This document shows, one piece after another, positions 1 through 64,000 of a stretch of DNA of 64,000 nucleotides. The position numbers were made by a program, and so were the translations under genes. The DNA is from an uncultured Pseudomonadales bacterium (GTDB taxonomy: Bacteria > Patescibacteriota > Microgenomatia > UBA1400 > UBA12028), in contig CAZWPK010000002.1 of assembly GCA_964635905.1 (NCBI GenBank), positions 77,621 through 141,620 of the forward strand, written 5' to 3'. The notes below the pieces were generated by a model, which saw only the letters and a list, made by a program, of their open reading frames with translations, had not been told where the DNA came from and ran no database searches. Numbering within the stretch: the stretch's first letter is position 1; the number at the start of each line of letters is the position of its first letter.

Positions 1-293
1 AAGAGATCTTGATGAAACTTCCCGTCATACCAGCAATAGGCAACCTTCACCCGATGGGATTTGGCAAAATCTAGAATTTCGTTAGGATCACAAGAATGTA
101 GACGAGGAGTATCTTTTCCGATGACGGCATCGATATTGCGATGAATAATCGTTGATCGAATTACAACGACTGGAGTAAAAACGGATCGATTGAGTAAATC
201 CGAATATACTTTAATGCGTCGTGCTCCTCCGCCCAAATCAAGCTTATCTAGGATAAGTAGAACACCGACTGGTGAATTGGTCTTCTTATTCAT
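1..293 (-). CDS. Partial CDS (N-terminal 97 aa; continues beyond window start): glycosyltransferase, GT4-like N-terminus
   Basis: Minus-strand ATG at 293..291. It is open to position 1 with no stop (MNKKTNSPVGVLLILDKLDLGGGARRIKVYSDLL...). The N-terminal ILxxDxLxxGGaeR pattern is typical of GT4/group-1 glycosyltransferases. The ORF is absent from the track because it lacks an in-window stop. It is divergent from the flippase at 335. Confidence 0.4.
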   Translation of the reverse strand, partial: MNKKTNSPVGVLLILDKLDLGGGARRIKVYSDLLNRSVFTPVVVIRSTIIHRNIDAVIGKDTPRLHSCDPNEILDFAKSHRVKVAYCWYDGKFHQDL

Positions 294-334
294 GGTCTTT
301 AGTATGGTAGTGTTCTTCGCTATAATGACTCCAG

Positions 335-1717
335 ATGAACAAACAGCTTATTGTGCGAAATGCAGGCGTCCAAACAGTCTATCAAATTGTCTCAAACATT
401 TTAGGGTTTGTCTTTACCGTTGTACTCATTAAGGCTACAAGTCAATTTGAGTTTGGTGTGTACAGCTATATTTTTTCCACCCTCGTGATTGTGAACCTGT
501 TTATTGAATTAGGAATCCCCACCTATTTCTTACGTCACTGGAGTACGCATCCGGAGGACTTTGAAAAAGAACGCCAACTGTTATTGGGTACTCGAATACT
601 GTTAACCATCCCTGTCAGTATCCTACTCTTTATTTATGTATTCTTTATTGATCGATTTGTCAGTTTAGAATTTTTACTAGCCTACGTTTACTTTCTCCTA
701 GATGGATACTTGCAACTCAATAAAATGTTCCTGTCTGCAAGAGACAAATTCCATCTAACTGCCGTAATTGATGGAAGTGAAAAAGCCATTGCCTATGGAG
801 GCGGAATCCTGATTCTATTACTTGGTGGGAAACTTTTGCAGGTCTTTGTCATCTATATCATCGGAAAACTGGTGGCAATCACCCTTTCCAATATCTGGAC
901 TGGCGGATTCAAACTTCCTCAATTTGACATTTCCAAATCCATTGAAGTTGTACGGAAATCATTGCCGTTGTTCATGTTAAGTGTGTTTGGGATTCTGTAT
1001 TTTCGTGTCGATATGTTGATTATTCGACATTTGTTGGGAGTCGCTGCAGTTGCGCCCTACAGCACGGCGTACCGATTAATGGATGCAGCAGTAATTCTGC
1101 CAGGTATTATTCTGGCTGTGTCCGTACCCACCTTAACGAAACTGTATGCGGACAAGGAAGAGGAAAAACTCACACGGTCACTGTTTTTGGCAACGCGTTA
1201 TCTTTCGGTCGTCGCTTTTTTTATCGCGGCTTGTTGTCTACTCTTTGCTAAAGAAGTCATGCTCACTGCTTTTGGATCGGAGTATGCCAGTGCGGCACCA
1301 GTGCTCCAGTTGTTCGGATTAACAATTATCGTCTTGTATTTAAATGCCCCACTCTCCTATTTCATGTACACCGGTCGAAAAGAAAAAACACACACCAAAG
1401 TCTTGGCACTACTCACAATTCTAAATGTCGTACTCAATGTTGTATTCATTCCTATCTTAGGAGTTGTTGGTGCCGCACTTGCAACACTTCTGTGTGAACT
1501 CATTGGATTCTTCTTTCTGCGCCATTTCGTCGGTCACGCTCTCCCACTGCATGCAATCGTTGCTCCTGCTCTCTGTATCACCGCTTCTGCTCTGGTAGCG
1601 ATGCTCATTAAACCCAATTGGATCATCGCAGTTTTCTTTATGGGACTAATTTACCTCTTGCTTTTATTCGTAACTCGGACTATTTCTTTTAAAGAGTTAT
1701 CTTTTCGAACAAAGTAA
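335..1717 (+). CDS. Wzx-like oligosaccharide flippase (MOP superfamily / polysaccharide biosynthesis protein)
   Basis: 460 aa with about 12 to 14 predicted TM helices and loops rich in R/K/Y. The hydropathy layout matches the polysaccharide-biosynthesis (Wzx/RfbX) family. It sits at the head of a glycosylation operon. Confidence 0.55.
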   Translation: MNKQLIVRNAGVQTVYQIVSNILGFVFTVVLIKATSQFEFGVYSYIFSTLVIVNLFIELGIPTYFLRHWSTHPEDFEKERQLLLGTRILLTIPVSILLFIYVFFIDRFVSLEFLLAYVYFLLDGYLQLNKMFLSARDKFHLTAVIDGSEKAIAYGGGILILLLGGKLLQVFVIYIIGKLVAITLSNIWTGGFKLPQFDISKSIEVVRKSLPLFMLSVFGILYFRVDMLIIRHLLGVAAVAPYSTAYRLMDAAVILPGIILAVSVPTLTKLYADKEEEKLTRSLFLATRYLSVVAFFIAACCLLFAKEVMLTAFGSEYASAAPVLQLFGLTIIVLYLNAPLSYFMYTGRKEKTHTKVLALLTILNVVLNVVFIPILGVVGAALATLLCELIGFFFLRHFVGHALPLHAIVAPALCITASALVAMLIKPNWIIAVFFMGLIYLLLLFVTRTISFKELSFRTK

Positions 1718-1725
1718 GGGATTTC

Positions 1726-2904
1726 ATGGATTACAAAATTAAATTGATTAAATCTTCTTTCTATAATGAAACGGAGACAAAAAATGCGTTGTGCGCATTC
1801 ATTCAAGATGCAAAACAGCTCTCCATTGGAACGGAATGTCTTGCGTTTGAAACTGAATTTTCCGCCTGGCAGGGTCGGAAGTACTCCGTCCTCTTTAACA
1901 GTGGTAGTTCTGCCAACTTAGCCTTAATTCAAGCCTTATTAAACATGGGGAAATTGCAACCAGGCATGAAGGTAGGCTTCTCCGGCATTACTTGGGCGAC
2001 CAATGTCATGCCGCTACTACAACTTGGTCTAATTCCCATCCCAGTAGATATTGAGCTCGATACACTCAATGTCTCCAGTCATACATTGGAACAAACACAT
2101 CAAGAACAGAAGCTTGACTGTTTATTTTTAACGAACTTACTGGGTTTTTCCGACGATATCAAAAAAATCAAGCAATTTTGTTTTAAAGAAAACATTTTAC
2201 TCTTAGAAGATAACTGTGAATCCATGGGGAGTAAGACTTCTGGGAAAATGCTTGGAAATTTCGGACTTGCTTCAACGTTCTCTTTCTTTGTAGGACATCA
2301 CATGTCTGCAATTGAGGGAGGAATGGTCTGTACGGATGATAAAGAACTGGATCGACATCTACGAATGGCACGATCGCACGGCTGGGATCGGCACCTCACA
2401 GAGAAGCAACAAAAATCACTTCGAACTGAACATGCCATTTCAGATTTTTTTGCGAAGTATACTTTTTATGATCTAGCCTACAACTTGCGACCCAATGAGA
2501 TCACAGGATTCCTTGGAAAATATCAACTCAAATTTATCGATGAAACAACGCACAAACGGGAACAAAATTTTAAAGCTCTATTGAAGATCTATGATGTCTG
2601 TGAGGATGTCTATCCTTTAGATATTCGAATGGACTTTGTTAGCAATTTTGCGATGCCACTAGTCTTTAAATCCGAACAACTCAAGGATTCCTATTGTTCT
2701 CGCTGTGAAAAACTTGGAATTGAGGTACGACCAATCGTGGGTGGGGTAATGGCAGACCAACCATTCTTTAAAAAATACATTTCTCAAACGTACAATATCC
2801 CTGTTTCCAGATTAGCTTTTAAACAAGGATTTTACTTTGCCAATAATCCTGAGCTCACCCAAGATGAGATTGAATACTTGATTGCTGCCTTTAAGAGTGA
2901 ATAA
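1726..2904 (+). CDS. DegT/DnrJ/EryC1/StrS-family PLP-dependent sugar-modifying enzyme; ColD/E1-like 3-dehydratase subtype (His-His in place of active-site Lys)
   Basis: 392 aa with a fold-type I aminotransferase signature (FNSGSSANLALIQALL ... LLEDNCESMGS). At the position where true aminotransferases carry SFHxxK, the protein reads SFFVGHHMSAIEGG. This resembles the His-for-Lys replacement of GDP-4-keto-6-deoxymannose 3-dehydratase ColD (about 388 aa) and CDP-hexulose 3-dehydrase E1. Confidence 0.6.
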   Translation: MDYKIKLIKSSFYNETETKNALCAFIQDAKQLSIGTECLAFETEFSAWQGRKYSVLFNSGSSANLALIQALLNMGKLQPGMKVGFSGITWATNVMPLLQLGLIPIPVDIELDTLNVSSHTLEQTHQEQKLDCLFLTNLLGFSDDIKKIKQFCFKENILLLEDNCESMGSKTSGKMLGNFGLASTFSFFVGHHMSAIEGGMVCTDDKELDRHLRMARSHGWDRHLTEKQQKSLRTEHAISDFFAKYTFYDLAYNLRPNEITGFLGKYQLKFIDETTHKREQNFKALLKIYDVCEDVYPLDIRMDFVSNFAMPLVFKSEQLKDSYCSRCEKLGIEVRPIVGGVMADQPFFKKYISQTYNIPVSRLAFKQGFYFANNPELTQDEIEYLIAAFKSE

Positions 2905-4130
2905 TGTCTATGCTAAATATTGCATTAGTTATCTGGCAACTTGATACCTACGGTGGCTCGATTCGTCAAATTTTAGAAGAAGCACGCTATCTGCAAAAAC
3001 AGGGACACCGCGTGGATGTTTTTGCCTATCGCGTTGATAAAGAAAAATGTTTTCCTGAATTTATCAATGAGATTAATGTTATTGCTGCCAAGCCAATTGC
3101 AATTTCCCAAGAATTTTATAATCAGTCCGATCCCATTTTGAAGCGAATAAGGGCATTCCTACGCAATGAGTGGGTACAACTTCAACAAGTACAAGCCATT
3201 GGAAATCAAATAGAAATTCAACACAAAAAGCGTGCCTATGATGTGATCAATTACCATGATCACGGAGTCTATCGATTATCAACGCGCTTCCCAACGGGAA
3301 AAAATGTGTGGATGATGAATGATCCACCCTCCTTTATTGATGCAAAAGAAAAAGGAGCATCCGAGTATGCTCAAACGACTCTCATGAAAGTGCTGGCATG
3401 GGTTGAGAAAATTCGGACAAACATCGCACTCAAAGAGATGGACACTATCGTGGTCTTGGATGAGCGAAATAAAGAAATCGTGCAGCGTCATTTTGGCAAA
3501 ACTGCTAAGGTTATTAAAAGTGGTCTGTCCATCCCTTCCGATTTAAAACAGATGCCAGTCAAAAAGAAGCGTAAGAGTATCCAGTTACTGACAACCAACA
3601 TCTTTTTTCGACATCGTCGCTATGAAGATCTTATTGAAGCTGCCCATATCCTGATCAACAAGCGAAAAGTTAAAAACGTCGCGTTTCATATCGTAGGTGA
3701 TCCTGCGCCTGACATGGGGTACTTTAAAATGATTCAAGGACTGGTACAACGCTATGGATTAACTTCCTACATTACATTCTTAGGAAAGGTAACCGAGGCA
3801 ATACTTGAACGAGAATATCGGGAAGCGGATGTCTTTGTGTTCCCAAACCATAATCAAACTTGGGGATTATCTGTCTTTGAAGCGAGTCTACGTGGGTGTG
3901 CGGTGCTCGTCAGCAAGACTGCCGGGGCACATGATGTGCTAAGCGATGGGAAAAATGCAATTTTCATCCAGCCAAAAAACCCCTCACATCTAGCAAAGCA
4001 GTTAGAACGCGTCATTACCGATGAGAAACTTCGAAACTCGATTGCCAAAGCTGGATACAATTTTGTTCGAAAAAACATATCCTGGACGCAGTATGCCAAG
4101 GATATGGAATCGATATTCAAGCATCCCTAA
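2904..4130 (+). CDS. Glycosyltransferase family 4 (group 1)
   Basis: 408 aa. The C-terminal GT-B region carries the E-x7-E-like motif (GLSVFEASLRGCAVLVSKTAGAHDVL). The ATGTCTATG start overlaps the upstream stop. Confidence 0.7.
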   Translation: MSMLNIALVIWQLDTYGGSIRQILEEARYLQKQGHRVDVFAYRVDKEKCFPEFINEINVIAAKPIAISQEFYNQSDPILKRIRAFLRNEWVQLQQVQAIGNQIEIQHKKRAYDVINYHDHGVYRLSTRFPTGKNVWMMNDPPSFIDAKEKGASEYAQTTLMKVLAWVEKIRTNIALKEMDTIVVLDERNKEIVQRHFGKTAKVIKSGLSIPSDLKQMPVKKKRKSIQLLTTNIFFRHRRYEDLIEAAHILINKRKVKNVAFHIVGDPAPDMGYFKMIQGLVQRYGLTSYITFLGKVTEAILEREYREADVFVFPNHNQTWGLSVFEASLRGCAVLVSKTAGAHDVLSDGKNAIFIQPKNPSHLAKQLERVITDEKLRNSIAKAGYNFVRKNISWTQYAKDMESIFKHP

Positions 4131-4160
4131 GATTTCGTCGCAGTGCTATAATTTCCAAAT

Positions 4161-5022
4161 GAATTACGAACAAACTAAACTTTCTCGACTATCAAGAGCC
4201 TTTGCGCACTCGCACAGAAAACTCTCATCTCTTCATCGAGAGCGACAAGTCCTACCGTATTATGATGTTTCATCTGAAGGACGGAAATTAGCTACTCCTG
4301 ATCGTGGCATCTGGACCAATGTTGCGGAGCATTGTTTTGTAGCAGCTCAAGTCACTGACATCCTGGCTGAGGCATTACGCCTTCCTGCAGACATTAGAAC
4401 CAAGGTAAATGCTGCCGCTTGGATTCATGATTCAGGGAAAAAAGTTGAGAGATTTTGGCAACAGCTTGTCGCTGCTCAACTGACTCAGGATCAAGCATCC
4501 CCAGTAATCCCACAACATGATTTATTGAATAAAATTGCTCAGGAACAATTAATTGCATTGCAATTATTATCAGCTCTGGACAAGTGGGAATACCAAAGAA
4601 TCGGAGTCAAACCTGATATCCTTGAAATTTCTCAAGCGAATATCCCTACCTTAGCTCAATTTAAAGATGGTCATGCTACCCTGGCCGAGAAAATACTGTG
4701 GTTTGCCGATGCCTGTGTAAGTGGAACTGCTATCGTACCGATTCCCGAGCGTTTTGAGAGACTCGTGAATGATCCTAAAAACGGCGCTCAAAATCGAATT
4801 TTTAGTGAGTCATATAGTGAAAGATTTGATGGAGCTTCATTGTATGAAGTTCAGCTGGCTCTCGGAAGAAGGTACGTTAGTGAGTTTGCCCCATTGATAG
4901 GGATGAAACCTGAGGAAATATTTAGCTGGTTACAAGGTAAGATACAGCAAAGAATGGAGTCAAACCAATTACCAGAAATTAATGGTAGAATCGTTTTCAA
5001 TAGAAAAGTTAAACGCTCTTAA
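4161..5022 (+). CDS. HD-domain phosphohydrolase-like protein
   Basis: H...HD arrangement (AEHCFVAAQ ... AAWIHDSGKK) followed by a FADACVSG region. The track ORF begins at 4021 inside the upstream GT4. I prefer the internal ATG at 4161 (MNYEQTKL...), which removes that overlap. Confidence 0.45.
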
Positions 5023-5049
5023 GTTTTATATTTCAGAGGAGATACCGAT

Positions 5050-5325
5050 ATGAGTGATGATGAAAGAAGAGTTAGTGTTTTTTTAGTTGATAATGAGTTA
5101 TCAGGTGTTCCTTTAGGGTACGCAGATGACCTCGCTGTAGATGCGCATCGGTCAGGAAGAGTAATTCATCAAGGATTAATGATCGAAGGAAACTATCTTC
5201 CCGATGTCTCATTTGCAAAGCTTGAAGAGGAGCTTGCGAAGTTGGCTGCAAACTATCCCAATACAATTATCGAGTATTACGCTGACTTCGGTGTCATTGC
5301 TATCTATCCTCTGAAAAGAGAGTAA
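5050..5325 (+). CDS. Hypothetical small protein (91 aa), acidic
   Basis: ORF directly downstream of the HD-domain gene on the same strand. GAGG lies 8 nt upstream of the ATG. No recognisable motif. Confidence 0.3.
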   Translation: MSDDERRVSVFLVDNELSGVPLGYADDLAVDAHRSGRVIHQGLMIEGNYLPDVSFAKLEEELAKLAANYPNTIIEYYADFGVIAIYPLKRE

Positions 5326-5338
5326 AAGTCACTTTTTT

Positions 5339-6451
5339 TTACGAAAGCAATTCTTTGAGAGCCGCGCGTAGGCTTGATGAGAATGCTTGTTGCGAATACG
5401 TAGTCTCTAAACCTTGCATCATGGTGTTTCGTTGTTTCTCCAATTTCATTTGGGGAAACTTACTCATCTGAACCACTATTTTTTCTATTTCTTCAATGCT
5501 GATTGATGACAGTACTTTCCCTCCACTACTGATCCCTGATTCCTTACTTACAATTGGTACAATTCCGGCTGACATCGCTGTTAGCACGCTACCCGCCATT
5601 CCTTCAGAAGCTGATGGGTAGATCATCCAGGCACACCTTGCTGCAATCGATTTAAAGGCTGGTGAGTGTGGATCCACAAATCCAAGTGGGTGAATGTTTT
5701 CGGTTTCATACAGTTCTGTATGATAGGCTGCAGCAAAGTCTTCTTCCTGGGCAAAGGGGCTACAGACCGTTAGCGTCAACTCCGGGTGGTCGCGAAAGAC
5801 TTCAAGAACTAAATCAAGTCCTTTATGAACTTGCCCACCACTTCCGAAGAAAAGAAAGTGTTTAGGATCCTTACGAAGCTTTGCCAACGGAAAGAGTGAT
5901 GAATCCACTGTATTGGGAATAAGAAAAAAAGGAACCGAAAGCGGAGGAAACGTGCGTTGCGTCTGCGTATTTCCAATCAGGAGGACCGCATCAAAGCGGT
6001 TGATCATGGTTGTATTAATTGGTTCCACTTGTCTTCTAGGTTGAAGCTGTACTCCCCGTCTTTTTTTTAAGGCTAGCAAACGCCTACGTTCCGCATCATT
6101 TTGATAATCAGGAAAACTTCCGGTAAAAAAGATAATCTTTCTTGCTCCCGTAGTAAGAAACTTCCAGTACGGTTTATCCACTGTCGGGTGAATATCAATG
6201 ACCAGGTCATAGTTTCGTTTTAATTGATAGTTCGCACCATAATTGACCACATCCACTCGATATCCAAGCTCATCAAGCACTTTGGCAATGGCTTGTACTT
6301 GCCAGTGGCTCTGGTGGGGCTGCGGTTTGAACGGAAAGAGAAAAGGATACGTGATATAGGAAAGCAAACAGACTTTTTTTGCATGGGTATGCGTAACATT
6401 CTCTGCAACTTTTGTGTCCAAGAATTCTAGTATTTTGGCAAAATTGAGCAT
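5339..6451 (-). CDS. Glycosyltransferase, GT-B fold (GT4/group 1-like)
   Basis: 370 aa. C-terminal FFGSGGQVHKGLDLVLEVF ... SASEGMAGSVLTAMSAGIVPIVSKESG matches the nucleotide-sugar binding half of GT4 enzymes. Confidence 0.55.
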   Translation of the reverse strand: MLNFAKILEFLDTKVAENVTHTHAKKVCLLSYITYPFLFPFKPQPHQSHWQVQAIAKVLDELGYRVDVVNYGANYQLKRNYDLVIDIHPTVDKPYWKFLTTGARKIIFFTGSFPDYQNDAERRRLLALKKRRGVQLQPRRQVEPINTTMINRFDAVLLIGNTQTQRTFPPLSVPFFLIPNTVDSSLFPLAKLRKDPKHFLFFGSGGQVHKGLDLVLEVFRDHPELTLTVCSPFAQEEDFAAAYHTELYETENIHPLGFVDPHSPAFKSIAARCAWMIYPSASEGMAGSVLTAMSAGIVPIVSKESGISSGGKVLSSISIEEIEKIVVQMSKFPQMKLEKQRNTMMQGLETTYSQQAFSSSLRAALKELLS

Positions 6452-6468
6452 AGTGAATGGTACTTACT

Positions 6469-8004
6469 CTACCACGTAACTGCGATTACTTTTGAAGGTT
6501 TACATTCCGTTGCTGTCATTGTCCCGAGGAATATCGAAATACATGCTTTTCTTGGATCTCGCTTTGTTAACGGTGTAATCACGTCTGTACCTTCATTCTG
6601 GGTCGTTTGGATGCTTGATTGAAGCTGTGTACCTAAAGAAAGATCATCAGTCGAGTGTAGTGCATGTGATCGAAGGTAGATGCTGTTTGGCAGTTTCTCC
6701 TGTCGAAATTGCACTTGGATGGCGTGGATAATTTCAAGATCATTGATGGAACTCGATTCCAAGATAATGTCAGAAGTCTCCTCGACGTCACGCATGGCTT
6801 CAAGTCCCATGAAATATGATTGTGTCAACGCATGATAAGCCTGCACCCGAGATTTTAGAACCCAGAGTTGAGAACGCTGCCAGACTCCAATCACTATACA
6901 TACTGACACAATGAATAAGGCGACTCTACTGGGTCTAGCTTCAAGACGATCAAGCACCATTCTTTTGAAAAGAAACAACAGGCTTACGACAATCAGTAGT
7001 TTGTAAAAAAGTCCTGGAAAATCGTAACGAATATTGGTTGGCCACTGTCCATTGTAAAAAACGAACTGTGAAACGAATAACGTTCCTGCCGTGATCCAAG
7101 TCCAAGAAAGATGTGCAAAATATCGCTTCCATATCGGTGATGGCACATCTCTAGCTAACCACAGAAAGCCTGCACTACCGATCAACAGTCCGATGACCGT
7201 TTTACTCTGGAGCATGACCAAAAGTAACCCTATTCTTGAAACACCCAAGCTGTTCCCGTAGACGTCGACCCCAACCACTGAAGATAATCGCAAAAGATAG
7301 AGGATGACAAAAATACTAGAGAAAAAACTGACGAGTACTGGAAGAATTGAGAGAAACGGTTGTCTGCTAGTCTGTCGATTGAGAACATACATTCCTAGGG
7401 TGGGAACAACCATAATGATCATATTCTCTTTGGAAAGAATTGAAATGGCGCATCCTACTGAAAGTAGTAGTGTGCTCCAACGATCACGTTTTTCTTGTTG
7501 ATAATACAGTCTAATCACACCCCACGCCCACAACAGAAGTCCCAACAAACTGTAGCTTTCGGATGGTCCAAGCCTGCCAATAATATCCGCCCAAAATGCC
7601 AATGTGAAAAACCATCCACTGATAGTTCCTGCCAGAACTGCTCCAAGGATGCGTTCAAGCAGAAGCCAACACGTATAAACAGAACACGCAAATAGGCAAA
7701 TCCTCGCCAAATACCAGAAGTTTAGATGACTTCCCCACACCAAGAGTTCAAGAGGACGCAACACGTTATAAACTGGTCTGTATCTTCCCGTGCTACTTAA
7801 ATCCCGTTGCCATAAACCAATCACTTGAGAGACAGAAAGTCTCTCTTTACCTTGTAGATGGAGGACTAATTCATGGTCATCAATCGGAGATAGGGCATTA
7901 AAAAGACTTGGAGAAAAAACAAATAGTGCTAACCCAAAACTCAATACCAAAATGACTATTCGTTGCAACCAAGTGTTGGTACTTTTGGAACTCTTAATTT
8001 CCAT
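6469..8004 (-). CDS. Polytopic membrane protein, putative GT-C-fold glycosyltransferase
   Basis: 511 aa, more than 10 TM helices, an acidic motif (IDDHE) in the first extracytoplasmic loop, and a C-terminal soluble domain. This architecture is typical of ArnT/PMT-like enzymes. Confidence 0.45.
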   Translation of the reverse strand: MEIKSSKSTNTWLQRIVILVLSFGLALFVFSPSLFNALSPIDDHELVLHLQGKERLSVSQVIGLWQRDLSSTGRYRPVYNVLRPLELLVWGSHLNFWYLARICLFACSVYTCWLLLERILGAVLAGTISGWFFTLAFWADIIGRLGPSESYSLLGLLLWAWGVIRLYYQQEKRDRWSTLLLSVGCAISILSKENMIIMVVPTLGMYVLNRQTSRQPFLSILPVLVSFFSSIFVILYLLRLSSVVGVDVYGNSLGVSRIGLLLVMLQSKTVIGLLIGSAGFLWLARDVPSPIWKRYFAHLSWTWITAGTLFVSQFVFYNGQWPTNIRYDFPGLFYKLLIVVSLLFLFKRMVLDRLEARPSRVALFIVSVCIVIGVWQRSQLWVLKSRVQAYHALTQSYFMGLEAMRDVEETSDIILESSSINDLEIIHAIQVQFRQEKLPNSIYLRSHALHSTDDLSLGTQLQSSIQTTQNEGTDVITPLTKRDPRKACISIFLGTMTATECKPSKVIAVTW

Positions 8005-8061
8005 AGATCTGTAGCATATACCATTCTTTCCTACTCGTTGTACTAAAAAATATGATAGGCT

Positions 8062-9933
8062 TTGAACATGTGTGGAATCGCCGGTAAGGTAACATTTGAG
8101 GGGTCAGTGAAGGCATCGGATATCAAGAAGATGACCGACAGTCTCTCCCATCGTGGTCCCGATGATGATGGGGTTGAAGCGTTGGAATCGTGTGGACTTG
8201 GCCAACGACGATTGGCTATTATTGATCTTTCTCCAAAAGGTCATCAACCAATGAGTTACGACTCAAAACGGTATTGGATTACCTTTAATGGTGAAATTTA
8301 CAATTATCTTGAACTTCGCAGTCTGCTGCTTAAAAAAGGCTATCCATTCACTTCCCAGTCTGATACAGAAGTCATCTTAGCAATGTACGCCCAGTATCAC
8401 GAGAAATGTGTTAAATACTTTAATGGCATGTTTGCCTTTGCCATCTACGATAAGAAAAAGAAAACGTTGTTCGCTGCGCGTGACAGAATGGGTAAGAAGC
8501 CCTTTAAATATTACTTCTCTTCCAACTCCTTTATTTTTGCCTCTGAGATCAAAGCACTCTTTACCCAACCAGAAGTTCCAAAGGAAGTCGATGAAGAAGC
8601 CATCTCTTCCTATATTTACTGGGGGTTTGTACCCTCTCCTCGGACTGGATTTAAAGCTATTTACAAATTGCCACCGGGTCACTACTTGATCCTTCAAAAC
8701 AAAAAACTAACGATTAAACCGTATTGGTCAGTAACCGTTGATCCCACTTCTTCTCTGTCAGTTGAAGAAGCGAAATCACAACTTCGGACTTTACTTGAAT
8801 CCTCCGTTTCACTTCGAATGATTGCTGATGTCCCGTTAGGCTCTTTCCTATCAGGAGGAATTGATTCCTGTGTCGTAACCGGTTTGATGAGCAAGCTTAG
8901 TGATCATCCAGTTCGTACATTCACGGTTGGAGCAAGTCAGTGGGGCATGGATGAACGAGCAGATGCAAGAATCTCAAGTCAGTTTCATGGGACACGTCAC
9001 CTAGAGCTGGAGATCAAACCAAACGTTAATGAGGCATTGATACACCGATTAGTGACAGCCTATGATGAGCCTTTTGGAGATTCATCCGCAATTCCTTCCT
9101 ATTTTGTCAGTCAACTTGCCCGAAAACATGTTACGGTAGCGTTAAATGGGGATGGTGGTGACGAAAGTTTTTTTGCGTACAGTAACCATACAACATTAGC
9201 GTTTATTAAGCGCATGCACGCCCTTTCGCTACCCGCTAACCTGGTCTATCGACTCCTTCGTCCCTTCACTTCACAAGCAGTGATGCATCCGCTGGTTCAG
9301 CGCGTACTCCGGGTATCGCATCTTCTGTCACAACAATCGCTGGATGGCTACAGTCTCTACGCACGTGGATATACCAACGGGATAGACATGAATGAACTCT
9401 GGAATGATGCCACCAATCAGTTAGAGAAAGAACTTGCCTCAAGGTTACCGCACACAGCAACCGATGATATCAGTAAGGTTCTGTCCCTCGATCTTTCAAC
9501 AATTCTTCCAGATGGGTTGATGACAAAAATGGATATTGCCAGTATGCAGTGGGCGTTGGAGGGCCGTTCACCGCTCCTAGATTACCGAATAGTCGAGTTT
9601 GCCGCATCACTGCCACTAGAGTATAAATATCACAATCACGAGACAAAATGGATCCTTAAGGAGGCCTGTAACGATCTAATTCCACCCTTGATCCGTTCGT
9701 TACCGAAACGAGGTTTTGTCCTTCCTGTAAATGAGTGGATGAAGACTACTCTTCGCAAACAGTTTGATCAGGCTTTTCTTTCTACGAACCATCCAATGTT
9801 TTCAATCCTAAACTTTGACACCACCAAAAAGATGTATGACTATCACCAGCGGGGTGTAGCGGATTATTCTGCGCAACTGTGGAAACTATTTATGCTGTCA
9901 AAATGGTATGACACTTTTTTTAAGTCTACGTAA
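8062..9933 (+). CDS. asnB: Asparagine synthase (glutamine-hydrolysing)-family amidotransferase (AsnB/WbpS-like)
   Basis: N-terminal MCGIAGK nucleophile Cys2 of an Ntn glutamine amidotransferase, then the PP-loop SGGIDSCVV of the synthetase domain. Length is 623 aa, as in the glycan-cluster AsnB paralogs. Confidence 0.85.
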   Translation: MNMCGIAGKVTFEGSVKASDIKKMTDSLSHRGPDDDGVEALESCGLGQRRLAIIDLSPKGHQPMSYDSKRYWITFNGEIYNYLELRSLLLKKGYPFTSQSDTEVILAMYAQYHEKCVKYFNGMFAFAIYDKKKKTLFAARDRMGKKPFKYYFSSNSFIFASEIKALFTQPEVPKEVDEEAISSYIYWGFVPSPRTGFKAIYKLPPGHYLILQNKKLTIKPYWSVTVDPTSSLSVEEAKSQLRTLLESSVSLRMIADVPLGSFLSGGIDSCVVTGLMSKLSDHPVRTFTVGASQWGMDERADARISSQFHGTRHLELEIKPNVNEALIHRLVTAYDEPFGDSSAIPSYFVSQLARKHVTVALNGDGGDESFFAYSNHTTLAFIKRMHALSLPANLVYRLLRPFTSQAVMHPLVQRVLRVSHLLSQQSLDGYSLYARGYTNGIDMNELWNDATNQLEKELASRLPHTATDDISKVLSLDLSTILPDGLMTKMDIASMQWALEGRSPLLDYRIVEFAASLPLEYKYHNHETKWILKEACNDLIPPLIRSLPKRGFVLPVNEWMKTTLRKQFDQAFLSTNHPMFSILNFDTTKKMYDYHQRGVADYSAQLWKLFMLSKWYDTFFKST

Positions 9934-10738
9934 TGTCTTTTCGCTCAATTCGACGGGTGATATCTATTCCTAATAAAATGACTGCATATCCACGTAAGAA
10001 AAAGAAAAACTGCACAAGTCGTTTGAGTGAGAATGGTGACGTATAGGCGGTAGCTAACTTATATGCCTCCCACAAATGTTGACTTGCCTTGGATGCACTC
10101 TTCGTTCCTCCATAGTAGCGCATGTTTGAAATAACAGCAGGAATAACCCCAGCTGGATAGCGTTGGGACAATCGTAACCAGTATTCATAATCCATTCCCA
10201 ACTGCAACGACTCATCAAATGACCCGGCTTCCTCATAGACATTGTTGCGAAAAAAACAGCTTGGCTGACCGATCGTACAGTAATCCAACAATTTGTTATA
10301 GGAGAACATCGTAGGATGAATCACGGAATAAATTTTCCCTACTCGGTTGACATAATTCCATCCACCAAATGCCCATTGAATTTGGGGATTTTGCTCAAAG
10401 AAATCTATAACCTTTCGTAGGACATCTGGTTCATAAAAATCATCCGAATTTAAATAGGTCAGAATTTGGCCAGTTGCAAGTGACAAGCCATTATTAATTG
10501 CATTGGTCTGTCCTTTATCTTTTTTAGAAATAAAGGTTGTGGTAATTCCAGCTCGTTTCAATTTTGGTAGGTACTTTTCGACAATCTTTTTCGTATCATC
10601 TTTAGAAACTGAATCTAAAATCAAATATTCTATTTCAAAAGAGTCGCTTACCTGATCCAAGACACTCTGTAAGGTATCTTTGATAAATTCACCCTGGTTA
10701 TAACTTGGAGTAACGATCGATATCCTCATCTTTTTCAT
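9926..10738 (-). CDS. Glycosyltransferase family 2
   Basis: N-terminal ISIVTPSYNQGEFIKDTLQSVLDQ and a DxD region (LNSDDFY). Paralog of the GT2 at 23829..24605. Confidence 0.75.
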   Translation of the reverse strand: MKKMRISIVTPSYNQGEFIKDTLQSVLDQVSDSFEIEYLILDSVSKDDTKKIVEKYLPKLKRAGITTTFISKKDKGQTNAINNGLSLATGQILTYLNSDDFYEPDVLRKVIDFFEQNPQIQWAFGGWNYVNRVGKIYSVIHPTMFSYNKLLDYCTIGQPSCFFRNNVYEEAGSFDESLQLGMDYEYWLRLSQRYPAGVIPAVISNMRYYGGTKSASKASQHLWEAYKLATAYTSPFSLKRLVQFFFFLRGYAVILLGIDITRRIERKDIT

Positions 10739-11613
10739 ATCTTTTTACGTACTTTATTCTTTTTTAACGTCGCCACAAACAGTTGTCCCCAGAAGATAAA
10801 TGGTCTCCCAAAGATTCCGGCAGCAATCCGAAAAGGCAAGCTTGCCAAATAGTATTTAATGGAGGATTGTGGAGTAATTGTTTCCCAAAGACTTGTCGCA
10901 TCTACCAAGCTCAATTCAGGAAAGGCCCGGGATTCGATGACATCGACAAATAACGACAGATCTGGCTCAATTAACGTGTCATGATCTGGGACATGAAAAT
11001 CAGATTGGTCGGCAATGGGTGTTACATGCTTCCAGCCGAATTGTGGCGATAACATGCGTTGATTGCGATGAACAAATGAATTCCAAAGTCGAGAGAAAAC
11101 AGAATCCGTTGCACACGGTGAACGATAGATTGGGGAACCATAATTCGGACAAATAATAATCACAAAACCACCTGGTTTAGTGACTCGGGTCATCTCATTT
11201 AAGATCTCTTGCGGATCAATCACATGTTCAAATGTGAAAAAACTACAGGTGCAGTCAAACGAATTGTCCGCATAGGGAAGGGTGTCGCCGTCTGCTACTT
11301 TAAACTCTCCCGTTGGAAAATTCTTTTTTGCTAACCGTATCGCTAGACTACTAATGTCGACACCAAACAATCGTGTCTTTTTTGAAAGAACTGTCGATAA
11401 GGTTTTTAGCGCCCCTCCATCTCCACAACCAACTTCAAGGATCGATCGCGATTCTTTAAGATAGGGAAGGATTCGTTGATAGTGCGGCCCCTTGAGTAAC
11501 GCTTCATTCCCCCCTTGTGTCTTGTCGTAATAGTCTTTCTTTTTATTCCAGACTTGAGTGACCATTCTTTTCTTTTGTGTTTCTCTTTCTTGTACATTCA
11601 TTGCAACCTCCAT
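10735..11613 (-). CDS. Class I SAM-dependent methyltransferase
   Basis: Motif I ILEVGCGDGGALKTL and motif post-I LFGVDIS. Has a 4-bp start/stop overlap with the downstream GT2. Confidence 0.7.
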   Translation of the reverse strand: MEVAMNVQERETQKKRMVTQVWNKKKDYYDKTQGGNEALLKGPHYQRILPYLKESRSILEVGCGDGGALKTLSTVLSKKTRLFGVDISSLAIRLAKKNFPTGEFKVADGDTLPYADNSFDCTCSFFTFEHVIDPQEILNEMTRVTKPGGFVIIICPNYGSPIYRSPCATDSVFSRLWNSFVHRNQRMLSPQFGWKHVTPIADQSDFHVPDHDTLIEPDLSLFVDVIESRAFPELSLVDATSLWETITPQSSIKYYLASLPFRIAAGIFGRPFIFWGQLFVATLKKNKVRKKI

Positions 11614-12566
11614 AGTGGAAATGCTCCAAACTGGTATGTGTGTCCTAATTCAATCATTTGGCTTTTTTTCCAATGGGCTCTCTTGGAGAATAAGATCTTT
11701 CGCTTACGAAAGGTTTCAAAAAGGAGTGAAACATAATAATCAGGTCTACCGTGCAAAAGAAATTCAAAAATGATTCGGATTTGACCGATTACAATAAAAG
11801 GGATGCTTGTGATTATTTCAAATGTAGATCGCGTCAAAAATAATGTCCATAACAGGTTGCGTGAGTAGTACCACAATGAGCGTGCAGATCTTTTCCCAAA
11901 CGAAGCAGATTGGAGATGCACTGCCTGAAGCTGACTAAATACAACAGTTTTCCACCCTCTTGACTGAAGACGAAGAGATAACTCTACGTCTTCAGCATAG
12001 CTCCAGAACATTTCTTCAAATACAAACCCATCACTACGCTTGAGATACTTCAGTGCTGACCGGCGAAGGAACATACAAGCTCCATTGACACACTGATAGT
12101 GTGATTGATTGTTTGCCTGAAAAGCTAAACCACTTTTGTAGTACAAAATGCCAGTATTTTCAACTCGACGATAGTGTTCATCAAAGTAAAGAGCTGGCTG
12201 GAAGATTGCAATGGACGCATCGTTATTCACCGTCGAAATGCACTCTCGTAATTTTGTTATAAACGTCTGCGTTATGAACACATCGCTATTCATAACGCAA
12301 ATAAAGTCTAAATCAGACTTTAAAAAATCTTCAACTGCTGCGTTACATCCTCCGGCATAACCTCTATTCTCACTTAAACGAAGTAAACGAACGTTATATT
12401 TCTTGGCTATCGAACGGAGAGGAATCGTAGAGGCATTATCAATAAGCACAATAGCATCTCTGGATACTACTTGAGTCAGCGATGCTAAACACGATGACAC
12501 CAGCTCGGGCTTACCAAAGGCAATAACGTAAAATACGCAGCTAGATTTATGATTAGGACTTCGCAT
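11598..12566 (-). CDS. Glycosyltransferase family 2
   Basis: N-terminal VFYVIAFGKPEL ... VLIDNAST and an acidic DxD-type region. 322 aa. Confidence 0.6.
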   Translation of the reverse strand: MRSPNHKSSCVFYVIAFGKPELVSSCLASLTQVVSRDAIVLIDNASTIPLRSIAKKYNVRLLRLSENRGYAGGCNAAVEDFLKSDLDFICVMNSDVFITQTFITKLRECISTVNNDASIAIFQPALYFDEHYRRVENTGILYYKSGLAFQANNQSHYQCVNGACMFLRRSALKYLKRSDGFVFEEMFWSYAEDVELSLRLQSRGWKTVVFSQLQAVHLQSASFGKRSARSLWYYSRNLLWTLFLTRSTFEIITSIPFIVIGQIRIIFEFLLHGRPDYYVSLLFETFRKRKILFSKRAHWKKSQMIELGHTYQFGAFPLWRLQ

Positions 12567-12570
12567 ACTG

Positions 12571-14373
12571 CTAGGGATTAAAATACACGCAAATCACTTT
12601 ATTTGCATCGGCAGTTTGAATACAGTGCAATGCTTTATCCACTTGTTGATCCTCTACTATACCGGCTATGACTTTAACAGGGGTACTACGATCATTTCCA
12701 GGCACGACCTTGATAGCATAGCGCTGTGCGGTATAAATGAAGGGATACACATACCCTTCTCTTCCTGTAAAGGCAACTTTTTTAACCCCGTTATCATGGA
12801 GGTAGATGATCATTTCTAGATAGGCAGATCTCCAATATGGTCGTGACAGAAAGTAATTTGCCTCATTTCTTCCAAAAAGCACTGACTGCGGAGGCGTATA
12901 TCCAGAAGGTATTGCGGACTTAATGGTGGAAAGAATGGGTTGATACGAAATCAGTGGCCGAGAAACGTTAGAAATAAGTACGATAAAGCCTACACCAACA
13001 GTTATGACGGCAATTATTATTGATGTTTTCTTTGAAGGTTTGAGTACACCGATACCCGCTGTGAGAAGAACAAATAGAATGCTTAAGTGTTGGCGAATGT
13101 GATATGGCTGCCAACGTAGCAGGATACAAAAAAGGAAAAAAGAGCAGATGCCAAGGAAAAAAAGAACAAACGTCATCCCTGTCCTCTTCGCTTTATTTCT
13201 ACCGACGAGGGCAAGGATCATTGCGATCAACGCCAGATGTAATGGCGCTGGCGCTATATCTTCCTGAGGTATTGGGATACTTAGATGAGAGAATGTTGAA
13301 TGAAACCACGAAGATTCTGACAAACGTACTGATACTCCAAGGGGTTCAACGATTGTTACCCACAAATCCAGTGACTTTGAGAAACTAAAAAATGGAACGT
13401 GCATCAAAAGATTTCGATAAATGTTTTCCACAGCTCCAGCGACGCTGAGGGTGTCCACCATAAAGGGAATGCTTTCACCATCAATGGTGTAACTTGTCCC
13501 TAAGTATGAATTGAACAGTCGCTTATTTTGACTTAAAAGAGGAAGACAAAGTAGGAGCCCAAAGAGGCCCCCGATGGCAGCTGCCTTCAGCATTTTGAGC
13601 CTGTCGGAAGAATAAACAAAAAAATGCGAACCTACAATGCCTATGGGCATTACGGCATAGATGACCATCGTCGCTTTAGTAAGGTAACCAAGTACTACGG
13701 AAACTGTGCACAAGAACAGCAGCACTGGGTTTCTATCAATTACATATCGAAGTGCAAAAATGATCGACACCAAAACCCAAATGGCAACCAACAAATCACT
13801 TTGGACGCTGCTCGCTTGCAGCGTTGCAATCGGTATACTCAGACTTAGAATCTGGGCTAATTGCGTTTGTCTTGAGGTGTATGCAAGGAGCTTGGCAATC
13901 CGTCCAATGAAAAAGAATATGAGCACATACGAAATCCACTGCGGAAGAAATAGCAACAAATCAGAATTCGTTAGACTATAAAAAAATGCAAGGAGGATAC
14001 TCGGCATCGGCCCCATAAAGTCGTGTGACGTGTGAATGTCGGTTTGAAAGAGGGTGTGGTTTTGCAGCCAGTACAGCGCGCGCGGAATATGATAATTATG
14101 AGCATCTGTCGTGGTAGGAACAGAAATAAACCCTTGAATAAAAGCCAATGTAGAAAAAATGACCAGCACACCCACAGTTCGCGATACTGTTACCGTATGT
14201 CTATTCAAAAACAGCAATGACAAAAGGACAGCGACGATTGCTAATCCAACCATGCGCACTATATCCGGCGTAAACATGGAGAATGCCGATAGTACATATG
14301 ATAGACTTAACAACAGAATTCCGGCTAAAGCTACTACTGTCTCTAGTGGAATAGCGCGAAATCTAGATTGCAT
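12571..14373 (-). CDS. Large polytopic membrane protein, putative GT-C-like glycosyltransferase
   Basis: About 600 aa with many TM helices. I chose the start at the internal Met (MQSRFRAI...) to limit overlap with the upstream gene. There is no specific motif beyond the architecture. Confidence 0.4.
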   Translation of the reverse strand: MQSRFRAIPLETVVALAGILLLSLSYVLSAFSMFTPDIVRMVGLAIVAVLLSLLFLNRHTVTVSRTVGVLVIFSTLAFIQGFISVPTTTDAHNYHIPRALYWLQNHTLFQTDIHTSHDFMGPMPSILLAFFYSLTNSDLLLFLPQWISYVLIFFFIGRIAKLLAYTSRQTQLAQILSLSIPIATLQASSVQSDLLVAIWVLVSIIFALRYVIDRNPVLLFLCTVSVVLGYLTKATMVIYAVMPIGIVGSHFFVYSSDRLKMLKAAAIGGLFGLLLCLPLLSQNKRLFNSYLGTSYTIDGESIPFMVDTLSVAGAVENIYRNLLMHVPFFSFSKSLDLWVTIVEPLGVSVRLSESSWFHSTFSHLSIPIPQEDIAPAPLHLALIAMILALVGRNKAKRTGMTFVLFFLGICSFFLFCILLRWQPYHIRQHLSILFVLLTAGIGVLKPSKKTSIIIAVITVGVGFIVLISNVSRPLISYQPILSTIKSAIPSGYTPPQSVLFGRNEANYFLSRPYWRSAYLEMIIYLHDNGVKKVAFTGREGYVYPFIYTAQRYAIKVVPGNDRSTPVKVIAGIVEDQQVDKALHCIQTADANKVICVYFNP

Positions 14374-15556
14374 AAAGTGAAAGGAGTTTTTCAAGAGACT
14401 CCTGACCGGTCCATAACTTCGGTTGTTCGGCTTTTTGTGAACGGTGAAAGTATTCAACGATCATTTCGGAGTCTTTTTGTTTGTCAAAGCTTAACTGTTC
14501 TACGATGTCAGCAATTGCCTTGGGGTATAAAGCTTTATTACCGACTACCGTAGGACATCGATTTAAACTTGCTTCATAAACAGGATAACCAAATCCTTCA
14601 TAAATGCTTGGGTGAACAAAAACCTTCGCTGTATGATACAAAGCCTTGAGCATTAAAAAACGTACCTTTGGAAAATATAGTACAGAGCGTTGGTCTCGTA
14701 GCATTTCTTTGACTTTAAAATGATCGTTACCATGTTGCCCTACGAGTACTAAGTATGCCGACGGTTCCAATTGATGGATTTTATTCCAGATTTCCAGCAG
14801 ATATGGTATTCGTTTGTGCGGATAGTGTGCGCTTACACATAAGGCAAACCTCTTGCCTTTTAACGCTGAAGGTAACGATTCAAATGGCCCGTTATACACG
14901 TCCGGTGCAATTATTGGGGGCACCACCACTATTTTGGCTTTCGCCCATGGCAGATGTTCGCTTAATCGTTTTTTTGAAAACTCGCTATCGGTGACGATTG
15001 TTTTACTCTTGAGACAAGCCAGTGTGACCAATACATGGGTGATGATCCCAGAAAGAAATGAAAAATCTTCAGGATGATCCAGCCAATTCGCGTCATGAAC
15101 AGTCACGATTGATTCGGCTTTCAGAAAAATTGGAGCAGTATAGCCAAATGAATGGAGCAGAATGCAGTTTTCCGTTGCAACCTGAAACGGCAGAATGCAC
15201 TGCTCATAGAGTAGGCGTAGAATTCGGTTGCTCGCTCTCACTTTACACACAACTTTGGTTACCGATGATTGTGAGAATTCAAATGTCGAAGCATTTTCTT
15301 CGTTACAAAAAAGAACATACGTATTGGTCGAATCTCTACTCAATTGATTAATGAAGTTACGGGTGAGGTATTCTGTACCACCAACCTGGTTTGGAACTAA
15401 AAATAAAAGGTTTATACCAATTCTTGCCATATGCGCAAATACTAGATCATTGACAGTGTACCTTGAGCAAAGGAAACTCACAATACTTCTGGTTAGCATG
15501 ATATATTCTAAAGATTCAGCTATGCTTACCTCAAAAATAACGGCATGTTTAGTCAT
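14363..15556 (-). CDS. Glycosyltransferase family 4
   Basis: VHPSIYEGFGYPVYEASLNRCPTVV is a classic GT4 E-x7-E motif. Confidence 0.7.
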   Translation of the reverse strand: MTKHAVIFEVSIAESLEYIMLTRSIVSFLCSRYTVNDLVFAHMARIGINLLFLVPNQVGGTEYLTRNFINQLSRDSTNTYVLFCNEENASTFEFSQSSVTKVVCKVRASNRILRLLYEQCILPFQVATENCILLHSFGYTAPIFLKAESIVTVHDANWLDHPEDFSFLSGIITHVLVTLACLKSKTIVTDSEFSKKRLSEHLPWAKAKIVVVPPIIAPDVYNGPFESLPSALKGKRFALCVSAHYPHKRIPYLLEIWNKIHQLEPSAYLVLVGQHGNDHFKVKEMLRDQRSVLYFPKVRFLMLKALYHTAKVFVHPSIYEGFGYPVYEASLNRCPTVVGNKALYPKAIADIVEQLSFDKQKDSEMIVEYFHRSQKAEQPKLWTGQESLEKLLSLYAI

Positions 15557-16340
15557 TCACAACGAAGAAGAGGTTCTCGAGCGATGTTTACAAAGTGTGG
15601 TGAAGCTTACGAAGAATATCTTAGTTCTTCATGATGGACCATGCTCCGATTCCTCCCTTCTAATCTGTCAAAGATTTGGTTGCACAATATTTAGTAAAGA
15701 GTTTATCGGTGAAGCGGAACCGCACCGAGCCTGGTTGATGCAAAAAGTAGAGACCGATTTTTGTCTGCAGATTGATGCCGATGAGTTTCTTTCAAAAGAA
15801 TTACTGCAATACCTATCAACTCCAAAGAATCTTCATAGCAGTGCGTATACGGCTATCTGGCCGTACTGGAATGGAGAAAGATATACAACCCATGGCTGGC
15901 CAAGAAAGCTATTTCTGTACAACATAAACGACATTTGTTTTTTGGGTGCACCCCATGAAGCGGTTCGTGTATCGGGAACGACGGAAAATCTTCCCTTCAT
16001 CCTAGAGCATCGACCAAATTACGATAATCTTAGTCTCCACACATTCTGGAGAAAATGGCGTAAATGGGCATCTATTCATGCGGGTTATTATTTGAAGAAA
16101 CCGACACAAATCCAACAGTACCCAAAATCAAGTAAACATCTTGCGTTGCACTATCACCAATGGATGTCTTTTTCGCCGTTAAGCTCCATCCCATTGGGGG
16201 TGTACCACACCCTTGCGTGTTTAGCGTCTGGTGGTCTGACTCAAGGATATATCGGGATCAAGAGTTGTGTTTTTATGGGCGTATACTATTCTCTAGTATC
16301 TCTTAACGTAGCCAGAGAGAAGTATGCAAAGAATGATTGA
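15519..16340 (+). CDS. Glycosyltransferase family 2-like
   Basis: I prefer the start at MLTSKITACLVIHNEEEVLERCLQSV (GT2 N-terminal signature), with a downstream DADE (DxD). The track ORF extends upstream to 15351, but that stretch overlaps the antisense GT4. Confidence 0.5.
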   Translation, partial: AMLTSKITACLVIHNEEEVLERCLQSVVKLTKNILVLHDGPCSDSSLLICQRFGCTIFSKEFIGEAEPHRAWLMQKVETDFCLQIDADEFLSKELLQYLSTPKNLHSSAYTAIWPYWNGERYTTHGWPRKLFLYNINDICFLGAPHEAVRVSGTTENLPFILEHRPNYDNLSLHTFWRKWRKWASIHAGYYLKKPTQIQQYPKSSKHLALHYHQWMSFSPLSSIPLGVYHTLACLASGGLTQGYIGIKSCVFMGVYYSLVSLNVAREKYAKND

Positions 16341-16875
16341 ATTATTTCTACACATAATCCGCTTTTGCATTCATCGCTATTGTTATTCGTATGCAAGCTT
16401 TGGAAAGAAGATTGCAATTGATGGAAATGTTGTGGTTCGACATTCCTCAGCTATAGCAATTGGAGATGCTGTGCATTTGCAAAATGGAGTCTGGCTAAAT
16501 GCAATTTCCCCCCAGTCAAAACCTTCAATTGAAATTCAAAACGGCTGTGATATCGGACGCTTCTGTTTTATTTCTGCAGTTTCTAGTGTGATTTTGGAAC
16601 AGGACGTTTTACTTTCACCAAATGTGATTATTTCTGACCATTCCCATGAGATTACTATCCTGGATCGATCCATCCTACGGTCTGGTATTACGTCCAGTAA
16701 ACCTGTTCGCCTTAAAAAAGGCTGCTGGGTAGGAGCGAACTCAGTCATTTTGCCTGGAGTAACAATTGGTGAGCATGCAGTTATCGGAGCAAATAGTGTG
16801 GTACGAAAGTCTGTCCCGGATTTTTGTGTCGCAGTTGGCTCGCCTGCCAAAATCGTTAAGAATCTTTCCGATTAG
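16324..16875 (+). CDS. Hexapeptide-repeat (left-handed beta-helix) sugar O-acetyltransferase
   Basis: Tandem [LIV]-G-x4 hexapeptides (CWVGANSVILPGVTIGEHAVIGANSVVRKSV). 183 aa. Confidence 0.75.
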   Translation: MQRMIELFLHIIRFCIHRYCYSYASFGKKIAIDGNVVVRHSSAIAIGDAVHLQNGVWLNAISPQSKPSIEIQNGCDIGRFCFISAVSSVILEQDVLLSPNVIISDHSHEITILDRSILRSGITSSKPVRLKKGCWVGANSVILPGVTIGEHAVIGANSVVRKSVPDFCVAVGSPAKIVKNLSD

Positions 16876-19036
16876 ACCGTTTAACCGGCTTCCTTGCGAT
16901 GCAGGAAACGGCAGAACCCCGATGCAACACCATTTCTAAACTAGAAAGAGGAAATTCAATTGCGTAAAACACCAGTCTTTTTTGATCGTGCAACAAACAG
17001 CGAATCAACTCATTTTTCAAACTTGAGAAATCATAAAGAGCTGCATATGTCCGACAGGACAACAAATGGAAGCCAGTGTCTTTAAGCAAATACGATAATG
17101 ATTTGGGAGAAAATTGAGAAAAATGTTCCTCTGGATATAAATATCTCCAATTTTTACCAGAAAGTGCCCCTTCAATCGATGTAAAATTTGGGCTTTCGAT
17201 AAAAACAACCCCACCCGGTTTTAAATAGTTAAAAATGTCTTTGCACCCTTTTCTAGGATCTTTAAGATGTTCCATTACATGGTTTAGAATCACAACATCA
17301 TAGTTGCCTGCCGATGGTAACCGATCACCGAGATATCCTTTGTACACTTTCAACCCTCGCTTTTTGCACAACTTGACCGCATCGGCAGACGGTTCTAATC
17401 CTTCTGCAGAAAATCCGTGTGTTTTGAGTGCATTTAAAAAGAATCCGAGTGAACACCCGACATCAAGGGCTCGTCCTGAATTTTGATACTTTCGAATATC
17501 TTGCACTCTTCTCGAAAATACATTCTCCAAGTAGACGCGCCATTTCTCGTATTTTTCTACATGCTGATAATCTTCATACGGCTTTTCAAGAACAGATGTA
17601 GAAAAGACGTGGCCACAGTTTGAACATGAAAAATAGCGAATAGTTTTGGCTACAAATTTTTGGGTTGTTACGGGTTTTAAACAGACAATGCATTTAGTCT
17701 TGGTCATATGTTGTTTTTTATTATCCACCAATGCCAGTACGGAATAGATAAATACTGGAAAGGCGAAAAGAAGTAAACGTTGGAAAGAATCTACAATCTC
17801 TTTCCAATAGGTATTGTTAGCAAACAAATAGGTACCAGCCACAATCGCCCCGACGCACGCGAAAGTGGTAATCGTCGCTACAATTCGATGATACGTACGT
17901 CGTTGCCTGAGGATGAGAAAAATGATGATCACGATCCAACCACCCCAAATAGGAGTTGCATATCGAGCTACGTGCTCAAGCACTTCCAGCCAACGGTGGA
18001 AATCCAGAAACGACTGAATGGAAGAGAGCATGTTTCCTCCCTGCTCATAGGTAGCCAGTTCTATAGAATTTTGAGGAAGGACTTGCTTGAGGATGGAATG
18101 GACATAATTATTCCATCCTCTCCAGACGATAATGATGGGAAGTAGCCACAGGGAAACTTTCCACTGCCGAAGGGTAATGCATCCATAGAGTAAGAGCAGC
18201 CCAGCAATTATCCAAAATGGCTCGCTTTGACGAACCCACAGTGAACCGGCGATAAGTAAGGATCCGAGCTGTGCCATCTCAACTTTTTTCGAAAAAATCC
18301 AGGAAAGCAAACAACATATTCCCAGTCCCCAATAGACCATGTAGGGGAAATTGGAATAGGCAATCATGGTGTGCGCAAACAACATAGGTACTGTCAGCAG
18401 CGCTAGTGAGCCAAAAAATGCAGGTAGTCTGCCTAACGTTGATGAAATAAGACTAAAAAAGGTCAAAACGAGTGACACTGCTAGTAGCGAAAATATTCCC
18501 ATTCCATTCCAAGCTCCCAACAGATATTGCATTGCGAGAAGCACAGAGGTATACCACGGGTAACTTAGTAAATAGATATCTTGAATGGATGAGAAAAGAG
18601 GCCGGATTGAACCCACCATTAAGAGTAATCGAGCCCGAAAGTCATACAACGTTATCGCGTCCCAATCCGTATGTGGCCAGAACGCATTCATTAGTATCAC
18701 ATAGCAAAGAATGGAAGTGATTAGGATAAACAACGATTGTTCAGTTCTATTTCGAGGCAAAAAAGAATGAACCATCGCTGATATCTCTATCCAATACCCT
18801 TTTGAAGTCCACGCATAGAGAGCCGACGGCACCAGCACTGAAAGTATCAATCCCAGTGACCGATAGATATCTAAGCCAAAAACTAGAGCAACAAAAAACA
18901 AAAGTGTAGCGACGAACGATCCAATCAAGTAGGCAGAAGCGCATCGAACAGATGAGGCAGGTATCCGTAGTAACGCAACAAGAACATACCCAAACCCATG
19001 TAACGACAGTAGAAAAAGCATTGAAAGAAATGTCAT
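16856..19036 (-). CDS. Fusion protein: N-terminal polytopic membrane (GT-C-like) domain + zinc-ribbon + class I SAM methyltransferase domain
   Basis: 726-aa continuous ORF. Residues 1 to about 440 form multiple TM helices. Then comes CIVC-x18-CSNC (CxxC...CxxC). Then MTase motif I (ALDVGCSLGFFLNAL), post-I (GLEPS) and motif II (YDVVILNHVMEHLKDP). Confidence 0.6.
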   Translation of the reverse strand: MTFLSMLFLLSLHGFGYVLVALLRIPASSVRCASAYLIGSFVATLLFFVALVFGLDIYRSLGLILSVLVPSALYAWTSKGYWIEISAMVHSFLPRNRTEQSLFILITSILCYVILMNAFWPHTDWDAITLYDFRARLLLMVGSIRPLFSSIQDIYLLSYPWYTSVLLAMQYLLGAWNGMGIFSLLAVSLVLTFFSLISSTLGRLPAFFGSLALLTVPMLFAHTMIAYSNFPYMVYWGLGICCLLSWIFSKKVEMAQLGSLLIAGSLWVRQSEPFWIIAGLLLLYGCITLRQWKVSLWLLPIIIVWRGWNNYVHSILKQVLPQNSIELATYEQGGNMLSSIQSFLDFHRWLEVLEHVARYATPIWGGWIVIIIFLILRQRRTYHRIVATITTFACVGAIVAGTYLFANNTYWKEIVDSFQRLLLFAFPVFIYSVLALVDNKKQHMTKTKCIVCLKPVTTQKFVAKTIRYFSCSNCGHVFSTSVLEKPYEDYQHVEKYEKWRVYLENVFSRRVQDIRKYQNSGRALDVGCSLGFFLNALKTHGFSAEGLEPSADAVKLCKKRGLKVYKGYLGDRLPSAGNYDVVILNHVMEHLKDPRKGCKDIFNYLKPGGVVFIESPNFTSIEGALSGKNWRYLYPEEHFSQFSPKSLSYLLKDTGFHLLSCRTYAALYDFSSLKNELIRCLLHDQKRLVFYAIEFPLSSLEMVLHRGSAVSCIARKPVKRSNRKDS

Positions 19037-19968
19037 TGATACTCTCTTTTTAAATGAATCACACCATAAAAACTGGCATAAGCTTCTGGATTGTAATCAC
19101 TATTCTCTACTCTCCATGATTGTAAAGTAAATGGATTATAGAGATCCATCCAAGCAATTTTCTCTTTAGGAATTACAATTTTTGGCCAGCCGAAATCACC
19201 TTGATCAGTTTCACCCCTTGCAATCACTAGATGCGTAATTGAATTGGGGATACCTTGTAGATCACTTTGAAGCATCTCCACATGTCGTGGGGACAAGAAA
19301 TAGAGAACATAGTAGATATTACCAGATTTAATCCAAGGTTCTCCTTGTGGAGGAATTCCCACCGTTACCTCACTGGAATTCGGGATCACTTTACTCCAAA
19401 ACGCACCGACCCTGTAAAACCATAAAGACTCACCCACTCCATACTTTCGTACTGCATATCTCTGATGAGGTTCAAGACTACGATACTCAAGCGTGTACAA
19501 GCCTTGCGAGAGCATCTGAGACCCCACAATTAGGAGTTGTGAAATCACCAGACCAATGAGGATTAGCATCAGAAATGATCGTTGTTTAAAAAGAAGTTGT
19601 GCCTGCACGGATGACATGAGATTTCTCCAACGATCAACTCCTGGGAACACAACGACTAAGAACAGAAGGACAAAAAACCAGTATGGTAAGGTGAAAAATC
19701 GATACAGCTTAAACTCCAGATAATAGGGACTCATTCGGATCTGTGGGAAAATGGACTGAAGACTAAACGCAAAAAGTAGACCAACGGACAGCAAACTTGA
19801 ATAGAGAAGGAGCCGAGATGAAATTTTCGCGTTGACCACCCCAATGAGTAGCAGCACCACTAAAACCGAAAGCAAAATAGAATCGACACGTGGAATGAAA
19901 AGAGCGCAAAAGCATACTGCAGCCAGCAGTGCTCCAGTTACAAATCTCCATATCCAATGAGAAAGCAT
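19033..19968 (-). CDS. Membrane protein with C-terminal extracytoplasmic domain, unknown function
   Basis: 311 aa. N-terminal half has 4 to 5 TM helices and the C-terminal about 150 aa is hydrophilic. Start ATGA overlaps the stop of the upstream gene. Confidence 0.4.
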   Translation of the reverse strand: MLSHWIWRFVTGALLAAVCFCALFIPRVDSILLSVLVVLLLIGVVNAKISSRLLLYSSLLSVGLLFAFSLQSIFPQIRMSPYYLEFKLYRFFTLPYWFFVLLFLVVVFPGVDRWRNLMSSVQAQLLFKQRSFLMLILIGLVISQLLIVGSQMLSQGLYTLEYRSLEPHQRYAVRKYGVGESLWFYRVGAFWSKVIPNSSEVTVGIPPQGEPWIKSGNIYYVLYFLSPRHVEMLQSDLQGIPNSITHLVIARGETDQGDFGWPKIVIPKEKIAWMDLYNPFTLQSWRVENSDYNPEAYASFYGVIHLKREYQ

Positions 19969-19985
19969 ACGATATACTTAGTCCC

Positions 19986-21644
19986 ATGTTGTTGCTATTG
20001 ATACTATCAGTTCTCTTAGCCTCGTCCGCACTCCAGTTAGGCACATGGGTAGATTCTACACTACCAAAAGCTGAGCGTTTACTAATTGGTATTGGCCTGA
20101 TTTTTTCTTTACTTCTCATTATCAACATCCTCTTCCCAATCACTTGGGGACTAAGTCTAGGCATCTTTTTCATTCCATCAATGTACCTTGTTACGCGCCA
20201 TCATCGATGGTCTCTGTTTCAACAATTCGTAGCAGTTGTTAGACAAAACCTTTTCCAGCTGCTTGTGGGGTTGTCGATTGCACTAGGGATTTCTTATGCT
20301 GGAAGTTTCCCAACTACGTGGTATGACTCATTGCTGTATCACATCCCAACTGTCATCAATCTGATACAGTCACCTGTCGTCTCCGGGATTGCATTAATTC
20401 ACATTCGATTAGCCTCTGTCAGTCTCCCATTTGTATTTTCATCGCTACAAGCTTCGCTGCCAAACCTTGGAAGTTATAATTTCCCTTCAGTGTTTTTCTT
20501 CGTCATCTTGGGTCTACTCTATTTTTTTGAAAAACGATCACTCCACCTAAAGAATTTGAAGGCATCGACAAGTTTGTGGTTTTTTTTCATAAACATCGCC
20601 GTATTCTTTGTCGTGCACGGATTAAGTTTATTCTCAACGTTAGCTCCGGAACTCGTGTTATTTGTTTGCAGTATCTTGCTTGTCTATGGTTATCTACAAA
20701 GACGGCTGACACTGGTAGTTGCAGCATTCATTCTCGGATTTGTCACAAAAATATCGATGCTTCTTTTTTTGCCATTTGTGATCATGATGATCGGAGAAAA
20801 GCTGTATTCTCATAGATCTTTGGGAACCCTCATGCAGTTGATAGCCGATAATAAGCGACGATTGATAGCCCTACTCCTTCCCGTTATCATCGGAAGTCTT
20901 TATTCATTCATTGTATCGGGTTGCTTCGTATTTCCGATTAAACAAACCTGTTTACCATTAAAAAATGCTCTTACAGAATTGCAAGTTACTGACTATACCA
21001 AAATTGTCCATACTTGGGCTCGTTTTAATCCTTATCAGTCGATTATGAAGTCGGAAGTCGAATGGTTTAGTAGCTATTTTATTCAAACGATTCCTCCCAT
21101 CCTCAAGATTGTTTTCGCACTTACAACTCTGTTGATGGTTGTGACGGTGGTTGTAGGTGCATCCAAACAAAAGTCTTTCATAAACTATCGAGAAGTTTTC
21201 GCAATAGTCTTTCTCTTTTTTACTATGATCACTGCTTACAAAACGGCTCCCGATTTTCGGCTACTCTGGCCGATGGTGCTTTCGTTTGTGGCGCTTTTTA
21301 CTGCAACGGTTCTTACGCGCTTTCAACGTGTATTTCAATTACAACTAAATGTACTAGTAATCGGTACGTTTCTATTTGTGCTCATTTCCTTGTCAACAAT
21401 CACAGCCACGCTTGAAAAGCCGTTGCGCGAGAGTCAGCTTCTCTACCCCATTGAAACAATTTATAATCAATCAGCCCAAAGGCAAACGAGTTCATTTTCA
21501 TCATTTACTTTCACTGCACCTGTATCGGGGGATGATCGATGTGGAGTAGCATCCTTTCCGTGTATTCTCGATCCATCCGTTCTCTCCTCGTATACCTACT
21601 CCGTTGATTCGTTAGGAAGGCTAACAGGCGTCTATCATCGATAA
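19986..21644 (+). CDS. Polytopic membrane protein, unknown function (possible GT-C/polymerase-like)
   Basis: About 550 aa with more than 12 TM helices and a C-terminal Cys-containing soluble tail. The track start at 19929 overlaps the divergent gene, so I prefer the internal Met (MLLLLILSV...). Confidence 0.4.
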   Translation: MLLLLILSVLLASSALQLGTWVDSTLPKAERLLIGIGLIFSLLLIINILFPITWGLSLGIFFIPSMYLVTRHHRWSLFQQFVAVVRQNLFQLLVGLSIALGISYAGSFPTTWYDSLLYHIPTVINLIQSPVVSGIALIHIRLASVSLPFVFSSLQASLPNLGSYNFPSVFFFVILGLLYFFEKRSLHLKNLKASTSLWFFFINIAVFFVVHGLSLFSTLAPELVLFVCSILLVYGYLQRRLTLVVAAFILGFVTKISMLLFLPFVIMMIGEKLYSHRSLGTLMQLIADNKRRLIALLLPVIIGSLYSFIVSGCFVFPIKQTCLPLKNALTELQVTDYTKIVHTWARFNPYQSIMKSEVEWFSSYFIQTIPPILKIVFALTTLLMVVTVVVGASKQKSFINYREVFAIVFLFFTMITAYKTAPDFRLLWPMVLSFVALFTATVLTRFQRVFQLQLNVLVIGTFLFVLISLSTITATLEKPLRESQLLYPIETIYNQSAQRQTSSFSSFTFTAPVSGDDRCGVASFPCILDPSVLSSYTYSVDSLGRLTGVYHR

Positions 21645-21648
21645 CACT

Positions 21649-23828
<2,180 letters not shown>

Positions 23829-24605
23829 TTATTTGAGGATAGAGTACGCAGCAAGAATACAACGGTTATGAAGGGCATGCAAGCGAAGCAACACACCGGA
23901 AGAGGTGAATCTAGACGCAACTATCTGTTCCTCTTTGAATTGCTTTGCGTAGCTGCTTCCCCCTTTTGAATTTTGATGAATTCTAAATGCAGATAAGGCT
24001 TGATTAAGAAAGAAGGGTGATCCAAATTTATTTTGCAGTCTCCACCAGTATTCATAGTCCATTGTATAGGACAGTGCTTCATTAAATTCCCCGATTTCTT
24101 CATAGGCACTAGCTCTAAAAAAGACCGAGGGCTGTGGAATCGGATTGAGGATGCTCAGGAGGCTTTTAGAATAGATCCGCCGCAACAATGATTTATACAG
24201 CCGGACGTATGACTGGATTTGAGTTCCATTGGCATCAACGATTAGAGCATCACCTACTACCCACTGAACGGTGGGGTTTTCATCAAATACTTTTGCTACC
24301 GCAGAAAATGCACCTGGCAAATAATAGTCATCGGAATTCAGATAGGCCAGAATCTCTCCGCTGGCACGTTGTAGACCTTTATTAATGGCGTGGGCTTGAC
24401 CGTTGTCGGGTTTGCTTTCAACAACAATTCTCTTCCCGAACTTTTTTAACGCAGTAAGTGTGTTGTCTGTCGATCCACCATCCATGACAATGTGTTCGAC
24501 ATCTAATATATCTTGATTTTGGACACTCTCAATAGTTTTGGAAATGAAAATGCCTTGATTGTAGCTTGGAGTAATAATGCTAAAGTGCGGCTTTTTTGGT
24601 GTCAT
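23829..24605 (-). CDS. Glycosyltransferase family 2 (paralog of 9926..10738)
   Basis: FSIITPSYNQGIFISKTIESVQNQ and LNSDDYY motifs. It shows about 40 to 50% identity by eye to the GT2 at 9926..10738, including a homologous shadow ORF. Confidence 0.75.
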   Translation of the reverse strand: MTPKKPHFSIITPSYNQGIFISKTIESVQNQDILDVEHIVMDGGSTDNTLTALKKFGKRIVVESKPDNGQAHAINKGLQRASGEILAYLNSDDYYLPGAFSAVAKVFDENPTVQWVVGDALIVDANGTQIQSYVRLYKSLLRRIYSKSLLSILNPIPQPSVFFRASAYEEIGEFNEALSYTMDYEYWWRLQNKFGSPFFLNQALSAFRIHQNSKGGSSYAKQFKEEQIVASRFTSSGVLLRLHALHNRCILAAYSILK

Positions 24606-24933
24606 CGATAGCTTTCTTTCGAACCAGCTGCTCTAGCTTCTTATCCATTCGCTTTTGCTCAATTCGATTTAGAAAAGTGAGAAATACTACGATCATTAAG
24701 GCAATAATCACAAGTAAATCAAAAACTCTGGCAATATTTAATGTTTGGACCACTCCATTAACAGTTTGAGGAAAAATCGCCAAGAAAATAAAGACTCCCC
24801 ACAAACCCATCCAGATTCCGTATTCCATGCTATCGATATGTTGTTTTCGATGATGGATACGAACCGTATACATCATGAAGAGTCCAAACAGTACGGAAAT
24901 AATCTGTAGTAATCTCATAAACCTACTTTCCAT
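24580..24933 (-). CDS. Small membrane protein, DUF2304-like (GT2-associated)
   Basis: About 117 aa with two TM helices and a charged C-terminal tail (EQKRMDKKLEQLVRKK). This layout and the position next to a Dpm1-like GT2 are typical of DUF2304. The start could be 24951, 24933 or 24918. Confidence 0.4.
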   Translation of the reverse strand: MESRFMRLLQIISVLFGLFMMYTVRIHHRKQHIDSMEYGIWMGLWGVFIFLAIFPQTVNGVVQTLNIARVFDLLVIIALMIVVFLTFLNRIEQKRMDKKLEQLVRKKAIDDTKKAAL

Positions 24934-25571
24934 TCTAGCAAACACCGGCAAATATGTATTCCGTCGATGAGCGTCATTCCTTTATCGGTATCATGATAAA
25001 TAGCTTCAATTTCAATAACTGCATACTGAACGTGCTCTTTGGTTACTCGCATTGCTATCTCAGTCTCCACTTCATATCCCGACGATTTCCATTTCACTTT
25101 ACCATAACCTTTACGAGTAAGAGCTTTGTACCCGGAGGGAATATCAGGAATATAACCGCCGTAGAGCATGTTGAGCAAAACAGATGCGAATTTGTTACCT
25201 AAGAATCGCGATAATGGCATATTAGCGCCCATTTTGCGCACGCCAAATACAACATCAAACTCTCGTAGTGTAGCGATGAATTTAGGAATTTCTTTGGGAT
25301 CATGTTGATCATCAGCATCCATAAAGATGACTGCATCTGCATTGAGAGTCGAGAATGCATATTCGCATCCAGTTTTTAATGCTGCCCCTTTACCTAGATT
25401 TGTCTCATGAACCAGCACGTGTTTTGTATGATTGCCTGCCAAAGAGGCAGTATTATCAGTCGAGCCATCGTCGACAAAGATTACCTGAGGATGAATTGCT
25501 TTCACCTTTGAGAGTACGGTGGAGACATACTGTTGTTCATTATGGCCGGGGATGATGATAAAGACATTCAT
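24915..25571 (-). CDS. Polyprenyl-phosphate sugar synthase-like GT2 (Dpm1/GtrB family)
   Basis: Start at MNVFIIIPGHNEQQYVSTVLSKV; DxD region FVDDGSTDNT ... FMDADDQHDP. It is short and soluble, as in GtrB/Dpm1-like enzymes. Confidence 0.65.
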   Translation of the reverse strand: MNVFIIIPGHNEQQYVSTVLSKVKAIHPQVIFVDDGSTDNTASLAGNHTKHVLVHETNLGKGAALKTGCEYAFSTLNADAVIFMDADDQHDPKEIPKFIATLREFDVVFGVRKMGANMPLSRFLGNKFASVLLNMLYGGYIPDIPSGYKALTRKGYGKVKWKSSGYEVETEIAMRVTKEHVQYAVIEIEAIYHDTDKGMTLIDGIHICRCLLEWKVGL

Positions 25572-27259
25572 AGAACGCCAGATTTGCTGAATCTTGTTAT
25601 ACCCTGCATTCCCAGTGCACACAAGAGCAAGCCAAAGGTAAAGACAGAAAGCAATACGGATAGACGCTCTATCCTACTCATCGAAATCCTCCAAGTAAGC
25701 ACATTCTCCCCCTCTCGAATCATTGCCTTCGCTACGACGACCCTCCCGTTACCTTCTGTGTAGGAAACTGGAACTCCATTGAGTTGGAAAGTATAGATCT
25801 CGGGGAAATAGGACAGGGCTACTTCAAAGTCCGTGCTGACTGTTTGCGGAGACGAAAATGTGATCGTTCCCGTTCGCTCTGTTGTTTCTCTTTGTATGTT
25901 ACTTACGATTGGTAAACTGATAATTTTCTCATCGGAGACACAGGCATGACGGTCATTTCTACTCAAAATTTCATCAGAAACCCCTGTAGAAGTTAATCGC
26001 AGTGGATGCGTTTCTAATGCCGAAAAGATTGATAGATCTTGAACTGGATTCGGACGCATGTAGTTACGAATCGAATACCAGGAAAGCACGGCTAAAAACA
26101 TTGCCAGAAGAAACTGACCACGATGATTTTTAAGACCTGAAATACCAATGGCCGCTAGCACTGCGGCTAGAAATACCAACGGACCAAGTAATCGAAAGGG
26201 AAATTGGATCACATGAAGGATAGGCACAATAGTCCACACTGGCATTGAATACTGTGTTGCCAAATATAAATAACCCAAAAAGACTAGTAAAATCGAAATC
26301 AGTCGTAGACCTTTCTGTTGATGTTTTTGTATTGTTAGGAATGCTGTAACGGCGAATAATCCTACTCCAATCAGCTGGGCGGCACCGATAGAAAAAGAAA
26401 TGCCCGATGGAAAGCTGCCGTCGGTCACACCCGCTTGATAGGTATACCCCCAAGGGGAATAAATGAGCTGCTGGATAGTCAACAGGTTTCCTTCGATATC
26501 TACCTTTTGATCGACTAATCTGGTTTGCGATTGATCCAATAGTGCCGGAAACCAGAAAAAGCCAGACAATAAGAGTGCGCAGAGACCAAGTTTAGCTGTC
26601 GATATCCAGTTTTTAGATCGCACCGATTGGACAATACAGTACGCTGCGATCAATGGTAGAGCAAGAAACACCACAACATTGTGAGACAGCGAGAATGCCG
26701 TAAACATCAAACTTGCAATGAGTAGTCGGAAATGGGACTGGTGGTTTTTGTAGTACAACGAAAATGTCCATAACACGACAGGCAGAAGTGCATATCCAAA
26801 TGACTCTACACTGCCTCGAACATATACATTTAACATCCGATATGGGGCCAGGAGATACAGCACTGCACCTGCAAAACTAGCCCAAACAGTTAATCGCTCC
26901 GATCGAAGCCACCCATACATTCCTAGTGAGGAAACAAAGAAAGTTAACGCATACATCGTGGTGACAACAGAAACTAGCGGAACATTTAGAAGTACTGATC
27001 CACTGGCCGCAAGCCAGTGCCAAAGAGGATAGAAAAATTTGAATACCGGAACTCCACAATAATGATTCAGGCTTTGTGACCAATGGATTGGGAATTCACG
27101 AAATGACAGTGCTTTTGCCGCTACCAAGGAGCGCATCAGCATATATTCACCGTCATGGGAGGCGAAAAAGAGGACTGTTTTCGTATTGTAGGAGCAAATA
27201 GCTGATAAAAGTCCAAGAACTGCGATGGGTAGTAGGGAATAAATCCGTCTAAACGTCAT
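25568..27259 (-). CDS. Polytopic membrane protein, putative GT-C glycosyltransferase
   Basis: 563 aa with more than 12 TM helices and a C-terminal beta-rich soluble domain. ATGA overlap with the downstream Dpm1-like gene. Confidence 0.45.
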   Translation of the reverse strand: MTFRRIYSLLPIAVLGLLSAICSYNTKTVLFFASHDGEYMLMRSLVAAKALSFREFPIHWSQSLNHYCGVPVFKFFYPLWHWLAASGSVLLNVPLVSVVTTMYALTFFVSSLGMYGWLRSERLTVWASFAGAVLYLLAPYRMLNVYVRGSVESFGYALLPVVLWTFSLYYKNHQSHFRLLIASLMFTAFSLSHNVVVFLALPLIAAYCIVQSVRSKNWISTAKLGLCALLLSGFFWFPALLDQSQTRLVDQKVDIEGNLLTIQQLIYSPWGYTYQAGVTDGSFPSGISFSIGAAQLIGVGLFAVTAFLTIQKHQQKGLRLISILLVFLGYLYLATQYSMPVWTIVPILHVIQFPFRLLGPLVFLAAVLAAIGISGLKNHRGQFLLAMFLAVLSWYSIRNYMRPNPVQDLSIFSALETHPLRLTSTGVSDEILSRNDRHACVSDEKIISLPIVSNIQRETTERTGTITFSSPQTVSTDFEVALSYFPEIYTFQLNGVPVSYTEGNGRVVVAKAMIREGENVLTWRISMSRIERLSVLLSVFTFGLLLCALGMQGITRFSKSGVL

Positions 27260-27260
27260 G

Positions 27261-29048
27261 TTAGGGAAAGAGCTTTATCAGAAACATTTCATTCGTAATA
27301 CTTGTCTCACTGGTTAATGGTTGAAGTAAAAAGGTAGTTTTTTTCTTCGCCTGAAGATAGACAATCCCACCTTTATACGTAACGGGCTGCCAATCACTTA
27401 CCGTCCTGCCCCACTTCTCTTCAAATTGTTTTAGGAAATCTTTTCTACGGATGTTATCAATGTCGTCTACCAATAAGAACAGGCGCCCGATCTTCTTGTC
27501 GTCTTTGAAAAGGACGTACTGCGATGAAGCCATATCAAATTCTTTGGAAGGATACTCATCTTTGTACAACTCAATCGTTGCAGGAGTTCCAATCACAACA
27601 TCATCTACTAAGATGTATCTATCTTCGGAGCTTTTTCTTGGATCTTCCCAATAAACTAAGTTCCCAAAACGTTTGGTCGTTGGAGTCTTATCATTCGCCG
27701 GATAAATCAAATGGACAACGTTTAGTGTTTCATCCTGAGTTTTTACCTCAGGGACACCCTTTAACAAATAATTCAATCCAGCTCTATTTAAAGTTTGAAT
27801 ATCAATGGCCACATGAATCTCTGGATTTTCTCTGTATCTCTCTCGTACTAATTTTGCAGCTTCTGCTTGGCTACCAATCATGAGTTCTTTTTGAGAATTC
27901 AATAGAGTCACAAGACCAACGAAATGAAGCGTACTAAACGCAATGACTATTCCGAAAAGCAGTTTAGACACAGGAATTCTGATATGTGAAAGCATGGTAG
28001 CAATCATCCACAAAATGGCTGGAAACTGTATCAAAAAATAATATTCTGGCTTCGGTCCCTGGTATGGGAAGAAAAGCAGATTGATGCTAAAAAACCACAA
28101 AAGTGGAAACCAAGCGGTTTCAGGATTTTTATGTTTTCGTGCATAGACAACCGTCCACAAAACAACAATGCTGCCCGCTGCGATCGCTAGATACTGTTCT
28201 GTCTGCGGAATCAAGAATTTTCCAATGTTTTCCAAACTCACAAAGATATCTCGAATGAATGGGATCATAAAAAACTCTTTATTGGGAACAGCACCCGTAT
28301 TATTCTTAAGGACATCAATCACTCCACGACCGTTAAGCCAGTCATGTTTCAAATCAAAGATGAACGTTGGAAACAATGTGGCTAAACTCCCCAGTATCCC
28401 GGCAGCAACCGCATACTTTTTATTTCGTACCGGGAGACACCCGATAATCAATACAAATAGAATTAAAAATAGCCCTGAAAAATGCGCTTGATATCCCATG
28501 AATACACCTAAGACTAGAAGTAGTGCGTCTGCAATTCGTACGATTTTGTGCGAGATGATTTGACGCATGGGTAAAAAGACGAGGATTGAGGCAAGCATCA
28601 TTAAATTTGGATTCCAAGGAATTCTGTCCAATGTCACTTGGTAGAGAGACACGGCGTAGAACAAGAGAAAGAAAAATGAGATTCTTTTATCAGTCCGATA
28701 GAAAATAAAGAGAGAGCGAATGATCCAAAATGTGATAACGTACAAAACGATCGCCATCCCAACCACCGTCCATGGACTCTTGATGAAAAATGACAAGAAT
28801 GCGGTTAAATAATAGACAAATGGGCCAGTAAACATCTCTACTGGCCCTGTTCGTGGACCAACAAAATTCAAGTCTCCAAGTCGGATTTGAGCAGCATGGG
28901 TAAGAATTTGGATTTGGTCAAACTGTAAAGGATACAGATCATACCGATAGAGACGAAAGAAGAGACCACAAATAAACGCAATAAACGTCAAAACACCCGA
29001 TGATCGAACGAGTTGTCGTCCTAACGCTAATAAATGAACTTTATGCAT
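27261..29048 (-). CDS. Polytopic membrane protein, putative GT-C glycosyltransferase (DQ...GP subfamily)
   Basis: 595 aa. The first-loop motif FDQIQILTHAAQIRLGD ... VGPRTGP resembles the 21649, 53456 and 55016 paralogs. The C-terminal 200 aa are soluble. Confidence 0.45.
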   Translation of the reverse strand: MHKVHLLALGRQLVRSSGVLTFIAFICGLFFRLYRYDLYPLQFDQIQILTHAAQIRLGDLNFVGPRTGPVEMFTGPFVYYLTAFLSFFIKSPWTVVGMAIVLYVITFWIIRSLFIFYRTDKRISFFFLLFYAVSLYQVTLDRIPWNPNLMMLASILVFLPMRQIISHKIVRIADALLLVLGVFMGYQAHFSGLFLILFVLIIGCLPVRNKKYAVAAGILGSLATLFPTFIFDLKHDWLNGRGVIDVLKNNTGAVPNKEFFMIPFIRDIFVSLENIGKFLIPQTEQYLAIAAGSIVVLWTVVYARKHKNPETAWFPLLWFFSINLLFFPYQGPKPEYYFLIQFPAILWMIATMLSHIRIPVSKLLFGIVIAFSTLHFVGLVTLLNSQKELMIGSQAEAAKLVRERYRENPEIHVAIDIQTLNRAGLNYLLKGVPEVKTQDETLNVVHLIYPANDKTPTTKRFGNLVYWEDPRKSSEDRYILVDDVVIGTPATIELYKDEYPSKEFDMASSQYVLFKDDKKIGRLFLLVDDIDNIRRKDFLKQFEEKWGRTVSDWQPVTYKGGIVYLQAKKKTTFLLQPLTSETSITNEMFLIKLFP

Positions 29049-29132
29049 GAAAAGGTATGATACGTTATCTATGTAAGAGACACTACCGTAGGATCGCGTG
29101 AGATGAGGGTAAAGCCAACAAGTAGAGCATTC

Positions 29133-29288
29133 TTAACGCTCAACAGCAGCGTAAGTTCGATTGTCTAGGCTCCTTGGTGTAAAGGCAGCCTGAATTAAGA
29201 GAGCACACAAGCCAACCACAACAAAAAGAGATAACGCCACAATACCGACGATAAAGGGACGTTGAGAGGTGTTTTTTGCAGAATTCAT
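29133..29288 (-). CDS. Possible small single-pass membrane protein (51 aa)
   Basis: It lies in the only sizeable intergenic gap (29049..29346). Translation is MNSAKNTSQRPFIVGIVALSLFVVVGLCALLIQAAFTPRSLDNRTYAAVER. It is below the 60-aa track cutoff and may be spurious. Confidence 0.2.
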   Translation of the reverse strand: MNSAKNTSQRPFIVGIVALSLFVVVGLCALLIQAAFTPRSLDNRTYAAVER

Positions 29289-29346
29289 TATTTCATTGAA
29301 TCTGTCCACACAATCACTGTCAAGTAGTTATTCTGGTTTGACTGTC

Positions 29347-30246
29347 CTACTCTTGTTTCAAAAACCACTCCACCGTGGTTTTAATACCCTCTTCCAGTGA
29401 AACATGAGATTCCCAGTGCAGAATCTCTTTAGCTTTAGAACTGTCGGCAAATAGGAGTAAGGGATCACCAGGTCGAGGTGGGAAATTTTTAATGTTAGCC
29501 TCAATTCCTAGGTTCTTCTCAAGCAATTTAATGACATCGCTGACTTTGGTAGCATTCTTACCTGATAAGTTAAAGTAATGATATTTACCTGGCTCCAGCG
29601 TCAACGCTTGTAGATGTGCCGCAACGATATCACTAATGTAGACAAAATCGCGTTGATGTTCTCCAGTTCCCCAAACAGTGACTTCTTCCCCTTTTCGTAT
29701 CTGAGAGATAAATCTTGGGATCGCATGCGTTTCCGGATCGTGGTTTTCTCCAGGTCCATAGAGATTAAAGTATCGTAACGCTACACAAGTAAAGCCATGG
29801 GTATACGAATACGAGGATGCTAGAGCTTCCATCGCAAGTTTAGTCATTCCATAAGGATTGATAGGCATCGTTCGATCGTCTTCCAAAATTGGAACACGAA
29901 TCGGTTCTCCATACACAGCCGCGCTTGAGGAAAAGATAAATTGCTTGATACCAAGCTTTCGCATCTCTTCTAACAAAACAACCGTTCCAAGTACATTATT
30001 TTGCGTGTATTCATAGGGTTTTAAAACTGACTCCCCTGCTTCAATAGAGGATGCTAAGTGAAATACTGCTTCGATTCTGTCCAACGCCTGTACAACTGTT
30101 TTTTGATCACCGACATCCCCCTGAATAGTTTCAAATTCAGGATTAAAATGACGATCTAAAACTCTGACTTCATGACCTTGTTCCTGAAGAGAGCGACACA
30201 AATGAGAGCCTAAAAAGCCACTACCTCCAGTGACAAGTACGCGCAT
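29347..30246 (-). CDS. NAD-dependent nucleotide-sugar epimerase (UDP-glucose 4-epimerase GalE-like)
   Basis: Rossmann motif VLVTGGSGFLGSHL and the catalytic YxxxK (YGMTKLAMEALASSY) of SDR epimerases. 299 aa. Confidence 0.75.
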   Translation of the reverse strand: MRVLVTGGSGFLGSHLCRSLQEQGHEVRVLDRHFNPEFETIQGDVGDQKTVVQALDRIEAVFHLASSIEAGESVLKPYEYTQNNVLGTVVLLEEMRKLGIKQFIFSSSAAVYGEPIRVPILEDDRTMPINPYGMTKLAMEALASSYSYTHGFTCVALRYFNLYGPGENHDPETHAIPRFISQIRKGEEVTVWGTGEHQRDFVYISDIVAAHLQALTLEPGKYHYFNLSGKNATKVSDVIKLLEKNLGIEANIKNFPPRPGDPLLLFADSSKAKEILHWESHVSLEEGIKTTVEWFLKQE

Positions 30247-30261
30247 ACGTATCCTTTCTAC

Positions 30262-32325
30262 CTAGTTCTTAAATTGATAAACTTTCGCTTCCGTATTTTG
30301 ATATACGAGGCGAAGGTTAGCAAGTAACGGATCAAATGGAAGAGCATCCTGAGTTCGTAAATATAGATATGAAATATTCCATCGAGTAAATGCCTCACGA
30401 TAATCTGCGGGATTATGTGATCCGAACAGTCGTTGAACTTCCAAATATCGCGATTTGGTTTCTTGTGCATGGGTGTCCAACACCTTTTGACCTGCAATAT
30501 AGTTGAATCGATTTGCAAAATAGGATGTGTATGGGGTGTTCATATCCAAAGTATTTGCAAAATGAGACTGAATGATTGCATCACTTTTTGCATTCCGATT
30601 AATGTAGGACAACGCCGCAATTTCTTCACTGGAAATGAGCGTCACATCAATTCGTTCCTGATAAGAAGACAGAATTTTGTAGGTTTCATAGACAATGCGA
30701 GGCATAGTTGCCAGGATGATAATGAGTGTCATTCCTTTCAGGAAATATGATTTTGCAGTCCACCAATTTGTCAGGACAATAGCTGCAGTTATTGATAATA
30801 GAGTCAAACTTGAAGCAAAGAAATTAAATACATTAAACGATCCACTTTTTTGCAGTGTGTATAAACCTAAAAATGTAAAAATCACGCTGGGAAGCCAAAT
30901 AAAACCATACAGAATTTTACCTCCCAAAAGATTTCGAATTTTTTTACCCCCATTAAAACCCAGTAATCGAGTGCCATGGATACAGAGAAGCGTCACCACA
31001 ATTGCTATTCCGTCATACACGATAATTTTCGGGGTATTTTTATAGTATTCAACGATTGCTCGTTTATAGCGCCATTCTCTCCAATCAAGATTTTCCTCCG
31101 CCATAAATAATTTTGGCCATTCTAATGGGTAAAATCCTAATCCTCCGGATCCTCGATTTGGCGGTAAATACACACTCAACGCAACAAAAAGCATTACACA
31201 ACCGATGAGAAAAGACTGAAAAACAAAAGTTTTATTAAACTGTCCTATTGAGTGCTTGTGCTCACGCAATAGAGTCCTAGCATAGGTAATCGCATCGAGC
31301 ACCCAAACAAATAAGAATCCTGTCGCAAACAATAAACCAAAATAAACTTTAATTCCAAATAGCACTCCCCCAAGGATTCCTATAAGGATTCCAAGTTTCC
31401 ATCCTTTTGATCGACGCCAAAGTAGGAGTAACAAAAAAAGCACCAAGAAAACTAATTTCGCCATCGCATGCGGCATGTTTAAAAATTGAGTTGCTCCATT
31501 GTCGATTGCAGACGTATAAAAACCCCAGGAATGATGCAACCATTGCATAAAGACATACGCGATGTCTGCGCCAAAATAAAGAAAAAACAAGCTAAAGTGC
31601 ATCAGAAGCCGTCTATAGGTGTTCGACTGTCGGCTTGCCAATGTCGACACTAGCACCAGTAAAGTGATTCCCGTTAAGACAGAAATCAAAACCGGGGTAA
31701 ACTGAAAAAACAAGTGATGGATGGGGAAATTAAAAATTCTTGCCTGTTCAGCCAAGATCAGATCTGACCAATAATGATAGTTCACTACCGCGGTATGGTC
31801 GGAACCGGGTTCCATCGGTGGAAACTGTCGGACAATACTTGAAATAAGTCCAAGATGAAAGATCCCATCCTGACCATGAACGCGATAGAAGTACATTCCC
31901 TTGGTATCCGTCAGTCCACTGCCAATCATCTGCAAGACTTGAACCAGACTTCCGATCAAGAGCATCATCGCTAAGGAGAAATTGCTGGGCTTACACGCTT
32001 TAACCAGAAAGGATACTCCCCGTAAAATCTCGGATCGACGCAATAACAAGGCGACAAGTAAGACCCCAACATATCCATACGTTAAAAAGCGGAGCTGTAA
32101 GTATCCTACAATGTAACCTTGAATTCCCCAAAGAATCATTCCTGTAACTGGAATAACAACCAATTTTTGCCAAGCGGAAAGCTGAAGTTTAAATCTGTTG
32201 ACTATTAACCATCCAGGGACCACAAAGACGATCAGCACAGAGATCAGATACCCAATCCCCAGGAACCATAGCCTGGGATCAAAAAGTCCAAACATAGCAT
32301 CATTGTACAACCATTCCAACCTCAA
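30262..32325 (-). CDS. Large polytopic membrane protein with C-terminal soluble domain, unknown (GT-C-like architecture)
   Basis: 687 aa, more than 14 TM helices, and a C-terminal hydrophilic domain of about 180 aa. Confidence 0.4.
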   Translation of the reverse strand: MRLEWLYNDAMFGLFDPRLWFLGIGYLISVLIVFVVPGWLIVNRFKLQLSAWQKLVVIPVTGMILWGIQGYIVGYLQLRFLTYGYVGVLLVALLLRRSEILRGVSFLVKACKPSNFSLAMMLLIGSLVQVLQMIGSGLTDTKGMYFYRVHGQDGIFHLGLISSIVRQFPPMEPGSDHTAVVNYHYWSDLILAEQARIFNFPIHHLFFQFTPVLISVLTGITLLVLVSTLASRQSNTYRRLLMHFSLFFLYFGADIAYVFMQWLHHSWGFYTSAIDNGATQFLNMPHAMAKLVFLVLFLLLLLWRRSKGWKLGILIGILGGVLFGIKVYFGLLFATGFLFVWVLDAITYARTLLREHKHSIGQFNKTFVFQSFLIGCVMLFVALSVYLPPNRGSGGLGFYPLEWPKLFMAEENLDWREWRYKRAIVEYYKNTPKIIVYDGIAIVVTLLCIHGTRLLGFNGGKKIRNLLGGKILYGFIWLPSVIFTFLGLYTLQKSGSFNVFNFFASSLTLLSITAAIVLTNWWTAKSYFLKGMTLIIILATMPRIVYETYKILSSYQERIDVTLISSEEIAALSYINRNAKSDAIIQSHFANTLDMNTPYTSYFANRFNYIAGQKVLDTHAQETKSRYLEVQRLFGSHNPADYREAFTRWNISYLYLRTQDALPFDPLLANLRLVYQNTEAKVYQFKN

Positions 32326-33434
32326 ACTGAACTACCAACCTTTTCATATGCTTTTATGGTTTCTTTAGCAGTCTTCTCCCATGAGAATCGTGCAGCTTGC
32401 TCGACCCCTTTTTTAACCATTGCTTGCAACTGCTTATCAGAATATCGCAGCACTTTTTCAATTGCTTGTCGGCAGTCATCCACTTCCATTGGGTGGAAAT
32501 AGACAGCAGCTTCACCAGCGACTTCCGGTAGGCTACCAGCTCGAGAACACACGATTGGCGTTTTACATTGCATTGCTTCTAGGACGGGTAATCCAAATCC
32601 TTCGTAGAGTGACGGTTGAATGTAAAAGCTAGCTAACGAATAGACTCCTGATAGTTCCTCAACAGAATCCCCTTGTAAGGAATCGATGATCAACACTCTT
32701 TTCTCAAGTCCTAGTCTAGAAATGGATTGATGAATCGCTCTGCCTTCTGGAATAGATTGATTATTCATGCTTCGACCAACAAGAACCACATTCAGTTTAG
32801 GAATTTTGGAAACGACATTGAGCAAGAATGGCAAGTTCTTATTGTAATTAATATCTCCCACATAGAGAGCAAAATGTTTCGGCAAATTATATTTTTTCCG
32901 CACCGTATCTAGAATTCCTTGTTGGGGCTTTCGAATATCAGGGGACGCAGCTAAATACACTACGGAGATTTTATCGGATTTGACATGAAGATGATCGACA
33001 ATATCACGCTTGGAACTCTCCGAGTCAGTAATGATATGAGAAACAGATCGTAACGCAAACTTCTGTCTCCAAAAGTTTACCGTACCTTTAATTCCTTTCG
33101 GATAATGCAGTGGAAAGAGCAGCGGGATAACATCATGGATCGTGACCACAGTTCTGGCGCGTTTTGGGATCGGTAGGGTCGGAAAAAACAAATCAAAAAA
33201 AGGATAGTGGACGATATCCACCGTATTTTGTTCGATCGTTTCCGGCGTAAAAATCTGATGCGATGATGAATTCTCCCGTAGGGCACGGTAAAGCTCCGCT
33301 GTGTAGCGACCAATGCCTCGAATGGCACTACCGTTTGTAAGTGGTGAGGTATCAACAAGAATGTTCATTGACTGTACTCTACTCACCATTGTAAAAACAT
33401 TCAATCCCTGCTTATCACAAAATGCCGTGTACAA
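32322..33434 (-). CDS. Glycosyltransferase family 4
   Basis: IQPSLYEGFGLPVLEAMQCKTPIVCSRAGSLPEV is the GT4 E-x7-E motif. 370 aa. Confidence 0.7.
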   Translation of the reverse strand: MYTAFCDKQGLNVFTMVSRVQSMNILVDTSPLTNGSAIRGIGRYTAELYRALRENSSSHQIFTPETIEQNTVDIVHYPFFDLFFPTLPIPKRARTVVTIHDVIPLLFPLHYPKGIKGTVNFWRQKFALRSVSHIITDSESSKRDIVDHLHVKSDKISVVYLAASPDIRKPQQGILDTVRKKYNLPKHFALYVGDINYNKNLPFLLNVVSKIPKLNVVLVGRSMNNQSIPEGRAIHQSISRLGLEKRVLIIDSLQGDSVEELSGVYSLASFYIQPSLYEGFGLPVLEAMQCKTPIVCSRAGSLPEVAGEAAVYFHPMEVDDCRQAIEKVLRYSDKQLQAMVKKGVEQAARFSWEKTAKETIKAYEKVGSSV

Positions 33435-35146
33435 TTAATGTAGTCCTACCTATGAAAATACGACACTGGCCAATTTGGCACTCTCAAACCTTTTACCTGT
33501 TTCTGATTTTTGGCTTGGCTCTCTTCCTTCGAGTATTTCATCTGGATCAGATACCATTTGGTCTCCATGAAGATGAAATGATGAATGGGTATGTCGGACG
33601 ATTTATTCTGCTGAATGGGAAAGATCTGTACGCAAACAAATGGCCGCTTCTATTTTTTGACAATTTTGGTGACTATCCCAACGTAATACCTATGTATATC
33701 TCGGGTATTTTTACCTTTCTGTTTGGAGTTACTGCATTTGCTGTCCGATTTCCGATTGCGGTCATCGGTTCAATGATTGTGTTTCCAGTCTACAAAATTG
33801 CGTACTCAATCTTTAAAAACTCAAAGATTTCACTATTAGCAGCGACATTAATTGCCATTACCCCATGGCATATCATCTTATCTCGATCGACAGCCGAGAA
33901 CATTTTGGCAACAACGGTCTACTTTTCTGGTGTTTTCTTCTTACTGAAGTGGATTCATGAAGAAAAATCTAATCGTACTCCCATTCTGCTTTCAGTACTT
34001 TTTCTAGCTTTGACCTATGTACTCTATCCGGGATATCGTATCGTCTCGCCGCTAACCCTCTTTTTGGGTATCTTCTTTGCTGCCGATAAGAAACAGCGAC
34101 TAATTCTTTCGATCATTACACTCTGTTTCTTTGTGACAACCTTTGCAATATCAAGAACATATTGGGGGCAAGGAAGATTTCAGCAGACATCCATCTTCTA
34201 TTTCAATAATACGGTACAAGGGAGACTCGATGGTTTGGCGGTTGGTGAAGGTCAGATGAATGTCCTGACTGCCAGAATATTTCATAACAAAATTGTTGGA
34301 TATTCCAGAGAATTTCTACACCAGTATGTGTCGTATTTTTCGTTTCCGATGTTGTTTTCCCAAGGTGGTTTACCGGGAAGATATCGGTTAGATGACAGTG
34401 GCTTGTTGTATTATTCGTACTTAATCATTATTGTCGTTGCTTTTCTTTCCGTAACATTCCTTCCCCGTCAACAGAAGTCAAAAACTCCTTGGTCTACGGA
34501 ATCCAAAACTTTCCTTTTCATACTACTTTTATTTGCTATCTCCCCAATCCCTAGCTCCCTAACATTAGATGACGTTCCAAATGTGCATCGCACCGTCACC
34601 ATGTCCGTATTCTTTGTTCTTCTCACCACGTATGCGTACGCACAGATCGGGACGATTCATTGGAAGCGCTTTCAGTTGCGTTGGCTTCTTTTGGTGCTGG
34701 TAGGCATTGAAAGCGTGTATTTTTGGCATCAATGGATGACGCATTCCCCAGCGTCTCAAACAGTACATCGTGGAGATGATAGAACTGCTCTAGCCCGATA
34801 TATCATCGAAAATCAGGATCGTTATGATCAAATTTATTTGCCCCAAGATGCAAAACCTCTGTATTACCTGTTTTACTCCAATAGTTTTGATGCATCGCTA
34901 GCAGGACAATTCCAAAAGAATATTCGCTTATCACAGTTTGGAAAAGTTCACTTTACAAAAAATAATTGTCCTTCTGAGGAGATCCTAACCGCGATGACTC
35001 CACGTTCATTACTTGTTGATCGAGGCGAATGTTCAACGGCTGGACCACTAGAAGGAATTGCAACAATTAAACGAGTGAATGCAACGAACTCCTTTAGGAT
35101 TTACGTCTTAGCAAGTCCACTTCCGACTCCCGTACCATTGCGTTAG
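33422..35146 (+). CDS. ArnT/PMT-like GT-C glycosyltransferase (COG1807-like), paralog A1
   Basis: 574 aa. The first loop FGLHEDEMMNGYVGRF carries the DE...Y motif where ArnT/PMT enzymes have theirs. It has about 11 to 13 TM helices and a C-terminal soluble domain. Confidence 0.55.
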   Translation: MPCTINVVLPMKIRHWPIWHSQTFYLFLIFGLALFLRVFHLDQIPFGLHEDEMMNGYVGRFILLNGKDLYANKWPLLFFDNFGDYPNVIPMYISGIFTFLFGVTAFAVRFPIAVIGSMIVFPVYKIAYSIFKNSKISLLAATLIAITPWHIILSRSTAENILATTVYFSGVFFLLKWIHEEKSNRTPILLSVLFLALTYVLYPGYRIVSPLTLFLGIFFAADKKQRLILSIITLCFFVTTFAISRTYWGQGRFQQTSIFYFNNTVQGRLDGLAVGEGQMNVLTARIFHNKIVGYSREFLHQYVSYFSFPMLFSQGGLPGRYRLDDSGLLYYSYLIIIVVAFLSVTFLPRQQKSKTPWSTESKTFLFILLLFAISPIPSSLTLDDVPNVHRTVTMSVFFVLLTTYAYAQIGTIHWKRFQLRWLLLVLVGIESVYFWHQWMTHSPASQTVHRGDDRTALARYIIENQDRYDQIYLPQDAKPLYYLFYSNSFDASLAGQFQKNIRLSQFGKVHFTKNNCPSEEILTAMTPRSLLVDRGECSTAGPLEGIATIKRVNATNSFRIYVLASPLPTPVPLR

Positions 35147-36039
35147 GTGTGTTGCTGATATGAAGATTCAACGTATTTTAGAAATGCGATCGGCCAGTGA
35201 AGTCCACTTAGTAGTGACCAAACAAACCCACTAAATCCATCTAAATAACCTTTGTGTCGAAAAAAGAGTAGCACAAAGATTTTGAGTGGTTGCCAAACCA
35301 CATAGTGGATAAACGATGGAAGAGACACGGGAACTTGGTTCGCTTGAAGCTGATCCGCAGTTAAACTGGTATAGCGATTTGCGCGCAGTAGGTACCGAGA
35401 AAAAGTCGGGTCAGCTTGATGAATCATCGGTTCGATCAACCAACTGACTCCACCAGTGACATCCATGGTTTCATGAACATCTTTACATGGCCAAACTGCA
35501 GTCCCATTTTTTACTAAGCGAATTACTCCGTCAGGAAAAACACCAGCATGCATCAGATAGGACCCTAAAAACCAATTTTTTCGAGCAATAAAATATGCCG
35601 TAATTGGCGCGGTTGTTTTATACTCTTTCTGATTGCGTAATTCTAGGTTGTGGTAATGGGCGAGGTATGATTTCCGAACGGACTCTGGTAGGTAATCGAA
35701 ATTGGATACAGTGGTTGAAGGGTGGACTCCTGAAATAACCTGCAAGATTTCATCTTTTAGCTCTGGCGTTACAATTTCGTCAGCATCAAGATACAAAATC
35801 CATTCCCCTTTTGCCTTTTCACCCACAGCCTGTTTGTTGAAGTGAAACATCTTTTTATTGGTCATGGGTACTACAGTCGCCCCAAAAGATTTTGCAACTT
35901 TTACAGTGTTATCCGTACTTTCCCCATCCGCTATTAAAATCTCATCTGCAAACCCAACCAAGGGAGGCAAAGAAAGTTGTAAGTTTTCTGCCTCATTATG
36001 TGTTGCAATGACTACCGATAGTTTTAATTCCTTTTTCAT
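35143..36039 (-). CDS. Glycosyltransferase family 2 (WaaE/KdtX-like subfamily)
   Basis: LSVVIATHNEAENLQLSLPPLVGFADEILIADGESTDNT and DxD YLDADEIV. Paralog of 43876..44706 and 45709..46632. Confidence 0.7.
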   Translation of the reverse strand: MKKELKLSVVIATHNEAENLQLSLPPLVGFADEILIADGESTDNTVKVAKSFGATVVPMTNKKMFHFNKQAVGEKAKGEWILYLDADEIVTPELKDEILQVISGVHPSTTVSNFDYLPESVRKSYLAHYHNLELRNQKEYKTTAPITAYFIARKNWFLGSYLMHAGVFPDGVIRLVKNGTAVWPCKDVHETMDVTGGVSWLIEPMIHQADPTFSRYLLRANRYTSLTADQLQANQVPVSLPSFIHYVVWQPLKIFVLLFFRHKGYLDGFSGFVWSLLSGLHWPIAFLKYVESSYQQHT

Positions 36040-36494
36040 AATGCCGAAATATCAATTCGATTAAATAATGCGACACTGGGTGGTGCTAGCTCATAGTCAC
36101 TCAGTTTGTTGATATCAGCCCAGACGAATTCCTGATGTTCATCGCTTAATTTGACAGTAACCGTCAAAGCATCCTGTCTTAATTGTACTGCATAAACCCA
36201 AAACTTCATTTCACACCATACTTTTTCGCCGGTAGGAAGAATCTTTTCTGCTGCAGCACTACCCTGATCATCCACTAATTGAACTTGCTCTATTGGATAC
36301 TCTATTCCGGTTTCTTCAAACACTTCACGGACTAACGCTTGCTGTAATGATTCGTTCGGTTCAGCACCACCCCCTGGAATGTGCCAAGTCGATAAGTACA
36401 CACCCCCATGCACTGGATTCTTTTTGACCATGAGTAACTTATGGTCATGGCTTAAAATTAACGCTGCTACAATCTGACGTGCAATGGTTTTCAT
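36036..36494 (-). CDS. Nudix hydrolase
   Basis: Perfect Nudix box G-x5-E-x7-REVxEExGI (GGGAEPNESLQQALVREVFEETGIE). 152 aa. Confidence 0.8.
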   Translation of the reverse strand: MKTIARQIVAALILSHDHKLLMVKKNPVHGGVYLSTWHIPGGGAEPNESLQQALVREVFEETGIEYPIEQVQLVDDQGSAAAEKILPTGEKVWCEMKFWVYAVQLRQDALTVTVKLSDEHQEFVWADINKLSDYELAPPSVALFNRIDISAL

Positions 36495-36498
36495 AGGT

Positions 36499-38172
36499 TC
36501 ACTGTCTCCAAATGACCCATACGGTCGTCATATCAGGACGTCTGATGAATGCAGTCACTTCTGCCTGAGGTGGAACAGCATCAGGACTAGTGGCGTAGAT
36601 TCCTGTAGTGCTTCCCACTGCGTCAATGAAATGATAATCCCCTACCTGCAGCAGTTCTAATTGATCTTTTGGAAGATCGGACTCGATGTGTTGTACAGCT
36701 TTTGGATCATAGTTTGAAAAGAAGAGATAGTACATTGAAGGCCGACCTTGATACCTGCTTACATAGACTTGTTCACCATCTTTCTTTTGTTTTTCTAAAG
36801 TGGAGAAAAGTTCCTTGTATCCGAATTGCCAATCATTTGCGCTGATCACTGGATACGCTAGTTGAGACCAACTTAGAAAACGGGCACCGTAAAAGAAGTA
36901 TCCACCGATTAAACAGAGAAAGATAATTTTTTGAAGTCGTTTATTGGTGCGTTCAAAAATCCATAGATAACCGAGACTGGAAAGAATCGAGAACGCTGGC
37001 GCTGCAATCAAAAACCGTAAGGCGTGCGGAGATGGAGTGACCAAAGCTGGCGCAACTGCTGCCAGGGCAATCCAGCCGACAATCACGATCATTGAGACTA
37101 GCTTTTGTTGTGCCATCCGATCATCTTGAGTTGTCTTCTCCTTTTTGGATCGCAGCGCTCTTACCAGTTTCAGTGAACCAATCAGAATCACTCCAACAAT
37201 TCCAATACTTTCAATTGGATAGAGTAGGCCACCGTTTCCGATTCCATGACGCAAATTTCCATCCCCTCTAAGAAATAGGAACGGGACGGAAAAATGGGAG
37301 AGCATCTGCCCCAAAAAGACTTCAGCAAAAAATCGATACCGATGAAAAAGGACTCGTGATAGGGTCGAATTTCCATGAGCCTCAATTGCAGCGTTACTTT
37401 TTAAAATTGGGTCAATATCTGAGAAGATTGACGTCTGTGTAAACCGCGACGATACAACGGAATTATTTAAGTTTAGAATAAAGGGCCCGATAAGTGCTAC
37501 CGCAACAATACTAGAGAGTAACGCTGAAAGCCAAAACCTTGGCAACAGTTTCTCTTTCCAATACTGAGTAAAGACAATACTCCCACCCATCGCCCCGACG
37601 AGTGGAGCAAACAAGCGTGCAGCATGATAGATATACATCGATACTCCCAAACACAACGCAGAAAGTAGTAGGTAGGGTGCAGTCTTTCTAGCTTTCAGAA
37701 GAAAATAGGCACCACCCAAAATAAAGGTCAAAGCAAGATTCACTTCCCAGCCTCCTCTCGAAAATTGAATCGCCCAAGGTTGAATTCCAAACAAGAAGGC
37801 TGCCAGAATCGCCGACTTTTTGGTAAACAGTTCTTTTGTGATCAGGTAGACGAGATACATACTGACAACACCCGCAATCGCAGAGGGCAAACGAACACTC
37901 CATGCATTCAGTCCAAGAGTAGAAACAAATGGAACCAGCGCATAAAAATACCCACTTGGTTTGTAGTCTCCAAACGATGGAAAGGCTAAAACAGGCAAAG
38001 TATTCCCATGATGATCTTTTCCAGTTTTTGCGATGGAGTAGGCATCGTAGCCTAACGCAACTTCTTCCCAATATAATGATGGGGGTACGGAATCGAGCTT
38101 ATAGAGTCGCAAAAATGATGAGACAACTAGAATGAAAAAAAGTACGATCGATGAGGATGATAGTCGTTTCAT
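36499..38172 (-). CDS. ArnT/PMT-like GT-C glycosyltransferase, paralog A2
   Basis: First-loop motif PPSLYWEEVALGYDAYSIAKTGKDHHGN is homologous to the A1 and A3 paralogs. I chose the internal Met (MKRLSSSSIVLFF...) as the start, which abuts the stop of the 2H gene. The track ORF extends to 38346. Confidence 0.55.
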   Translation of the reverse strand: MKRLSSSSIVLFFILVVSSFLRLYKLDSVPPSLYWEEVALGYDAYSIAKTGKDHHGNTLPVLAFPSFGDYKPSGYFYALVPFVSTLGLNAWSVRLPSAIAGVVSMYLVYLITKELFTKKSAILAAFLFGIQPWAIQFSRGGWEVNLALTFILGGAYFLLKARKTAPYLLLSALCLGVSMYIYHAARLFAPLVGAMGGSIVFTQYWKEKLLPRFWLSALLSSIVAVALIGPFILNLNNSVVSSRFTQTSIFSDIDPILKSNAAIEAHGNSTLSRVLFHRYRFFAEVFLGQMLSHFSVPFLFLRGDGNLRHGIGNGGLLYPIESIGIVGVILIGSLKLVRALRSKKEKTTQDDRMAQQKLVSMIVIVGWIALAAVAPALVTPSPHALRFLIAAPAFSILSSLGYLWIFERTNKRLQKIIFLCLIGGYFFYGARFLSWSQLAYPVISANDWQFGYKELFSTLEKQKKDGEQVYVSRYQGRPSMYYLFFSNYDPKAVQHIESDLPKDQLELLQVGDYHFIDAVGSTTGIYATSPDAVPPQAEVTAFIRRPDMTTVWVIWRQ

Positions 38173-38825
38173 AAATGAATTGTCTGAATGCATGTCGAAT
38201 ATGCCGGATCTAAGATCCTCTTTTGATGACGATACACTTCCACGGTGGAAATTGACAGCGGACCAAAATTTGTATGCCGATTGTTCTTTAACATCTGAAT
38301 ATATCCTGCCTTCGGAGGATGACAATACCGCGATAAATTCACCCAACCCATGTATTCATAACTCGACAAATGTGTTGTGTAGTCATCTCCATGAATAGAT
38401 AGTTGGCTACGAATGGCCTGTCGAAGTGAAAAGATTGAAAAATTTTGAGGATAGGCTGACACCGAACAAGAATACTGATTGGTTGCCGCCCCCAGAAGCT
38501 CAAATTGCATTGGAACTGTCAGAACGGATTGTAGAACTGCTGCTAATCTTGTCTGGTCATACTCTTCAGGTATTCGACCCAAAATTGTCAAATGGTAGAG
38601 TGAAATTGGATAATAGAACTGATTTGGATCTTCTGCCTCTAGCTTCTCTTGAAACATTTTTAGCATTCCAGTACTTTTGGAGTCTAATCTGCCAACAATG
38701 GTGATGTGAGTAGGTTCAATGGCGAAATCATACGAAACAACATCTGTGGCTTTAAACTCATCGAGTTGTGTACTACTTTGACGGGAAAATTGCTCGAAAA
38801 TGGAAGGGTCATCAACGGTGTTCAT
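38169..38825 (-). CDS. 2H phosphoesterase superfamily protein (LigT/ThpR-like cyclic phosphodiesterase)
   Basis: Two H-x-T-x motifs (PTHITIVG and YHLTILG) about 80 aa apart, which is the hallmark of the 2H family. Starting at the internal Met removes the overlap with the DUF1653 gene. Confidence 0.5.
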   Translation of the reverse strand: MNTVDDPSIFEQFSRQSSTQLDEFKATDVVSYDFAIEPTHITIVGRLDSKSTGMLKMFQEKLEAEDPNQFYYPISLYHLTILGRIPEEYDQTRLAAVLQSVLTVPMQFELLGAATNQYSCSVSAYPQNFSIFSLRQAIRSQLSIHGDDYTTHLSSYEYMGWVNLSRYCHPPKAGYIQMLKNNRHTNFGPLSISTVEVYRHQKRILDPAYSTCIQTIHL

Positions 38826-39036
38826 ATACAAATCTTGGAACCGTTTTTCCATCTAGCTGCACCTGTTCTGTAAACATTGATAGTGGCCGTACCCATACGG
38901 ATGACGTTTTTGATTCGTACAGAGGAACATAGACCACCAATTTTTCCAGCGACTCACTATGCGTTGCAATTGCTAACACATAATAGTACTTCCCTTTGTA
39001 ATGTCGATAGGTTCCACCCACCGTTACGTCCAACAT
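38812..39036 (-). CDS. DUF1653-like small protein
   Basis: 74 aa. The GTYRHYKG...YYV...ATHSE...VVY...LY...WVRPL.MF pattern matches my recollection of the DUF1653 signature. Confidence 0.45.
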   Translation of the reverse strand: MLDVTVGGTYRHYKGKYYYVLAIATHSESLEKLVVYVPLYESKTSSVWVRPLSMFTEQVQLDGKTVPRFVYEHR

Positions 39037-39041
39037 AGCAG

Positions 39042-40580
39042 TTATTGTTTGACAACCCAGAAAGCTGGCTTTCCATCCGGATACCTAATCTCTTTGACTA
39101 AATTTGCGTTTGAAGGGAAATCGTTTTGAGTGCCCACAACAAGAACCTTCCCCTGTCCCTTTGCGTCGTTAAATGGCGTATTGGAGATTGAATAGTTTGC
39201 AAGTGCACCTTGTCGGTATTGAATAGGATTGAGCTGTTTAAAAAGCAAAAGATAGATATAGGCTTGGCCATAGGCGTTTGTAAAATAAATTTTATCCACA
39301 CTGGCTTCCTCAGCTCGAACATACTCTAGTAGTTCTTGATAACCATATCCGAATTCGCTTAACGCAGTTGAGGTTGAATAGGTACGGGTATAGTGTTGTA
39401 CATAGTTAAAACACGAATACAAGGATATGCAAATGATGGCGGCACTCAACACCCGTGGCATCAAGACTGTAGACCTTACGTTGGTTGGTAATTTCAGATG
39501 CGAGAACAAACTGGAACAGCCGATGCTAACAATAATTTGCACCCAAGGAAGCCCTAAGATCGCTCGATTGGCATGGGGAACATCCAATCCAATTGCTGCA
39601 GGAAGCACAGATATCACATACATCGTAGGAATCCACCATAATCTGCGAAAGTCTTTATGCAGCACAATACTACCTACCCCAATCAATAGTAATCCGAATT
39701 CAAGTGGGTAAAGTATCCCAATCTCTTTAGTACTATGTCGGTACGTGATGTCATTTCCAGAGAGTAAATAGGACGGTGCAAACTGCGTTGCGATGTGAGA
39801 AAAGAAGAGTGATATAGCTTGAGGGTTACCAACAATCGTCGTACTCATCGCTCGATCATTCGCTTTCCCAAAAAATGACGCATACCCTAACGGAAGCAGT
39901 AGAATTCCGGCGATAACACCCGAAAATAAAAACCATCTCAATGATTTAGCAATATCTCGGTACAAAATTGTAACCAGTACAATCACAAATAAGGGAACGA
40001 CTACTTTGGCACTATGATACGCATACAGCGATAGGGAAAATGCTAACGCCCCAAGCGTCCAACAGTAGGGTCGGTTTCGTGCCACAAGCCAAGACAAGAT
40101 ACCAAATGAGACAAGAAACGCTGCAAGCATCGATTCAAAACCAATACGAGAAAAATGAATCGCCCACGGAGAAATCGCCACAAACAGCATCGACAAGAGA
40201 CTAAGAAACTGTACTTTTCTATATCCATTGATTCCAGCAAAACGCACCAAAATCTGTCGTGTCAAAAAAAACGTTATGATGACTAACCCGATTCCACTAA
40301 GAGCGATGGGTAATCGGATCAAGAAAGCACTGGGCGAAAAAAATAAAAAGAATACAGAAGTCACATAGATCAGTAGAGGAGATTTGTAGTCGCCAAAAGA
40401 GCGAAACACGATGGGCATTCTCTCCAGCCATTCATCTCTGTGAACAATGGCAATTCCAAAAGCGTTGTATCCTATTGCAGCTTCATCCCAAGTTAATCCA
40501 TTGGGAAACACTCCTAACTGGTAGAGTCGTAGGACACTTGCCAACACCACAATCAGAAAAAAAACTACAATCGTTTTCAC
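39042..40580 (-). CDS. ArnT/PMT-like GT-C glycosyltransferase, paralog A3
   Basis: GLTWDEAAIGYNAFGIAIVHRDEW has the DE...GY first-loop motif. 512 aa. Confidence 0.55.
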   Translation of the reverse strand: MKTIVVFFLIVVLASVLRLYQLGVFPNGLTWDEAAIGYNAFGIAIVHRDEWLERMPIVFRSFGDYKSPLLIYVTSVFFLFFSPSAFLIRLPIALSGIGLVIITFFLTRQILVRFAGINGYRKVQFLSLLSMLFVAISPWAIHFSRIGFESMLAAFLVSFGILSWLVARNRPYCWTLGALAFSLSLYAYHSAKVVVPLFVIVLVTILYRDIAKSLRWFLFSGVIAGILLLPLGYASFFGKANDRAMSTTIVGNPQAISLFFSHIATQFAPSYLLSGNDITYRHSTKEIGILYPLEFGLLLIGVGSIVLHKDFRRLWWIPTMYVISVLPAAIGLDVPHANRAILGLPWVQIIVSIGCSSLFSHLKLPTNVRSTVLMPRVLSAAIICISLYSCFNYVQHYTRTYSTSTALSEFGYGYQELLEYVRAEEASVDKIYFTNAYGQAYIYLLLFKQLNPIQYRQGALANYSISNTPFNDAKGQGKVLVVGTQNDFPSNANLVKEIRYPDGKPAFWVVKQ

Positions 40581-40712
40581 CCAGGTATTGTAGTATATGG
40601 ACAGCTCTTCCCGCTACTAGGGTGTCATTTACCTGTTTCTTTCCGTCCCCGGACTTGACATTTCTCGCTAAAAACGTGACTATTGCTTCTACTTAACTAC
40701 TTGGAGGCTATT

Positions 40713-41315
40713 ATGACCGTCACTCTTCCACCCCTACCCTTTGCACCGGATGCTCTAGAACCACACATTGATGCACAGACCATGCAAATCCATCACTCGA
40801 AACACCACCAGACGTATGTGGACAAACTCAATGCCGCCTTACAATCAGAACCGGGTGTTGAATTTAAAACCGTAGAAGAGTTATTACAACACATTTCTCA
40901 AGTTCCAGAATCAATCAATACTGCAGTCCGCAACCATGGTGGTGGACATAGTAACCATTCAATCTTCTGGCAATTATTAAGTCCGCAACCGAGCCAACCA
41001 ACGGAAGCGGTGAAGTCAGCGTTTGAACAAGCATTTAATTCTTGGGAAAATTTCGTTGAAACGTTCAATGGTGCTGCAACCAATCATTTTGGGTCGGGCT
41101 GGGCATGGGTGGTTAAAACACCGACAGGAACACTGGCAATAAAGTCCTATCCAAATCAGGACTCACCGTACATGGAAGGTAATACACCAGTTCTTGGAAT
41201 TGATGTTTGGGAGCACGCGTACTATTTAAACTATCAAAACCGTCGACCAGAGTACATCAAAGCCTTCTGGAATATTATCAACTGGGAAGAAGTTGATAAA
41301 CGGCTCTCCTTGTAA
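40713..41315 (+). CDS. sodA: Fe/Mn superoxide dismutase
   Basis: LPFAPDALEPHIDAQTMQIHHSKHHQTYV ... GIDVWEHAYYLNYQNRRPEY are canonical Fe/Mn-SOD motifs. GGAGG lies 6 nt upstream of the ATG at 40713. The track ORF starts 30 nt earlier. Confidence 0.9.
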   Translation: MTVTLPPLPFAPDALEPHIDAQTMQIHHSKHHQTYVDKLNAALQSEPGVEFKTVEELLQHISQVPESINTAVRNHGGGHSNHSIFWQLLSPQPSQPTEAVKSAFEQAFNSWENFVETFNGAATNHFGSGWAWVVKTPTGTLAIKSYPNQDSPYMEGNTPVLGIDVWEHAYYLNYQNRRPEYIKAFWNIINWEEVDKRLSL

Positions 41316-41359
41316 CGAAACGCTACATACAAAAGCAATTGCCTGACTGATTGCAGAGC

Positions 41360-41827
41360 TTAGATCGCGATTTTTTCAACACGGTAGGATTTTTCTCCCG
41401 TGGGAAGAGAAATGGTGATGGTATCCCCCACGCTCTTTCCCAGTAAGGCTTGACCAATCGGGCTCTCTTGGGAGATCTTTCCTTTTCGTGGATCCGCCTC
41501 GTATGCGCTTACAATTCGATACACAACGCTTTGATGGTCGTGAGAAATCGTAACGACATTTCCCACTCGAATCTTGTCATTGGTTGTGGTCGATAAAATA
41601 TATCCATATTTCAGTTGATATTGAATCTGACGAAGCTGTCTTGAAATGGAACCTAGCTCGAATTTGCCATAGTGATAGACACCATTCTCTGACAAATCTC
41701 CCATTTCTCGAGCGACTCGAACCCGTTCCTTTACCGCTTCTAGTTCTAAGGTTCGCTGCCCTAATTCTTTGACGAGTTGTTCATGGGCTTCCCGAGTAAA
41801 CGGAATGGCTGGATCTTGTTTCTGCAT
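41360..41827 (-). CDS. greA: Transcription elongation factor GreA
   Basis: 155 aa. The N-terminal coiled-coil ends in the acidic tip (...ARE..DLSENGVYH) and the C-terminal FKBP-like domain is present. Length and pattern match GreA. Confidence 0.8.
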   Translation of the reverse strand: MQKQDPAIPFTREAHEQLVKELGQRTLELEAVKERVRVAREMGDLSENGVYHYGKFELGSISRQLRQIQYQLKYGYILSTTTNDKIRVGNVVTISHDHQSVVYRIVSAYEADPRKGKISQESPIGQALLGKSVGDTITISLPTGEKSYRVEKIAI

Positions 41828-41844
41828 ACTGTGTGTTGACCGTA

Positions 41845-42771
41845 CTACAATCGACTAGGATGGGATCCCAGATGGCCAACCATCGTACCACAGGCCAGCC
41901 AAAAACCCTGCAGGAATCTGCCCTGTGAACGAAGCGATGTAAACACCAGATGGTATGGTAACCAAAGTAAATGAGAAATAAGGTCGAGTCCCTTCGCATT
42001 TTTCCACATGAACAGAATGGAATTCTTGTAGGCCATGATCTCCATCTTCTGCTTTCCAAAGACTGACGCATTTGTCGATTCGTGATTATGATGCACAACG
42101 GACTTCGGTTCAAAGTAAATTTTCCAACCTAATTGCATCGCTCTCCAGGATAGATCGATGTCTTCCCAGTATGCTGGTCGGTAGTCTGGATCAAATCCAG
42201 AAAGCTCCTCCCACATTGATTTTCGAAACGCCGCACTACCTCCCGCTGCCCAAAGAGTTGTGGGACCATCCTGATTTGGCTCTCTGAAGTGAACGAGGAA
42301 ACCGCGTTGAAAGCTCCCTCCGGCCCGCCCATAGGCTGTATTACCTTCAGCCGTTGCGATCTCTTTACATCCCACTGCAAAGACATCTGGGGATTTAAAA
42401 TGCTCTAGAAGTGGAGGTAAAAAGTCTGTTTCTGGGACAACATCATTGTTCAGTAATACCAGAATGGGATAATTAGCAATGAACACCCCTCGATTGCAAG
42501 AAATCGCAAAACGCTGATTAGATTGATTGATCAACACTTTTATGAGCCTATTTTTAAAAACGCTAGTGTATAGCAATGTTCCGTTAACACTACTCTCTTG
42601 GGAAGTGACCAAAAACTGCTTCTGTAACCAGGATAGTGTGTCGTCCGTACTAGCATCATCGACAATGACAATTTCATCTTTTTCGGAAAGTGCATCGATG
42701 AGGGCGGGAAGATTTTTTTCAAGAAGCGTCCTTCCATTAAAACTCGGGATAATGACAGAGACATTGGTCAT
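41845..42771 (-). CDS. Glycosyltransferase family 2
   Basis: VSVIIPSFNGRTLLEKNLPALIDAL ... IVIVDDASTDDT and DxD NNDVV. Confidence 0.7.
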   Translation of the reverse strand: MTNVSVIIPSFNGRTLLEKNLPALIDALSEKDEIVIVDDASTDDTLSWLQKQFLVTSQESSVNGTLLYTSVFKNRLIKVLINQSNQRFAISCNRGVFIANYPILVLLNNDVVPETDFLPPLLEHFKSPDVFAVGCKEIATAEGNTAYGRAGGSFQRGFLVHFREPNQDGPTTLWAAGGSAAFRKSMWEELSGFDPDYRPAYWEDIDLSWRAMQLGWKIYFEPKSVVHHNHESTNASVFGKQKMEIMAYKNSILFMWKNAKGLDLISHLLWLPYHLVFTSLRSQGRFLQGFWLACGTMVGHLGSHPSRL

Positions 42772-43862
42772 ACATTCAATAGTTGGTGGATAGATTTCTC
42801 AAAGTTCTCTTTGGAATATTGTCGTGATTTTGCAATAAGTTGATCGCGTAGTGTGTCCTTTTCATCGGCGTTTCGTGCAACGATGGTTGACATCGTTTCG
42901 ACCAAATCCTGCTCGGTAGTCCAGTACAAGTCGTTATTTCCCACAACTTCTACTTGGCCGCCTTTAGGAATGACGAGCGGTATTGCCCCGCTAGCCATGG
43001 CTTCTAGTGTCGTGATTCCAAAATGTTCAGTGTTCTCCGGGTGTAGTTTTTCGTCAACGTTATACCCTGCAGCATGCCAATAGAATGCTGCTCGTGCATA
43101 ATATGCACGCAATTCATCATAGGAGACATTTAAATGAAGACTAACAGGATATCCTCTGGCAATTTCTTTAAGCTTTTGAACATACTGATGGCTATCAGGA
43201 TTCGGATCAACATTGCCAATGACAGCAAAATGCCAGCCCTTTACATGCTCCTGATCAATCCACTGCTTAAATGCTGAAATCAGCACATCCTGATGTTTAC
43301 TATTGCTTTGAGAATGCGCAAAGAATCTCCCCGTTGTCACGATTAGTTTTTCTTTTTTCCCTGGAGAAAAATCTTTCTGATCAACATAGGGAGAGATCAC
43401 TTGTAGCTTTCGAAGAAGCCAATGCTCTTTAAGGACAGTGGAGACAAAATCCGAATACACCACGACCTTTTTCCAGGAAATTAATTTTGCACGTTCAGCA
43501 ATCTTCAACTTCCGTGTCCATGGGACCTGCATAATTAGGTAGGAATGTTTACAAAGGGTGGGGAAAATGCTGCCGTCTGTCATGGCAAATAAATAATCTA
43601 GAGATTTGGTTTCCTTGACAGTAGCTAGTGGAGAGGTTGAGGTACCGATCAGACTCGCCTTAACGTGAACTTTCGATAGGTCTAGTCCAAACATTTTTGC
43701 ATACCGTGGAAGAGATCGCTTTGTTGCCTCTACTTGTTCTGCAGGAACCAACAGCGTTGTTACATAGGAGTGACTGCACACTTCGGCAATGCTTAAAAGA
43801 TACCGTTCGCCACCGCCAGCGTGCTTGGGAAGATAGGGAGAATAAAGGCCAACTGTTTTCAT
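42768..43862 (-). CDS. Glycosyltransferase family 4-like
   Basis: ENTEHFGITTLEAMASGAIPLV is an E-x7-E-like motif. I chose the start at MKTVGLYSPYLPKHAGGGERYL rather than the track start at 43979, which would overlap the upstream GT2 by about 100 bp. Confidence 0.55.
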   Translation of the reverse strand: MKTVGLYSPYLPKHAGGGERYLLSIAEVCSHSYVTTLLVPAEQVEATKRSLPRYAKMFGLDLSKVHVKASLIGTSTSPLATVKETKSLDYLFAMTDGSIFPTLCKHSYLIMQVPWTRKLKIAERAKLISWKKVVVYSDFVSTVLKEHWLLRKLQVISPYVDQKDFSPGKKEKLIVTTGRFFAHSQSNSKHQDVLISAFKQWIDQEHVKGWHFAVIGNVDPNPDSHQYVQKLKEIARGYPVSLHLNVSYDELRAYYARAAFYWHAAGYNVDEKLHPENTEHFGITTLEAMASGAIPLVIPKGGQVEVVGNNDLYWTTEQDLVETMSTIVARNADEKDTLRDQLIAKSRQYSKENFEKSIHQLLNV

Positions 43863-43875
43863 AAAACACAAGGAA

Positions 43876-44706
43876 CTATGATTGCTTTTCCCAAAGTTTA
43901 AAAATCTCTTTTTCAATACGGGTATATTTTTCATCCAATGACGGTTTCTGTTGAAGCTCCCACACTCGTGCGTACACAAAGAATCTGTTTACCGCCTGTT
44001 GAAAACTTTCAATCCAGCCTTCCATTCCATCTTTATAGCCTTTTTTAAGAACTAACCGTCGAAAAAATTCCATCCCAAATTTTCGGACAAGCGTCCACTC
44101 TGTGACTGGCTTGGCTTTTGCATCAATAAAAAGTTTTGCCTCTAAATCAATCCAGGCGTGGGATTTGAGTAAGCCATCGCGGACGCTTCGATGGCTTAAG
44201 TGGACTAATGGTTCTTTGAGTTGTCCAATCACGCCGTCGACGGTAGCGGACTCGTGAACATCTCCAGTCCATCCTTGTAAATGATCCTTTTTGAAAAGTC
44301 TGACAATAACATCAGTTTCCCAGCCACCGTGTTCAAGCCATTTTCCAAAATGGATGTTATTTCGCTTCAGTTGGTATGCCGCAATAGAAGAATACTGAAT
44401 CGATTCTTGAATTTCTGTTGCTAATTTTGGGGTGACGCGTTCATCCGAATCAATGTATAAAACCCAGTCGCCAGAAGCGACGGAGACTCCTTGATTGCGC
44501 CAATCTTTGAATGTCCCTTGCTTAGCTTCAACTACTTTTGCTCCTTCGCGCTTGGCCAACTCCATCGTACTATCGGTAGATCCGGTATCAACCACAATGA
44601 CTTCATCGCAAAAGCGCAGCGCAGCCACACAGTTGGCAATCATGGATTCTTCATTTTTGGTAATTACGATTGCTGAAAGCGTTTGAGTTGTGTTTGATTT
44701 CCCCAT
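43876..44706 (-). CDS. Glycosyltransferase family 2 (WaaE/KdtX-like subfamily)
   Basis: LSAIVITKNEESMIANCVAALRFCDEVIVVDTGSTDST and YIDSDERV. It overlaps the upstream gene by 43 nt. Confidence 0.65.
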   Translation of the reverse strand: MGKSNTTQTLSAIVITKNEESMIANCVAALRFCDEVIVVDTGSTDSTMELAKREGAKVVEAKQGTFKDWRNQGVSVASGDWVLYIDSDERVTPKLATEIQESIQYSSIAAYQLKRNNIHFGKWLEHGGWETDVIVRLFKKDHLQGWTGDVHESATVDGVIGQLKEPLVHLSHRSVRDGLLKSHAWIDLEAKLFIDAKAKPVTEWTLVRKFGMEFFRRLVLKKGYKDGMEGWIESFQQAVNRFFVYARVWELQQKPSLDEKYTRIEKEIFKLWEKQS

Positions 44707-45707
44707 CGACCCTCCAATGCATGGAGTATACCAAGCTTCATTGCTTCTGTCCCCTGACTGTACTGTCGTCGGGCTTCTAACAGGAGTAACAGCTTTGCTT
44801 TTAGCGATGCATACTTTAAACCAAAGCGTAGACGATTTCTTGTTTGGTAGTAGACGTGCAATGAAGAACCGCTTCCACCAGAAGACCCAGCATTGAGGTG
44901 ATAGAGCGTTGAGCGTGGTTCAAAAACAATGCGTTTTTTAAATTTCTTCAAGCGTAATGAGAGATCAGCATCTTCATAGTACATGAAATAGTTGGCATCA
45001 AAGCCATGTAGCTTTTTCCATAATTTGGGTGTGATGAGGAAACAACAGCCTGTAGCAAACTGGGTATCGTACTCTGTTGCCTTGGTTGATGTGGTGCCGA
45101 CAAGTTGGGGTTGTAGAGAGTCTTCAAACAGTAACCTCTCAAGGTTATGACGTACGCCGTTGGCACTGGACAACGATTGAAGCGAGTTCGTATTTAGATC
45201 AAATTGTCCGCGATCTACCTCATCAACTCCCTTATGAAAGAGAATGACATTCCGCCAATCTATTCCTCCACCGGCAAACCATAACACTTTCCCTTGTTTA
45301 CTGTGGTCATACTCTTTTTTATGAAACTCATACCCTTTCTCAAAATAGATCTTCGGTACGACGATCCCAACATCAGGAGCGCTTTCATGGGTAACAATGA
45401 GCTGTCGGATCATCCCTTTGGTCACCCGAGTATCATTATTTAATAGGAGCAGATAGTCAGGAGTTTGGGATTTAAGCAGGGTTTGTACGGCACGGTTATT
45501 CCCTAAGGCAAAGCCGTCATTTGTTGGGGAGAGTACTAACTGACAGTTAGGAAAATCAGATGGTGATGGACTTTCGACTGACGCATTGTCCCAGATGAGT
45601 ACGTGGTAGGTATCTTGATCATCTTTCGTCGAAAAGAGCGACTTTAGACACTTTTTCGTTAGCCGTGTGGAATTAAAATTGAGTAGAATGATTCCGATCG
45701 TTGCCAT
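44664..45707 (-). CDS. Glycosyltransferase family 2
   Basis: IGIILLNFNSTRLTKKCLKSLF and later DxD-type acidic motifs. 347 aa. Confidence 0.6.
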   Translation of the reverse strand: MATIGIILLNFNSTRLTKKCLKSLFSTKDDQDTYHVLIWDNASVESPSPSDFPNCQLVLSPTNDGFALGNNRAVQTLLKSQTPDYLLLLNNDTRVTKGMIRQLIVTHESAPDVGIVVPKIYFEKGYEFHKKEYDHSKQGKVLWFAGGGIDWRNVILFHKGVDEVDRGQFDLNTNSLQSLSSANGVRHNLERLLFEDSLQPQLVGTTSTKATEYDTQFATGCCFLITPKLWKKLHGFDANYFMYYEDADLSLRLKKFKKRIVFEPRSTLYHLNAGSSGGSGSSLHVYYQTRNRLRFGLKYASLKAKLLLLLEARRQYSQGTEAMKLGILHALEGRWGNQTQLKRFQQS

Positions 45708-45708
45708 A

Positions 45709-46632
45709 TTAGCTTGCTAACTTTCTACGAAGCTTGAGTTTCAATTTGTTGATGACATTGCGTTCTTGATTTATTTCCTCGTTGGCGACCCAATAGGTCG
45801 TATGCGTACACGCCTGATTTACGGATTGTTCGACATCGGAAAGTAACAAAGGTGTATCTTTTTCTTTCGCACCTTCCCAGATTTTCATTGACACAACCAT
45901 GGAATAGACCGCCATCAGCAGTGAAAGGACTAGGCCGTACCGTCCATCCTTATAACCGTGCTGTGCGAAAAAACGCGTAAAAAATTGATCAAAGAAACTT
46001 TGAATGAAATCAAATCGTTGTACGGGTTCAATTTCTTTTGTTTTGACCAATGCGTGGTATTTTTGAGCCTCTAAGGATGTGTAGACATTCAGTCGTAATA
46101 GGAATTCTTCAATCGATTCATAATGGTGATGAATGAGTGCAAATTCTTCATTGGCTTCCAAATTATGAATGGCTCCTTCCACCGTCGGCTGGGCATGGAT
46201 GAATGGAGGATAGCTCCCTTTCCCAGTCTTAAACAACCGTAAAATGTAGTCCGGCCAAAATCCCGTATGTTCGATCCATCGACCAAAAATGAGGTTTTTA
46301 CGCGGCAAGTTATATCCATCAAACGCATCAAGTGACATTACTTCTTCAATTTTGGTTGCTAAGGTCTTCGGTACTTCTTCATCACTGTCGATAATCAATG
46401 TCCAATCAGTTTTTACTTTTTTTAAGTATTCATCACGCACGGGATCGGCAAAGCGATGACTTCCTTTGACAGTAAATATTTTGGTTTTGTGCTTCGTTGC
46501 TATTTGGACGGTAGCATCCGTACTCTCCATATCAACAACAAACACTTCTGTACACCAGGCCACTGATTTTAGACACGCTTCCAGTGTGCGCTCGGAATTT
46601 TTTGTATGGATAACTGCAGTAATGGTCGCCAT
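45709..46632 (-). CDS. Glycosyltransferase family 2 (WaaE/KdtX-like subfamily)
   Basis: ITAVIHTKNSERTLEACLKSVAWCTEVFVVDMESTDAT and IIDSDEEV. Confidence 0.65.
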   Translation of the reverse strand: MATITAVIHTKNSERTLEACLKSVAWCTEVFVVDMESTDATVQIATKHKTKIFTVKGSHRFADPVRDEYLKKVKTDWTLIIDSDEEVPKTLATKIEEVMSLDAFDGYNLPRKNLIFGRWIEHTGFWPDYILRLFKTGKGSYPPFIHAQPTVEGAIHNLEANEEFALIHHHYESIEEFLLRLNVYTSLEAQKYHALVKTKEIEPVQRFDFIQSFFDQFFTRFFAQHGYKDGRYGLVLSLLMAVYSMVVSMKIWEGAKEKDTPLLLSDVEQSVNQACTHTTYWVANEEINQERNVINKLKLKLRRKLAS

Positions 46633-46638
46633 AGATTT

Positions 46639-48141
46639 CTATCTTCGTACTAATGAAAGTAACTCTTTTTGTATCTTCTCAAATCCAAGTAACCCGAGCA
46701 AGCCAACGAAAATACAACCACCGGTAACCACACCTGCCACAAACAGGGGTACAGACTGACTCCACAAGGGGATAAAGCGATACAAAATCACTGCCATACA
46801 CACGGAAGCAACCAGTTGTCTCCAAATTTGTTCAAAAAATTCAAATGGTACTTCCTTCTGTAACGCTTTGACCACAAAAATAACGGTCAATGATATTGCC
46901 ACACTAGCCAAAGCTACTCCATTAAAACCGAAGCGCCAGATAGCAAGTGGGGTGAGCGTCCACTGTAATAGCGTCCAAATCAACATAAACCGTAATGACG
47001 TGTTTATTTTCCCTATCGCATTGAGCGTATTGATCAATGGAGTAGAGATCGACGAAAAAGCGATACTGATACACATTAAACCTAATGTTAATAAGGCTGG
47101 TTGCCATTGCGCATATTTTGGAACTAACGCGGTTAAGGGGATAAACATCACTGAAAACCCTGCTAAAAGTGGGAAAACGGCTAAACTGACAAAAAAGAGT
47201 GTCTTCTCAATCGCACGCTTGAGCAGATGTGAATCGTGCTGCAATCGCGCAAAGGTAGGAAAGGTGATTGCCATAATGCTGTCTACTCCGAAACGATACG
47301 GAAGCCTGGACGCCTGATTTGCCCAGGTAATGTAGCCCAATTCCGGTTTAGAAAGTAAAAAGACGGTGATAACCGAAAATAATTCGTCCTTGATCTTCGC
47401 AATCACGTCATTGGCTTGGAATTTAATTCCGACTTTCATTAAGTCTGAAAACGCAGATTTTGAGAAGGCGAACCCTACCGGCCAGCGTTTAATGGAAAGC
47501 ATGATGACCACACCAATGATGGCTCTAGCCAACACCGCAATCGAGTAACTGGTAATGCCCATTCCTCTCCAAGCGAAAAATAAGACAATTCCATTAAAGA
47601 CCATGGCTTCAACCACAGCTGGCATGGCCAGTTTTCCAAATTCCAATTGTCGTTCTAGTAAGATCGATGAATTCGTTTTCAGGGAAACAATGGGAAACGA
47701 CAGTGCAAACGCCGCGGCAAGAAAGACTGCTGGCATCTCTAGCTTTCCATTGAGATGTAATGTCCATGCAGTTGTAATGATCAGGACACAGACAATCCAG
47801 GCAAGAATTTGCTGAACGGTAAAGACTGTGCGTAAATCGCGAACTGTTGGGGCTTCTTTTTTTTGAATCAGTGAGGCTGCTAAGCCAATGTCCGAAATAA
47901 TGGTAAAGAAGCTACTGATGGAAACGACAATTCCATAGATTCCAAAATCAGTAGTAGATAATAATGCGGACAATAAAAAATAGGAAAGTACCCCTATTCC
48001 TTGGAGAAAGAGTGAGCGAATCACATAGGAAATCGCCCCACGCATGGACCTCTTTTTAATATCTTCAACTTGTAGAACATCTTCTGCAATGGACAATGCG
48101 GGATTTAAATCTTCTGATGGCTGATCTTTCGCTAATACCAT
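46639..48141 (-). CDS. Wzx-like oligosaccharide flippase (MOP superfamily)
   Basis: About 500 aa with 12 to 14 TM helices in the polysaccharide-biosynthesis-protein layout. The track ORF starts at 48180, but I use the internal Met. Confidence 0.55.
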   Translation of the reverse strand: MVLAKDQPSEDLNPALSIAEDVLQVEDIKKRSMRGAISYVIRSLFLQGIGVLSYFLLSALLSTTDFGIYGIVVSISSFFTIISDIGLAASLIQKKEAPTVRDLRTVFTVQQILAWIVCVLIITTAWTLHLNGKLEMPAVFLAAAFALSFPIVSLKTNSSILLERQLEFGKLAMPAVVEAMVFNGIVLFFAWRGMGITSYSIAVLARAIIGVVIMLSIKRWPVGFAFSKSAFSDLMKVGIKFQANDVIAKIKDELFSVITVFLLSKPELGYITWANQASRLPYRFGVDSIMAITFPTFARLQHDSHLLKRAIEKTLFFVSLAVFPLLAGFSVMFIPLTALVPKYAQWQPALLTLGLMCISIAFSSISTPLINTLNAIGKINTSLRFMLIWTLLQWTLTPLAIWRFGFNGVALASVAISLTVIFVVKALQKEVPFEFFEQIWRQLVASVCMAVILYRFIPLWSQSVPLFVAGVVTGGCIFVGLLGLLGFEKIQKELLSLVRR

Positions 48142-48145
48142 AGGT

Positions 48146-49834
48146 CTATTTTTTATGTCGTCGTAGTTGTAACAGCGCAATCAAGAAAGCAGTCGAGGAA
48201 ACTAGAGAAATAAGTTCCGACAGCCCTCGAAGTGATGTCCGTTCCAGTCGAATTAAGAGCTCATGCTCCCCTTTTGGAATCTCTAACTGGTAGGTACCCG
48301 TTGTCGCATGGCTTCGTAACGGTAATGATACTCCATTTAGATACGCTCTCCATCCAGGAAAAGTAAAAATCTTTACATCCAGACCACATGGAGTACTACA
48401 GTGTACCTGTGTAAGTATGGATGAGGGTTTTTCTTGAATTACATTCAAACTTCCCTCGCCGGTTACGATCGCTAGACGATCCTCTGATGGAGGTGGATAG
48501 TTTGTCCCCACAACTTCTGGGGGAAGATAGTCATTGAGCGTACCGCTTAATGCACTACGAATGAATTCCGAGTCCGTTCGATAGTACGAAGACAGATCAT
48601 CCAGATAACGCTCGGGAACAAACAGTTTCGCCTGAAACAGGGCGCACAGAATCAGCACACTTACCAGTAGGAAACGTGCCGATTTCTCGCGAAAAAGAAA
48701 AATCGCCCCACCAGCCAGTAACGCCAGGAAAACATGCGAAAATGCTAACAATCTCCAGGGAAACTGGAGAAAACGCAGCGTCGGCACGTGTTCCCATACC
48801 CAAACACTCTTTGAGGTGGTTAACCAAGTAAACGCAGCAAAGAAAAGTACGATTACGACTACGAACAGTTTTGAATACTTGTTTCCTTTACGTGCGATAA
48901 CCATCACCGACAAGGCAGCAATACCCAAGGCTAACATCCCAAGTGAGAAACTAATCCCGTCCTCGATGCCTGGTATCGATCCACCATATCCCCACGTACC
49001 AGTAAAGAGCTGACGAATAGCCACGAAGTGATTGTGAAAATCGAAATCACCCGTCGTGATTGTTTGTTCGACACGGGTGTACCCTTTTTCAAAATAGGCA
49101 GGGATCACATAAAAGGCACAGAGTCCGATTCCCAGCAACACGGAGACGGCTACCCGTTGAAAAAAGATTCTCTTTTCTTGGATCGTTTTTTGAGAAATAA
49201 CTACAAGTGCCGCAGCAAAAAGAACAAGCAATGGTAGCAGGATCATTCCAAGCAAATTATGTGAAGTTAGGGTGATGGCAATGCAAAAAGCCAACCATAT
49301 AATCCCACCTTTTTTTTGCTTTTCAAGATAGACAACTCCAGCCAGAGCAAATGGTATTGTAACCATCGCAAACACTTCTCCAATGGCACCGCGGACATAG
49401 AGGTCAACCGCTCGATAGGTTGCAAAAGAGAAAAGAATGGCACTAAGAATTCCGCCCTGTTTTCCCCAAAATTCTTTGGATAAAAGATACATTCCGACAA
49501 AAGCGAGGATGGCATTGATGATATACAAAAGTTTAATCGAAATAATCGCTCCAAATAACCAGTTTGGAAGTTGCGCAAGATAGTATGGAAATGGCGCATA
49601 GAAATTGAACAACGGCATTCCGTATCCAAATCCAAAGTTTTCTGACCATCGAACGGGTATCTCTCCAGAGGCAAGACTCCGTTGCATCTCCACAATTCGC
49701 GCAGCATGGGTATAGTCGTGTGGTCGAAAGAAATCTGTACGAAGAACCGCAAAACTTGTCAGCACGACACAAAGAATTCCGATTCCAACGACGAACCACT
49801 TATCGAGCCACTGCGGTAATGTTGTCTTATGCAT
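48146..49834 (-). CDS. Polytopic membrane protein, unknown (possible polymerase/GT-C-like)
   Basis: About 560 aa with many TM helices and a C-terminal soluble domain. Start at MHKTTLPQWL, 4 nt after the upstream stop. Confidence 0.4.
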   Translation of the reverse strand: MHKTTLPQWLDKWFVVGIGILCVVLTSFAVLRTDFFRPHDYTHAARIVEMQRSLASGEIPVRWSENFGFGYGMPLFNFYAPFPYYLAQLPNWLFGAIISIKLLYIINAILAFVGMYLLSKEFWGKQGGILSAILFSFATYRAVDLYVRGAIGEVFAMVTIPFALAGVVYLEKQKKGGIIWLAFCIAITLTSHNLLGMILLPLLVLFAAALVVISQKTIQEKRIFFQRVAVSVLLGIGLCAFYVIPAYFEKGYTRVEQTITTGDFDFHNHFVAIRQLFTGTWGYGGSIPGIEDGISFSLGMLALGIAALSVMVIARKGNKYSKLFVVVIVLFFAAFTWLTTSKSVWVWEHVPTLRFLQFPWRLLAFSHVFLALLAGGAIFLFREKSARFLLVSVLILCALFQAKLFVPERYLDDLSSYYRTDSEFIRSALSGTLNDYLPPEVVGTNYPPPSEDRLAIVTGEGSLNVIQEKPSSILTQVHCSTPCGLDVKIFTFPGWRAYLNGVSLPLRSHATTGTYQLEIPKGEHELLIRLERTSLRGLSELISLVSSTAFLIALLQLRRHKK

Positions 49835-49838
49835 ACAA

Positions 49839-51419
49839 TTAATGAACCTGATAGAACAGTAGACTTGGTCCTGGAGATGGGCGTTTGAATTCAAAGATTA
49901 ATTGAAGGTTATCTTGATTCACCAGTCCAAGACGATGACTATTTACGGCATAGTAGATTTCATCTTGATTCGCCCTAGAGAGAAATTCCTGAGGTAAGGC
50001 AGAAACGGAAACTCCAATCCCCTCAATTTCAATTCCTGGGAGTGCGTTGTCACCTTGAAAGTACATCGTTAAACCATCTGGAAGCGTTCCAAAAGATCCT
50101 TCAGTCAACACGACTATCTTTTTTGAAGAATTTGTAGGGAGTAACGCGTGTCGTTCTTTAATAAATGTAGCAATTTCCAAGTTTCCATAGCCTGCTGACC
50201 ATTCGGTTAAATACTGCGTTCTATCAGCAGCAACAAACGGAATCTGTGCCGGATCCAACAAGGCAGGAAAAATAAATACAGCGCTGCTAAGAAGCGTTAG
50301 AGCAATCATCGCAATTCCAAATAGACGCATACGGGTATGCGCAAGAATGGTTTCAAACGAGAGCACGGACGCAAGAGTATAAAACAGTGCAACTGGAAGG
50401 AAATAGCGTGGCCATAAGACGCGACCGAATCCAATCAGCGGAATCGCAAATAACATTGCTTGAATAATGAGTATTCCGATGGTTTTACGTTTACGTGAAT
50501 AGAATAGCCCGAGCAAAGGAATCAACAGTACAGGAAGGGTTAGATACGATGCCAACCATCCAACCACCCTGGGAAGACTTTCAAGGATGACGTAACGAAA
50601 TTCTCTCATCAGTAGCTCAGAGAAAGTGAAGGTGAAATCTTGACTACGAGAAAATAACGCACCAAAAAATGAGGATACCCGTAGGAACAGAAACAAACAG
50701 CCGCCCAAAAATCCCCCAAATCCTACATACAGCATACTCACCAAAATCTTTTTTACACTGTGCCGACGTTGTTCGTTATCCTCCTCAACTGCCCAAGCCA
50801 AAAGTGGAGATAAGGCCAAACTTGGAATAGCAAACAATGCCGGTGTTTTTGTGTAGAGCGCAGCTCCATAAAAAAGAGCAAGCAAGAGAATATGTGGAAT
50901 CACTTTATAGGGAGTTTTTTTTGCTCGAAGTGTAATCACCGAGATTTGAATGGTTGTTAGAAATGACAGCGCAAGACAGAGCACGAGTAGACCATCCATC
51001 AATGCCACCCGATGATAGAAGAACCAAAAAGGAAGAACGGATATGAATACGACCGTTAATATTGCAGTAGTTGATCGCTTGCTTAGTAGGCGTGTTAACT
51101 TCGCCATTACAGTCACAGTTGCCAATCCAATCAGTAACGCCAGGAATCTTCCTGCAAAGAGCGGATCAGGAATCATGCGAAGCATCATTGACAGTAGCCA
51201 CATGAAGAGTGGCGGTTTCCCATCTGCCATCGAGAAAAAGGCAAAACGCTGTGCATCATCAAGTATCAATTGCGCCCAATGAATATAAATTGCCTCATCG
51301 GCAAAAACTGGAAGAAGTAACAATGCCGGAAGGTGCAGCCCCAAAAATCCAGCAAGTGTCCATGCCCAAAATGGAAACAGTCGGTACACCAAGCGAGTCA
51401 AGTGGATTAATCGTTGCAT
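49839..51419 (-). CDS. ArnT/PMT-like GT-C glycosyltransferase
   Basis: The first loop VFADEAIYIHWAQLILDD carries a DE..Y motif. I use the internal Met MQRLIHL, because the track start at 51638 would overlap the upstream gene by 232 bp. Confidence 0.5.
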   Translation of the reverse strand: MQRLIHLTRLVYRLFPFWAWTLAGFLGLHLPALLLLPVFADEAIYIHWAQLILDDAQRFAFFSMADGKPPLFMWLLSMMLRMIPDPLFAGRFLALLIGLATVTVMAKLTRLLSKRSTTAILTVVFISVLPFWFFYHRVALMDGLLVLCLALSFLTTIQISVITLRAKKTPYKVIPHILLLALFYGAALYTKTPALFAIPSLALSPLLAWAVEEDNEQRRHSVKKILVSMLYVGFGGFLGGCLFLFLRVSSFFGALFSRSQDFTFTFSELLMREFRYVILESLPRVVGWLASYLTLPVLLIPLLGLFYSRKRKTIGILIIQAMLFAIPLIGFGRVLWPRYFLPVALFYTLASVLSFETILAHTRMRLFGIAMIALTLLSSAVFIFPALLDPAQIPFVAADRTQYLTEWSAGYGNLEIATFIKERHALLPTNSSKKIVVLTEGSFGTLPDGLTMYFQGDNALPGIEIEGIGVSVSALPQEFLSRANQDEIYYAVNSHRLGLVNQDNLQLIFEFKRPSPGPSLLFYQVH

Positions 51420-52660
51420 AATGATGACGCAGTCGTTGTCATTGATTGATTGTAACGTAGTCGTTCTCGGATTTGAATGAAGAGCAGTACCAGCATCCAG
51501 ATGGGAACTGCACTCCAAGTAATGATCTGGCTTTGAGTCAATAACGATGACGAATACTCCCCTACCCATAGGAAAGGAATGTATCGAAGTAGACTGGTCA
51601 ACGAGAGCAAGAGTAACAATACTCGAAATTGGGTACATTTGATAAACGGCAGGAAGCTTAATGCCCAGATTAAATACCAGGGATGAAATTGTTGCGAGCG
51701 GCTAGTCAGTAGCGGAAGAAGTAATAAAAAGGCGGAAGTATCTGCCCAATAGTATTCCAACCTCTGGAAAATGCTAGAGAAACGCGACAATCGATTGTCA
51801 ATCAGACTCTTTCCAGAAAAAAACCCAACCCAAACAGGAATGAGAGTGATCGTGGCGAGCTTAATTTGTGTGGAGAGGCCTAAGAAGAGTAACGATACGA
51901 TGGTGGGAAGAGTGCGATTTCTCTTCATTGTAAAAAGGATTGCAAAACTTACGAAAACGAAAGCCATCATCCACACATCATTATGTCCGCTTGAAAATGT
52001 TTCAATTAAAAAAAGAGGGTTAAGATAGAACCATCGCCACTCCATGCTTTTATGGGCACCGTTCTTTACTTGGCTTAACTTCATTTGAGCAACAGCTAAA
52101 ACGACAACCCCAATTGCCATGAATACTTTAAATGATAGATAGGTTGGTAGAAAACGACTAAAGCCCAGGATGAACGGCGCCGTTGTTAAATACGTCCAAA
52201 ATTTTCCGTAGGGCGCGGTGGTGTGGACATTATGCATAAATCGCAGCCACTCATCAGTCGAGGCTATTTCCAGCGCACTTTTTAGATGGGGATCTTGCTG
52301 GTATTGCAATAGCGCTTTCGCATTAAACATGTAGTTAAACAAATCATGGGAAAGAGCGACGTTGCTTGCTATTACAACGAGCGGCACAATCAACAATGGC
52401 AAAGAAAACTTGATCTGCTTTTTTACTGCAAACAGATACAACCCAAACCCTACTAGGATCAGCAGAACATAGGTAGCCACGACTACACTGCGATTCCCAG
52501 CCAGTTGCCAGGCAGACTGTTGCAACGTTACGAACAATGGCTGCGTTGAAAAATAGAGATTAGGATCCGTCTTCAAAAAAGTCCAAACAAAAAAAACAAT
52601 GCTCCACAACACAATTGCTGGGTAAAACCACAGTGGGATAAAAGCCTCTAATCGTCGCAT
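51407..52660 (-). CDS. Polytopic membrane protein, unknown (GT-C/mannosyltransferase-like architecture)
   Basis: 417 aa with about 10 TM helices. It is immediately downstream of a Dpm1-like synthase. Confidence 0.4.
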   Translation of the reverse strand: MRRLEAFIPLWFYPAIVLWSIVFFVWTFLKTDPNLYFSTQPLFVTLQQSAWQLAGNRSVVVATYVLLILVGFGLYLFAVKKQIKFSLPLLIVPLVVIASNVALSHDLFNYMFNAKALLQYQQDPHLKSALEIASTDEWLRFMHNVHTTAPYGKFWTYLTTAPFILGFSRFLPTYLSFKVFMAIGVVVLAVAQMKLSQVKNGAHKSMEWRWFYLNPLFLIETFSSGHNDVWMMAFVFVSFAILFTMKRNRTLPTIVSLLFLGLSTQIKLATITLIPVWVGFFSGKSLIDNRLSRFSSIFQRLEYYWADTSAFLLLLPLLTSRSQQFHPWYLIWALSFLPFIKCTQFRVLLLLLSLTSLLRYIPFLWVGEYSSSLLTQSQIITWSAVPIWMLVLLFIQIRERLRYNQSMTTTASSLCND

Positions 52661-52661
52661 G

Positions 52662-53408
52662 TTAGTTGTATTGACCTTGTAGATCCGCTATTCGAATTCG
52701 AAGGATATCGATAAACATCCTAACGGAATCTTTGATTGGATCAACTCTATCCGTTTTTGCATAGTTCCAAACGATGGGTACTTCCGCAATCGAAAACTTT
52801 TCTTTATTTGCAATGTAGAGTAGTTCCACATCAAATGCTCCAGTGAAAGCACCGCGCATCTTCCCTTTTGAAGAATACACAACTACTTTTGGAGCAAGTT
52901 TCTCTACAGCCTGAGCTGAAAAAAGCTTGAACCCGCATTGAGTGTCATGGATTCCCGGTATAGCGATGAGCTGGACACAGAGGTTGAACACTTTTCCCAT
53001 CCAGTGACGATGAAACGGTTCTTTTTTTCGTTGCGCCCCAGCAATTTCACGTGATCCAATCACAATTGCATTCCCCTTTTTAGTTTCCGGAAGCAGTTTT
53101 TCAATCTCAGAGATAGGAGTTGCTTGATCAAAATCGGTGAAGAGACGCCAATCCCCGGTCGCTTGTAGCAGGGCGTCGATGACTGTGGGTCCTTTACCAC
53201 GATGTGGAAGTGCAAATACACGCACTTCTTTTTTTGTTTTCGCAAAGTCTTTGAGTGATTGCAGGGTACCATCACTCGATCCGTCATCAGCCAAAATGAT
53301 TTCCCAAGAATAGTTTTTTGCTTTCAAGAAACGATACACTTGGTCAAGTACACCTTTTGAAATGTTGGAGTCCTCATTATAGGAAGGAATAACTACCGAG
53401 AGAAACAT
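52662..53408 (-). CDS. Polyprenyl-phosphate sugar synthase-like GT2 (Dpm1/GtrB family)
   Basis: MFLSVVIPSYNEDSNISKGVLDQV ... ILADDGSSDGT and FTDFDQATP. 248 aa, soluble. Confidence 0.7.
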   Translation of the reverse strand: MFLSVVIPSYNEDSNISKGVLDQVYRFLKAKNYSWEIILADDGSSDGTLQSLKDFAKTKKEVRVFALPHRGKGPTVIDALLQATGDWRLFTDFDQATPISEIEKLLPETKKGNAIVIGSREIAGAQRKKEPFHRHWMGKVFNLCVQLIAIPGIHDTQCGFKLFSAQAVEKLAPKVVVYSSKGKMRGAFTGAFDVELLYIANKEKFSIAEVPIVWNYAKTDRVDPIKDSVRMFIDILRIRIADLQGQYN

Positions 53409-53455
53409 ATTGTCCTATTGTACACAAAAGATTCTATTTATGGCTCTACAAACCG

Positions 53456-54991
53456 TTACTGCGTGGTAATGAAGGTATTCTCCATCATATAAACAGTGAT
53501 CGCTCCGAATTTCTTGGTCTCGAGTAGGTTCCCAAATGTTTGATTAGTCGCCAGCCACTCTTCACGACGTTTTGCGTGACCTGGATCATCCTCGACCACC
53601 ATAAAGATGAGTGGTTCCTGCTCGACATGCGGTCCTGGCATACTCTTGGTTTGCTTACCAATCCAATAAAACACGTACCGATGCGCCTGATCTTGTGCAT
53701 CCGGAGTATAGACCCAAGTTCCATAGCGAGTGGTTCCTGCTTTTGACGCAATCCATCGAGTGGCTTCTACCTGCATCTGGAGTGAAAATCGATCGGCATA
53801 GGGGGTCAAAAACCCCTTCCACCGTTCATAATTTAAGATGGCACTACTGAGTAGTAAGACAACCGTTATCCCCGTTAGAAGAGGTTTGGCGCGTGAATAG
53901 ACACTCATTGCCAACCCAATCAAAGCGCCAATCAAAATGTAGAGTGGGACATGTTGAGCCACGGCGTAGTAATCCCAAAAGTTTCCATAGTTACCGGTGT
54001 AGATTGCATGGAAGAATAGCGGAACCAGGAACCAGAGCAGAATAATTCGAAGGCCTCGATTCTGTTGGAAATGTCGACGTAAGACAATCAGGAGCACGAC
54101 CAGAAGTACTGCAATTGGTAATCCCAGGACCACGCGATCTCCTATCATTCCTCGGCTATAGAGTTCAAAGAGTAATCGCAGTCTAGTTGGCAGAGATTCT
54201 GCCAAGGTAATGCTATGCGTCGTTGAAAATGCAGTGATCAGATTCTTGCTGATCAAAAAATTCCACTTTAATTCAAACAACAGCTGCGGAATGAGGGTCA
54301 GACAAAATCCGATTGCCGTAAATACTCCCCATTGGAGGAGGGTAAGAACTTTTTCTTTGAAGGTACCCAATTTCTTTTCCACAAACACTACTTCATACGC
54401 ATACACAAGAATCACCGTGGGAATATACCAAACAGCATTTGCGGCTTCTAACTGCATACATAATCCAAACAACAAACCAGCCACTACAAAATAGCACATC
54501 TTTTTAGATGCGATGGCTTTCCAGAGCGTTATAAACGAAAGCAAAGATAAAAATGGTAATGGGGATGGATTTGATAACCACCGAGAAAACATGATGTTGG
54601 AAAAAGAAATCGTAAAGAGCACCGAAGAAATCACCCCTGCCTTCCACGACGAAATGCGTTTTGCGACGGAATAGATGATTGCGACACATAAGGTGTGTAA
54701 ACCAATCATGCCTACAGCGGGAACGACTGGGTTTCCTTTTCCTATCCAGTACAGAGGAAGAAGTACGAAATACCAAAAAGGACCTAAAAACACACCAGTC
54801 AGCCCCGTTACTGGACCAATCAAGGTTAGATCTCCTTGCATCAGCTTGACAATTTCCCATGCATCGCGCCCCTGATCAAAAGCAAAAAAAAGATCTCTGT
54901 ACAATGCATAGGAACGCAGATAAAAAGCACTAGCGCACAACCCAACAAGAAATACAATTTCAAAGAAGTGTCGCTGCAAGATTGCTTTCAT
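53456..54991 (-). CDS. Polytopic membrane protein, putative GT-C glycosyltransferase (DQGRD...GP subfamily)
   Basis: First loop FAFDQGRDAWEIVKLMQGDLTLIGPVTG. 511 aa. Confidence 0.45.
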   Translation of the reverse strand: MKAILQRHFFEIVFLVGLCASAFYLRSYALYRDLFFAFDQGRDAWEIVKLMQGDLTLIGPVTGLTGVFLGPFWYFVLLPLYWIGKGNPVVPAVGMIGLHTLCVAIIYSVAKRISSWKAGVISSVLFTISFSNIMFSRWLSNPSPLPFLSLLSFITLWKAIASKKMCYFVVAGLLFGLCMQLEAANAVWYIPTVILVYAYEVVFVEKKLGTFKEKVLTLLQWGVFTAIGFCLTLIPQLLFELKWNFLISKNLITAFSTTHSITLAESLPTRLRLLFELYSRGMIGDRVVLGLPIAVLLVVLLIVLRRHFQQNRGLRIILLWFLVPLFFHAIYTGNYGNFWDYYAVAQHVPLYILIGALIGLAMSVYSRAKPLLTGITVVLLLSSAILNYERWKGFLTPYADRFSLQMQVEATRWIASKAGTTRYGTWVYTPDAQDQAHRYVFYWIGKQTKSMPGPHVEQEPLIFMVVEDDPGHAKRREEWLATNQTFGNLLETKKFGAITVYMMENTFITTQ

Positions 54992-55015
54992 AGACCTTCA
55001 CAGTTTAGTTGTCCT

Positions 55016-56542
55016 TTATCGTACCAATACCACCACGTTCGGTCCATTTGGGATGCTGAATGCATCAATAATGTCTCTATTCGGCCAAATAGCCACTTTA
55101 TACTGCGGCGTGTCTAATGGATTTTGTTTGTGTGCCTCATCGATCACAAACAAACGTTTAAATGAGTGGACCTCCTCTTCACTTGCTGGACGTCCGTGGT
55201 TCGTCGTCAAAAAGTAGCGATAATTCATCCCTAAAAAGTCATTATTCTCTGATAGAAGCAAAATATCATACTTCTCTTTGGCGACTGTGCGTTGTTGAAT
55301 CTCTTCTGCTGTCTGTTTGAATACATCAACATTCATTCCCAATACATGCTTTCCCGGGTAGTTATTCAAACTACAAACTAGAATTGCTCCTAGAGCTACG
55401 ATGACTAATGGACGAAGCAGGATAGATTTCCACAGTGCGCTGATGAAGACAGCGAGCAGAAGGATGGAAATTGGGAATAGGAAACCTAAGTAGTGATTAA
55501 AAATTGATTCCTTATACAGTGACAAGACTCCAATTCCGATCACAAAAAAAGCGAACACAACTTTAACTCCACGTCGAATGTCTGGAGACAGGCTTTTTAA
55601 ACTAAACCAAGTCTTTATCAGTAAATACATCCCTACCAAAAGTGAGACAAGTGCAGCAGAAGTGGGAATTTTAATCCCAAAGATTTCACTTAGGTTTCGA
55701 ACTGCCAACGCAATCCAGGAGTAAAAGATGGCTGAGAGTTCACTTAAACCTCTAAAGTGACTTGCATCCTCGCTACTTGATCCACCAACAAAAAAAGAAA
55801 GGAATGCGCGAACGTTGAGAAAATCATGTTTAATGTCGTAAATCAAAATCGGGATCACCGAGAACATGACAATAAGGATTGCCAGTCCCGTTGAGCGAAT
55901 AAAAATGGGACTAACTTCTTTATCTTTAATTTGACGATACAGTTCTACCAACCAAAAAATCCCCGCGATTCCAATGACGATCAATGTCAGATAGTGTAAC
56001 TGCGATAAGATTGCGGCACATAATCCAATCAATACCCAATATTGATATTTACCTTGTAACGTTTTATTTACTGCCCATACAACGAGTAATGAAAACAACG
56101 GAACAATATTTGGATTCCAAGAGAACCTGACGTTCTCAATCACGATGGGAGCAATTGCATACAATCCCATTGCCACCATCGCCGTTCGCTTCCCAACTAA
56201 TTCTTTGCCTAGAAGATAAATGAGTGCCAGCGTCAGGACACCAACAAATGCCACTGCATAGGCCGGACCCGACGGATCCGGATAACTAAACATTAAGGGC
56301 AAAACCATGAAGTAATAATAAAATGGACCTAGATACATGTTGCCGACACTGGTAACAGGTCCAATAAAAGCTGGATCTTTATCCATCAGGATTCCACGCG
56401 CAATGAGAGCGTCTCTTCCTTGATCTCCTAAAAACTGCATTGTGGCTCGAAGTCGGTAAAATCGCAAAAAAGTCCCGATCGCCAAGATGACTAAAAAAAG
56501 AATGAATGCTCTTTTTTTCTTATCAAAAAACCTAGTGACCAT
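55016..56542 (-). CDS. Polytopic membrane protein, putative GT-C glycosyltransferase (DQGRD...GP subfamily)
   Basis: First loop QFLGDQGRDALIARGILMDKDPAFIGPVTS. I use the internal Met as the start to limit overlap with the upstream gene. Confidence 0.45.
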   Translation of the reverse strand: MVTRFFDKKKRAFILFLVILAIGTFLRFYRLRATMQFLGDQGRDALIARGILMDKDPAFIGPVTSVGNMYLGPFYYYFMVLPLMFSYPDPSGPAYAVAFVGVLTLALIYLLGKELVGKRTAMVAMGLYAIAPIVIENVRFSWNPNIVPLFSLLVVWAVNKTLQGKYQYWVLIGLCAAILSQLHYLTLIVIGIAGIFWLVELYRQIKDKEVSPIFIRSTGLAILIVMFSVIPILIYDIKHDFLNVRAFLSFFVGGSSSEDASHFRGLSELSAIFYSWIALAVRNLSEIFGIKIPTSAALVSLLVGMYLLIKTWFSLKSLSPDIRRGVKVVFAFFVIGIGVLSLYKESIFNHYLGFLFPISILLLAVFISALWKSILLRPLVIVALGAILVCSLNNYPGKHVLGMNVDVFKQTAEEIQQRTVAKEKYDILLLSENNDFLGMNYRYFLTTNHGRPASEEEVHSFKRLFVIDEAHKQNPLDTPQYKVAIWPNRDIIDAFSIPNGPNVVVLVR

Positions 56543-56565
56543 AGGAATACAGAAAATAACTTTTC

Positions 56566-57783
56566 CTAACTTTTTGCGGAACGCCAAATCACTTTGGAAT
56601 AGATCGTGTAATTTACGACCATCCCAATTGCTGTTGCACAGACCAACCACGCAGTTTTTGAGAGTGATGTCTGTCCGGTAAGTCCTGTACCAGCACTCAC
56701 AACGGTTAACTGAATTGCCACCGCGGCAAACGAGCTGACATTAAATTGAAGAAATTTGAGAAGCGTTGAAACTGCGTCCGTACTCTGTCGATCCTGAAAT
56801 GTCCAAGAGTTATTCAAAATAAAGTTTGAGATAATTGCAAATTCCGCTCCGATAGCTGAAGCCAATCCAGAAGCATTCACAAACCCTAAGAACGGAAGAG
56901 TGGAAATCGATTCTGCCAAGGTCGAGATGGCACTGATTCTGGAAAGGATGAAGAGCAAACTAAAGTTAATGAGAAAGCCCGTTCCACCAACTACCCCAAA
57001 TTTAAATAAACGGGAGACGACAATTTCCTTATACCGTGCCGTTAAAATATATAGCAGCGCATGTTTTATATAATCCGGACCAAGTTTAGACTTTCCCACT
57101 TTTCGATCCACAAACTGAATTGGGACTTCAACGATTTTAAAACCTCGCCGAACGGCTTTATGCAAAAACCCAATTTGGAACGTGTAACCGGTAAACTGTT
57201 GATCTTCCATCTCCGCTTCAATTGCGCTGAATACGGATTTGCGAATTGCTCTAAAGCCAGTAGTCCAGTCACGAATGGCAAAATGCGTAAGCACAATCGT
57301 GTTTACTAAGTTCCCAACAACGCTTAAAAACTTTCGATCGAATCCCCAATCATCCGGAATAGAACCGCCTTTGATATACCGAGATCCTAGAACTAAATCT
57401 GCACCTTGATCGATAGCAGCAATGAATTCAGGAATTTTCTTTGGATCGTGTGAAAAATCAGCGTCAAACTCGAATATGATGTCTGCTGCAAGTGCGTTGA
57501 AAGCATGTCGCATTCCAAGCAGGTAGGCTACTCCTAGACCTTGTTTCTTCTTATTTGAAAGGAGGTGAACGTTTTTATAGGTATGCTCAAAGTCTTTTAC
57601 TGTTTTTCCCGTTTCATCAGGACTGCTATCGTCTACCACCAAAATATGCATGTCCCAGTGCGGTACTACTTTAAAGATCTCCTGCAAGGCGGGAATCATT
57701 TTCGAAATGTTCTCTCGTTCGTTGTATGTTGGAATGATGATGATGGCTCGTTGTTGTGCCATAAATTGAACCGACCCTATCAA
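56566..57783 (-). CDS. Polyprenyl-phosphate sugar synthase GT2 (Dpm1/GtrB-like) fused to C-terminal GtrA-like membrane domain
   Basis: The N-terminus IIIIPTYNERENISKMIPAL ... LVVDDSSPDETG ... FDADFSHDP is a Dpm1/Ppm1 signature. The C-terminal about 130 aa have 4 TM helices (FKFGVVGGTGFLINFSLLFIL...), typical of GtrA. Confidence 0.7.
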   Translation of the reverse strand: MIGSVQFMAQQRAIIIIPTYNERENISKMIPALQEIFKVVPHWDMHILVVDDSSPDETGKTVKDFEHTYKNVHLLSNKKKQGLGVAYLLGMRHAFNALAADIIFEFDADFSHDPKKIPEFIAAIDQGADLVLGSRYIKGGSIPDDWGFDRKFLSVVGNLVNTIVLTHFAIRDWTTGFRAIRKSVFSAIEAEMEDQQFTGYTFQIGFLHKAVRRGFKIVEVPIQFVDRKVGKSKLGPDYIKHALLYILTARYKEIVVSRLFKFGVVGGTGFLINFSLLFILSRISAISTLAESISTLPFLGFVNASGLASAIGAEFAIISNFILNNSWTFQDRQSTDAVSTLLKFLQFNVSSFAAVAIQLTVVSAGTGLTGQTSLSKTAWLVCATAIGMVVNYTIYSKVIWRSAKS

Positions 57784-57841
57784 TACGGTTCACAAAAACA
57801 TTTTTTTGGGAAGTATTGACGACCAAAAACGCCTAAATTCA

Positions 57842-58810
57842 TTATAGCATTTCTGCTTGTAATTCTGCCTCCACCATAATCTTCACGAGTTCCTTAAAGG
57901 AAGTTTTTGGAACCCATCCGAGCTTTTCTTTAGCTTTCGTACTGTCCCCAATAAGTAGTTCCACTTCGGCTGGACGATCATAACGACCATCGTGTTCAAT
58001 GACGGCTTCCCAATTATCAACACCAGCGACGGCACAAGCTTCCTGCACAAATTCTCGTACAGAATGCGTTTCACCCGTTGAAATGACGTAGTCATCTGGT
58101 TGATCTTGTTGCAGCATCAGCCACATTGCTTCTACGTAGTCTTTGGCATATCCCCAGTCACGCTTAGCGTCCAGATTGCCCAGTTTCACTGTTTTCTGTT
58201 TTCCATATTTCACTCTGGCAACTCCATTTGCAATTTTTCGGGTGACAAATTCTAATCCTCTTCGGGGTGATTCGTGATTAAACAAAATTCCAGAGACAGC
58301 ATACAGATTGTAGGATTCGCGATAATTGACCGTGATCCAGTGACCATAGACCTTTGCCACACCATAGGGAGAACGTGGATAGAATGGAGTACTTTCCTTT
58401 TGTGGAACAGCTTGCACTTTACCAAACATTTCCGACGATGATGCTTGATAGAATCGAGCTTGTGGACACGACACATGCAAAGCTTCCAACATCCGTGTCA
58501 CGCCAATTCCAGTAAATTCGCCTGTTAGGACTGGCTGCTCCCAAGATGCATGCACAAAGGATTGGGCGGCAAGGTTGTAAACTTCATCCGGCTGAATTCG
58601 ATCGAGGGCACGAGTCATGGAATGCTGATCCAATAAGTCTCCAGAAATGAGTTCAAAGTTTTCGTTATGGATTGTTTCACCCAATCGAGAGTAATTGAGC
58701 GTACTCGTCCGACGCGTCATTCCATACACTTTATATCCCTTTTCCAATAACAGCTCTGCCAAGTAGGACCCGTCCTGTCCGGTTACCCCGGTAATAAATG
58801 CTTTTTTCAT
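57842..58810 (-). CDS. gmd: GDP-mannose 4,6-dehydratase
   Basis: KKAFITGVTGQDGSYLAELLLEKGYKVYGMTRRTS ... YNLAAQSFV aligns residue-by-residue with Gmd. I start at MKKAFITG, because the track start at 58852 overlaps the upstream gene. Confidence 0.9.
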   Translation of the reverse strand: MKKAFITGVTGQDGSYLAELLLEKGYKVYGMTRRTSTLNYSRLGETIHNENFELISGDLLDQHSMTRALDRIQPDEVYNLAAQSFVHASWEQPVLTGEFTGIGVTRMLEALHVSCPQARFYQASSSEMFGKVQAVPQKESTPFYPRSPYGVAKVYGHWITVNYRESYNLYAVSGILFNHESPRRGLEFVTRKIANGVARVKYGKQKTVKLGNLDAKRDWGYAKDYVEAMWLMLQQDQPDDYVISTGETHSVREFVQEACAVAGVDNWEAVIEHDGRYDRPAEVELLIGDSTKAKEKLGWVPKTSFKELVKIMVEAELQAEML

Positions 58811-58826
58811 AACAAAGAAATCCTTT

Positions 58827-59783
58827 CTACGTACGCGCTCTCCACTCCTCAATGATTTTTTCTAGTTCCTCATTGATGGAAATCTGTAGCTCCCAACCTA
58901 ATGATTGTATCTTTCTATTGTCGGCAATGAGTTTAGGCACGTCAAGGGGACGTAAGCGAGCTTCATCTTGTTCAACAGTAATAGGTACAGTGGACAATCC
59001 GACAAGTTGGTTCACAATCTCCTGCATTTGGATGCCAGTTCCAGACCCGATGTTGTAGACGTCACCCACTGCTCCCTTCTCAAGAAGTACGATATACGCT
59101 CGGACCATATCTTTAACACTCGTAAAATCTCGAATTCCTTGTAGGTTCCCTACTTCCAATGTTTGCTTTTTTCCCTGTTCAATTTCTACAATTTGCTTGA
59201 CAAATGATGGCACTGCAAAATCACCGGTCTGCCGAGTACCGATATGATTGAATGGTCGCGCTCGTACAATATTTAGCTTGTAACTTAAGTAATAGCTATT
59301 GGAGAGTAAGTCTTGGGTCGTCTTGGAAACGGCATAGGGGTTAACCGGATTGAGACTGACGTGTTCGTCAATATAATCCAAATCCAAGTCAACAACACCA
59401 TACTCTTCGGCGGATCCGATGCTTAAAACTCGCGCTTGCGGACAAATTGCCTTCACTCCATCCAAAAGATTTAGTTGTAAGTTAATGTTATTGGTAAATA
59501 ACTCTCGAGCTTTTTCAAAGCTTTTGCCGACATACGCAAACGAGGCTAAATGGAAGATCCAGTCAGGTTTAACGGTCTTAAGCAAAGCTTGCGTTGCTTC
59601 GCCATTGGAAAGATCAACTTGAATATAGTGATCGTCGGCAAGAAATTTGACGTTCTCCGGAGGGGGAGAAAAGGTTGTAGAGTAAATGTTGGTATATCCC
59701 GAAGCAAGTAGTTCTTCAATTAAATGAGATCCAGCAAAGCCAGTTCCCCCGGTAACTAAAATGCGTGGTTGATCACTTGGCAT
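58827..59783 (-). CDS. NAD(P)-dependent nucleotide-sugar epimerase/reductase; possibly GDP-6-deoxy-D-mannose reductase (Rmd-like)
   Basis: Rossmann motif ILVTGGTGFAGSHL, catalytic YAVSK, and an RPFNHIG motif shared with Rmd-type GDP-4-keto-6-deoxymannose reductases. It lies directly upstream of gmd in the same operon. Confidence 0.55.
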   Translation of the reverse strand: MPSDQPRILVTGGTGFAGSHLIEELLASGYTNIYSTTFSPPPENVKFLADDHYIQVDLSNGEATQALLKTVKPDWIFHLASFAYVGKSFEKARELFTNNINLQLNLLDGVKAICPQARVLSIGSAEEYGVVDLDLDYIDEHVSLNPVNPYAVSKTTQDLLSNSYYLSYKLNIVRARPFNHIGTRQTGDFAVPSFVKQIVEIEQGKKQTLEVGNLQGIRDFTSVKDMVRAYIVLLEKGAVGDVYNIGSGTGIQMQEIVNQLVGLSTVPITVEQDEARLRPLDVPKLIADNRKIQSLGWELQISINEELEKIIEEWRART

Positions 59784-59789
59784 AGAGCT

Positions 59790-61109
59790 TTACAATCCAA
59801 TCCCAATATATTGTAACCCAGTCTTCTCAATTGTACTCCGCCCATATTGATTTCGCGTATCAATTACTGTTGCAGCGGATGAAACGAGTCCTGCAAGTGT
59901 AGCGGCAGTCAGTGCACTGTACTCTTTCCACTCGGTTAATAACAAGACGACATCCGCACCCTTGAGTGTTTCCATCATGTCACTGTTTAAGGAAAAGTGT
60001 GCAGACTCTTCAATCCCTACTTTAGAAAACCACGCTTTCGCAGCCAAGAGAGCCATCGGATCGGTGGCTACGACAAAAGCTCCCGCGTGCAAGAGTAAGG
60101 GGATCACCTTGGTACTGGGTGCTTCCCGCATATCATCGGTGTTGGGTTTAAATGAGAGACCTAAGACGGCGACCTTCTTTCCCGAAAATCCCCCCACTGA
60201 TTCTTCAAACTGTCGCAGTAGTTTTACAATGCGTTCTTCATTGAGCTGATTGATGGTCACCATTAAGTTGTCTTCTTGACCAACTGCGCGTGCATAGGCT
60301 GCGAGTTCTTTGACATCTTTTGGAAAACAACTTCCACCATAACCCAGTCCTGGATACCAATAATGACTTCCAATTCGTTTATCCAGTCCAATTCCTTTGA
60401 TCACCTCTTCAATGTTGGCACCATTCGCTTCACACAAGTTTGCAATCTGATTGATAAAGGTGATCCGTGTGGCTAAATAGGCATTGGCTGCGTACTTACA
60501 CATTTGGGCGCTATCCGGATGCATAACTAAGATTTTGCTCGTTAAGGGCTCATGGAGTTCTTTGAGAATCTTTACCACTCCTGGAACTGTAGCCCCAATA
60601 ATCACGCGATCAGGATGCAAGGTATCGGCAACAGCAGATCCTTCTTTGAGAAATTCAGGTAAGGAGACCACATGAAAGACTGTTGTCTTCCCTGCTAAAG
60701 CCTCTTTCATTTTCTGTTCTACTTTGCCACAGGTACCCGGTGGAACAGTGCTTTTGATGGCTACGATTGCGTTATCCTTCAAGTATGGAGCCATACTCTC
60801 GGCTGCAGCAAAGACAAAACGAAGATCTGCCTGACCATCGGGAGCAGAAGGTGTTCCAACGGCAATCATAATCACATCTGCTTTAGAAACCGCGTCGTTA
60901 TAGGAAGTGGTGAACGACAGTTTTTTCTGGCTCATTCCTTTGAGTAGCAACTCTTCCAAATCTGGCTCAAAGAATGGGACCTTTCCGGTTTTTAAACTCT
61001 CAATGCGTTTGGGGTCAATATCTAAACCTATAACCTTGTTTCCTAACTTGGCAAAGACTGCAGCAGAGACGACACCTACAAAGCCCGTACCTATAATGGT
61101 AATATTCAT
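59790..61109 (-). CDS. ugd: UDP-glucose 6-dehydrogenase
   Basis: NITIIGTGFVGVVSAAVFA Rossmann motif and catalytic GGSCFPKD. 439 aa. Confidence 0.9.
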   Translation of the reverse strand: MNITIIGTGFVGVVSAAVFAKLGNKVIGLDIDPKRIESLKTGKVPFFEPDLEELLLKGMSQKKLSFTTSYNDAVSKADVIMIAVGTPSAPDGQADLRFVFAAAESMAPYLKDNAIVAIKSTVPPGTCGKVEQKMKEALAGKTTVFHVVSLPEFLKEGSAVADTLHPDRVIIGATVPGVVKILKELHEPLTSKILVMHPDSAQMCKYAANAYLATRITFINQIANLCEANGANIEEVIKGIGLDKRIGSHYWYPGLGYGGSCFPKDVKELAAYARAVGQEDNLMVTINQLNEERIVKLLRQFEESVGGFSGKKVAVLGLSFKPNTDDMREAPSTKVIPLLLHAGAFVVATDPMALLAAKAWFSKVGIEESAHFSLNSDMMETLKGADVVLLLTEWKEYSALTAATLAGLVSSAATVIDTRNQYGRSTIEKTGLQYIGIGL

Positions 61110-61147
61110 ATGAAAAGGAATATATCAATAAAAAGAATACTTGTCAT

Positions 61148-61837
61148 ATGCCAGTCCTTAATGGTCTCGAATCTAGCTTCGGTGCGGAAGTAGAAGCAAA
61201 TAATCGAAATGAACGAGCAAAACAGTTGATCACAATTGCTTTGAAAAAACTCAAAGATAGAATTGACGCAAGAATTCCGGATGCCACTCGCCGAGAACTT
61301 GATGATCCTTTGCTTCGACATAATCTATGTCATTTAGTAAATGGTGGATCAGTGATAGAGATGATGAATAATTTCAAAGTCCCAGGTATTGCTTATCGAG
61401 TTGATGTCAATAAAGGAGCTAGTCCATTTCATGAAAAGTCGTGGGCATTTCATGTCGTAGGACTTTTTTGCTTGGACGAGAATGCCGATGATGAGAATGC
61501 CCTCTACGCAGTAATAGATCAATCGACAGTTGATCCAGCTACTGGAGAATATTTCATTGCGACAGGGACACTAGATGAGATTCAAAAAACTACTGAGAAA
61601 ACATTTGGAGGTTTCTGGGAATTTAAGAAACAATTAAAAAACAGCTCAGGAAGAACCTTTAGTGTACAATCAAAAATGAAAGGGTCTGCAGAGTTAATTG
61701 CTCAAGGTAAACCAGTGAATTTTGATGCTGACATGTATACATACCACTATGATACTCAAACGCAAAAACCTCTTGGAATACGTGCAAGTTACATGCTCAA
61801 TACTAAAGTCCCCGTAACCTTTTTTGAAACAATCTAA
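61148..61837 (+). CDS. Hypothetical soluble protein (229 aa), translationally coupled to trmD
   Basis: No recognisable motifs. There are conserved-looking Cys/His positions (NLCHLVNGG, SPFHEKSWAFHVVGLFCLDEN). Its stop TAA overlaps the trmD ATG (TAATG). Confidence 0.4.
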   Translation: MPVLNGLESSFGAEVEANNRNERAKQLITIALKKLKDRIDARIPDATRRELDDPLLRHNLCHLVNGGSVIEMMNNFKVPGIAYRVDVNKGASPFHEKSWAFHVVGLFCLDENADDENALYAVIDQSTVDPATGEYFIATGTLDEIQKTTEKTFGGFWEFKKQLKNSSGRTFSVQSKMKGSAELIAQGKPVNFDADMYTYHYDTQTQKPLGIRASYMLNTKVPVTFFETI

Positions 61838-62502
61838 TGACAATTCATTTCTTAACTCTCTTTCCATCGATCTATGAAGGTCCCTTATCGGAAAGCATTC
61901 TCAAGCGTGCTGTGCAAAAAGGTATTGTTTCCTTTAACCTGATTAATATTCGTGACTTTTCTACGGACAAACACAAAACGGCTGACAATCCCCCTTACGG
62001 CGGTGGACCAGGAATGGTGATGATGATCGAACCGATCGACAAAGCACTTGCATCAATTGGGGCAAAAAAAGGAACACCAAATCAAAAGATCATTTTATTA
62101 TCTGCCAAGGGCACACCGTACACCCAGCCTGTTGCACGGGAACTTTCTACCATCGATACCTTAATTTTTATCTCCGGCCACTACGAAGGGGTGGACGAAC
62201 GCGTTGCGCTACATCTAATCGATGAGGAAATTCGGATTGGTGACTATGTCCTCACGGGTGGTGAATTAGCGTCCATGGTAATTGCCGACAGTGTCGTGCG
62301 CTTGCTTCCAGGTGCACTCGGAGATGACAAAAGTAGTGTTGAAGAATCGCATTCCAGTGCAGGGTTTATAGAATATCCACATTTCACACGACCAGCTACC
62401 TACAACGGCTGGCAAGTTCCAAGAATACTGCTCAACGGAAATCATGCTGAAATTGCCAAATGGAGAGCGACAGAGGCTGCTAACGCCACGAAAACTTCTT
62501 AA
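61837..62502 (+). CDS. trmD: tRNA (guanine37-N1)-methyltransferase
   Basis: MTIHFLTLFP ... NPPYGGGPGMVMMIEPIDKAL ... ISGHYEGVDERV ... IGDYVLTGGELASMVIADSVVRLLPG are canonical SPOUT/TrmD motifs. Confidence 0.9.
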   Translation: MTIHFLTLFPSIYEGPLSESILKRAVQKGIVSFNLINIRDFSTDKHKTADNPPYGGGPGMVMMIEPIDKALASIGAKKGTPNQKIILLSAKGTPYTQPVARELSTIDTLIFISGHYEGVDERVALHLIDEEIRIGDYVLTGGELASMVIADSVVRLLPGALGDDKSSVEESHSSAGFIEYPHFTRPATYNGWQVPRILLNGNHAEIAKWRATEAANATKTS

Positions 62503-62860
62503 TTGCAGCCCACATTGCCAGCATCCCGACACTATCAAAACCAATATCCATTAGATGGGGTGTCCGACCCGGAACGAAGGATTGGTGAAACTCATCGCTT
62601 ACGGCAAAAAGAATGGTAAAAATGGCAGCTCTAGTAAACTGCTGTCTACTGCCAGTTGAAAAAGCACGCACTGCAAACAGATACAGCAATGCATAGACAG
62701 TCATGTGGGCAGATTTTTTGAACACAAAATCTAATACTCCACTGGGAGCTCCAGGCAAAACTGATTGTGAGGAGAGAAAAAAGATCAGTCCACACCAAAG
62801 GATCAATGTCAGATAACGAATATACTGATGCTCACTAATGTTGTTGAGTGTTTTTCGCAT
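62480..62860 (-). CDS. VanZ-like family membrane protein
   Basis: 126 aa with 3 to 4 TM helices and a VanZ-type motif (FKKSAHMTVYALLY; DK/K..H...Y). Confidence 0.55.
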   Translation of the reverse strand: MRKTLNNISEHQYIRYLTLILWCGLIFFLSSQSVLPGAPSGVLDFVFKKSAHMTVYALLYLFAVRAFSTGSRQQFTRAAIFTILFAVSDEFHQSFVPGRTPHLMDIGFDSVGMLAMWAAIKKFSWR

Positions 62861-62864
62861 AATG

Positions 62865-64000
62865 TTATTTTAGGAAAGGGAGTGGAAACGGTAACTTCCC
62901 ATGCATTCTGGTAAACCAATCTAACCCCAAATAGAGCATTGAACCGGAAAAGAGAACGGTTCCGCTGCCAATGGCAATGACTGCGGGTACGACGGTCGCT
63001 TTCGCAGATGAACTAGCTTCTGGGATCTCTTTTTCACGATGTGCTTCAATCTCACTTGTCCCTAGAATCTGACCGAATGGCTCAATTGTTTGAGCACTTT
63101 GACTGCTTCCAGGGGTTTGTTGTGTAAGAGCTGCTTGCGTGGGTGATGGAGTAGAGGTCGAGCTAGGACTTAATGATGCCGACGCTGAAGCTGTTGGGGA
63201 GGGTGTCGGCGTTGGAGTTGTCACCGTATTTGGCCCATTTTTAGTCGGGGTTCCAGTCTCTTTCCAATCTGTTCCACTCTTTGCAAATGAGAAGCCTTTC
63301 TTGCAACTGACAGTATAGGAATACTCATCTACCTTTTCCTTTGCCCCATTGTGTAGTCGAACTGTGTCCCCGGTGTTCGTTAACATGCCGATATCAAATT
63401 CCAAAATCTCAATGATGCGATACGATTTTGCAGGAATGAGTAATTCTTTGATCGGTTGGGTGTGATTATCTTTATCTTTTATTTCCCAGTTGATTAACTT
63501 CACTTCCGCCTCATTTCCGTTATAAACCTCAATCCATTCGTGCTCATCCTCCATCTGACAGGCATAGACTTCAGATAAAGAGATCCCGGTTGGTTGGATG
63601 ACGATAGTGGGTGTCGGTGTTGGTGTCGGTGTGGGAGAGGAAGCAGGGGTTGCACTGGAACTGGGTGTTGGAGTTCCAACGAGTAAAGTGACCGGTTCAC
63701 TCGTTAGGGTAATTGGAAGTAATTGGTCCGAAGGGACATAGGACTGTTTGCTATCTGTCTGGATCCAGGTAGTTCCTGAACGTTGCCAAGAATTGGACAT
63801 GAAGTCACAGCCTTTAAACAAGTTTCCAGTTTCTCCATAGGAAAAACTCTCGACAGTCGTCCCGTCGCGCTTTAGATACACGATATCGGTATCGGCATTA
63901 TAGATGCCTCTGGTTGCCGGTATCTCGACATAGATAATCTTTCCTGCCGGGATCACTGCATTAAGATAATAGGTATTGGTCGCACTACCCAACTCATCTG
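62865..64000 (-). CDS. Partial CDS (5' end beyond window): secreted/surface protein with lamin-tail-domain (LTD)-like repeats, Pro/Thr/Ser-rich linkers and C-terminal TM anchor
   Basis: The frame is open to the window edge; the track M at 63992 is really TTG and the frame continues upstream. There are two LTD-like beta modules (EWIEVYNGNEAEVKLINWEIKD ... NTGDTVRLHNGAKEKVDEYSY, and IYVEIPATRGIYNADTDIVYLKRDGTTVESFSY). Between them are PTPTPTPT and S/T-rich linkers. The C-terminus has a hydrophobic helix (VVPAVIAIGSGTVLFSGSMLYLGL). Confidence 0.5.
   Translation of the reverse strand, partial: DELGSATNTYYLNAVIPAGKIIYVEIPATRGIYNADTDIVYLKRDGTTVESFSYGETGNLFKGCDFMSNSWQRSGTTWIQTDSKQSYVPSDQLLPITLTSEPVTLLVGTPTPSSSATPASSPTPTPTPTPTIVIQPTGISLSEVYACQMEDEHEWIEVYNGNEAEVKLINWEIKDKDNHTQPIKELLIPAKSYRIIEILEFDIGMLTNTGDTVRLHNGAKEKVDEYSYTVSCKKGFSFAKSGTDWKETGTPTKNGPNTVTTPTPTPSPTASASASLSPSSTSTPSPTQAALTQQTPGSSQSAQTIEPFGQILGTSEIEAHREKEIPEASSSAKATVVPAVIAIGSGTVLFSGSMLYLGLDWFTRMHGKLPFPLPFLK

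Follow-up and report, generated by a model that had tools for sequence, protein, structure and literature searches.

About six GT-C enzymes are encoded in the mycobacterial Rv3779-aftA-embCAB-aftB region, so that a first-pass annotation of the DNA studied here overstated the case in allowing classical loci no more than one or two. MptA/B-type enzymes are known to act on polymers and not on proteins. Polymers rather than proteins are also the known acceptors of YfhO-type enzymes (PMC5836110, PMC8035078), and a layout of GT-A/GT-C pairs has been described for three-component systems (PMC8035078). We analyzed a stretch of 64,000 nucleotides (hereafter the window) from an ultra-small, uncultured, Woesebacteria-like member of the Patescibacteria (CPR). 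Almost all genes between positions 335 and 61109 are glycan-related and comprise 15 predicted GT-C, 12 GT2, and five GT4 genes, two Wzx flippases, and a GDP-fucose/UDP-GlcA/amino-sugar toolkit; no account of such a cluster was found in the searchable literature. The first-pass annotation had likewise described a GT-C-rich glycan locus with a nucleotide-sugar toolkit, with about 16 GT-C genes instead of 15. Its counts of GT2 (12), Dpm1-like GT2 (three), and Wzx (two) agree with ours, whereas it claimed six to seven GT4 genes and extended the glycan block, which stops at 61109, to nearly all of the 64 kb. We consider it likely that this conserved chromosomal supercluster, at least 61 kb long, serves cell-envelope glycoconjugate synthesis.

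The window contains 19 polytopic ORFs, 18 of them with at least 350 amino acids and at least seven predicted TM segments, at a density of 2.8 per 10 kb compared with 0.32 per 10 kb in a control of 1.23 Mb of DNA around trmD from 80 other bacteria. Eight of the 19 had no match in the Pfam set searched, which did not include the MptA_B model PF26314, but paralogy, fold, profile comparison, or a precomputed Pfam match placed six of these eight in GT-C. Altogether, sequence and modeled structure assign 15 large membrane proteins to the GT-C superfamily: eight by Pfam (PMT_2, PMT, and YfhO/PTPS_related), one by the precomputed MptA_B match, three by paralogy, two by fold, and one by profile-profile comparison. 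The two Wzx are the only transporters among the large membrane proteins, which bears out the earlier view that most of these are GT-C enzymes. An acidic motif follows an early TM helix in nearly all GT-C candidates, and alignments of three families showed (near) invariance of D42, D114, and D143.

PMT_2 reached its gathering cut-off (26.1 bits) in six proteins, namely, orf11 (12571..14457, −; 3.5e-7, 31.0 bits; 13 TM), orf18 (21649..22899, +; 5.3e-7, 30.4 bits), orf27 (33422..35146, +; 4.9e-7, 30.5 bits; HEDE motif after TM1), orf30 (36499..38346, −; 2.3e-11), orf43 (49839..51638, −; 1.1e-8; ADEAIY motif), and orf47 (55016..56650, −; 7e-8, 33.3 bits). Orf30 and orf43 also passed the cut-off (22.7 bits) of PMT (PF02366), with 1.2e-6 (28.8 bits) and 6.8e-7 (29.5 bits), respectively; the true start of orf30 is probably downstream of the called one, and its ortholog has 558 residues. 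Orf46 (53456..54991, −), a paralogue of orf47 (BLASTP 4e-16), scored slightly below the PMT_2 cut-off (2.6e-5, 24.9 bits). Orf41 (48146..49894, −) matched PTPS_related (2.6e-9, 36.6 bits; cut-off 26.4 bits) and YfhO (5.8e-7, 28.7 bits; cut-off 28.5 bits).

By BLASTP, orf22 (25568..27259, −; 11 TM) is a YfhO-like paralogue of orf41 (1.7e-30 over 556 residues), orf23 (27261..29048, −) belongs with orf47 (1e-9), orf46 (4e-8), and orf18 (2e-4) in the PMT_2 group (group profile links, 98-99%), and orf32 (39042..40580, −; WDE motif after TM1; weak Agl23 match, 8e-7) is a paralogue of orf30 (1e-36) and orf27 (5e-16). Orf44 (51407..52660, −) was placed in the MptA_B family by a precomputed PF26314 match on an identical protein. 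Structure prediction, a check proposed earlier, pointed to a GT-C fold in orf17 (19929..21644, +; DUF8201/LIC_10190 family) and in orf25 (30262..32325, −; 677 aa), whose family has no Pfam model; the best PDB matches of both high-confidence AlphaFold models were exclusively GT-C enzymes. The orf17 family also aligned with orf11 in hhalign (96.7%). Orf6 (6469..8004, −), which had no Pfam match, is a probable GT-C by profile-profile comparison (hhalign, 95.8% and 94.6% to the PMT_2 and YfhO groups of the window) and by an IDDHE motif directly after TM1 in which D42 is invariant; its family has 57 homologues, some Leptospira members carrying RgtA/B/C/D-like UniRef names. The tandem paralog groups noted earlier are confined to orf46/orf47 and orf27/orf30/orf32, whereas other adjoining GT-C genes come from different families, and part of the paralogues could be inactive.

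Two polytopic proteins were left without a family. One (16856..19036, −) has a 9-TM domain without any family match found, fused to a methyltransferase (Methyltransf_23 7.6e-27, residues 507-660); it is split into two genes in relatives, and the fused product was also called on another assembly. The other, of 311 aa (19033..19968, −), gave no signal in Pfam, NCBIfam, or hhalign and has an ortholog only in L089. These two proteins and the eight Pfam-negative ORFs would fit a reading in which the large membrane proteins are mostly transporters, polymerases, or other nonglycosyltransferases, or in which faulty assembly or binning, or a mobile island, accounts for the region. This reading is largely refuted and has next to no probability, given the GT-C assignments and the restriction of transporters to Wzx, together with proteins on SRR8893623 Logan contigs identical to all four window products for which a look-up was possible, colinearity in two other genomes, an even GC content (0.40-0.46), no tRNA genes in the window, and housekeeping genes embedded in the supercluster. 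The cluster is chromosomal, not mobile. Besides sodA, greA, and trmD, formerly taken as the only non-glycan genes, the window has an HD-like ORF (4021-5022), a DUF1653 ORF (38812-39036), and ORFs at 38169-38852 and 61148-61837, all of non-glycan or unknown function, and a lamin-tail-domain (LTD) surface protein (62865-63992). An ORF at 49267-49752, nested in another ORF, was rejected as spurious.

The two colinear genomes, one of them labelled Candidatus Woesebacteria, share 53-94% amino acid identity with the cluster. The cluster of a close relative runs on past the point matching the left edge of the window, and trmD-adjoining sub-blocks occur in three more distant Patescibacteria. Among 19 independent metagenome loci, taken as the surroundings of homologues of one new family, 17 had arrays in which 3-11 GT-C genes lay within ±10 kb. 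Similar arrays are widespread in the lineage, and the "glycosylation island" of the first-pass annotation is a conserved supercluster with housekeeping genes inside rather than a one-off island. The GT-C genes are its less conserved members: across the two relatives, identity was 53-81% for orf6, 11, 17, 18, 22, 27, 30, and 32, 75-87% for orf25, and 82-90% for orf23, compared with approximately 90% for the sugar-nucleotide enzymes. Orf22 is absent from the colinear Woesebacteria contig, and the metagenome loci differ in how many GT-C types they carry and how these are ordered. Such variation might suggest that the GT-C genes form a set of alternative decoration modules, redundant in part, by which the surface is diversified, for example for phage defence or host recognition, with a subset active at once and no single assembly line. 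We regard this as quite improbable, because three genomes, down to 53% identity, otherwise agree in gene order and content, an unsystematic look noticed neither invertible promoters nor recombinases or mobile elements, and the GT-C set spans at least seven distant sequence families rather than recent duplicates.

The Wzx-type flippases lie at 335..1717 (+; Polysacc_synt 1.8e-21, Polysacc_synt_3, MurJ; ~13 TM) and 46639..48180 (−; Polysacc_synt_3 5.7e-39). Glycos_transf_1 identified the GT4 genes at 2904..4130 (+; 1.3e-26), 5339..6451 (−; 8.3e-9), 14363..15556 (−; 4.5e-17), 32322..33434 (−; 2.8e-23), and 42768..43979 (−; 5.2e-14), and Glycos_transf_2 the GT2 genes at 9926..10738 (−; 1e-24; best NCBIfam match TuaG-type), 11598..12566 (−; 5e-15), 15351..16340 (+; 4.2e-7), 23829..24605 (−; 1.6e-25), 35143..36039 (−; 9.9e-16), 41845..42771 (−; 4.6e-20), 43876..44706 (−; 3e-17), 45709..46632 (−; 2.7e-10), and, weakly, 44664..45707 (−; 4.8e-5, 23.8 bits against a cut-off of 23.3). 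The toolkit includes a GDP-mannose 4,6-dehydratase (57842..58852, −; TIGR01472, 448.8 bits against 415), a GDP-L-fucose-synthase-like SDR (22878..23825, −; Epimerase 1.7e-56; Fcl 3e-83, below the NCBIfam cut-off), a UDP-glucose 6-dehydrogenase-type enzyme (59790..61109, −; TIGR03026, 425.7 bits against 189.8; TuaD 1e-126), a GalE-like epimerase (29347..30246, −; Epimerase 2.3e-64; GalE 3.6e-68, below cut-off), and an SDR NDP-sugar epimerase/dehydratase (58827..59783, −; GDP_Man_Dehyd 6.7e-59, Epimerase 2.8e-49). Sugar modification is represented by a DegT/RfbH-like PLP enzyme for amino-/deoxy-sugar synthesis (1726..2904, +; DegT_DnrJ_EryC1 3e-52; best NCBIfam match RfbH, 1e-54, below cut-off), an EPS-associated AsnB-type glutamine amidotransferase (8062..9933, +; Asn_synthase 7.5e-84; TIGR01536 above cut-off; best match XrtA/PEP-CTERM system amidotransferase), a SAM methyltransferase (10735..11613, −; Methyltransf_11 1.5e-22), and a hexapeptide O-acetyltransferase (16324..16875, +; Hexapep 1e-14; best NCBIfam match WbbJ); a NUDIX hydrolase lies at 36036..36494 (−; 2.6e-17).

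From family membership and gene order, we infer donors, direction of flow, and acceptors, and a scaled-up multicomponent transmembrane glycosylation system seems the probable mechanism. GMD and Fcl-like enzymes would supply GDP-6-deoxyhexose or fucose and the dehydrogenase UDP-GlcA in the cytoplasm, where activated sugars may also be epimerised, aminated, amidated, O-acetylated, and O-methylated. Lipid-diphosphate-linked oligosaccharide units would be assembled by nine GT2 and five GT4 and carried over the membrane by the two Wzx. The window yielded no initiating phosphoglycosyltransferase, Wzy polymerase, chain-length regulator, LCP, or WaaL-type ligase, which leaves this Wzx branch incomplete here. 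Three GT2 of the polyprenyl-phosphate-sugar-synthase type would make a few lipid-monophosphate single-sugar donors, from which the 15 GT-C could each transfer sugars outside the membrane to the growing glycan, wall polymers, or Ser/Thr/Pro-rich surface proteins, in keeping with the elaborate extracytoplasmic glycosylation proposed earlier. That the array mainly glycosylates such proteins (S-layer, pilins, or lamin-tail-domain adhesins) through PMT- and OST-like GT-C, rather than wall polysaccharide, is unlikely. The two PMT matches, the missing polymerase and ligase, and the LTD protein, which has TPTPTP/Ser-rich linkers and a C-terminal anchor and lies 1.7 kb from the cluster, speak for it, as does orf25, with OST catalytic subunits as its closest folds and an AglB-like C-terminal domain. 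However, a WWDYG-type motif was present in none of the 63 orf25-family members, Pfam reported no MIR domain, the known acceptors of YfhO- and MptA/B-type enzymes are polymers, and 14 cytoplasmic glycosyltransferases with two Wzx suggest a lipid-linked oligo- or polysaccharide of considerable size.

For the transmembrane system that we favor, donor supply would fall to orf21 (24915..25622, −; best NCBIfam matches PpgS 2.5e-28 and AglJ 9e-28), orf45 (52662..53408, −; Glycos_transf_2 6.3e-25; PgfS, ArnC, and Dol-P-hexose transferase), and orf48 (56566..57783, −; Glycos_transf_2 2.8e-26; PgfS, Dol-P-hexose transferase, AglJ, ArnC, and PpgS), none of which reached an NCBIfam equivalog cut-off. Orf48 is fused to a GtrA_DPMS_TM domain (7.4e-16), which together with the two Wzx is a flippase candidate, and orf21 is paired with an adjoining small DUF2304 membrane protein (24580..24951, −; PF10066 2e-17) that is kept in relatives. 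This context fits the polyprenyl-phosphate-linked donors suggested earlier. With three donor synthases for 15 GT-C, many GT-C share donors or some donors are made elsewhere, and 15 such enzymes in one cluster would imply an unusually complex surface glycan. Each synthase-like GT2 adjoins GT-C genes (orf48 by orf47/46; orf45 by orf44/43/41; orf21 and the DUF2304 gene by orf22/23), and in this pairing the cluster resembles the three-component systems (PMC8035078).

Pfam and NCBIfam scans of all ORFs showed that nearly every gene between positions 335 and 61109 is glycan-related. The window contains 54 ORFs of at least 150 amino acids and has a uniform GC content of 0.40 to 0.46. A hydropathy scan detected 19 polytopic membrane ORFs, 18 of which have at least 350 residues and at least seven transmembrane (TM) segments. 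Large polytopic ORFs are present at 2.8 per 10 kb, compared with 0.32 per 10 kb in control DNA (1.23 Mb around trmD from 80 other bacteria). The 335-61109 span also encodes 12 GT2 and 5 GT4 glycosyltransferases (GTs), two Wzx flippases, and two SDR epimerases/dehydratases in addition to a GDP-mannose 4,6-dehydratase (above the TIGR01472 cut-off) and a GDP-fucose-synthase-like SDR. The other enzymes are a nucleotide-sugar dehydrogenase of the UDP-glucose 6-dehydrogenase type, a DegT/RfbH-like PLP enzyme, an AsnB-type amidotransferase, a hexapeptide O-acetyltransferase, two methyltransferase domains, and a NUDIX hydrolase. Genes not obviously connected with glycans are sodA, greA, trmD, a 229-aa ORF (61148-61837), a lamin-tail-domain protein gene (62865-63992), and a 333-aa HD-like ORF (4021-5022, forward strand). 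For the HD-like ORF, NCBIfam gave a weak match, to the Cas3g HD region, and Pfam gave none. It is flanked by two GT4 genes that are 17 bp apart in L088, the colinear locus of a relative, so the ORF looks like a window-specific insertion of approximately 1.2 kb. Two further such genes, small and on the reverse strand, encode a 227-aa protein with an HLTILG motif, possibly 2H-phosphoesterase-like (38169-38852), and a 74-aa DUF1653 protein (38812-39036), and this pair is kept between two GT-C genes in the relatives. A 161-aa ORF (49267-49752, reverse strand), which lies out of frame within a YfhO-like gene and has neither a family match nor a homologue in the relatives, is almost certainly spurious.

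Fifteen membrane proteins, each with 7 to 14 TM segments in the hydropathy scan, were assigned to GT-C and represent at least seven families. The first-pass annotation had estimated about 16 GT-C-like proteins, a claim that would fall if most of the large membrane proteins belonged to transporters or unrelated families. Our searches did not place them there and the estimate was essentially right, with the membrane domain of orf15 (16856-19036) and orf16 (19033-19968) left over. Direct Pfam assignments were obtained for eight proteins, through PMT_2 (six at or above the gathering score and one just below it) and, for the rest, YfhO/PTPS_related. The threshold of PMT (PF02366; cut-off, 22.7 bits) was passed by two proteins, orf30 (36499-38346) and orf43 (49839-51638), with 28.8 and 29.5 bits, respectively; This pair, considered as possible protein O-mannosyltransferases (GT39), has EE and DE motifs, and no MIR match was found in Pfam. 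To our knowledge, bacterial Pmt proteins have no MIR domains, whereas the eukaryotic members carry them. The match of orf44 (51407-52660) to the MptA_B family (PF26314) was precomputed on an identical protein of another assembly, and this model is missing from the local Pfam copy used for our scans. Three proteins without a Pfam match are paralogues of other window proteins: orf22 (25568-27259) of the YfhO-like orf41 (48146-49894; E = 1.7e-30), orf23 (27261-29048) of orf47 (55016-56650), orf46 (53456-54991), and orf18 (21649-22899), and orf32 (39042-40580) of orf30 (1e-36) and orf27 (33422-35146).

In orf6 (6469-8004), an invariant Asp lies within an IDDHE motif directly after TM1, and some homologues carry the name RgtA/B/C/D-like. 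The orf6 family profile matched the PMT_2 and YfhO groups of the window with hhalign probabilities of 95.8% and 94.6%, respectively, when the profiles of these groups were enriched by metagenome homologues. In hhalign comparisons with a small paralogue profile of nine sequences, probabilities were only 62 to 84%. The profile network further connected groups A and B (99.5%), groups B and C (98.5%), group A and orf43 (98.0%), orf11 (12571-14457) and the family of orf17 (19929-21644) (96.7%), group B and the family of orf25 (30262-32325) (93.3%), and group B and orf44 (84.3%). Judged by sequence position, acidic motifs (DE, EE, DQ, HD, IDDHE, WYD, and DG) follow early TM helices in all or nearly all candidates. 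D42 of orf6, D114 of orf17, and D143 of orf25 are invariant or nearly so in the three family alignments, the Asp of orf25 coming after several helices and not after TM1. Neither the membrane domain of orf15 nor orf16 gave a signal in Pfam, NCBIfam, or hhalign, and a metagenome scan with the orf15 domain returned nothing. The orf15 product (reverse strand, 726 aa) is a 9-TM domain fused to Methyltransf_23, and the same region in two relatives consists of two overlapping genes for a 447-aa membrane protein and a 280-aa methyltransferase. The fusion may be real or may reflect a shared frameshift; gene calling on a Logan contig from the same sample likewise gave the fused product.

The families of orf25 and orf17 are both poorly annotated. 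The orf25 family comprises 119 clusters, all named "hypothetical" and none with a Pfam domain, whereas orf17 belongs to the DUF8201/LIC_10190 family, which is rare (74 representatives at E < 1e-3 among 1.84 billion proteins). Single-sequence phmmer searches of orf25, orf6, and orf17 against the PDB gave no match, and profile searches with alignments A1 and A2 gave no relevant match. The AlphaFold models of orf25 (pLDDT 93.5, pTM 0.94) and orf17 (pLDDT 92.4) are helical bundles, and the top 20 Foldseek matches of orf25 were oligosaccharyltransferase (OST) subunits, DPY19, and AftA, with OST subunits as the best. By predicted fold, both families are GT-C enzymes. Membership of orf25 in the OST family (STT3/AglB/PglB) was ruled out, as the WWDYG-type motif W[WYF]D[YFWN]G was found in none of the 63 family members.

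Three GT2 proteins, orf48 (56566-57783), orf45 (52662-53408), and orf21 (24915-25622), had polyprenyl-phosphate sugar synthases as their best NCBIfam matches, all below the equivalog cut-offs. These matches were PgfS, Dol-P-hexose transferase, AglJ, ArnC, and PpgS for orf48, PgfS, ArnC, and Dol-P-hexose transferase for orf45, and PpgS (2.5e-28) and AglJ (9e-28) for orf21, which is adjoined by a small DUF2304 membrane protein. The remaining nine GT2 proteins matched cytoplasmic polymer-building types (for example, TuaG, EpsD, and rhamnosyltransferases). Flippase-type parts are present as the C-terminal GtrA/DPMS TM domain of orf48 (GtrA_DPMS_TM, 7.4e-16) and the two Polysacc_synt (Wzx) proteins. 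Each synthase-like gene adjoins GT-C genes: orf48 lies with orf47 and orf46, orf45 with orf44, orf43, and orf41, and orf21/DUF2304 with orf22 and orf23. The block orf48-orf47-orf45-orf44 is kept in L003, a locus from another genome. The adjacency of these three genes would fit polyprenyl-phosphate-linked sugars as putative GT-C donors.

Two related genomes are colinear with the window from orf1 to orf35. One is represented by a 96-kb contig of SRR21621036 (58-94% amino acid identity), and the other is GCA_018060955.1, labelled Candidatus Woesebacteria (53-93%). Identical copies of orf51, orf24, orf17, and orf15 were found on Logan contigs from run SRR8893623 or its sister runs, and a 205,957-bp NCBI contig encodes an identical orf17 product and near-identical orf25 and orf6 products (same 90% cluster). 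An assembly or binning artefact was ruled out by the colinear relatives and the identical Logan copies. The sodA and greA genes (40683-41827) occupy the same position within the cluster in both colinear relatives (L083 and L089), which argues for an old chromosomal arrangement, not an acquired island. Neither a tRNA nor an integrase match was found in the window. A mobile island was ruled out by this absence, the GC content, the embedded sodA/greA, and the colinearity in relatives. In L088, on the SRR21621036 contig, the cluster runs on past the left edge of the window with genes for a GT4, a Gfo/Idh/MocA oxidoreductase, an acetyltransferase, DegT, and a GT2.

No close relative of TrmD was found among the GTDB species representatives (best, 54% identity), and sub-blocks of the cluster are kept beside trmD in three Patescibacteria/Paceibacterota loci. 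Around a distant orf25 homologue (37% identity), a YfhO-like gene, three tandem PMT_2 genes, and more large membrane proteins were found. An orf25 homologue was present in 19 independent metagenome loci with a length of at least 12 kb; 17 of them have 3 to 11 GT-C homologues within ±10 kb, and one has 11 in 22 kb. The colinear relatives, the trmD loci, and these metagenome arrays together indicate a lineage-wide chromosomal trait. Two metagenome loci, L101 (Ga0209515_10000006, a 594-kb contig) and L102, carry 10 to 11 GT-C homologues per approximately 20 kb and are denser than the window. Another locus, L004 (CAZQWI010000017.1), is labelled "uncultured Pseudomonadales" and has the synteny of trmD and glycan genes common to Patescibacteria loci; the public record has probably mislabelled it through an error of taxonomy or binning.

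By analogy, the parts of the cluster fit the scheme of multi-component transmembrane glycosylation known from Gram-positive bacteria, at a scale of 15 GT-C enzymes, 3 putative synthases, 14 cytoplasmic GTs, and 2 Wzx. Lipid-linked units would be assembled in the cytoplasm and exported by Wzx, GT-C enzymes would then elaborate the glycan extensively outside the cytoplasm, and acetyl, methyl, and amide groups would be added. This logic appears to parallel the assembly of mycobacterial AG/LAM, and the parallel is strengthened by the MptA_B-family member and the PpgS-like/DUF2304 pair.

The presence of YfhO/MptA-type members and of a large set of cytoplasmic GTs favours a wall or membrane-anchored glycopolymer as the acceptor. 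Proteins may also serve as acceptors, since two proteins pass the PMT threshold, orf25 has an OST-like architecture, and a neighbouring lamin-tail-domain (LTD) surface protein has TPTPTP/Ser-rich linkers. This protein (62865-63992, reverse strand, continuing past the window end) has long Thr/Pro/Ser-rich linkers (TPTPSSSATPASSPTPTPTPTPT; TTPTPTPSPTASASASLSPSSTSTPSPT) and a C-terminal membrane anchor, and is a plausible candidate acceptor for O-glycosylation beside the cluster. The window yielded neither an initiating phosphoglycosyltransferase nor Wzy, Wzz, LCP, or a WaaL-type ligase; its 54 ORFs of at least 150 amino acids gave no matches to Bac_transf, Glycos_transf_4 (WecA), Wzy_C, Wzz, or LCP. 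Because the cluster continues to the left in L088, these genes may lie outside the window. A joint reading, which we regard as doubtful, is that a complex branched envelope glycan of Microgenomatia/Woesebacteria-type Patescibacteria is built by a line of GT-C enzymes with the orf25 family as an OST-like transferase or ligase. Such a glycan would be assembled almost entirely outside the cytoplasm, in an "ER-lumen-like" or "mycobacteria-like" manner, by 10 to 15 GT-C enzymes fed by approximately three lipid-phosphate sugars, and the orf25 family would join a Wzx-exported oligosaccharide en bloc to Ser/Thr/Pro-rich surface proteins or the wall. The orf25 family is conserved and has an STT3/AglB-like architecture, with neither a Pfam model nor WWDYG; as a ligase, it would explain the absence of Wzy, WaaL, and LCP genes.

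Patescibacteria have tiny genomes (approximately 1 Mb) and an attached lifestyle on other cells, for which the cell surface is the interface. With its 15 GT-C enzymes, the conserved block (at least 61 kb) amounts to several percent of such a genome, and its local GT-C density is above that of any system known to us. These features imply that a complex glycan built outside the cytoplasm is central to such Patescibacteria. The cluster offers testable parts, namely, three candidate lipid-sugar synthases, GT-A/GT-C pairs, and one candidate acceptor protein. The searchable full-text literature, which is weak evidence because most subscription journals lie outside it, yielded no work on GT-C enzymes or mannosyltransferases in CPR/Patescibacteria. 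Abundant glycosyltransferases in CPR have been said, as a general remark only, to suggest polysaccharides, glycoproteins, or a glycosylated S-layer (PMC5220378). What is new is not the enzymology, which is familiar, but the scale, the lineage, and two GT-C families that had been poorly recognised, those of orf25 and DUF8201.

Three-component systems begin with a membrane-linked GT-A that forms a C55-P-sugar, which is moved by a flippase of the GtrA or Wzx type; a GT-C of the YfhO/PMT_2 type then transfers the sugar outside the membrane (PMC8035078; PMC5836110). The GT-A and GT-C genes adjoin, and in some systems a small membrane protein helps the cytoplasmic GT-A, GacI/GacJ being a synthase with such a partner (PMC8035078). 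The Gram-positive and GtrABC-type comparators were CsbB/GtcA/YfhO, GtlA/GtlB, GacI/GacJ/GacK/GacL, and CsdAB/CD/EF. The corresponding parts of the window would be orf48 (GT2 with a GtrA domain), orf21 with DUF2304, orf45, the two Wzx proteins, and the YfhO- and PMT_2-type GT-C enzymes. However, in these systems each donor is served by one GT-C, and just one decorating sugar is attached to a polymer that is synthesised elsewhere, whereas the window packs 15 GT-C enzymes of at least seven families and three putative synthases into a 61-kb block, in a lineage with a genome of approximately 1 Mb. No teichoic-acid or rhamnan backbone genes were identified in the window.

Like Wzx/Wzy O-antigen and capsule loci, the window has two Wzx proteins, several GT2 and GT4 proteins, nucleotide-sugar genes, and acetyl- and methyltransferases, but no Wzy, initiating phosphoglycosyltransferase, Wzz, or ligase was found in it. 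Wzx/Wzy-dependent loci normally hold no GT-C enzymes, or one or two. Compared with STT3/AglB/PglB OST, ALG3/9/12, PMT, and DPY19, sequence identity was 8 to 13% and TM-scores reached only 0.38 to 0.45; unlike the eukaryotic and archaeal lumenal enzymes, the orf25 family lacks WWDYG, and no MIR domain was found.

Mycobacterial and corynebacterial arabinogalactan and LM/LAM assembly (Emb, Aft, MptA/B/C, PimE, and Rv3779) uses many GT-C enzymes with few polyprenyl-phosphate donors and builds a large branched glycan outside the membrane. PpgS/Rv3632 is a synthase with a small membrane partner, which orf21 with DUF2304 resembles, and one window protein matches MptA_B. The window, which belongs to another phylum and has mainly PMT_2/YfhO types and two poorly described families, showed neither Emb- or Aft-family sequence matches nor genes of a decaprenyl-phospho-arabinose pathway. 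The statement in the first-pass annotation that no classical locus carries more than one or two GT-C enzymes was too strong, as the mycobacterial cell-wall cluster has approximately six; the density in the window, with 15 in 61 kb, is nevertheless far higher.

Follow-up and report, generated by a model that had tools for sequence, protein, structure and literature searches.

Does a Patescibacterium make a 3,6-dideoxyhexose? Such sugars are best known from the O-antigens of Gram-negative pathogens, in which they are immunodominant determinants. To our knowledge, Patescibacteria have no LPS and very little is known of the surface glycans of Patescibacteria episymbionts, and a search of the literature for colitose or dideoxyhexose in Patescibacteria or CPR yielded no relevant paper. 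The question was raised by one gene in the window (the whole stretch of 64,000 nucleotides analysed here). An earlier note had read its product as a DegT-family enzyme with His-His in place of the catalytic Lys, that is, as a 3-dehydratase of the ColD or E1 type. Gmd and an Fcl/ColC-family enzyme encoded in the same window were taken as the other two enzymes of the GDP-colitose route. We revisited each of these claims, starting with the gene and its active-site motif:

1726..2904, plus strand: putative ColD-type PLP/PMP-dependent nucleotide-sugar 3-dehydratase, Patescibacteria subfamily (intact ORF, 392 aa)
2281..2307, plus strand: active-site motif S186-FFVGHHMS-194, with H191 at the position of the PLP Schiff-base Lys, followed by H192

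Pfam places the product in the DegT family (DegT_DnrJ_EryC1, PF01041, residues 17-389, E = 3e-52). Its best PDB match was ColD (2gms, 5e-53), colinear over residues 11-387, versus 5e-39 for E1, and the family profile scored ColD at 277 bits versus 201 bits for E1. Using an AF2 model (pLDDT 94) as Foldseek query, the top 12 hits were all ColD (TM 0.88-0.90). Identity in the alignments was 32% to E. coli ColD and 30% to E1. The best NCBIfam model was the RfbH equivalog, which the protein matched with 186 bits, far below the cutoff of 423; a true E1-type protein from another locus (L113), employed as positive control, reached 547 bits. Beside that E1-type gene we looked for RfbF, RfbG and E3 and found none of them. 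The NCBIfam matches of the window protein did not include a ColD-specific model. Sequence, profile and predicted fold all place the protein with ColD and not with E1. The earlier reading is thereby sharpened to a predicted ColD-type, Fe-S-independent enzyme with a GDP-sugar as substrate.

We then analysed the active site. Aligned with ColD, H191 (CAT, 2296-2298) and H192 (CAC, 2299-2301) fall on H188 and H189, the column marked by the H188N and H188K mutant entries 3b8x and 2r0t, as had been anticipated; in E1 the corresponding residues are H220 and H221. When a DegT aminotransferase from the same contig was aligned, the PLP Lys within its FSFYPGKNLGA segment fell on H191 of FSFFVGHHMSA. The closest Lys residues, K174 and K206, are 15-17 residues off the His pair, so there is no misplaced catalytic Lys that a faulty alignment might have hidden. 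Both His residues were invariant (61/61 homologs and 80/80 genome-derived homologs), so that they characterise the family and cannot be put down to chance or to an error in sequencing. Besides this pair, some 65 positions of the family are invariant at a mean column identity of 66%, indicating purifying selection.

The surrounding pocket also resembles that of ColD. Equivalents of ColD W88, D159, N160, E162, S183, W217, R219, N248, R250, E329 and R331 were kept in the family, nearly all of them in 80 of 80 aligned sequences. From the Holden-lab structures, we take R219, R331, N248 and the other residues listed to be cofactor or ligand contacts. Ten residues of the window protein are ColD-like and differ in E1 (W90, N163, E165, W220, R222, R255, E333 and P336, plus R335 and N253); most were conserved in 80/80 sequences and the rest in 76-79 of the 80. 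The Fe-S ligands of E1 (C193, C251, C253 and C261) correspond to C164, R222, L224 and L232, that is, three of the four ligand Cys are missing, and the Cys at the C193 position is common to ColD. The Cys-rich insert of E1 is likewise absent from the aligned protein. Both the kept PLP contacts and the missing [2Fe-2S] motif had been named in the earlier note as checks. It is the absence of this motif that sets ColD apart from E1 and SpnQ (PMC8987622).

In a neighbour-joining (NJ) tree with 200 bootstraps, dehydratases separated from aminotransferases in 200 of 200 replicates, and the window protein fell with the dehydratases and not among bona fide aminotransferases. The CPR-type proteins grouped with canonical ColD in 199 replicates and with E1 in one, a grouping that, in a tree built by NJ only, could reflect long-branch attraction. 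This Patescibacteria family has members in at least 538 species genomes. The canonical ColD orthologs cluster tightly by themselves, with about 60% mutual identity (for example, 60% between the protein of locus L167 and E. coli ColD). Judged by sequence, the CPR-type family stands apart from them as a deeply branching sister of ColD.

Two genes of glycan assembly flank the dehydratase gene:

335..1717, plus strand: Wzx/MurJ-type polysaccharide flippase, 460 aa (Pfam Polysacc_synt, Polysacc_synt_3 and MurJ)
2904..4130, plus strand: GT4 (Glycos_transf_1) glycosyltransferase, 408 aa (Pfam)

The flippase gene, on the same strand, ends 8 bp before the dehydratase gene begins, an arrangement repeated in the closest long-contig relative (L005/L009). 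On the other side, the dehydratase stop and the GT4 start share 1 nt (TAATG), which suggests that the two are co-translated, and a homologous GT4 directly follows the dehydratase gene in L005/L009, L011 and L006/L007. The GT4 did not match any glycosyltransferase of the E. coli O55 colitose cluster. Compared with the entire window, the O55 glycosyltransferases gave only weak GT2-family matches, located at genes other than the GT4, and no homolog of the O55 GT11 enzyme annotated as alpha-1,2-fucosyltransferase was detected anywhere in the window.

The remaining candidate genes for the route are located far from this unit:

57842..58810, minus strand: GDP-mannose 4,6-dehydratase (Gmd)
58827..59783, minus strand: Rmd-type GDP-6-deoxy-D-lyxo-4-hexulose reductase-like SDR
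22878..23825, minus strand: Fcl/ColC-family GDP-4-keto-sugar epimerase/reductase, 315 aa, candidate last enzyme of the route
23829..25571, minus strand: GT2–DUF2304–GT2 block (Pfam families in L002), co-oriented with the Fcl-like gene

The Gmd assignment held (TIGR01472, 449 bits, above the equivalog cutoff of 415; PDB 2z1m, 7.5e-128). The gene is 55 kb from the dehydratase gene and has the Rmd-like gene (PDB 2pk3, 2.5e-60; 6x3b, 4.5e-39) directly upstream. Since it adjoins an Rmd-type reductase, Gmd also feeds a GDP-D-rhamnose route and provides no colitose-specific evidence; by sequence, the Rmd-like SDR is a candidate to draw on the Gmd product as a competitor or alternative. Neither ManB nor ManC was found in the window. 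A Ugd–SDR–SDR trio in L006 was inspected as a possible copy of the Ugd–Rmd-like–Gmd trio of the window and was rejected, as its SDRs are not Gmd according to NCBIfam.

The Fcl-like gene is 20 kb from the dehydratase gene. The proposed Fcl/ColC family was borne out: the best model was GDP-L-fucose synthase (280 bits, below the cutoff of 500), and PDB Fcl was matched at 1e-62. Identity was 36% to E. coli Fcl and 33% to E. coli O55 ColC, which are 39% identical to each other. At Fcl positions S107, C109, Y136, K140 and H179 the protein carries T, C, Y, K and H, a complete epimerase/reductase catalytic set, in which we presume an SDR triad and a Cys/His acid-base pair for epimerisation. Orthologs adjoin colD-like genes in L013, L017, L022, L044 and L084, and a canonical ColD in L167. 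Among 80 loci with an SDR of the window type, Gmd was directly upstream in 40, a CPR-type colD in none, a canonical ColD in one and an E1-type gene in one. This usual company of gmd alone argues for an Fcl-like enzyme and against a dedicated ColC. We therefore regard the protein as a probable Fcl-type epimerase/reductase with a possible second role as ColC; its sequence does not decide between the two functions. The earlier claim that Gmd and this SDR are the other two GDP-colitose enzymes stands with two qualifications: both genes are real, but Gmd is paired with Rmd and the SDR is no dedicated ColC. The four-gene block of the Fcl-like gene and GT2–DUF2304–GT2 recurs in L005 at 14029-16763. 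A second, weak Fcl-like match in the window (29347-30246) was rejected as a reductase because it is GalE-like.

Within the window, dehydratase, Fcl-like SDR and Gmd share the same 64-kb glycan island in loose association. We surveyed relatives, using 80 reference-genome loci with a CPR-type colD-like gene and all neighbours within 10 kb. Gmd was present in 25 of these 80 loci and an Fcl-family SDR in 41, in 22 cases directly downstream on the same strand. Nine loci had a compact gmd–colD-like–fcl-like operon, and L008 had colD-like, SDR, GT2 and Gmd genes in a row; neither gmd nor an Fcl-family gene was within 10 kb in 28. Several loci carry a Saccharibacteria label. The window protein nests among proteins with gmd/fcl-type contexts. 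The compact operons point to GDP-4-keto-6-deoxymannose as substrate. In the commonest of them, gmd–colD-like–Fcl-type SDR, the SDR has the full S/C/Y/K/H set, which predicts C5 epimerisation and hence an L-xylo (colitose) product. In relatives, colD-like genes are followed by partner SDRs of at least four types. One of these types, of 287 aa, has N at both the C109 and the H179 position of Fcl and is, lacking the Fcl epimerisation residues, probably a simple reductase.

Taken as a model, the ColD mechanism (reviewed in PMC8987622) suggests how the pathway might proceed. Glutamate would convert non-covalently bound PLP to PMP. Gmd would provide GDP-4-keto-6-deoxy-D-mannose, whose C4 keto group would condense with PMP to a Schiff base. 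H191 would take the C4' proton, leading to expulsion of the C3 hydroxyl, and hydrolysis of the ene-amine would yield ammonia and GDP-4-keto-3,6-dideoxy-D-mannose. An Fcl-family epimerase/reductase, with 22878-23825 as candidate, would then epimerise C5 and reduce C4 to give a GDP-3,6-dideoxyhexose. The simplest end product would be GDP-L-colitose (colitose being 3-deoxy-L-fucose), and the co-transcribed GT4 and the Wzx-like flippase would incorporate the sugar and export the glycan. In this organism, the substrate, the need for glutamate, which SDR acts as reductase, the configuration of the end sugar and what GT4 and flippase do are all inferred. We assign a probability of roughly 0.7 to the reading that, by analogy to ColD, the protein would be a ColD-type, Fe-S-independent, PMP/PLP-dependent 3-dehydratase on a route from GDP-4-keto-6-deoxy-D-mannose, most simply to GDP-L-colitose.

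Of the alternatives, the one that survives best retains the ColD mechanism with another end sugar, and we consider it unlikely. A plain 4-reductase (for example, the Rmd-like SDR) would lead to a D-series GDP-3,6-dideoxyhexose, or a similar GDP-4-keto sugar, for example a GDP-heptose derivative, would be the substrate. The diversity of SDR partners in relatives, including the 287-aa type, the Rmd-type reductase beside Gmd and the uncoupling of the window gene from gmd and fcl are consistent with this. However, the epimerisation residues of the SDR in the commonest compact operon argue for the L-series, and the Pfam listings of the window showed no genes for a GDP-heptose pathway.

It is very improbable that the protein is a sugar aminotransferase or a catalytically dead relic in which His-His has no dehydratase meaning. 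The public annotation of its family reads 'DegT/DnrJ/EryC1/StrS family aminotransferase', but PGAP gives authentic E. coli O55 ColD the same generic label, which therefore carries no weight. SpnQ can transaminate under some conditions (PMC8987622), but the window protein has no Schiff-base Lys, belongs to a family under purifying selection and clusters with dehydratases in every bootstrap replicate.

Less probable still is an E1/RfbH- or SpnQ-type enzyme acting on CDP- or dTDP-4-keto-6-deoxyglucose with an external reductase, a reading favoured by RfbH as best NCBIfam model, by the JGI labels of several homologs (CDP-6-deoxy-D-xylo-4-hexulose-3-dehydrase or E1) and by the close identities to E1 and ColD, but opposed by the low RfbH score, the missing Fe-S Cys and insert, the single bootstrap replicate with E1, the adjoining dehydratases in relatives (Gmd, not CDP- or dTDP-glucose dehydratases) and a window in which Pfam and NCBIfam revealed no nucleotidyltransferase, CDP-glucose dehydratase or ferredoxin-reductase-type/E3-like gene.

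Returning to the ColD-type reading, it is plausible that this Patescibacterium makes a 3,6-dideoxyhexose, most likely colitose, for its surface. This reading corrects public pipelines, in which the whole family is under-annotated as generic aminotransferase or wrongly named after E1, the CDP-sugar enzyme. From the family we expect many ultra-small, uncultured Patescibacteria to synthesise 3,6-dideoxyhexoses and to display them on an envelope that has no LPS. While the chemistry itself is already known and the re-annotation fairly ordinary, it offers a testable handle on Patescibacteria surface glycans. A further step, of which we are doubtful, would be that this sister lineage of ColD, with its at least four SDR partners, supplies envelope or S-layer glycans with several GDP-linked 3,6-dideoxyhexoses. 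These sugars might include stereoisomers not known as GDP-sugars (such as a D-series from reductase-only partners) and might serve as identity determinants in episymbiont-host recognition.

How does the system compare with known ones? With the DegT/DnrJ/EryC1/StrS aminotransferases (PseC, 2FN6; GDP-perosamine synthase, 3BN1; the WbpE-like L001:4441-5565) the protein shares the fold, the PLP-phosphate segments and the dimer-type architecture (TM about 0.82-0.85), but these carry the Schiff-base Lys (SF(H/Y)xxK), are only about 22-26% identical and fall outside the dehydratase clade. E1/RfbH/DdhC/AscC, the Yersinia pseudotuberculosis CDP-6-deoxy-L-threo-D-glycero-4-hexulose 3-dehydrase (PDB 3BCX), has the DegT fold and His-His for Lys and, by analogy, presumably follows the same course of C3 deoxygenation as far as the hexoseen intermediate. 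However, it is longer (437 aa), contains the Cys-rich [2Fe-2S] insert and needs the E3 reductase. The Fcl-like SDR shares the SDR fold and the complete catalytic set with E. coli Fcl and ColC and is of a type typically found directly downstream of gmd, but its identity to both is modest (36% and 33%) and its score stays under the Fcl equivalog cutoff.

The closest known system is ColD/WbdK of E. coli O55 (PDB 2GMS, 3B8X, 2R0T, 3GR9). Fold and length (392 versus 388 aa) agree and the proteins are colinear. In both, His-His takes the place of the PLP Lys, an Fe-S motif is lacking and the LLEDNCESMG segment is identical, and P332 is conserved in addition to the contact residues W88, N160, E162, W217, R219, N248, R250, E329 and R331. 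Linkage to gmd and Fcl-family genes in many relatives mirrors the O55 cluster, where colC overlaps colD. The window protein differs in its 32% identity and in G190, where ColD has S187, and its gene lies in a flippase–dehydratase–GT4 unit instead of beside colC. The CPR type is hosted by Patescibacteria and not by LPS-bearing Proteobacteria.

The open reading frame at 1726-2904 is intact, and its product (the window protein) is matched end to end by the Pfam family DegT_DnrJ_EryC1 (E = 3e-52). An earlier note had read a His-His pair at its PLP-lysine position, which was confirmed by alignment to ColD (the GDP-4-keto-6-deoxy-D-mannose 3-dehydratase of E. coli O55), E1 (RfbH, the CDP-sugar 3-dehydrase of Yersinia pseudotuberculosis) and a Lys-bearing aminotransferase.

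The colD-like gene and its active site
1726-2904, + strand: colD-like ORF, intact, 392 aa
2281-2307, + strand: active-site motif S186-FFVGHHMS-194, with H191 at 2296-2298 and H192 at 2299-2301

Pairwise and profile alignments placed H191/H192 in the column of ColD H188/H189, with H191 on H188; the position is fixed without ambiguity by the PDB entries of the H188N and H188K mutants, in which it is the one change from wild type. E1 H220/H221 aligned with the same pair. For a normal DegT aminotransferase taken as control, whose gene lies 5 kb upstream in the same metagenomic contig, the PLP lysine (FSFYPGKNLGA) aligned exactly on H191 (FSFFVGHHMSA). The lysines nearest to the pair are K174 and K206, so the window protein holds no misaligned catalytic Lys. 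Both histidines were invariant in 61/61 database homologs and 80/80 homologs from reference genomes; the His-for-Lys exchange is a family trait.

Three His-type nucleotide-sugar 3-dehydratases have been characterised (PMC8987622): ColD takes a GDP-sugar without an Fe-S cluster, its intermediate being resolved by hydrolysis and PMP regenerated by glutamate; E1 takes a CDP-sugar, binds [2Fe-2S] and requires the E3 reductase; SpnQ takes a dTDP-sugar and binds [2Fe-2S]. The proposed ColD/E1-type reading was supported, and could be sharpened to the ColD type, by sequence, profile, predicted structure and a neighbour-joining (NJ) tree. Single-sequence matches favoured ColD (5e-53 versus 5e-39 for E1), as did the family profile (277 versus 201 bits), and with the predicted structure (pLDDT 94) the top 12 Foldseek matches were all ColD (TM 0.88-0.90), followed by E1. 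Whereas E1 has four [2Fe-2S] ligands (C193/C251/C253/C261) and a Cys-rich insert, the window protein keeps the C193 equivalent only, a position at which ColD likewise has Cys; the other three align with R222/L224/L232, and the insert is absent. On the RfbH equivalog model it reached 186 bits, below the 423-bit cutoff, and a genuine E1-type protein (locus L113) reached 547 bits with the Cys insert present. Where ColD and E1 differ, W90, N163, E165, W220, R222, R255, E333 and P336 have the ColD residue, which for most of these positions is conserved in 80/80 of the reference-genome homologs and for the rest in 76-79/80; R335 and N253 are also invariant in the family, and E1 has identical residues at both. 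By sequence comparison, raw identity (32% window protein-ColD, 30% window protein-E1, 31% ColD-E1) does not separate the two assignments, but a bootstrapped NJ tree does (3 aminotransferase outgroups, 2 ColD, 2 E1-type and 20 family members; 200 replicates). The dehydratases, window protein included, stood apart from the aminotransferases in 200/200 replicates, and the family joined ColD in 199/200 and E1 in 1/200, a grouping for which long-branch attraction is possible since the tree is NJ only. These data support a ColD-type, Fe-S-independent GDP-sugar 3-dehydratase.

The closest homologs (55-88% identity) belong to Patescibacteria/CPR MAGs (Woesebacteria, Pacebacteria, CPR3, Zambryskibacteria, Parcubacteria, Adlerbacteria, Gottesmanbacteria), the 88%-identical one being labelled Candidatus Woesebacteria, and with one genome per species, at least 538 genomes encode a relative. 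Canonical ColD is a separate lineage: the protein of metagenome locus L167 shares 60% identity with E. coli ColD and only 35% with the window protein. Even authentic ColD, biochemically and structurally characterised in E. coli O55:H7, is named 'DegT/DnrJ/EryC1/StrS family aminotransferase' by PGAP/RefSeq (strain CB9615, L089 8974-10140), the ColC of that strain is only a 'GDP-L-fucose synthase family protein', and no ColD- or ColC-specific model was among the NCBIfam matches. The family is therefore under-annotated, not unknown in kind; it is a divergent subfamily of a known kind of enzyme. Among the papers searched, none links colitose or dideoxyhexoses to Patescibacteria.

On its upstream side the colD-like gene is separated by 8 bp from a Wzx-type flippase gene; at its other end, the stop codon shares 1 nt with the start of a GT4 glycosyltransferase gene. 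The closest long-contig relative shows this arrangement too. The earlier note's pathway argument held in part: Gmd is real and an Fcl-family SDR is encoded, but the route has no exclusive claim on Gmd, and the SDR is Fcl-like, not a dedicated ColC.

GDP-sugar genes and their neighbour
22878-23825, - strand: Fcl-like SDR, 315 aa
57842-58810, - strand: Gmd, GDP-mannose 4,6-dehydratase, 55 kb from the colD-like gene
58827-59783, - strand: Rmd-type GDP-6-deoxy-D-lyxo-4-hexulose reductase homolog (PDB 2pk3, 2.5e-60), adjoining Gmd
59790-61109: Ugd, beyond the Rmd-type SDR as counted from Gmd

The adjoining Rmd-type reductase implies that a GDP-D-rhamnose branch draws on the Gmd product as well. Homologs of ManB and ManC are absent from the 64-kb window. 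A weak second Fcl match (29347-30246, - strand) was rejected as a GalE-like UDP-glucose 4-epimerase homolog (PDB 4zrm, 6e-58), outside the GDP-sugar route.

The Fcl-like SDR lies 20 kb from the colD-like gene in a conserved GT2–DUF2304–GT2–SDR block. It shares 36% identity with E. coli Fcl and 33% with E. coli O55 ColC (these two share 39% with each other) and keeps 5/5 Fcl catalytic positions. In a reciprocal test, 80 metagenome loci were picked by window-type SDRs (59-70% identity); 40 contained Gmd, in most cases immediately upstream in the same orientation (80-100 bp away), and none of the 80 contained a colD-like gene of the Patescibacteria family. One locus each had canonical ColD directly upstream of the SDR (L167 186-1352) and an RfbH-type E1 about 1 kb upstream (L113 7611-8966). 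Besides L167, the SDR stood beside a 3-dehydratase in five loci collected with the colD-like gene (L013, L017, L022, L044, L084). All three 3-dehydratase lineages can therefore adjoin it, and the reciprocal counts indicate that it usually accompanies Gmd as the Fcl enzyme and has been recruited beside a 3-dehydratase in occasional cases. At least four types of SDR partner occur in relatives.

SDR partner types
Fcl-proper: 50-58% identical to E. coli Fcl
Window type
324-335 aa type
287-293 aa type: directly downstream of the colD-like gene in L014, L015 and L008, with Asn at Fcl Cys109 and His179

The last type has, judged by these residues, probably lost epimerase activity; if so, a D-series GDP-3,6-dideoxyhexose is predicted in those Parcubacteria. 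Colitose is 3-deoxy-L-fucose, so GDP-L-colitose would result if the 3-deoxy intermediate were processed by an Fcl-type C5-epimerase/C4-reductase. The data fit a model in which the colD-like gene supplements the gmd–fcl pathway to fucose. Given the variety of SDR partners, the final sugar may differ between lineages; for the window route we infer colitose or another 3,6-dideoxyhexose.

Other glycan genes lie nearby. The GT2–DUF2304–GT2–SDR block (22878-25571, - strand) recurs in a Paceibacterota relative (L005 14029-16763); it may serve to transfer the sugar from its GDP-linked form to a lipid carrier. An unusually dense group (12571-14457, 21649-22899 and several genes in 46639-57783) comprises GT-C/PMT_2 (ArnT-like) membrane glycosyltransferases, a YfhO-like gene, a GT2-GtrA fusion and an MptA_B-family gene (51407-52660), which suggests that in this Patescibacterium polyprenyl-phosphate sugars are used for extensive glycosylation outside the cytoplasm. 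On the same contig, shortly before the window begins, a WbpB/WbpD/WbpE-like trio (L001 4441-7213: GFO_IDH_MocA oxidoreductase, hexapeptide acetyltransferase and the normal-Lys DegT aminotransferase used as control) points to an acetamido-sugar pathway within this glycan island. Amid glycosyltransferases, an asparagine-synthase-family amidotransferase (GATase_7 + Asn_synthase; 8062-9933, + strand), with a similarly placed homolog in L005, may amidate sugar acids.

We surveyed the neighbourhoods (±10 kb) of the best 80 loci of colD-like relatives with the window's own proteins, counting Gmd from 300 bits. Gmd was nearby in 25/80, an Fcl-family SDR in 41/80 and either one in 52/80 (Ugd, 7/80; flippase, 1/80). 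In 22 loci the SDR immediately followed the colD-like gene (<200 bp, same strand), and in L013, L017, L035, L046, L049, L078 and L085 Gmd immediately preceded it (<60 bp). Both occurred in 14 loci, nine of them with a compact gmd–colD-like–fcl-like operon; L008 reads colD-like, SDR, GT2, Gmd (496 bits on TIGR01472). The window protein clusters with L009 and L011, where the downstream GT4 is also present, and this group is nested in a larger clade with Gmd and Fcl contexts, giving no sign of a functionally separate sub-lineage. The relatives' gene order is that expected of a GDP-4-keto-6-deoxymannose 3-dehydratase and resembles that of E. coli O55, in which colC overlaps colD.

What the first reader, a model, noticed from the sequence alone, without database searches (positions are those of the whole stretch)
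16856..19036. GT-C-like membrane domain fused to a zinc-ribbon SAM methyltransferase
A single 726-aa ORF joins an N-terminal polytopic membrane domain of about 440 aa to a CxxC-x18-CxxC zinc ribbon. A class I SAM methyltransferase follows (ALDVGCSLG motif I; YDVVILNHVMEHLKDP motif II). This organisation recalls zinc-ribbon sugar C/O-methyltransferases of the TcaB9/TylC3 type. I do not know of a characterised glycosyltransferase with this fusion. It may couple transfer of a glycan unit with its methylation. Alternatively, the membrane part may anchor a methyltransferase that acts on lipid-linked sugars. A hexapeptide acetyltransferase (16324..16875) lies next door on the opposite strand.
Basis: seen in the sequence. 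Interest (0 to 1): 0.65.

Follow-up and report, generated by a model that had tools for sequence, protein, structure and literature searches.

The report
Two glycan genes fused by one-base loss
The 726-codon reading frame is real, but it consists of two neighbouring cell-surface-sugar genes (a membrane glycosyltransferase and a methyltransferase) that are separate in every related genome and joined here only because one "A" is missing from a short A-run, so it is a one-strain accident rather than a new bifunctional enzyme family.

Summary
Observation confirmed: window 16856..19036 (minus strand) is one uninterrupted 726-codon ORF. It has a 13-helix membrane half (residues 1-443), a CxxC-x18-CxxC zinc ribbon (449-474) and a Methyltransf_23 domain (507-660).

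Interpretation partly right.
- The membrane half is a divergent PMT_2/ArnT-like GT-C protein. 32 of 64 family members hit Pfam PMT_2, and all Foldseek hits with probability above 0.3 are GT-C enzymes. D124xD126, R269 and R420x6P427 lie on the predicted outer face.
- The fusion is not a conserved architecture. In six related Woesebacteria lineages the two halves are separate genes of 443-453 and 280 aa that overlap by 4-31 nt.
- No fused homologue appeared among the 150 best hits from 1.84 billion representatives, or in 45 related loci.
- Restoring one A in the A6 run (17714..17719) recreates the relatives' arrangement exactly: a 447-aa protein, the same stop and a 14-nt overlap.
- The methyltransferase keeps its own ATG (Met444).
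- The two catalytic sites lie on opposite membrane faces, and the full-length model does not fix the domains' orientation (pTM 0.66).
- The TcaB9 resemblance is limited to the fold. The defining Pfam domains are absent.

Verdict: a strain-specific in-frame fusion, or less likely an indel error, of an ordinary coupled gene pair. Low interest.

The parts
16856..19036 (-). 726-codon ORF: an in-frame fusion of two ancestral genes
   Evidence: ORF. (identical in an NCBI contig and in a Logan assembly).
17708..19036 (-). Membrane half (residues 1-443): about 13 TM helices, a divergent PMT_2/ArnT-like GT-C protein. It is orthologous to stand-alone proteins of 443-453 aa.
   Evidence: P0001-P0006, 38-66% identity, membrane half only. 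(pLDDT 87, pTM 0.90). (ArnT 5f15 probability 0.99, TM 0.49; STT3, ALG9, EmbB, Pmt1/2). (32 of 64 family members hit PMT_2).
18659..18667 (-). D124-W125-D126, a DxD-type motif at the start of the 60-residue outer loop. D126 is invariant in 64 family members; W125 is invariant among the 17 closest and conserved in at least 90% of the 64.
   Evidence: conservation. (a DxD motif in the first luminal loop is the GT-C hallmark).
17714..17719 (-). A6 run, 6 nt upstream of the methyltransferase ATG. This is the inferred site of the one-base loss that put the two genes in the same frame.
   Evidence: adding one A gives a 447-aa product ending DNKKTTYDQD*, the same length, stop position and 14-nt overlap as in relatives; junction alignment and frame offsets.
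17705..17707 (-). ATG of Met444, the ancestral start codon of the methyltransferase gene, retained inside the fused ORF
   Evidence: residue 1 of the 280-aa stand-alone P0019 (81% identity) aligns to query residue 444; the start codon is at the homologous position in all lineages.
17694..17696 (-). Out-of-frame TAA, the ancestral stop of the membrane gene. It is still present but is no longer read.
17615..17692 (-). Zinc ribbon, C449xxC452-x18-C471xxC474
   Evidence: Read from the sequence. All four Cys conserved in 22 of 22 homologues. Beta-hairpins with pLDDT 87-94.
17057..17518 (-). Class I SAM methyltransferase core (Methyltransf_23), residues 507-660
   Evidence: E 7.6e-27. (PDB neighbours 3dli, 2p7h, 1vlm, KijD1, TcaB9).
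19033..19968 (-). Upstream 311-aa membrane protein of unknown family. It overlaps the ORF start by 4 nt and is syntenic in all relatives, so it is probably in the same operon.
16324..16875 (+). Convergent hexapeptide (WbbJ/WcaF-like) sugar O-acetyltransferase. Its 3' end overlaps the ORF's 3' end by 20 nt. It is syntenic in all relatives.

Best explanation
The ORF consists of two adjacent genes of a surface-glycan locus in a Candidatus Woesebacteria (Patescibacteria) genome.

Gene 1 encodes a 13-helix GT-C glycosyltransferase of a divergent PMT_2/ArnT-like family. Its conserved DxD, R and RxnP motifs face the outside of the cell. By analogy with all GT-C enzymes, it transfers a sugar from a polyprenyl-phosphate-linked donor onto a glycan or protein acceptor outside the membrane.

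Gene 2 encodes a soluble, cytoplasmic zinc-ribbon class I SAM methyltransferase. It most likely methylates a sugar of the same glycan while the glycan is still a nucleotide-activated or lipid-linked intermediate on the cytoplasmic face.

In relatives, gene 2 starts 4-31 nt before gene 1 ends, in another frame. This layout is typical of translationally coupled pairs. In this strain one A is missing from an A7 run 6 nt upstream of the methyltransferase ATG. The membrane frame therefore runs straight into the methyltransferase frame and yields a single 726-aa polypeptide.

The C-terminus of the membrane half is predicted to be cytoplasmic, so the tethered methyltransferase ends up in the correct compartment and both halves can plausibly still work.

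Shown: ORF continuity, the two-gene state in relatives, the one-base explanation, and the family and fold assignments. Inferred: topology, substrates, translational coupling of the relatives' gene pair, and that the fused protein is made and active.
For: Two-gene ancestry:
- the best hits are a 447-aa membrane-only protein (66%, query 1-442) and a 280-aa methyltransferase-only protein (81%, query 444-723 aligned to 1-280).
- the same syntenic block, with two genes, in six lineages.
- methyltransferase frame offsets of +1 or +2 in relatives and 0 only in the window.
- A6 to A7 restores a 447-aa product with the relatives' stop and 14-nt overlap.

No other fusion: 45 loci, open frames of 433-502 codons wherever the contig holds the whole gene; best 150 hits; 45 methyltransferase homologues of 213-340 aa.

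Real rather than an assembly artefact:
- identical ORF in an NCBI contig and in a Logan assembly.
- The other syntenic genes on the 100%-identical Logan contig have the same or nearly the same lengths as in L001.

GT-C assignment.

Topology: (K+R 18 inside against 8 outside).

Glycan context: (GT2, GT4, three further GT-C-like proteins, epimerases, an acetyltransferase and a second methyltransferase).

This methyltransferase type also occurs fused to a MOP flippase, GT2, GT4 or a polysaccharide deacetylase elsewhere.
Against: - No reads were available, so a consensus error in the A-run cannot be excluded.
- The NCBI and Logan assemblies may derive from the same reads.
- The window protein itself has no Pfam hit in its membrane half, and the Foldseek E-values are weak (0.3 and above).
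- The DxD loop follows the fourth helix, not the first.
- Nothing identifies the methyl acceptor.
- The full-length model gives no confident domain-domain arrangement (pTM 0.66, linker pLDDT below 50). It is therefore unknown whether the tethered methyltransferase can still reach its substrate.
- Shine-Dalgarno motifs are weak throughout this genome. Whether free methyltransferase is also made from Met444 is open.
Confidence: 0.62

Rival explanations
1. Sequencing or assembly indel error. The organism really has A7 at 17714..17719 and therefore two separate overlapping genes, like its relatives. On this view the fused ORF does not exist in nature.
For: The difference from the ancestral layout is a single base in a homopolymer. 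The fusion is unique among all relatives. Contigs from three other samples with 99.3-99.8% identical sequence all stop about 60 nt short of the junction, so there is no independent confirmation. Two metagenome scans with junction patterns found nothing.
Against: The identical sequence occurs in two assemblies made with different pipelines, with 0 mismatches in 8181 nt. A k-mer-based Logan contig of 49 kb implies accurate reads, in which a consensus error at A6 is rare. No other syntenic gene on that 100%-identical contig shows a frame disruption.
Confidence: 0.15
2. One reading: an evolved bifunctional enzyme in which the GT-C and methyltransferase domains form one unit that couples transfer of a glycan unit with its methylation.
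For: The ORF is continuous and both domains are intact. The gene pair is adjacent and overlapping in the whole clade, which suggests a functional link. The same methyltransferase type is naturally fused to a MOP flippase and to GT2/GT4 enzymes.
Against: The fusion is found in one strain only and is explained by a one-base loss with the ancestral start and stop still in place. The predicted active sites are on opposite membrane faces. pTM falls from 0.90 to 0.66 when the methyltransferase is added, and the linker is disordered.
Confidence: 0.1
3. The fusion is real but damaging or neutral. Tethering by a linker of about 10 residues, or loss of termination-reinitiation coupling, impairs one or both activities, as an early step of gene decay in a variable surface-glycan locus.
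For: The linker between the last TM helix (ends about residue 437) and the first zinc-ribbon cysteine (449) is very short. The membrane proteins of this locus evolve fast (53-70% identity, against 80-90% for the soluble enzymes). The fusion has not spread.
Against: Both halves are full length with all invariant residues intact. The cytoplasmic C-terminus makes the fusion topologically permissible. Met444 remains available as an internal start.
Confidence: 0.1
4. Slippage switch. The A-run lets the population, or the transcripts, toggle between split (A7, A5 or A8) and fused (A6) forms, as in phase-variable surface-glycan genes.
For: All three frames at this junction give intact products: A7 a 14-nt overlap, A5 or A8 an ATGA overlap, A6 a fusion. 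Lineages use all three frame relations. L001 has an in-register A_AAA_AAA heptamer whose -1 slip would also yield a fusion.
Against: A6 or A7 is short for efficient slippage. Other lineages lack the run at this position. No read-level heterogeneity data are available. A-rich lysine codons are expected by chance in a cytoplasmic tail of a genome with about 42% G+C.
Confidence: 0.03

Closest known systems
ArnT / PMT_2-type GT-C glycosyltransferases (Pfam PF13231; CAZy GT83/GT39-like), e.g. ArnT of Cupriavidus metallidurans (PDB 5f15)
   Same: Polytopic all-helical membrane fold. Best structural match: probability 0.99, TM 0.49 over 368 columns. Half of the family members hit PMT_2. A DxD motif opens a long outer loop that carries two short helices, with a conserved R in a later outer loop and a late RxnP motif.
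   Different: The window protein itself falls below every Pfam threshold. By the offset of the PMT_2 matches, three extra N-terminal helices precede the helix equivalent to canonical TM1. Only nine helices follow the DxD loop. There is no C-terminal extracytoplasmic domain, and the C-terminus is predicted to be cytoplasmic. Donor and acceptor are unknown.
TcaB9 / KijD1 / TylC3 nucleotide-sugar C-3-methyltransferases (PDB 3ndi, 5t64)
   Same: An N-terminal four-cysteine zinc module followed by a class I SAM fold. Foldseek E 1e-9 to 5e-8 over about 305 columns. Weak sequence similarity: E 1e-6 for KijD1 and 3e-4 for TcaB9.
   Different: No match to Methyltransf_13 or Methyltransf_14. The C-terminal domain of about 130 residues in these enzymes is absent (TM normalised to the target is only 0.46). 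Generic small methyltransferases (3dli, 2p7h, 1vlm) match equally well or better.
Three-component extracytoplasmic glycosylation systems (GtrA/GtrB/Gtr*; Kelly et al. 2024, PMC11127046)
   Same: The locus combines small GT2 enzymes (candidate polyprenyl-phosphate sugar synthases) next to a DUF2304-type small membrane protein. It also has several GT-C-type membrane proteins.
   Different: No component has been tested. No methyltransferase is part of the described systems. Here there are at least four GT-C-like genes in 10 kb.
Natural fusions of the same zinc-ribbon methyltransferase type with other glycan enzymes (P0069 MOP flippase + MTase; P0149 GT2 + MTase; P0126 MTase + GT2 + GT4; P0144 polysaccharide deacetylase + MTase)
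   Same: The same methyltransferase module, 31-35% identical, including the zinc ribbon where the sequences were read. It is joined to polysaccharide-assembly proteins, in P0069 to the C-terminus of a polytopic membrane protein.
   Different: The partner domains are not GT-C. How widespread those fusions are was not examined.

Membership tests
GT-C glycosyltransferase superfamily (PMT_2/ArnT-like branch) | 7-13 transmembrane helices | tested here: met
   Hydropathy and the AlphaFold model give about 13 membrane helices. Criterion taken from PMC6801728 and PMC11127046.
GT-C glycosyltransferase superfamily (PMT_2/ArnT-like branch) | DxD/DD/ExD motif shortly after a TM helix, at the start of the first large extracytoplasmic loop | tested here: met
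   D124-W-D126, with D126 invariant in 64 sequences, opens a 60-residue loop predicted to face outside. Caveat: it follows the fourth helix, not the first.
GT-C glycosyltransferase superfamily (PMT_2/ArnT-like branch) | Further conserved outer-loop patterns: R/K in loop 3 and a late R-x4-14-P | tested here: met
   R269 is invariant. R420 is invariant and P427 is conserved in at least 90% of sequences (R-x6-P). Criterion.
GT-C glycosyltransferase superfamily (PMT_2/ArnT-like branch) | Significant match to a GT-C family profile (PF13231 PMT_2) | tested here: inconclusive
   The window protein has no hit at E<=10. However, 32 of 64 family members hit PMT_2, with a best E of 3.2e-7, and no other family recurs.
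GT-C glycosyltransferase superfamily (PMT_2/ArnT-like branch) | GT-C fold | tested here: met
GT-C glycosyltransferase superfamily (PMT_2/ArnT-like branch) | Uses a polyprenyl-phosphate-linked sugar donor with inversion | not testable with these tools
   Biochemical property.
TcaB9/TylC3-type sugar C-methyltransferases | N-terminal zinc-binding domain matching Pfam Methyltransf_13 (PF08421) | tested here: not met
   No hit at E<=10, although a four-cysteine ribbon is present.
TcaB9/TylC3-type sugar C-methyltransferases | C-terminal domain matching Pfam Methyltransf_14 (PF08484) | tested here: not met
   No hit. Only about 65 residues follow the methyltransferase core. TM normalised to TcaB9 is 0.46.
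TcaB9/TylC3-type sugar C-methyltransferases | Class I SAM-binding core | tested here: met
Class I SAM methyltransferase, Methyltransf_23 (PF13489) | Profile match above the gathering score | tested here: met
   94.5 bits against a cut-off of 27.
Conserved multidomain (fusion) protein family | The same domain order recurs in diverged genomes | tested here: not met
   0 of 45 related loci. 0 of the best 150 among 1.84 billion representatives. 0 of 45 methyltransferase homologues. Six lineages have two genes.

The most novel reading that the evidence does not exclude
The fusion is genuine, expressed and active. It is then a natural 'Rosetta stone' showing that this Woesebacteria GT-C enzyme and its cytoplasmic zinc-ribbon methyltransferase normally work as a physical trans-membrane complex. 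In that complex a polyprenyl-linked sugar would be methylated on the inner face and handed on for transfer on the outer face. The A-run at the junction may let lineages drift between split and fused forms.
Probability: 0.15. Interest if true: 0.55.

Novelty: new member of a known kind. Interest (0 to 1): 0.25.

Why it matters
The result guards against over-interpreting a long composite ORF. A single base in a homopolymer turns a translationally coupled gene pair into an apparent new bifunctional enzyme.

The finding that may last is smaller. A Microgenomates-restricted, Pfam-invisible branch of GT-C glycosyltransferases exists, with an N-terminal extension of three helices, no outer C-terminal domain and a cytoplasmic C-terminus. 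In one clade it is tightly coupled to a zinc-ribbon methyltransferase.

If the pair does act together, the fused strain offers a ready-made construct for studying glycan methylation at the membrane in uncultivated CPR bacteria.

Tried and rejected
- Profiles of the membrane family against PDB sequences found nothing.
- hhalign of the family profile against the two neighbouring PMT_2 proteins as single sequences was uninformative.
- I looked for independent coverage of the junction.
  - Contigs from three other samples, 99.3-99.8% identical, all end at window position 17644.
  - A 96%-identical JGI contig starts 36 codons after Met444.
  - Two metagenome scans with junction patterns that tolerate any spacer length returned nothing.
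- A recombination breakpoint at the junction was considered and rejected. Per-gene identities to relatives vary smoothly with protein class across the locus.
- A Shine-Dalgarno comparison to judge internal initiation at Met444 was not discriminating, because most genes here lack such motifs.
- The promoter and terminator scan gave nothing above shuffles.
- There are no tRNA genes in the window.
- Two literature searches found no precedent for a GT-C + methyltransferase fusion. Absence from this library is not proof.
- WaaL/Wzy-like and transporter folds were rejected for the membrane half (Foldseek probability 0.08 or less).
Full report
OBSERVATION

The window holds one uninterrupted ORF at 16856..19036 on the minus strand, 726 aa with an ATG start.

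Pfam places Methyltransf_23 at residues 507-660 (E 7.6e-27, 94.5 bits against a cut-off of 27). Related class I methyltransferase models cover the same stretch. Residues 1-443 match no Pfam model, even at E<=10.

- C449-IV-C452, 18 residues, then C471-SN-C474
- ALDVGCSLG (520-528)
- YDVVILNHVMEHLKDP (578-593)

The four cysteines are conserved in 22 of 22 homologous methyltransferases. Hydropathy and an AlphaFold model (pLDDT 87.2, pTM 0.90) give about 13 membrane helices in residues 1-437.

The hexapeptide acetyltransferase at 16324..16875 (plus strand) is confirmed (Hexapep E 1e-14). Its best NCBIfam hit is WbbJ, below that model's cut-off. It is convergent with the ORF, with a 20-nt 3' overlap.

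IS THE FUSION A FEATURE OF THE FAMILY? NO

A word-indexed search of 5.8 billion proteins returned, as closest relatives, proteins of 443-453 aa. They are 38-66% identical and cover only the first 60% of the query.

An exhaustive phmmer scan of 1.84 billion cluster representatives gave two kinds of top hit:
- a 447-aa protein matching query 1-442 (66%)
- a 280-aa protein matching query 444-723 (81%), whose residue 1 aligns to Met444

None of the best 150 hits matches both halves.

I fetched the genomic context of six relatives at decreasing identity: P0001, P0002, P0003, P0004, P0005 and P0006. All show the same syntenic block:
- DUF8201/LIC_10190-type membrane protein
- unknown protein of about 311 aa
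- membrane protein
- 280-aa Methyltransf_23 protein
- convergent hexapeptide acetyltransferase
- GT2

GT4 and a large PMT_2-like membrane protein follow in all lineages except P0006. In every case the membrane protein and the methyltransferase are separate genes.

A tblastn survey of 45 related loci found open frames of 433-502 codons for the membrane gene wherever the contig holds the whole gene, and no fusion. These loci come almost entirely from Candidatus Woesebacteria, Microgenomates and Patescibacteria genomes. The methyltransferase lies directly downstream only in the closest clade (L001-L008, membrane identity at least 39%).

All 45 methyltransferase homologues at E<=1e-10 are stand-alone proteins of 213-340 aa.

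HOW THE FUSION AROSE

One search gives a codon-level view of the junction. In relatives the methyltransferase ATG lies inside the 3' end of the membrane gene:
- a 14-nt overlap in four lineages (frame offset +1)
- 31 nt in L001 (offset +2)
- an ATGA overlap in L005 (offset +2)

Such overlaps are typical of translationally coupled pairs. In the window the offset is 0, so the membrane frame reads ...LALVDNKKQH-MTKTKCIVC... without meeting a stop.

The window has an A6 run at 17714..17719, 6 nt upstream of the ATG (17705..17707). Adding a single A in silico gives a 447-aa product ending ...DNKKTTYDQD*. This is exactly the length of P0002, P0003 and P0004. The conserved tail tyrosine is restored (compare NTYVKK*, SNYVQD*, KHYGKK*, TTYEKH*). 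The product terminates at the out-of-frame TAA (17694..17696), which gives the same 14-nt overlap.

A5 or A8 would give products of 443 or 444 aa with an ATGA overlap, as in L005. The junction therefore tolerates all three frames, and the window happens to sit in the one that fuses the genes. The ancestral start and the ancestral stop are both still present.

REAL OR ERROR?

The exact 726-aa protein is recorded from NCBI (206-kb contig) and from a Logan assembly of SRR8893623. The Logan contig is identical to the window over 8181 nt.

The other syntenic genes called on that 100%-identical contig have the same or nearly the same lengths as in L001 (311, 183, 272, 355 and 600 aa identical; 416 against 405 and 552 against 553), so the assembly is not prone to indels.

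I could not obtain independent coverage of the junction:
- Three further samples with 99.3-99.8% identical sequence all have contigs ending at 17644.
- A 96%-identical JGI contig starts too late.
- Two metagenome scans with junction patterns found nothing.

I judge a real one-base deletion more likely than a sequencing error (roughly 0.8 against 0.15). Only the reads can settle this.

WHAT THE MEMBRANE HALF IS

The family has sharply conserved residues. D126, Y131, D132, R134, P160, Y227, N229, R269, W308, W411 and R420 are invariant in 64 diverse members. W125, Y159, S265, W267, P273, S417 and P427 are conserved in at least 90%.

Thirty-two of these 64 members individually hit Pfam PMT_2, a GT-C family (best E 3.2e-7). 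No other family recurs.

Foldseek of the model against the PDB gives weak E-values, but every hit with probability above 0.3 is a GT-C enzyme:
- ArnT 5f15 (probability 0.99, TM 0.49, 368 columns)
- STT3 (0.90-0.92)
- ALG9 (0.72)
- EmbB (0.51)
- Pmt1/2 (0.47)
- AglB and GPI-MT-I

WaaL and transporters score 0.08 or less.

Published GT-C criteria are 7-13 TM helices, a DxD motif at the start of the first luminal loop, a conserved R/K in loop 3 and a late R-x4-14-P (PMC6801728; PMC11127046). D124-W-D126, R269 and R420-x6-P427 satisfy them.

With helices taken from the model, loop charges follow the positive-inside rule: K+R 18 in 87 residues inside against 8 in 144 outside. This places all conserved motifs outside and the C-terminus in the cytoplasm.

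The family differs from textbook GT-C enzymes in three ways:
- By the offset of the PMT_2 matches, three helices precede the helix equivalent to canonical TM1.
- Only nine helices follow the DxD loop.
- There is no extracytoplasmic C-terminal domain.

The window protein is a divergent member that current Pfam models do not detect.

WHAT THE METHYLTRANSFERASE HALF IS

The best sequence matches in the PDB are small structural-genomics methyltransferases (3dli 3e-11, 3cc8, 1vlm) and UbiG. The sugar C-3-methyltransferases KijD1 (1e-6) and TcaB9 (3e-4) follow.

Foldseek with the full-length model ranks 2p7h, KijD1, 3dli, MtmC, 1vlm and TcaB9 at E 1e-9 to 5e-8. The KijD1 and TcaB9 alignments are longer (about 305 columns against about 240), presumably because they include the zinc module. 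TM normalised to those targets is only 0.46, because their C-terminal domain has no counterpart here. Methyltransf_13 and Methyltransf_14 do not match.

The protein therefore resembles TcaB9 in zinc ribbon plus core, but it fails the features that define that family.

More telling, the same methyltransferase type occurs elsewhere fused to glycan-assembly proteins:
- a MOP/Wzx-type flippase (P0069)
- GT2 (P0149)
- GT2 + GT4 (P0126)
- a polysaccharide deacetylase (P0144)

This points to a role in glycan assembly at or near the cytoplasmic face of the membrane. The methyl acceptor is unknown.

DO THE HALVES FORM ONE UNIT?

The full-length model keeps high local confidence (pLDDT 89.2). However, pTM drops to 0.66, from 0.90 for the membrane half alone, and the linker at 441-444 has pLDDT below 50. 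The alignment was unpaired, so this is weak evidence, but it gives no support for a fixed bidomain unit.

Together with the opposite-face topology, this argues against direct coupling of transfer and methylation on one substrate. A sequential pathway remains plausible: cytoplasmic methylation, then flipping, then outer-face transfer. The conserved adjacency and overlap of the two genes fit such a pathway.

CONTEXT

The surrounding 20 kb is a surface-glycan locus:
- an AsnB-like amidotransferase
- several GT2 genes
- a second methyltransferase
- three further GT-C-like membrane proteins (PMT_2 at 12571-14457 and 21649-22899; LIC_10190/DUF8201 at 19929-21644)
- GT4
- the acetyltransferase
- two epimerase/dehydratases

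A small ORF on the minus strand between the two GT2 genes (about 24600-24950) lies where relatives have a DUF2304 gene. This layout resembles GtrB-type supply of lipid-linked donors to GT-C enzymes.

VERDICT

The ORF is real in the sequence and both domain assignments are broadly right. The 'fusion' is a one-strain consequence of a missing base at the overlap of two ordinarily separate genes. It is not a new enzyme architecture. Interest is low (0.25).

The most novel reading not excluded is that the fusion is functional and reveals a physical GT-C/methyltransferase complex. I put that at about 0.15.

Noticed in passing
window 19033..19968 (-): The 311-aa protein upstream of the ORF (4-nt ATGA overlap) has no Pfam or NCBIfam match. 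It looks like an N-terminal membrane part plus a soluble C-terminal domain of about 145 aa. Homologues (25-62% identity) lie directly upstream of the GT-C-like gene in many of the 45 related loci, so it is more widely conserved as a partner than the methyltransferase. It might supply in trans the extracytoplasmic domain that this GT-C family lacks.
   Followed up: partly
L001 about 9300..9335 (junction region): In the relative L001 the membrane frame contains CCA AAA AAA CAA, an in-register A_AAA_AAA heptamer. A -1 slip there would put ribosomes into the methyltransferase frame and give a fusion like the window's. It may be chance in an A-rich lysine tail.
   Followed up: no
window 17644 (ends of L049, L050, L051): Contigs from three independent runs (SRR31757421, SRR31757420, SRR31051132), 99.3-99.8% identical to the window, all terminate at exactly window position 17644. 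In two of them (L050, L051) mismatches cluster just before it (17597, 17606, 17612). This suggests a graph branch, meaning strain divergence begins inside the zinc-ribbon region about 60 nt from the junction.
   Followed up: partly
window 17694..17719: The gene junction tolerates every frame. A7 gives a 14-nt overlap, A5 or A8 gives an ATGA overlap and A6 gives a fusion. Related lineages use all three frame relations.
   Followed up: yes
window 12571..14457, 19929..21644, 21649..22899, 25568..29048: There is an unusually dense set of large polytopic membrane proteins. Two hit PMT_2 just above the cut-off and one belongs to the LIC_10190/DUF8201 family. Two further ORFs of 563 and 595 aa have no family match and were not examined.
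   Followed up: partly
P0069 (707 aa): This protein is a MOP/Wzx-type flippase (Polysacc_synt) fused at its C-terminus to the same zinc-ribbon Methyltransf_23 module. It is a membrane-tethered version of this methyltransferase type that arose independently.
   Followed up: partly
L006/L008 (GCA_964492495.1) and other TPA MAG loci: Several genome records titled 'uncultured Pseudomonadales' or 'uncultured Gammaproteobacteria' carry this Woesebacteria-type syntenic locus. The taxonomic labels of these MAGs look wrong.
   Followed up: no
window 15351..16340 (+) and 14363..15556 (-): The longest-ORF starts overextend. Orthologues are 272 aa (start probably 15522) and 355 aa. The apparent 200-nt overlap of these two divergent genes is therefore an artefact of ORF listing.
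   Followed up: partly
window, gene starts listed: Most genes in this locus lack a recognisable Shine-Dalgarno motif, and many starts overlap the preceding stop. This suggests reliance on coupling or on leader-independent initiation.
   Followed up: partly
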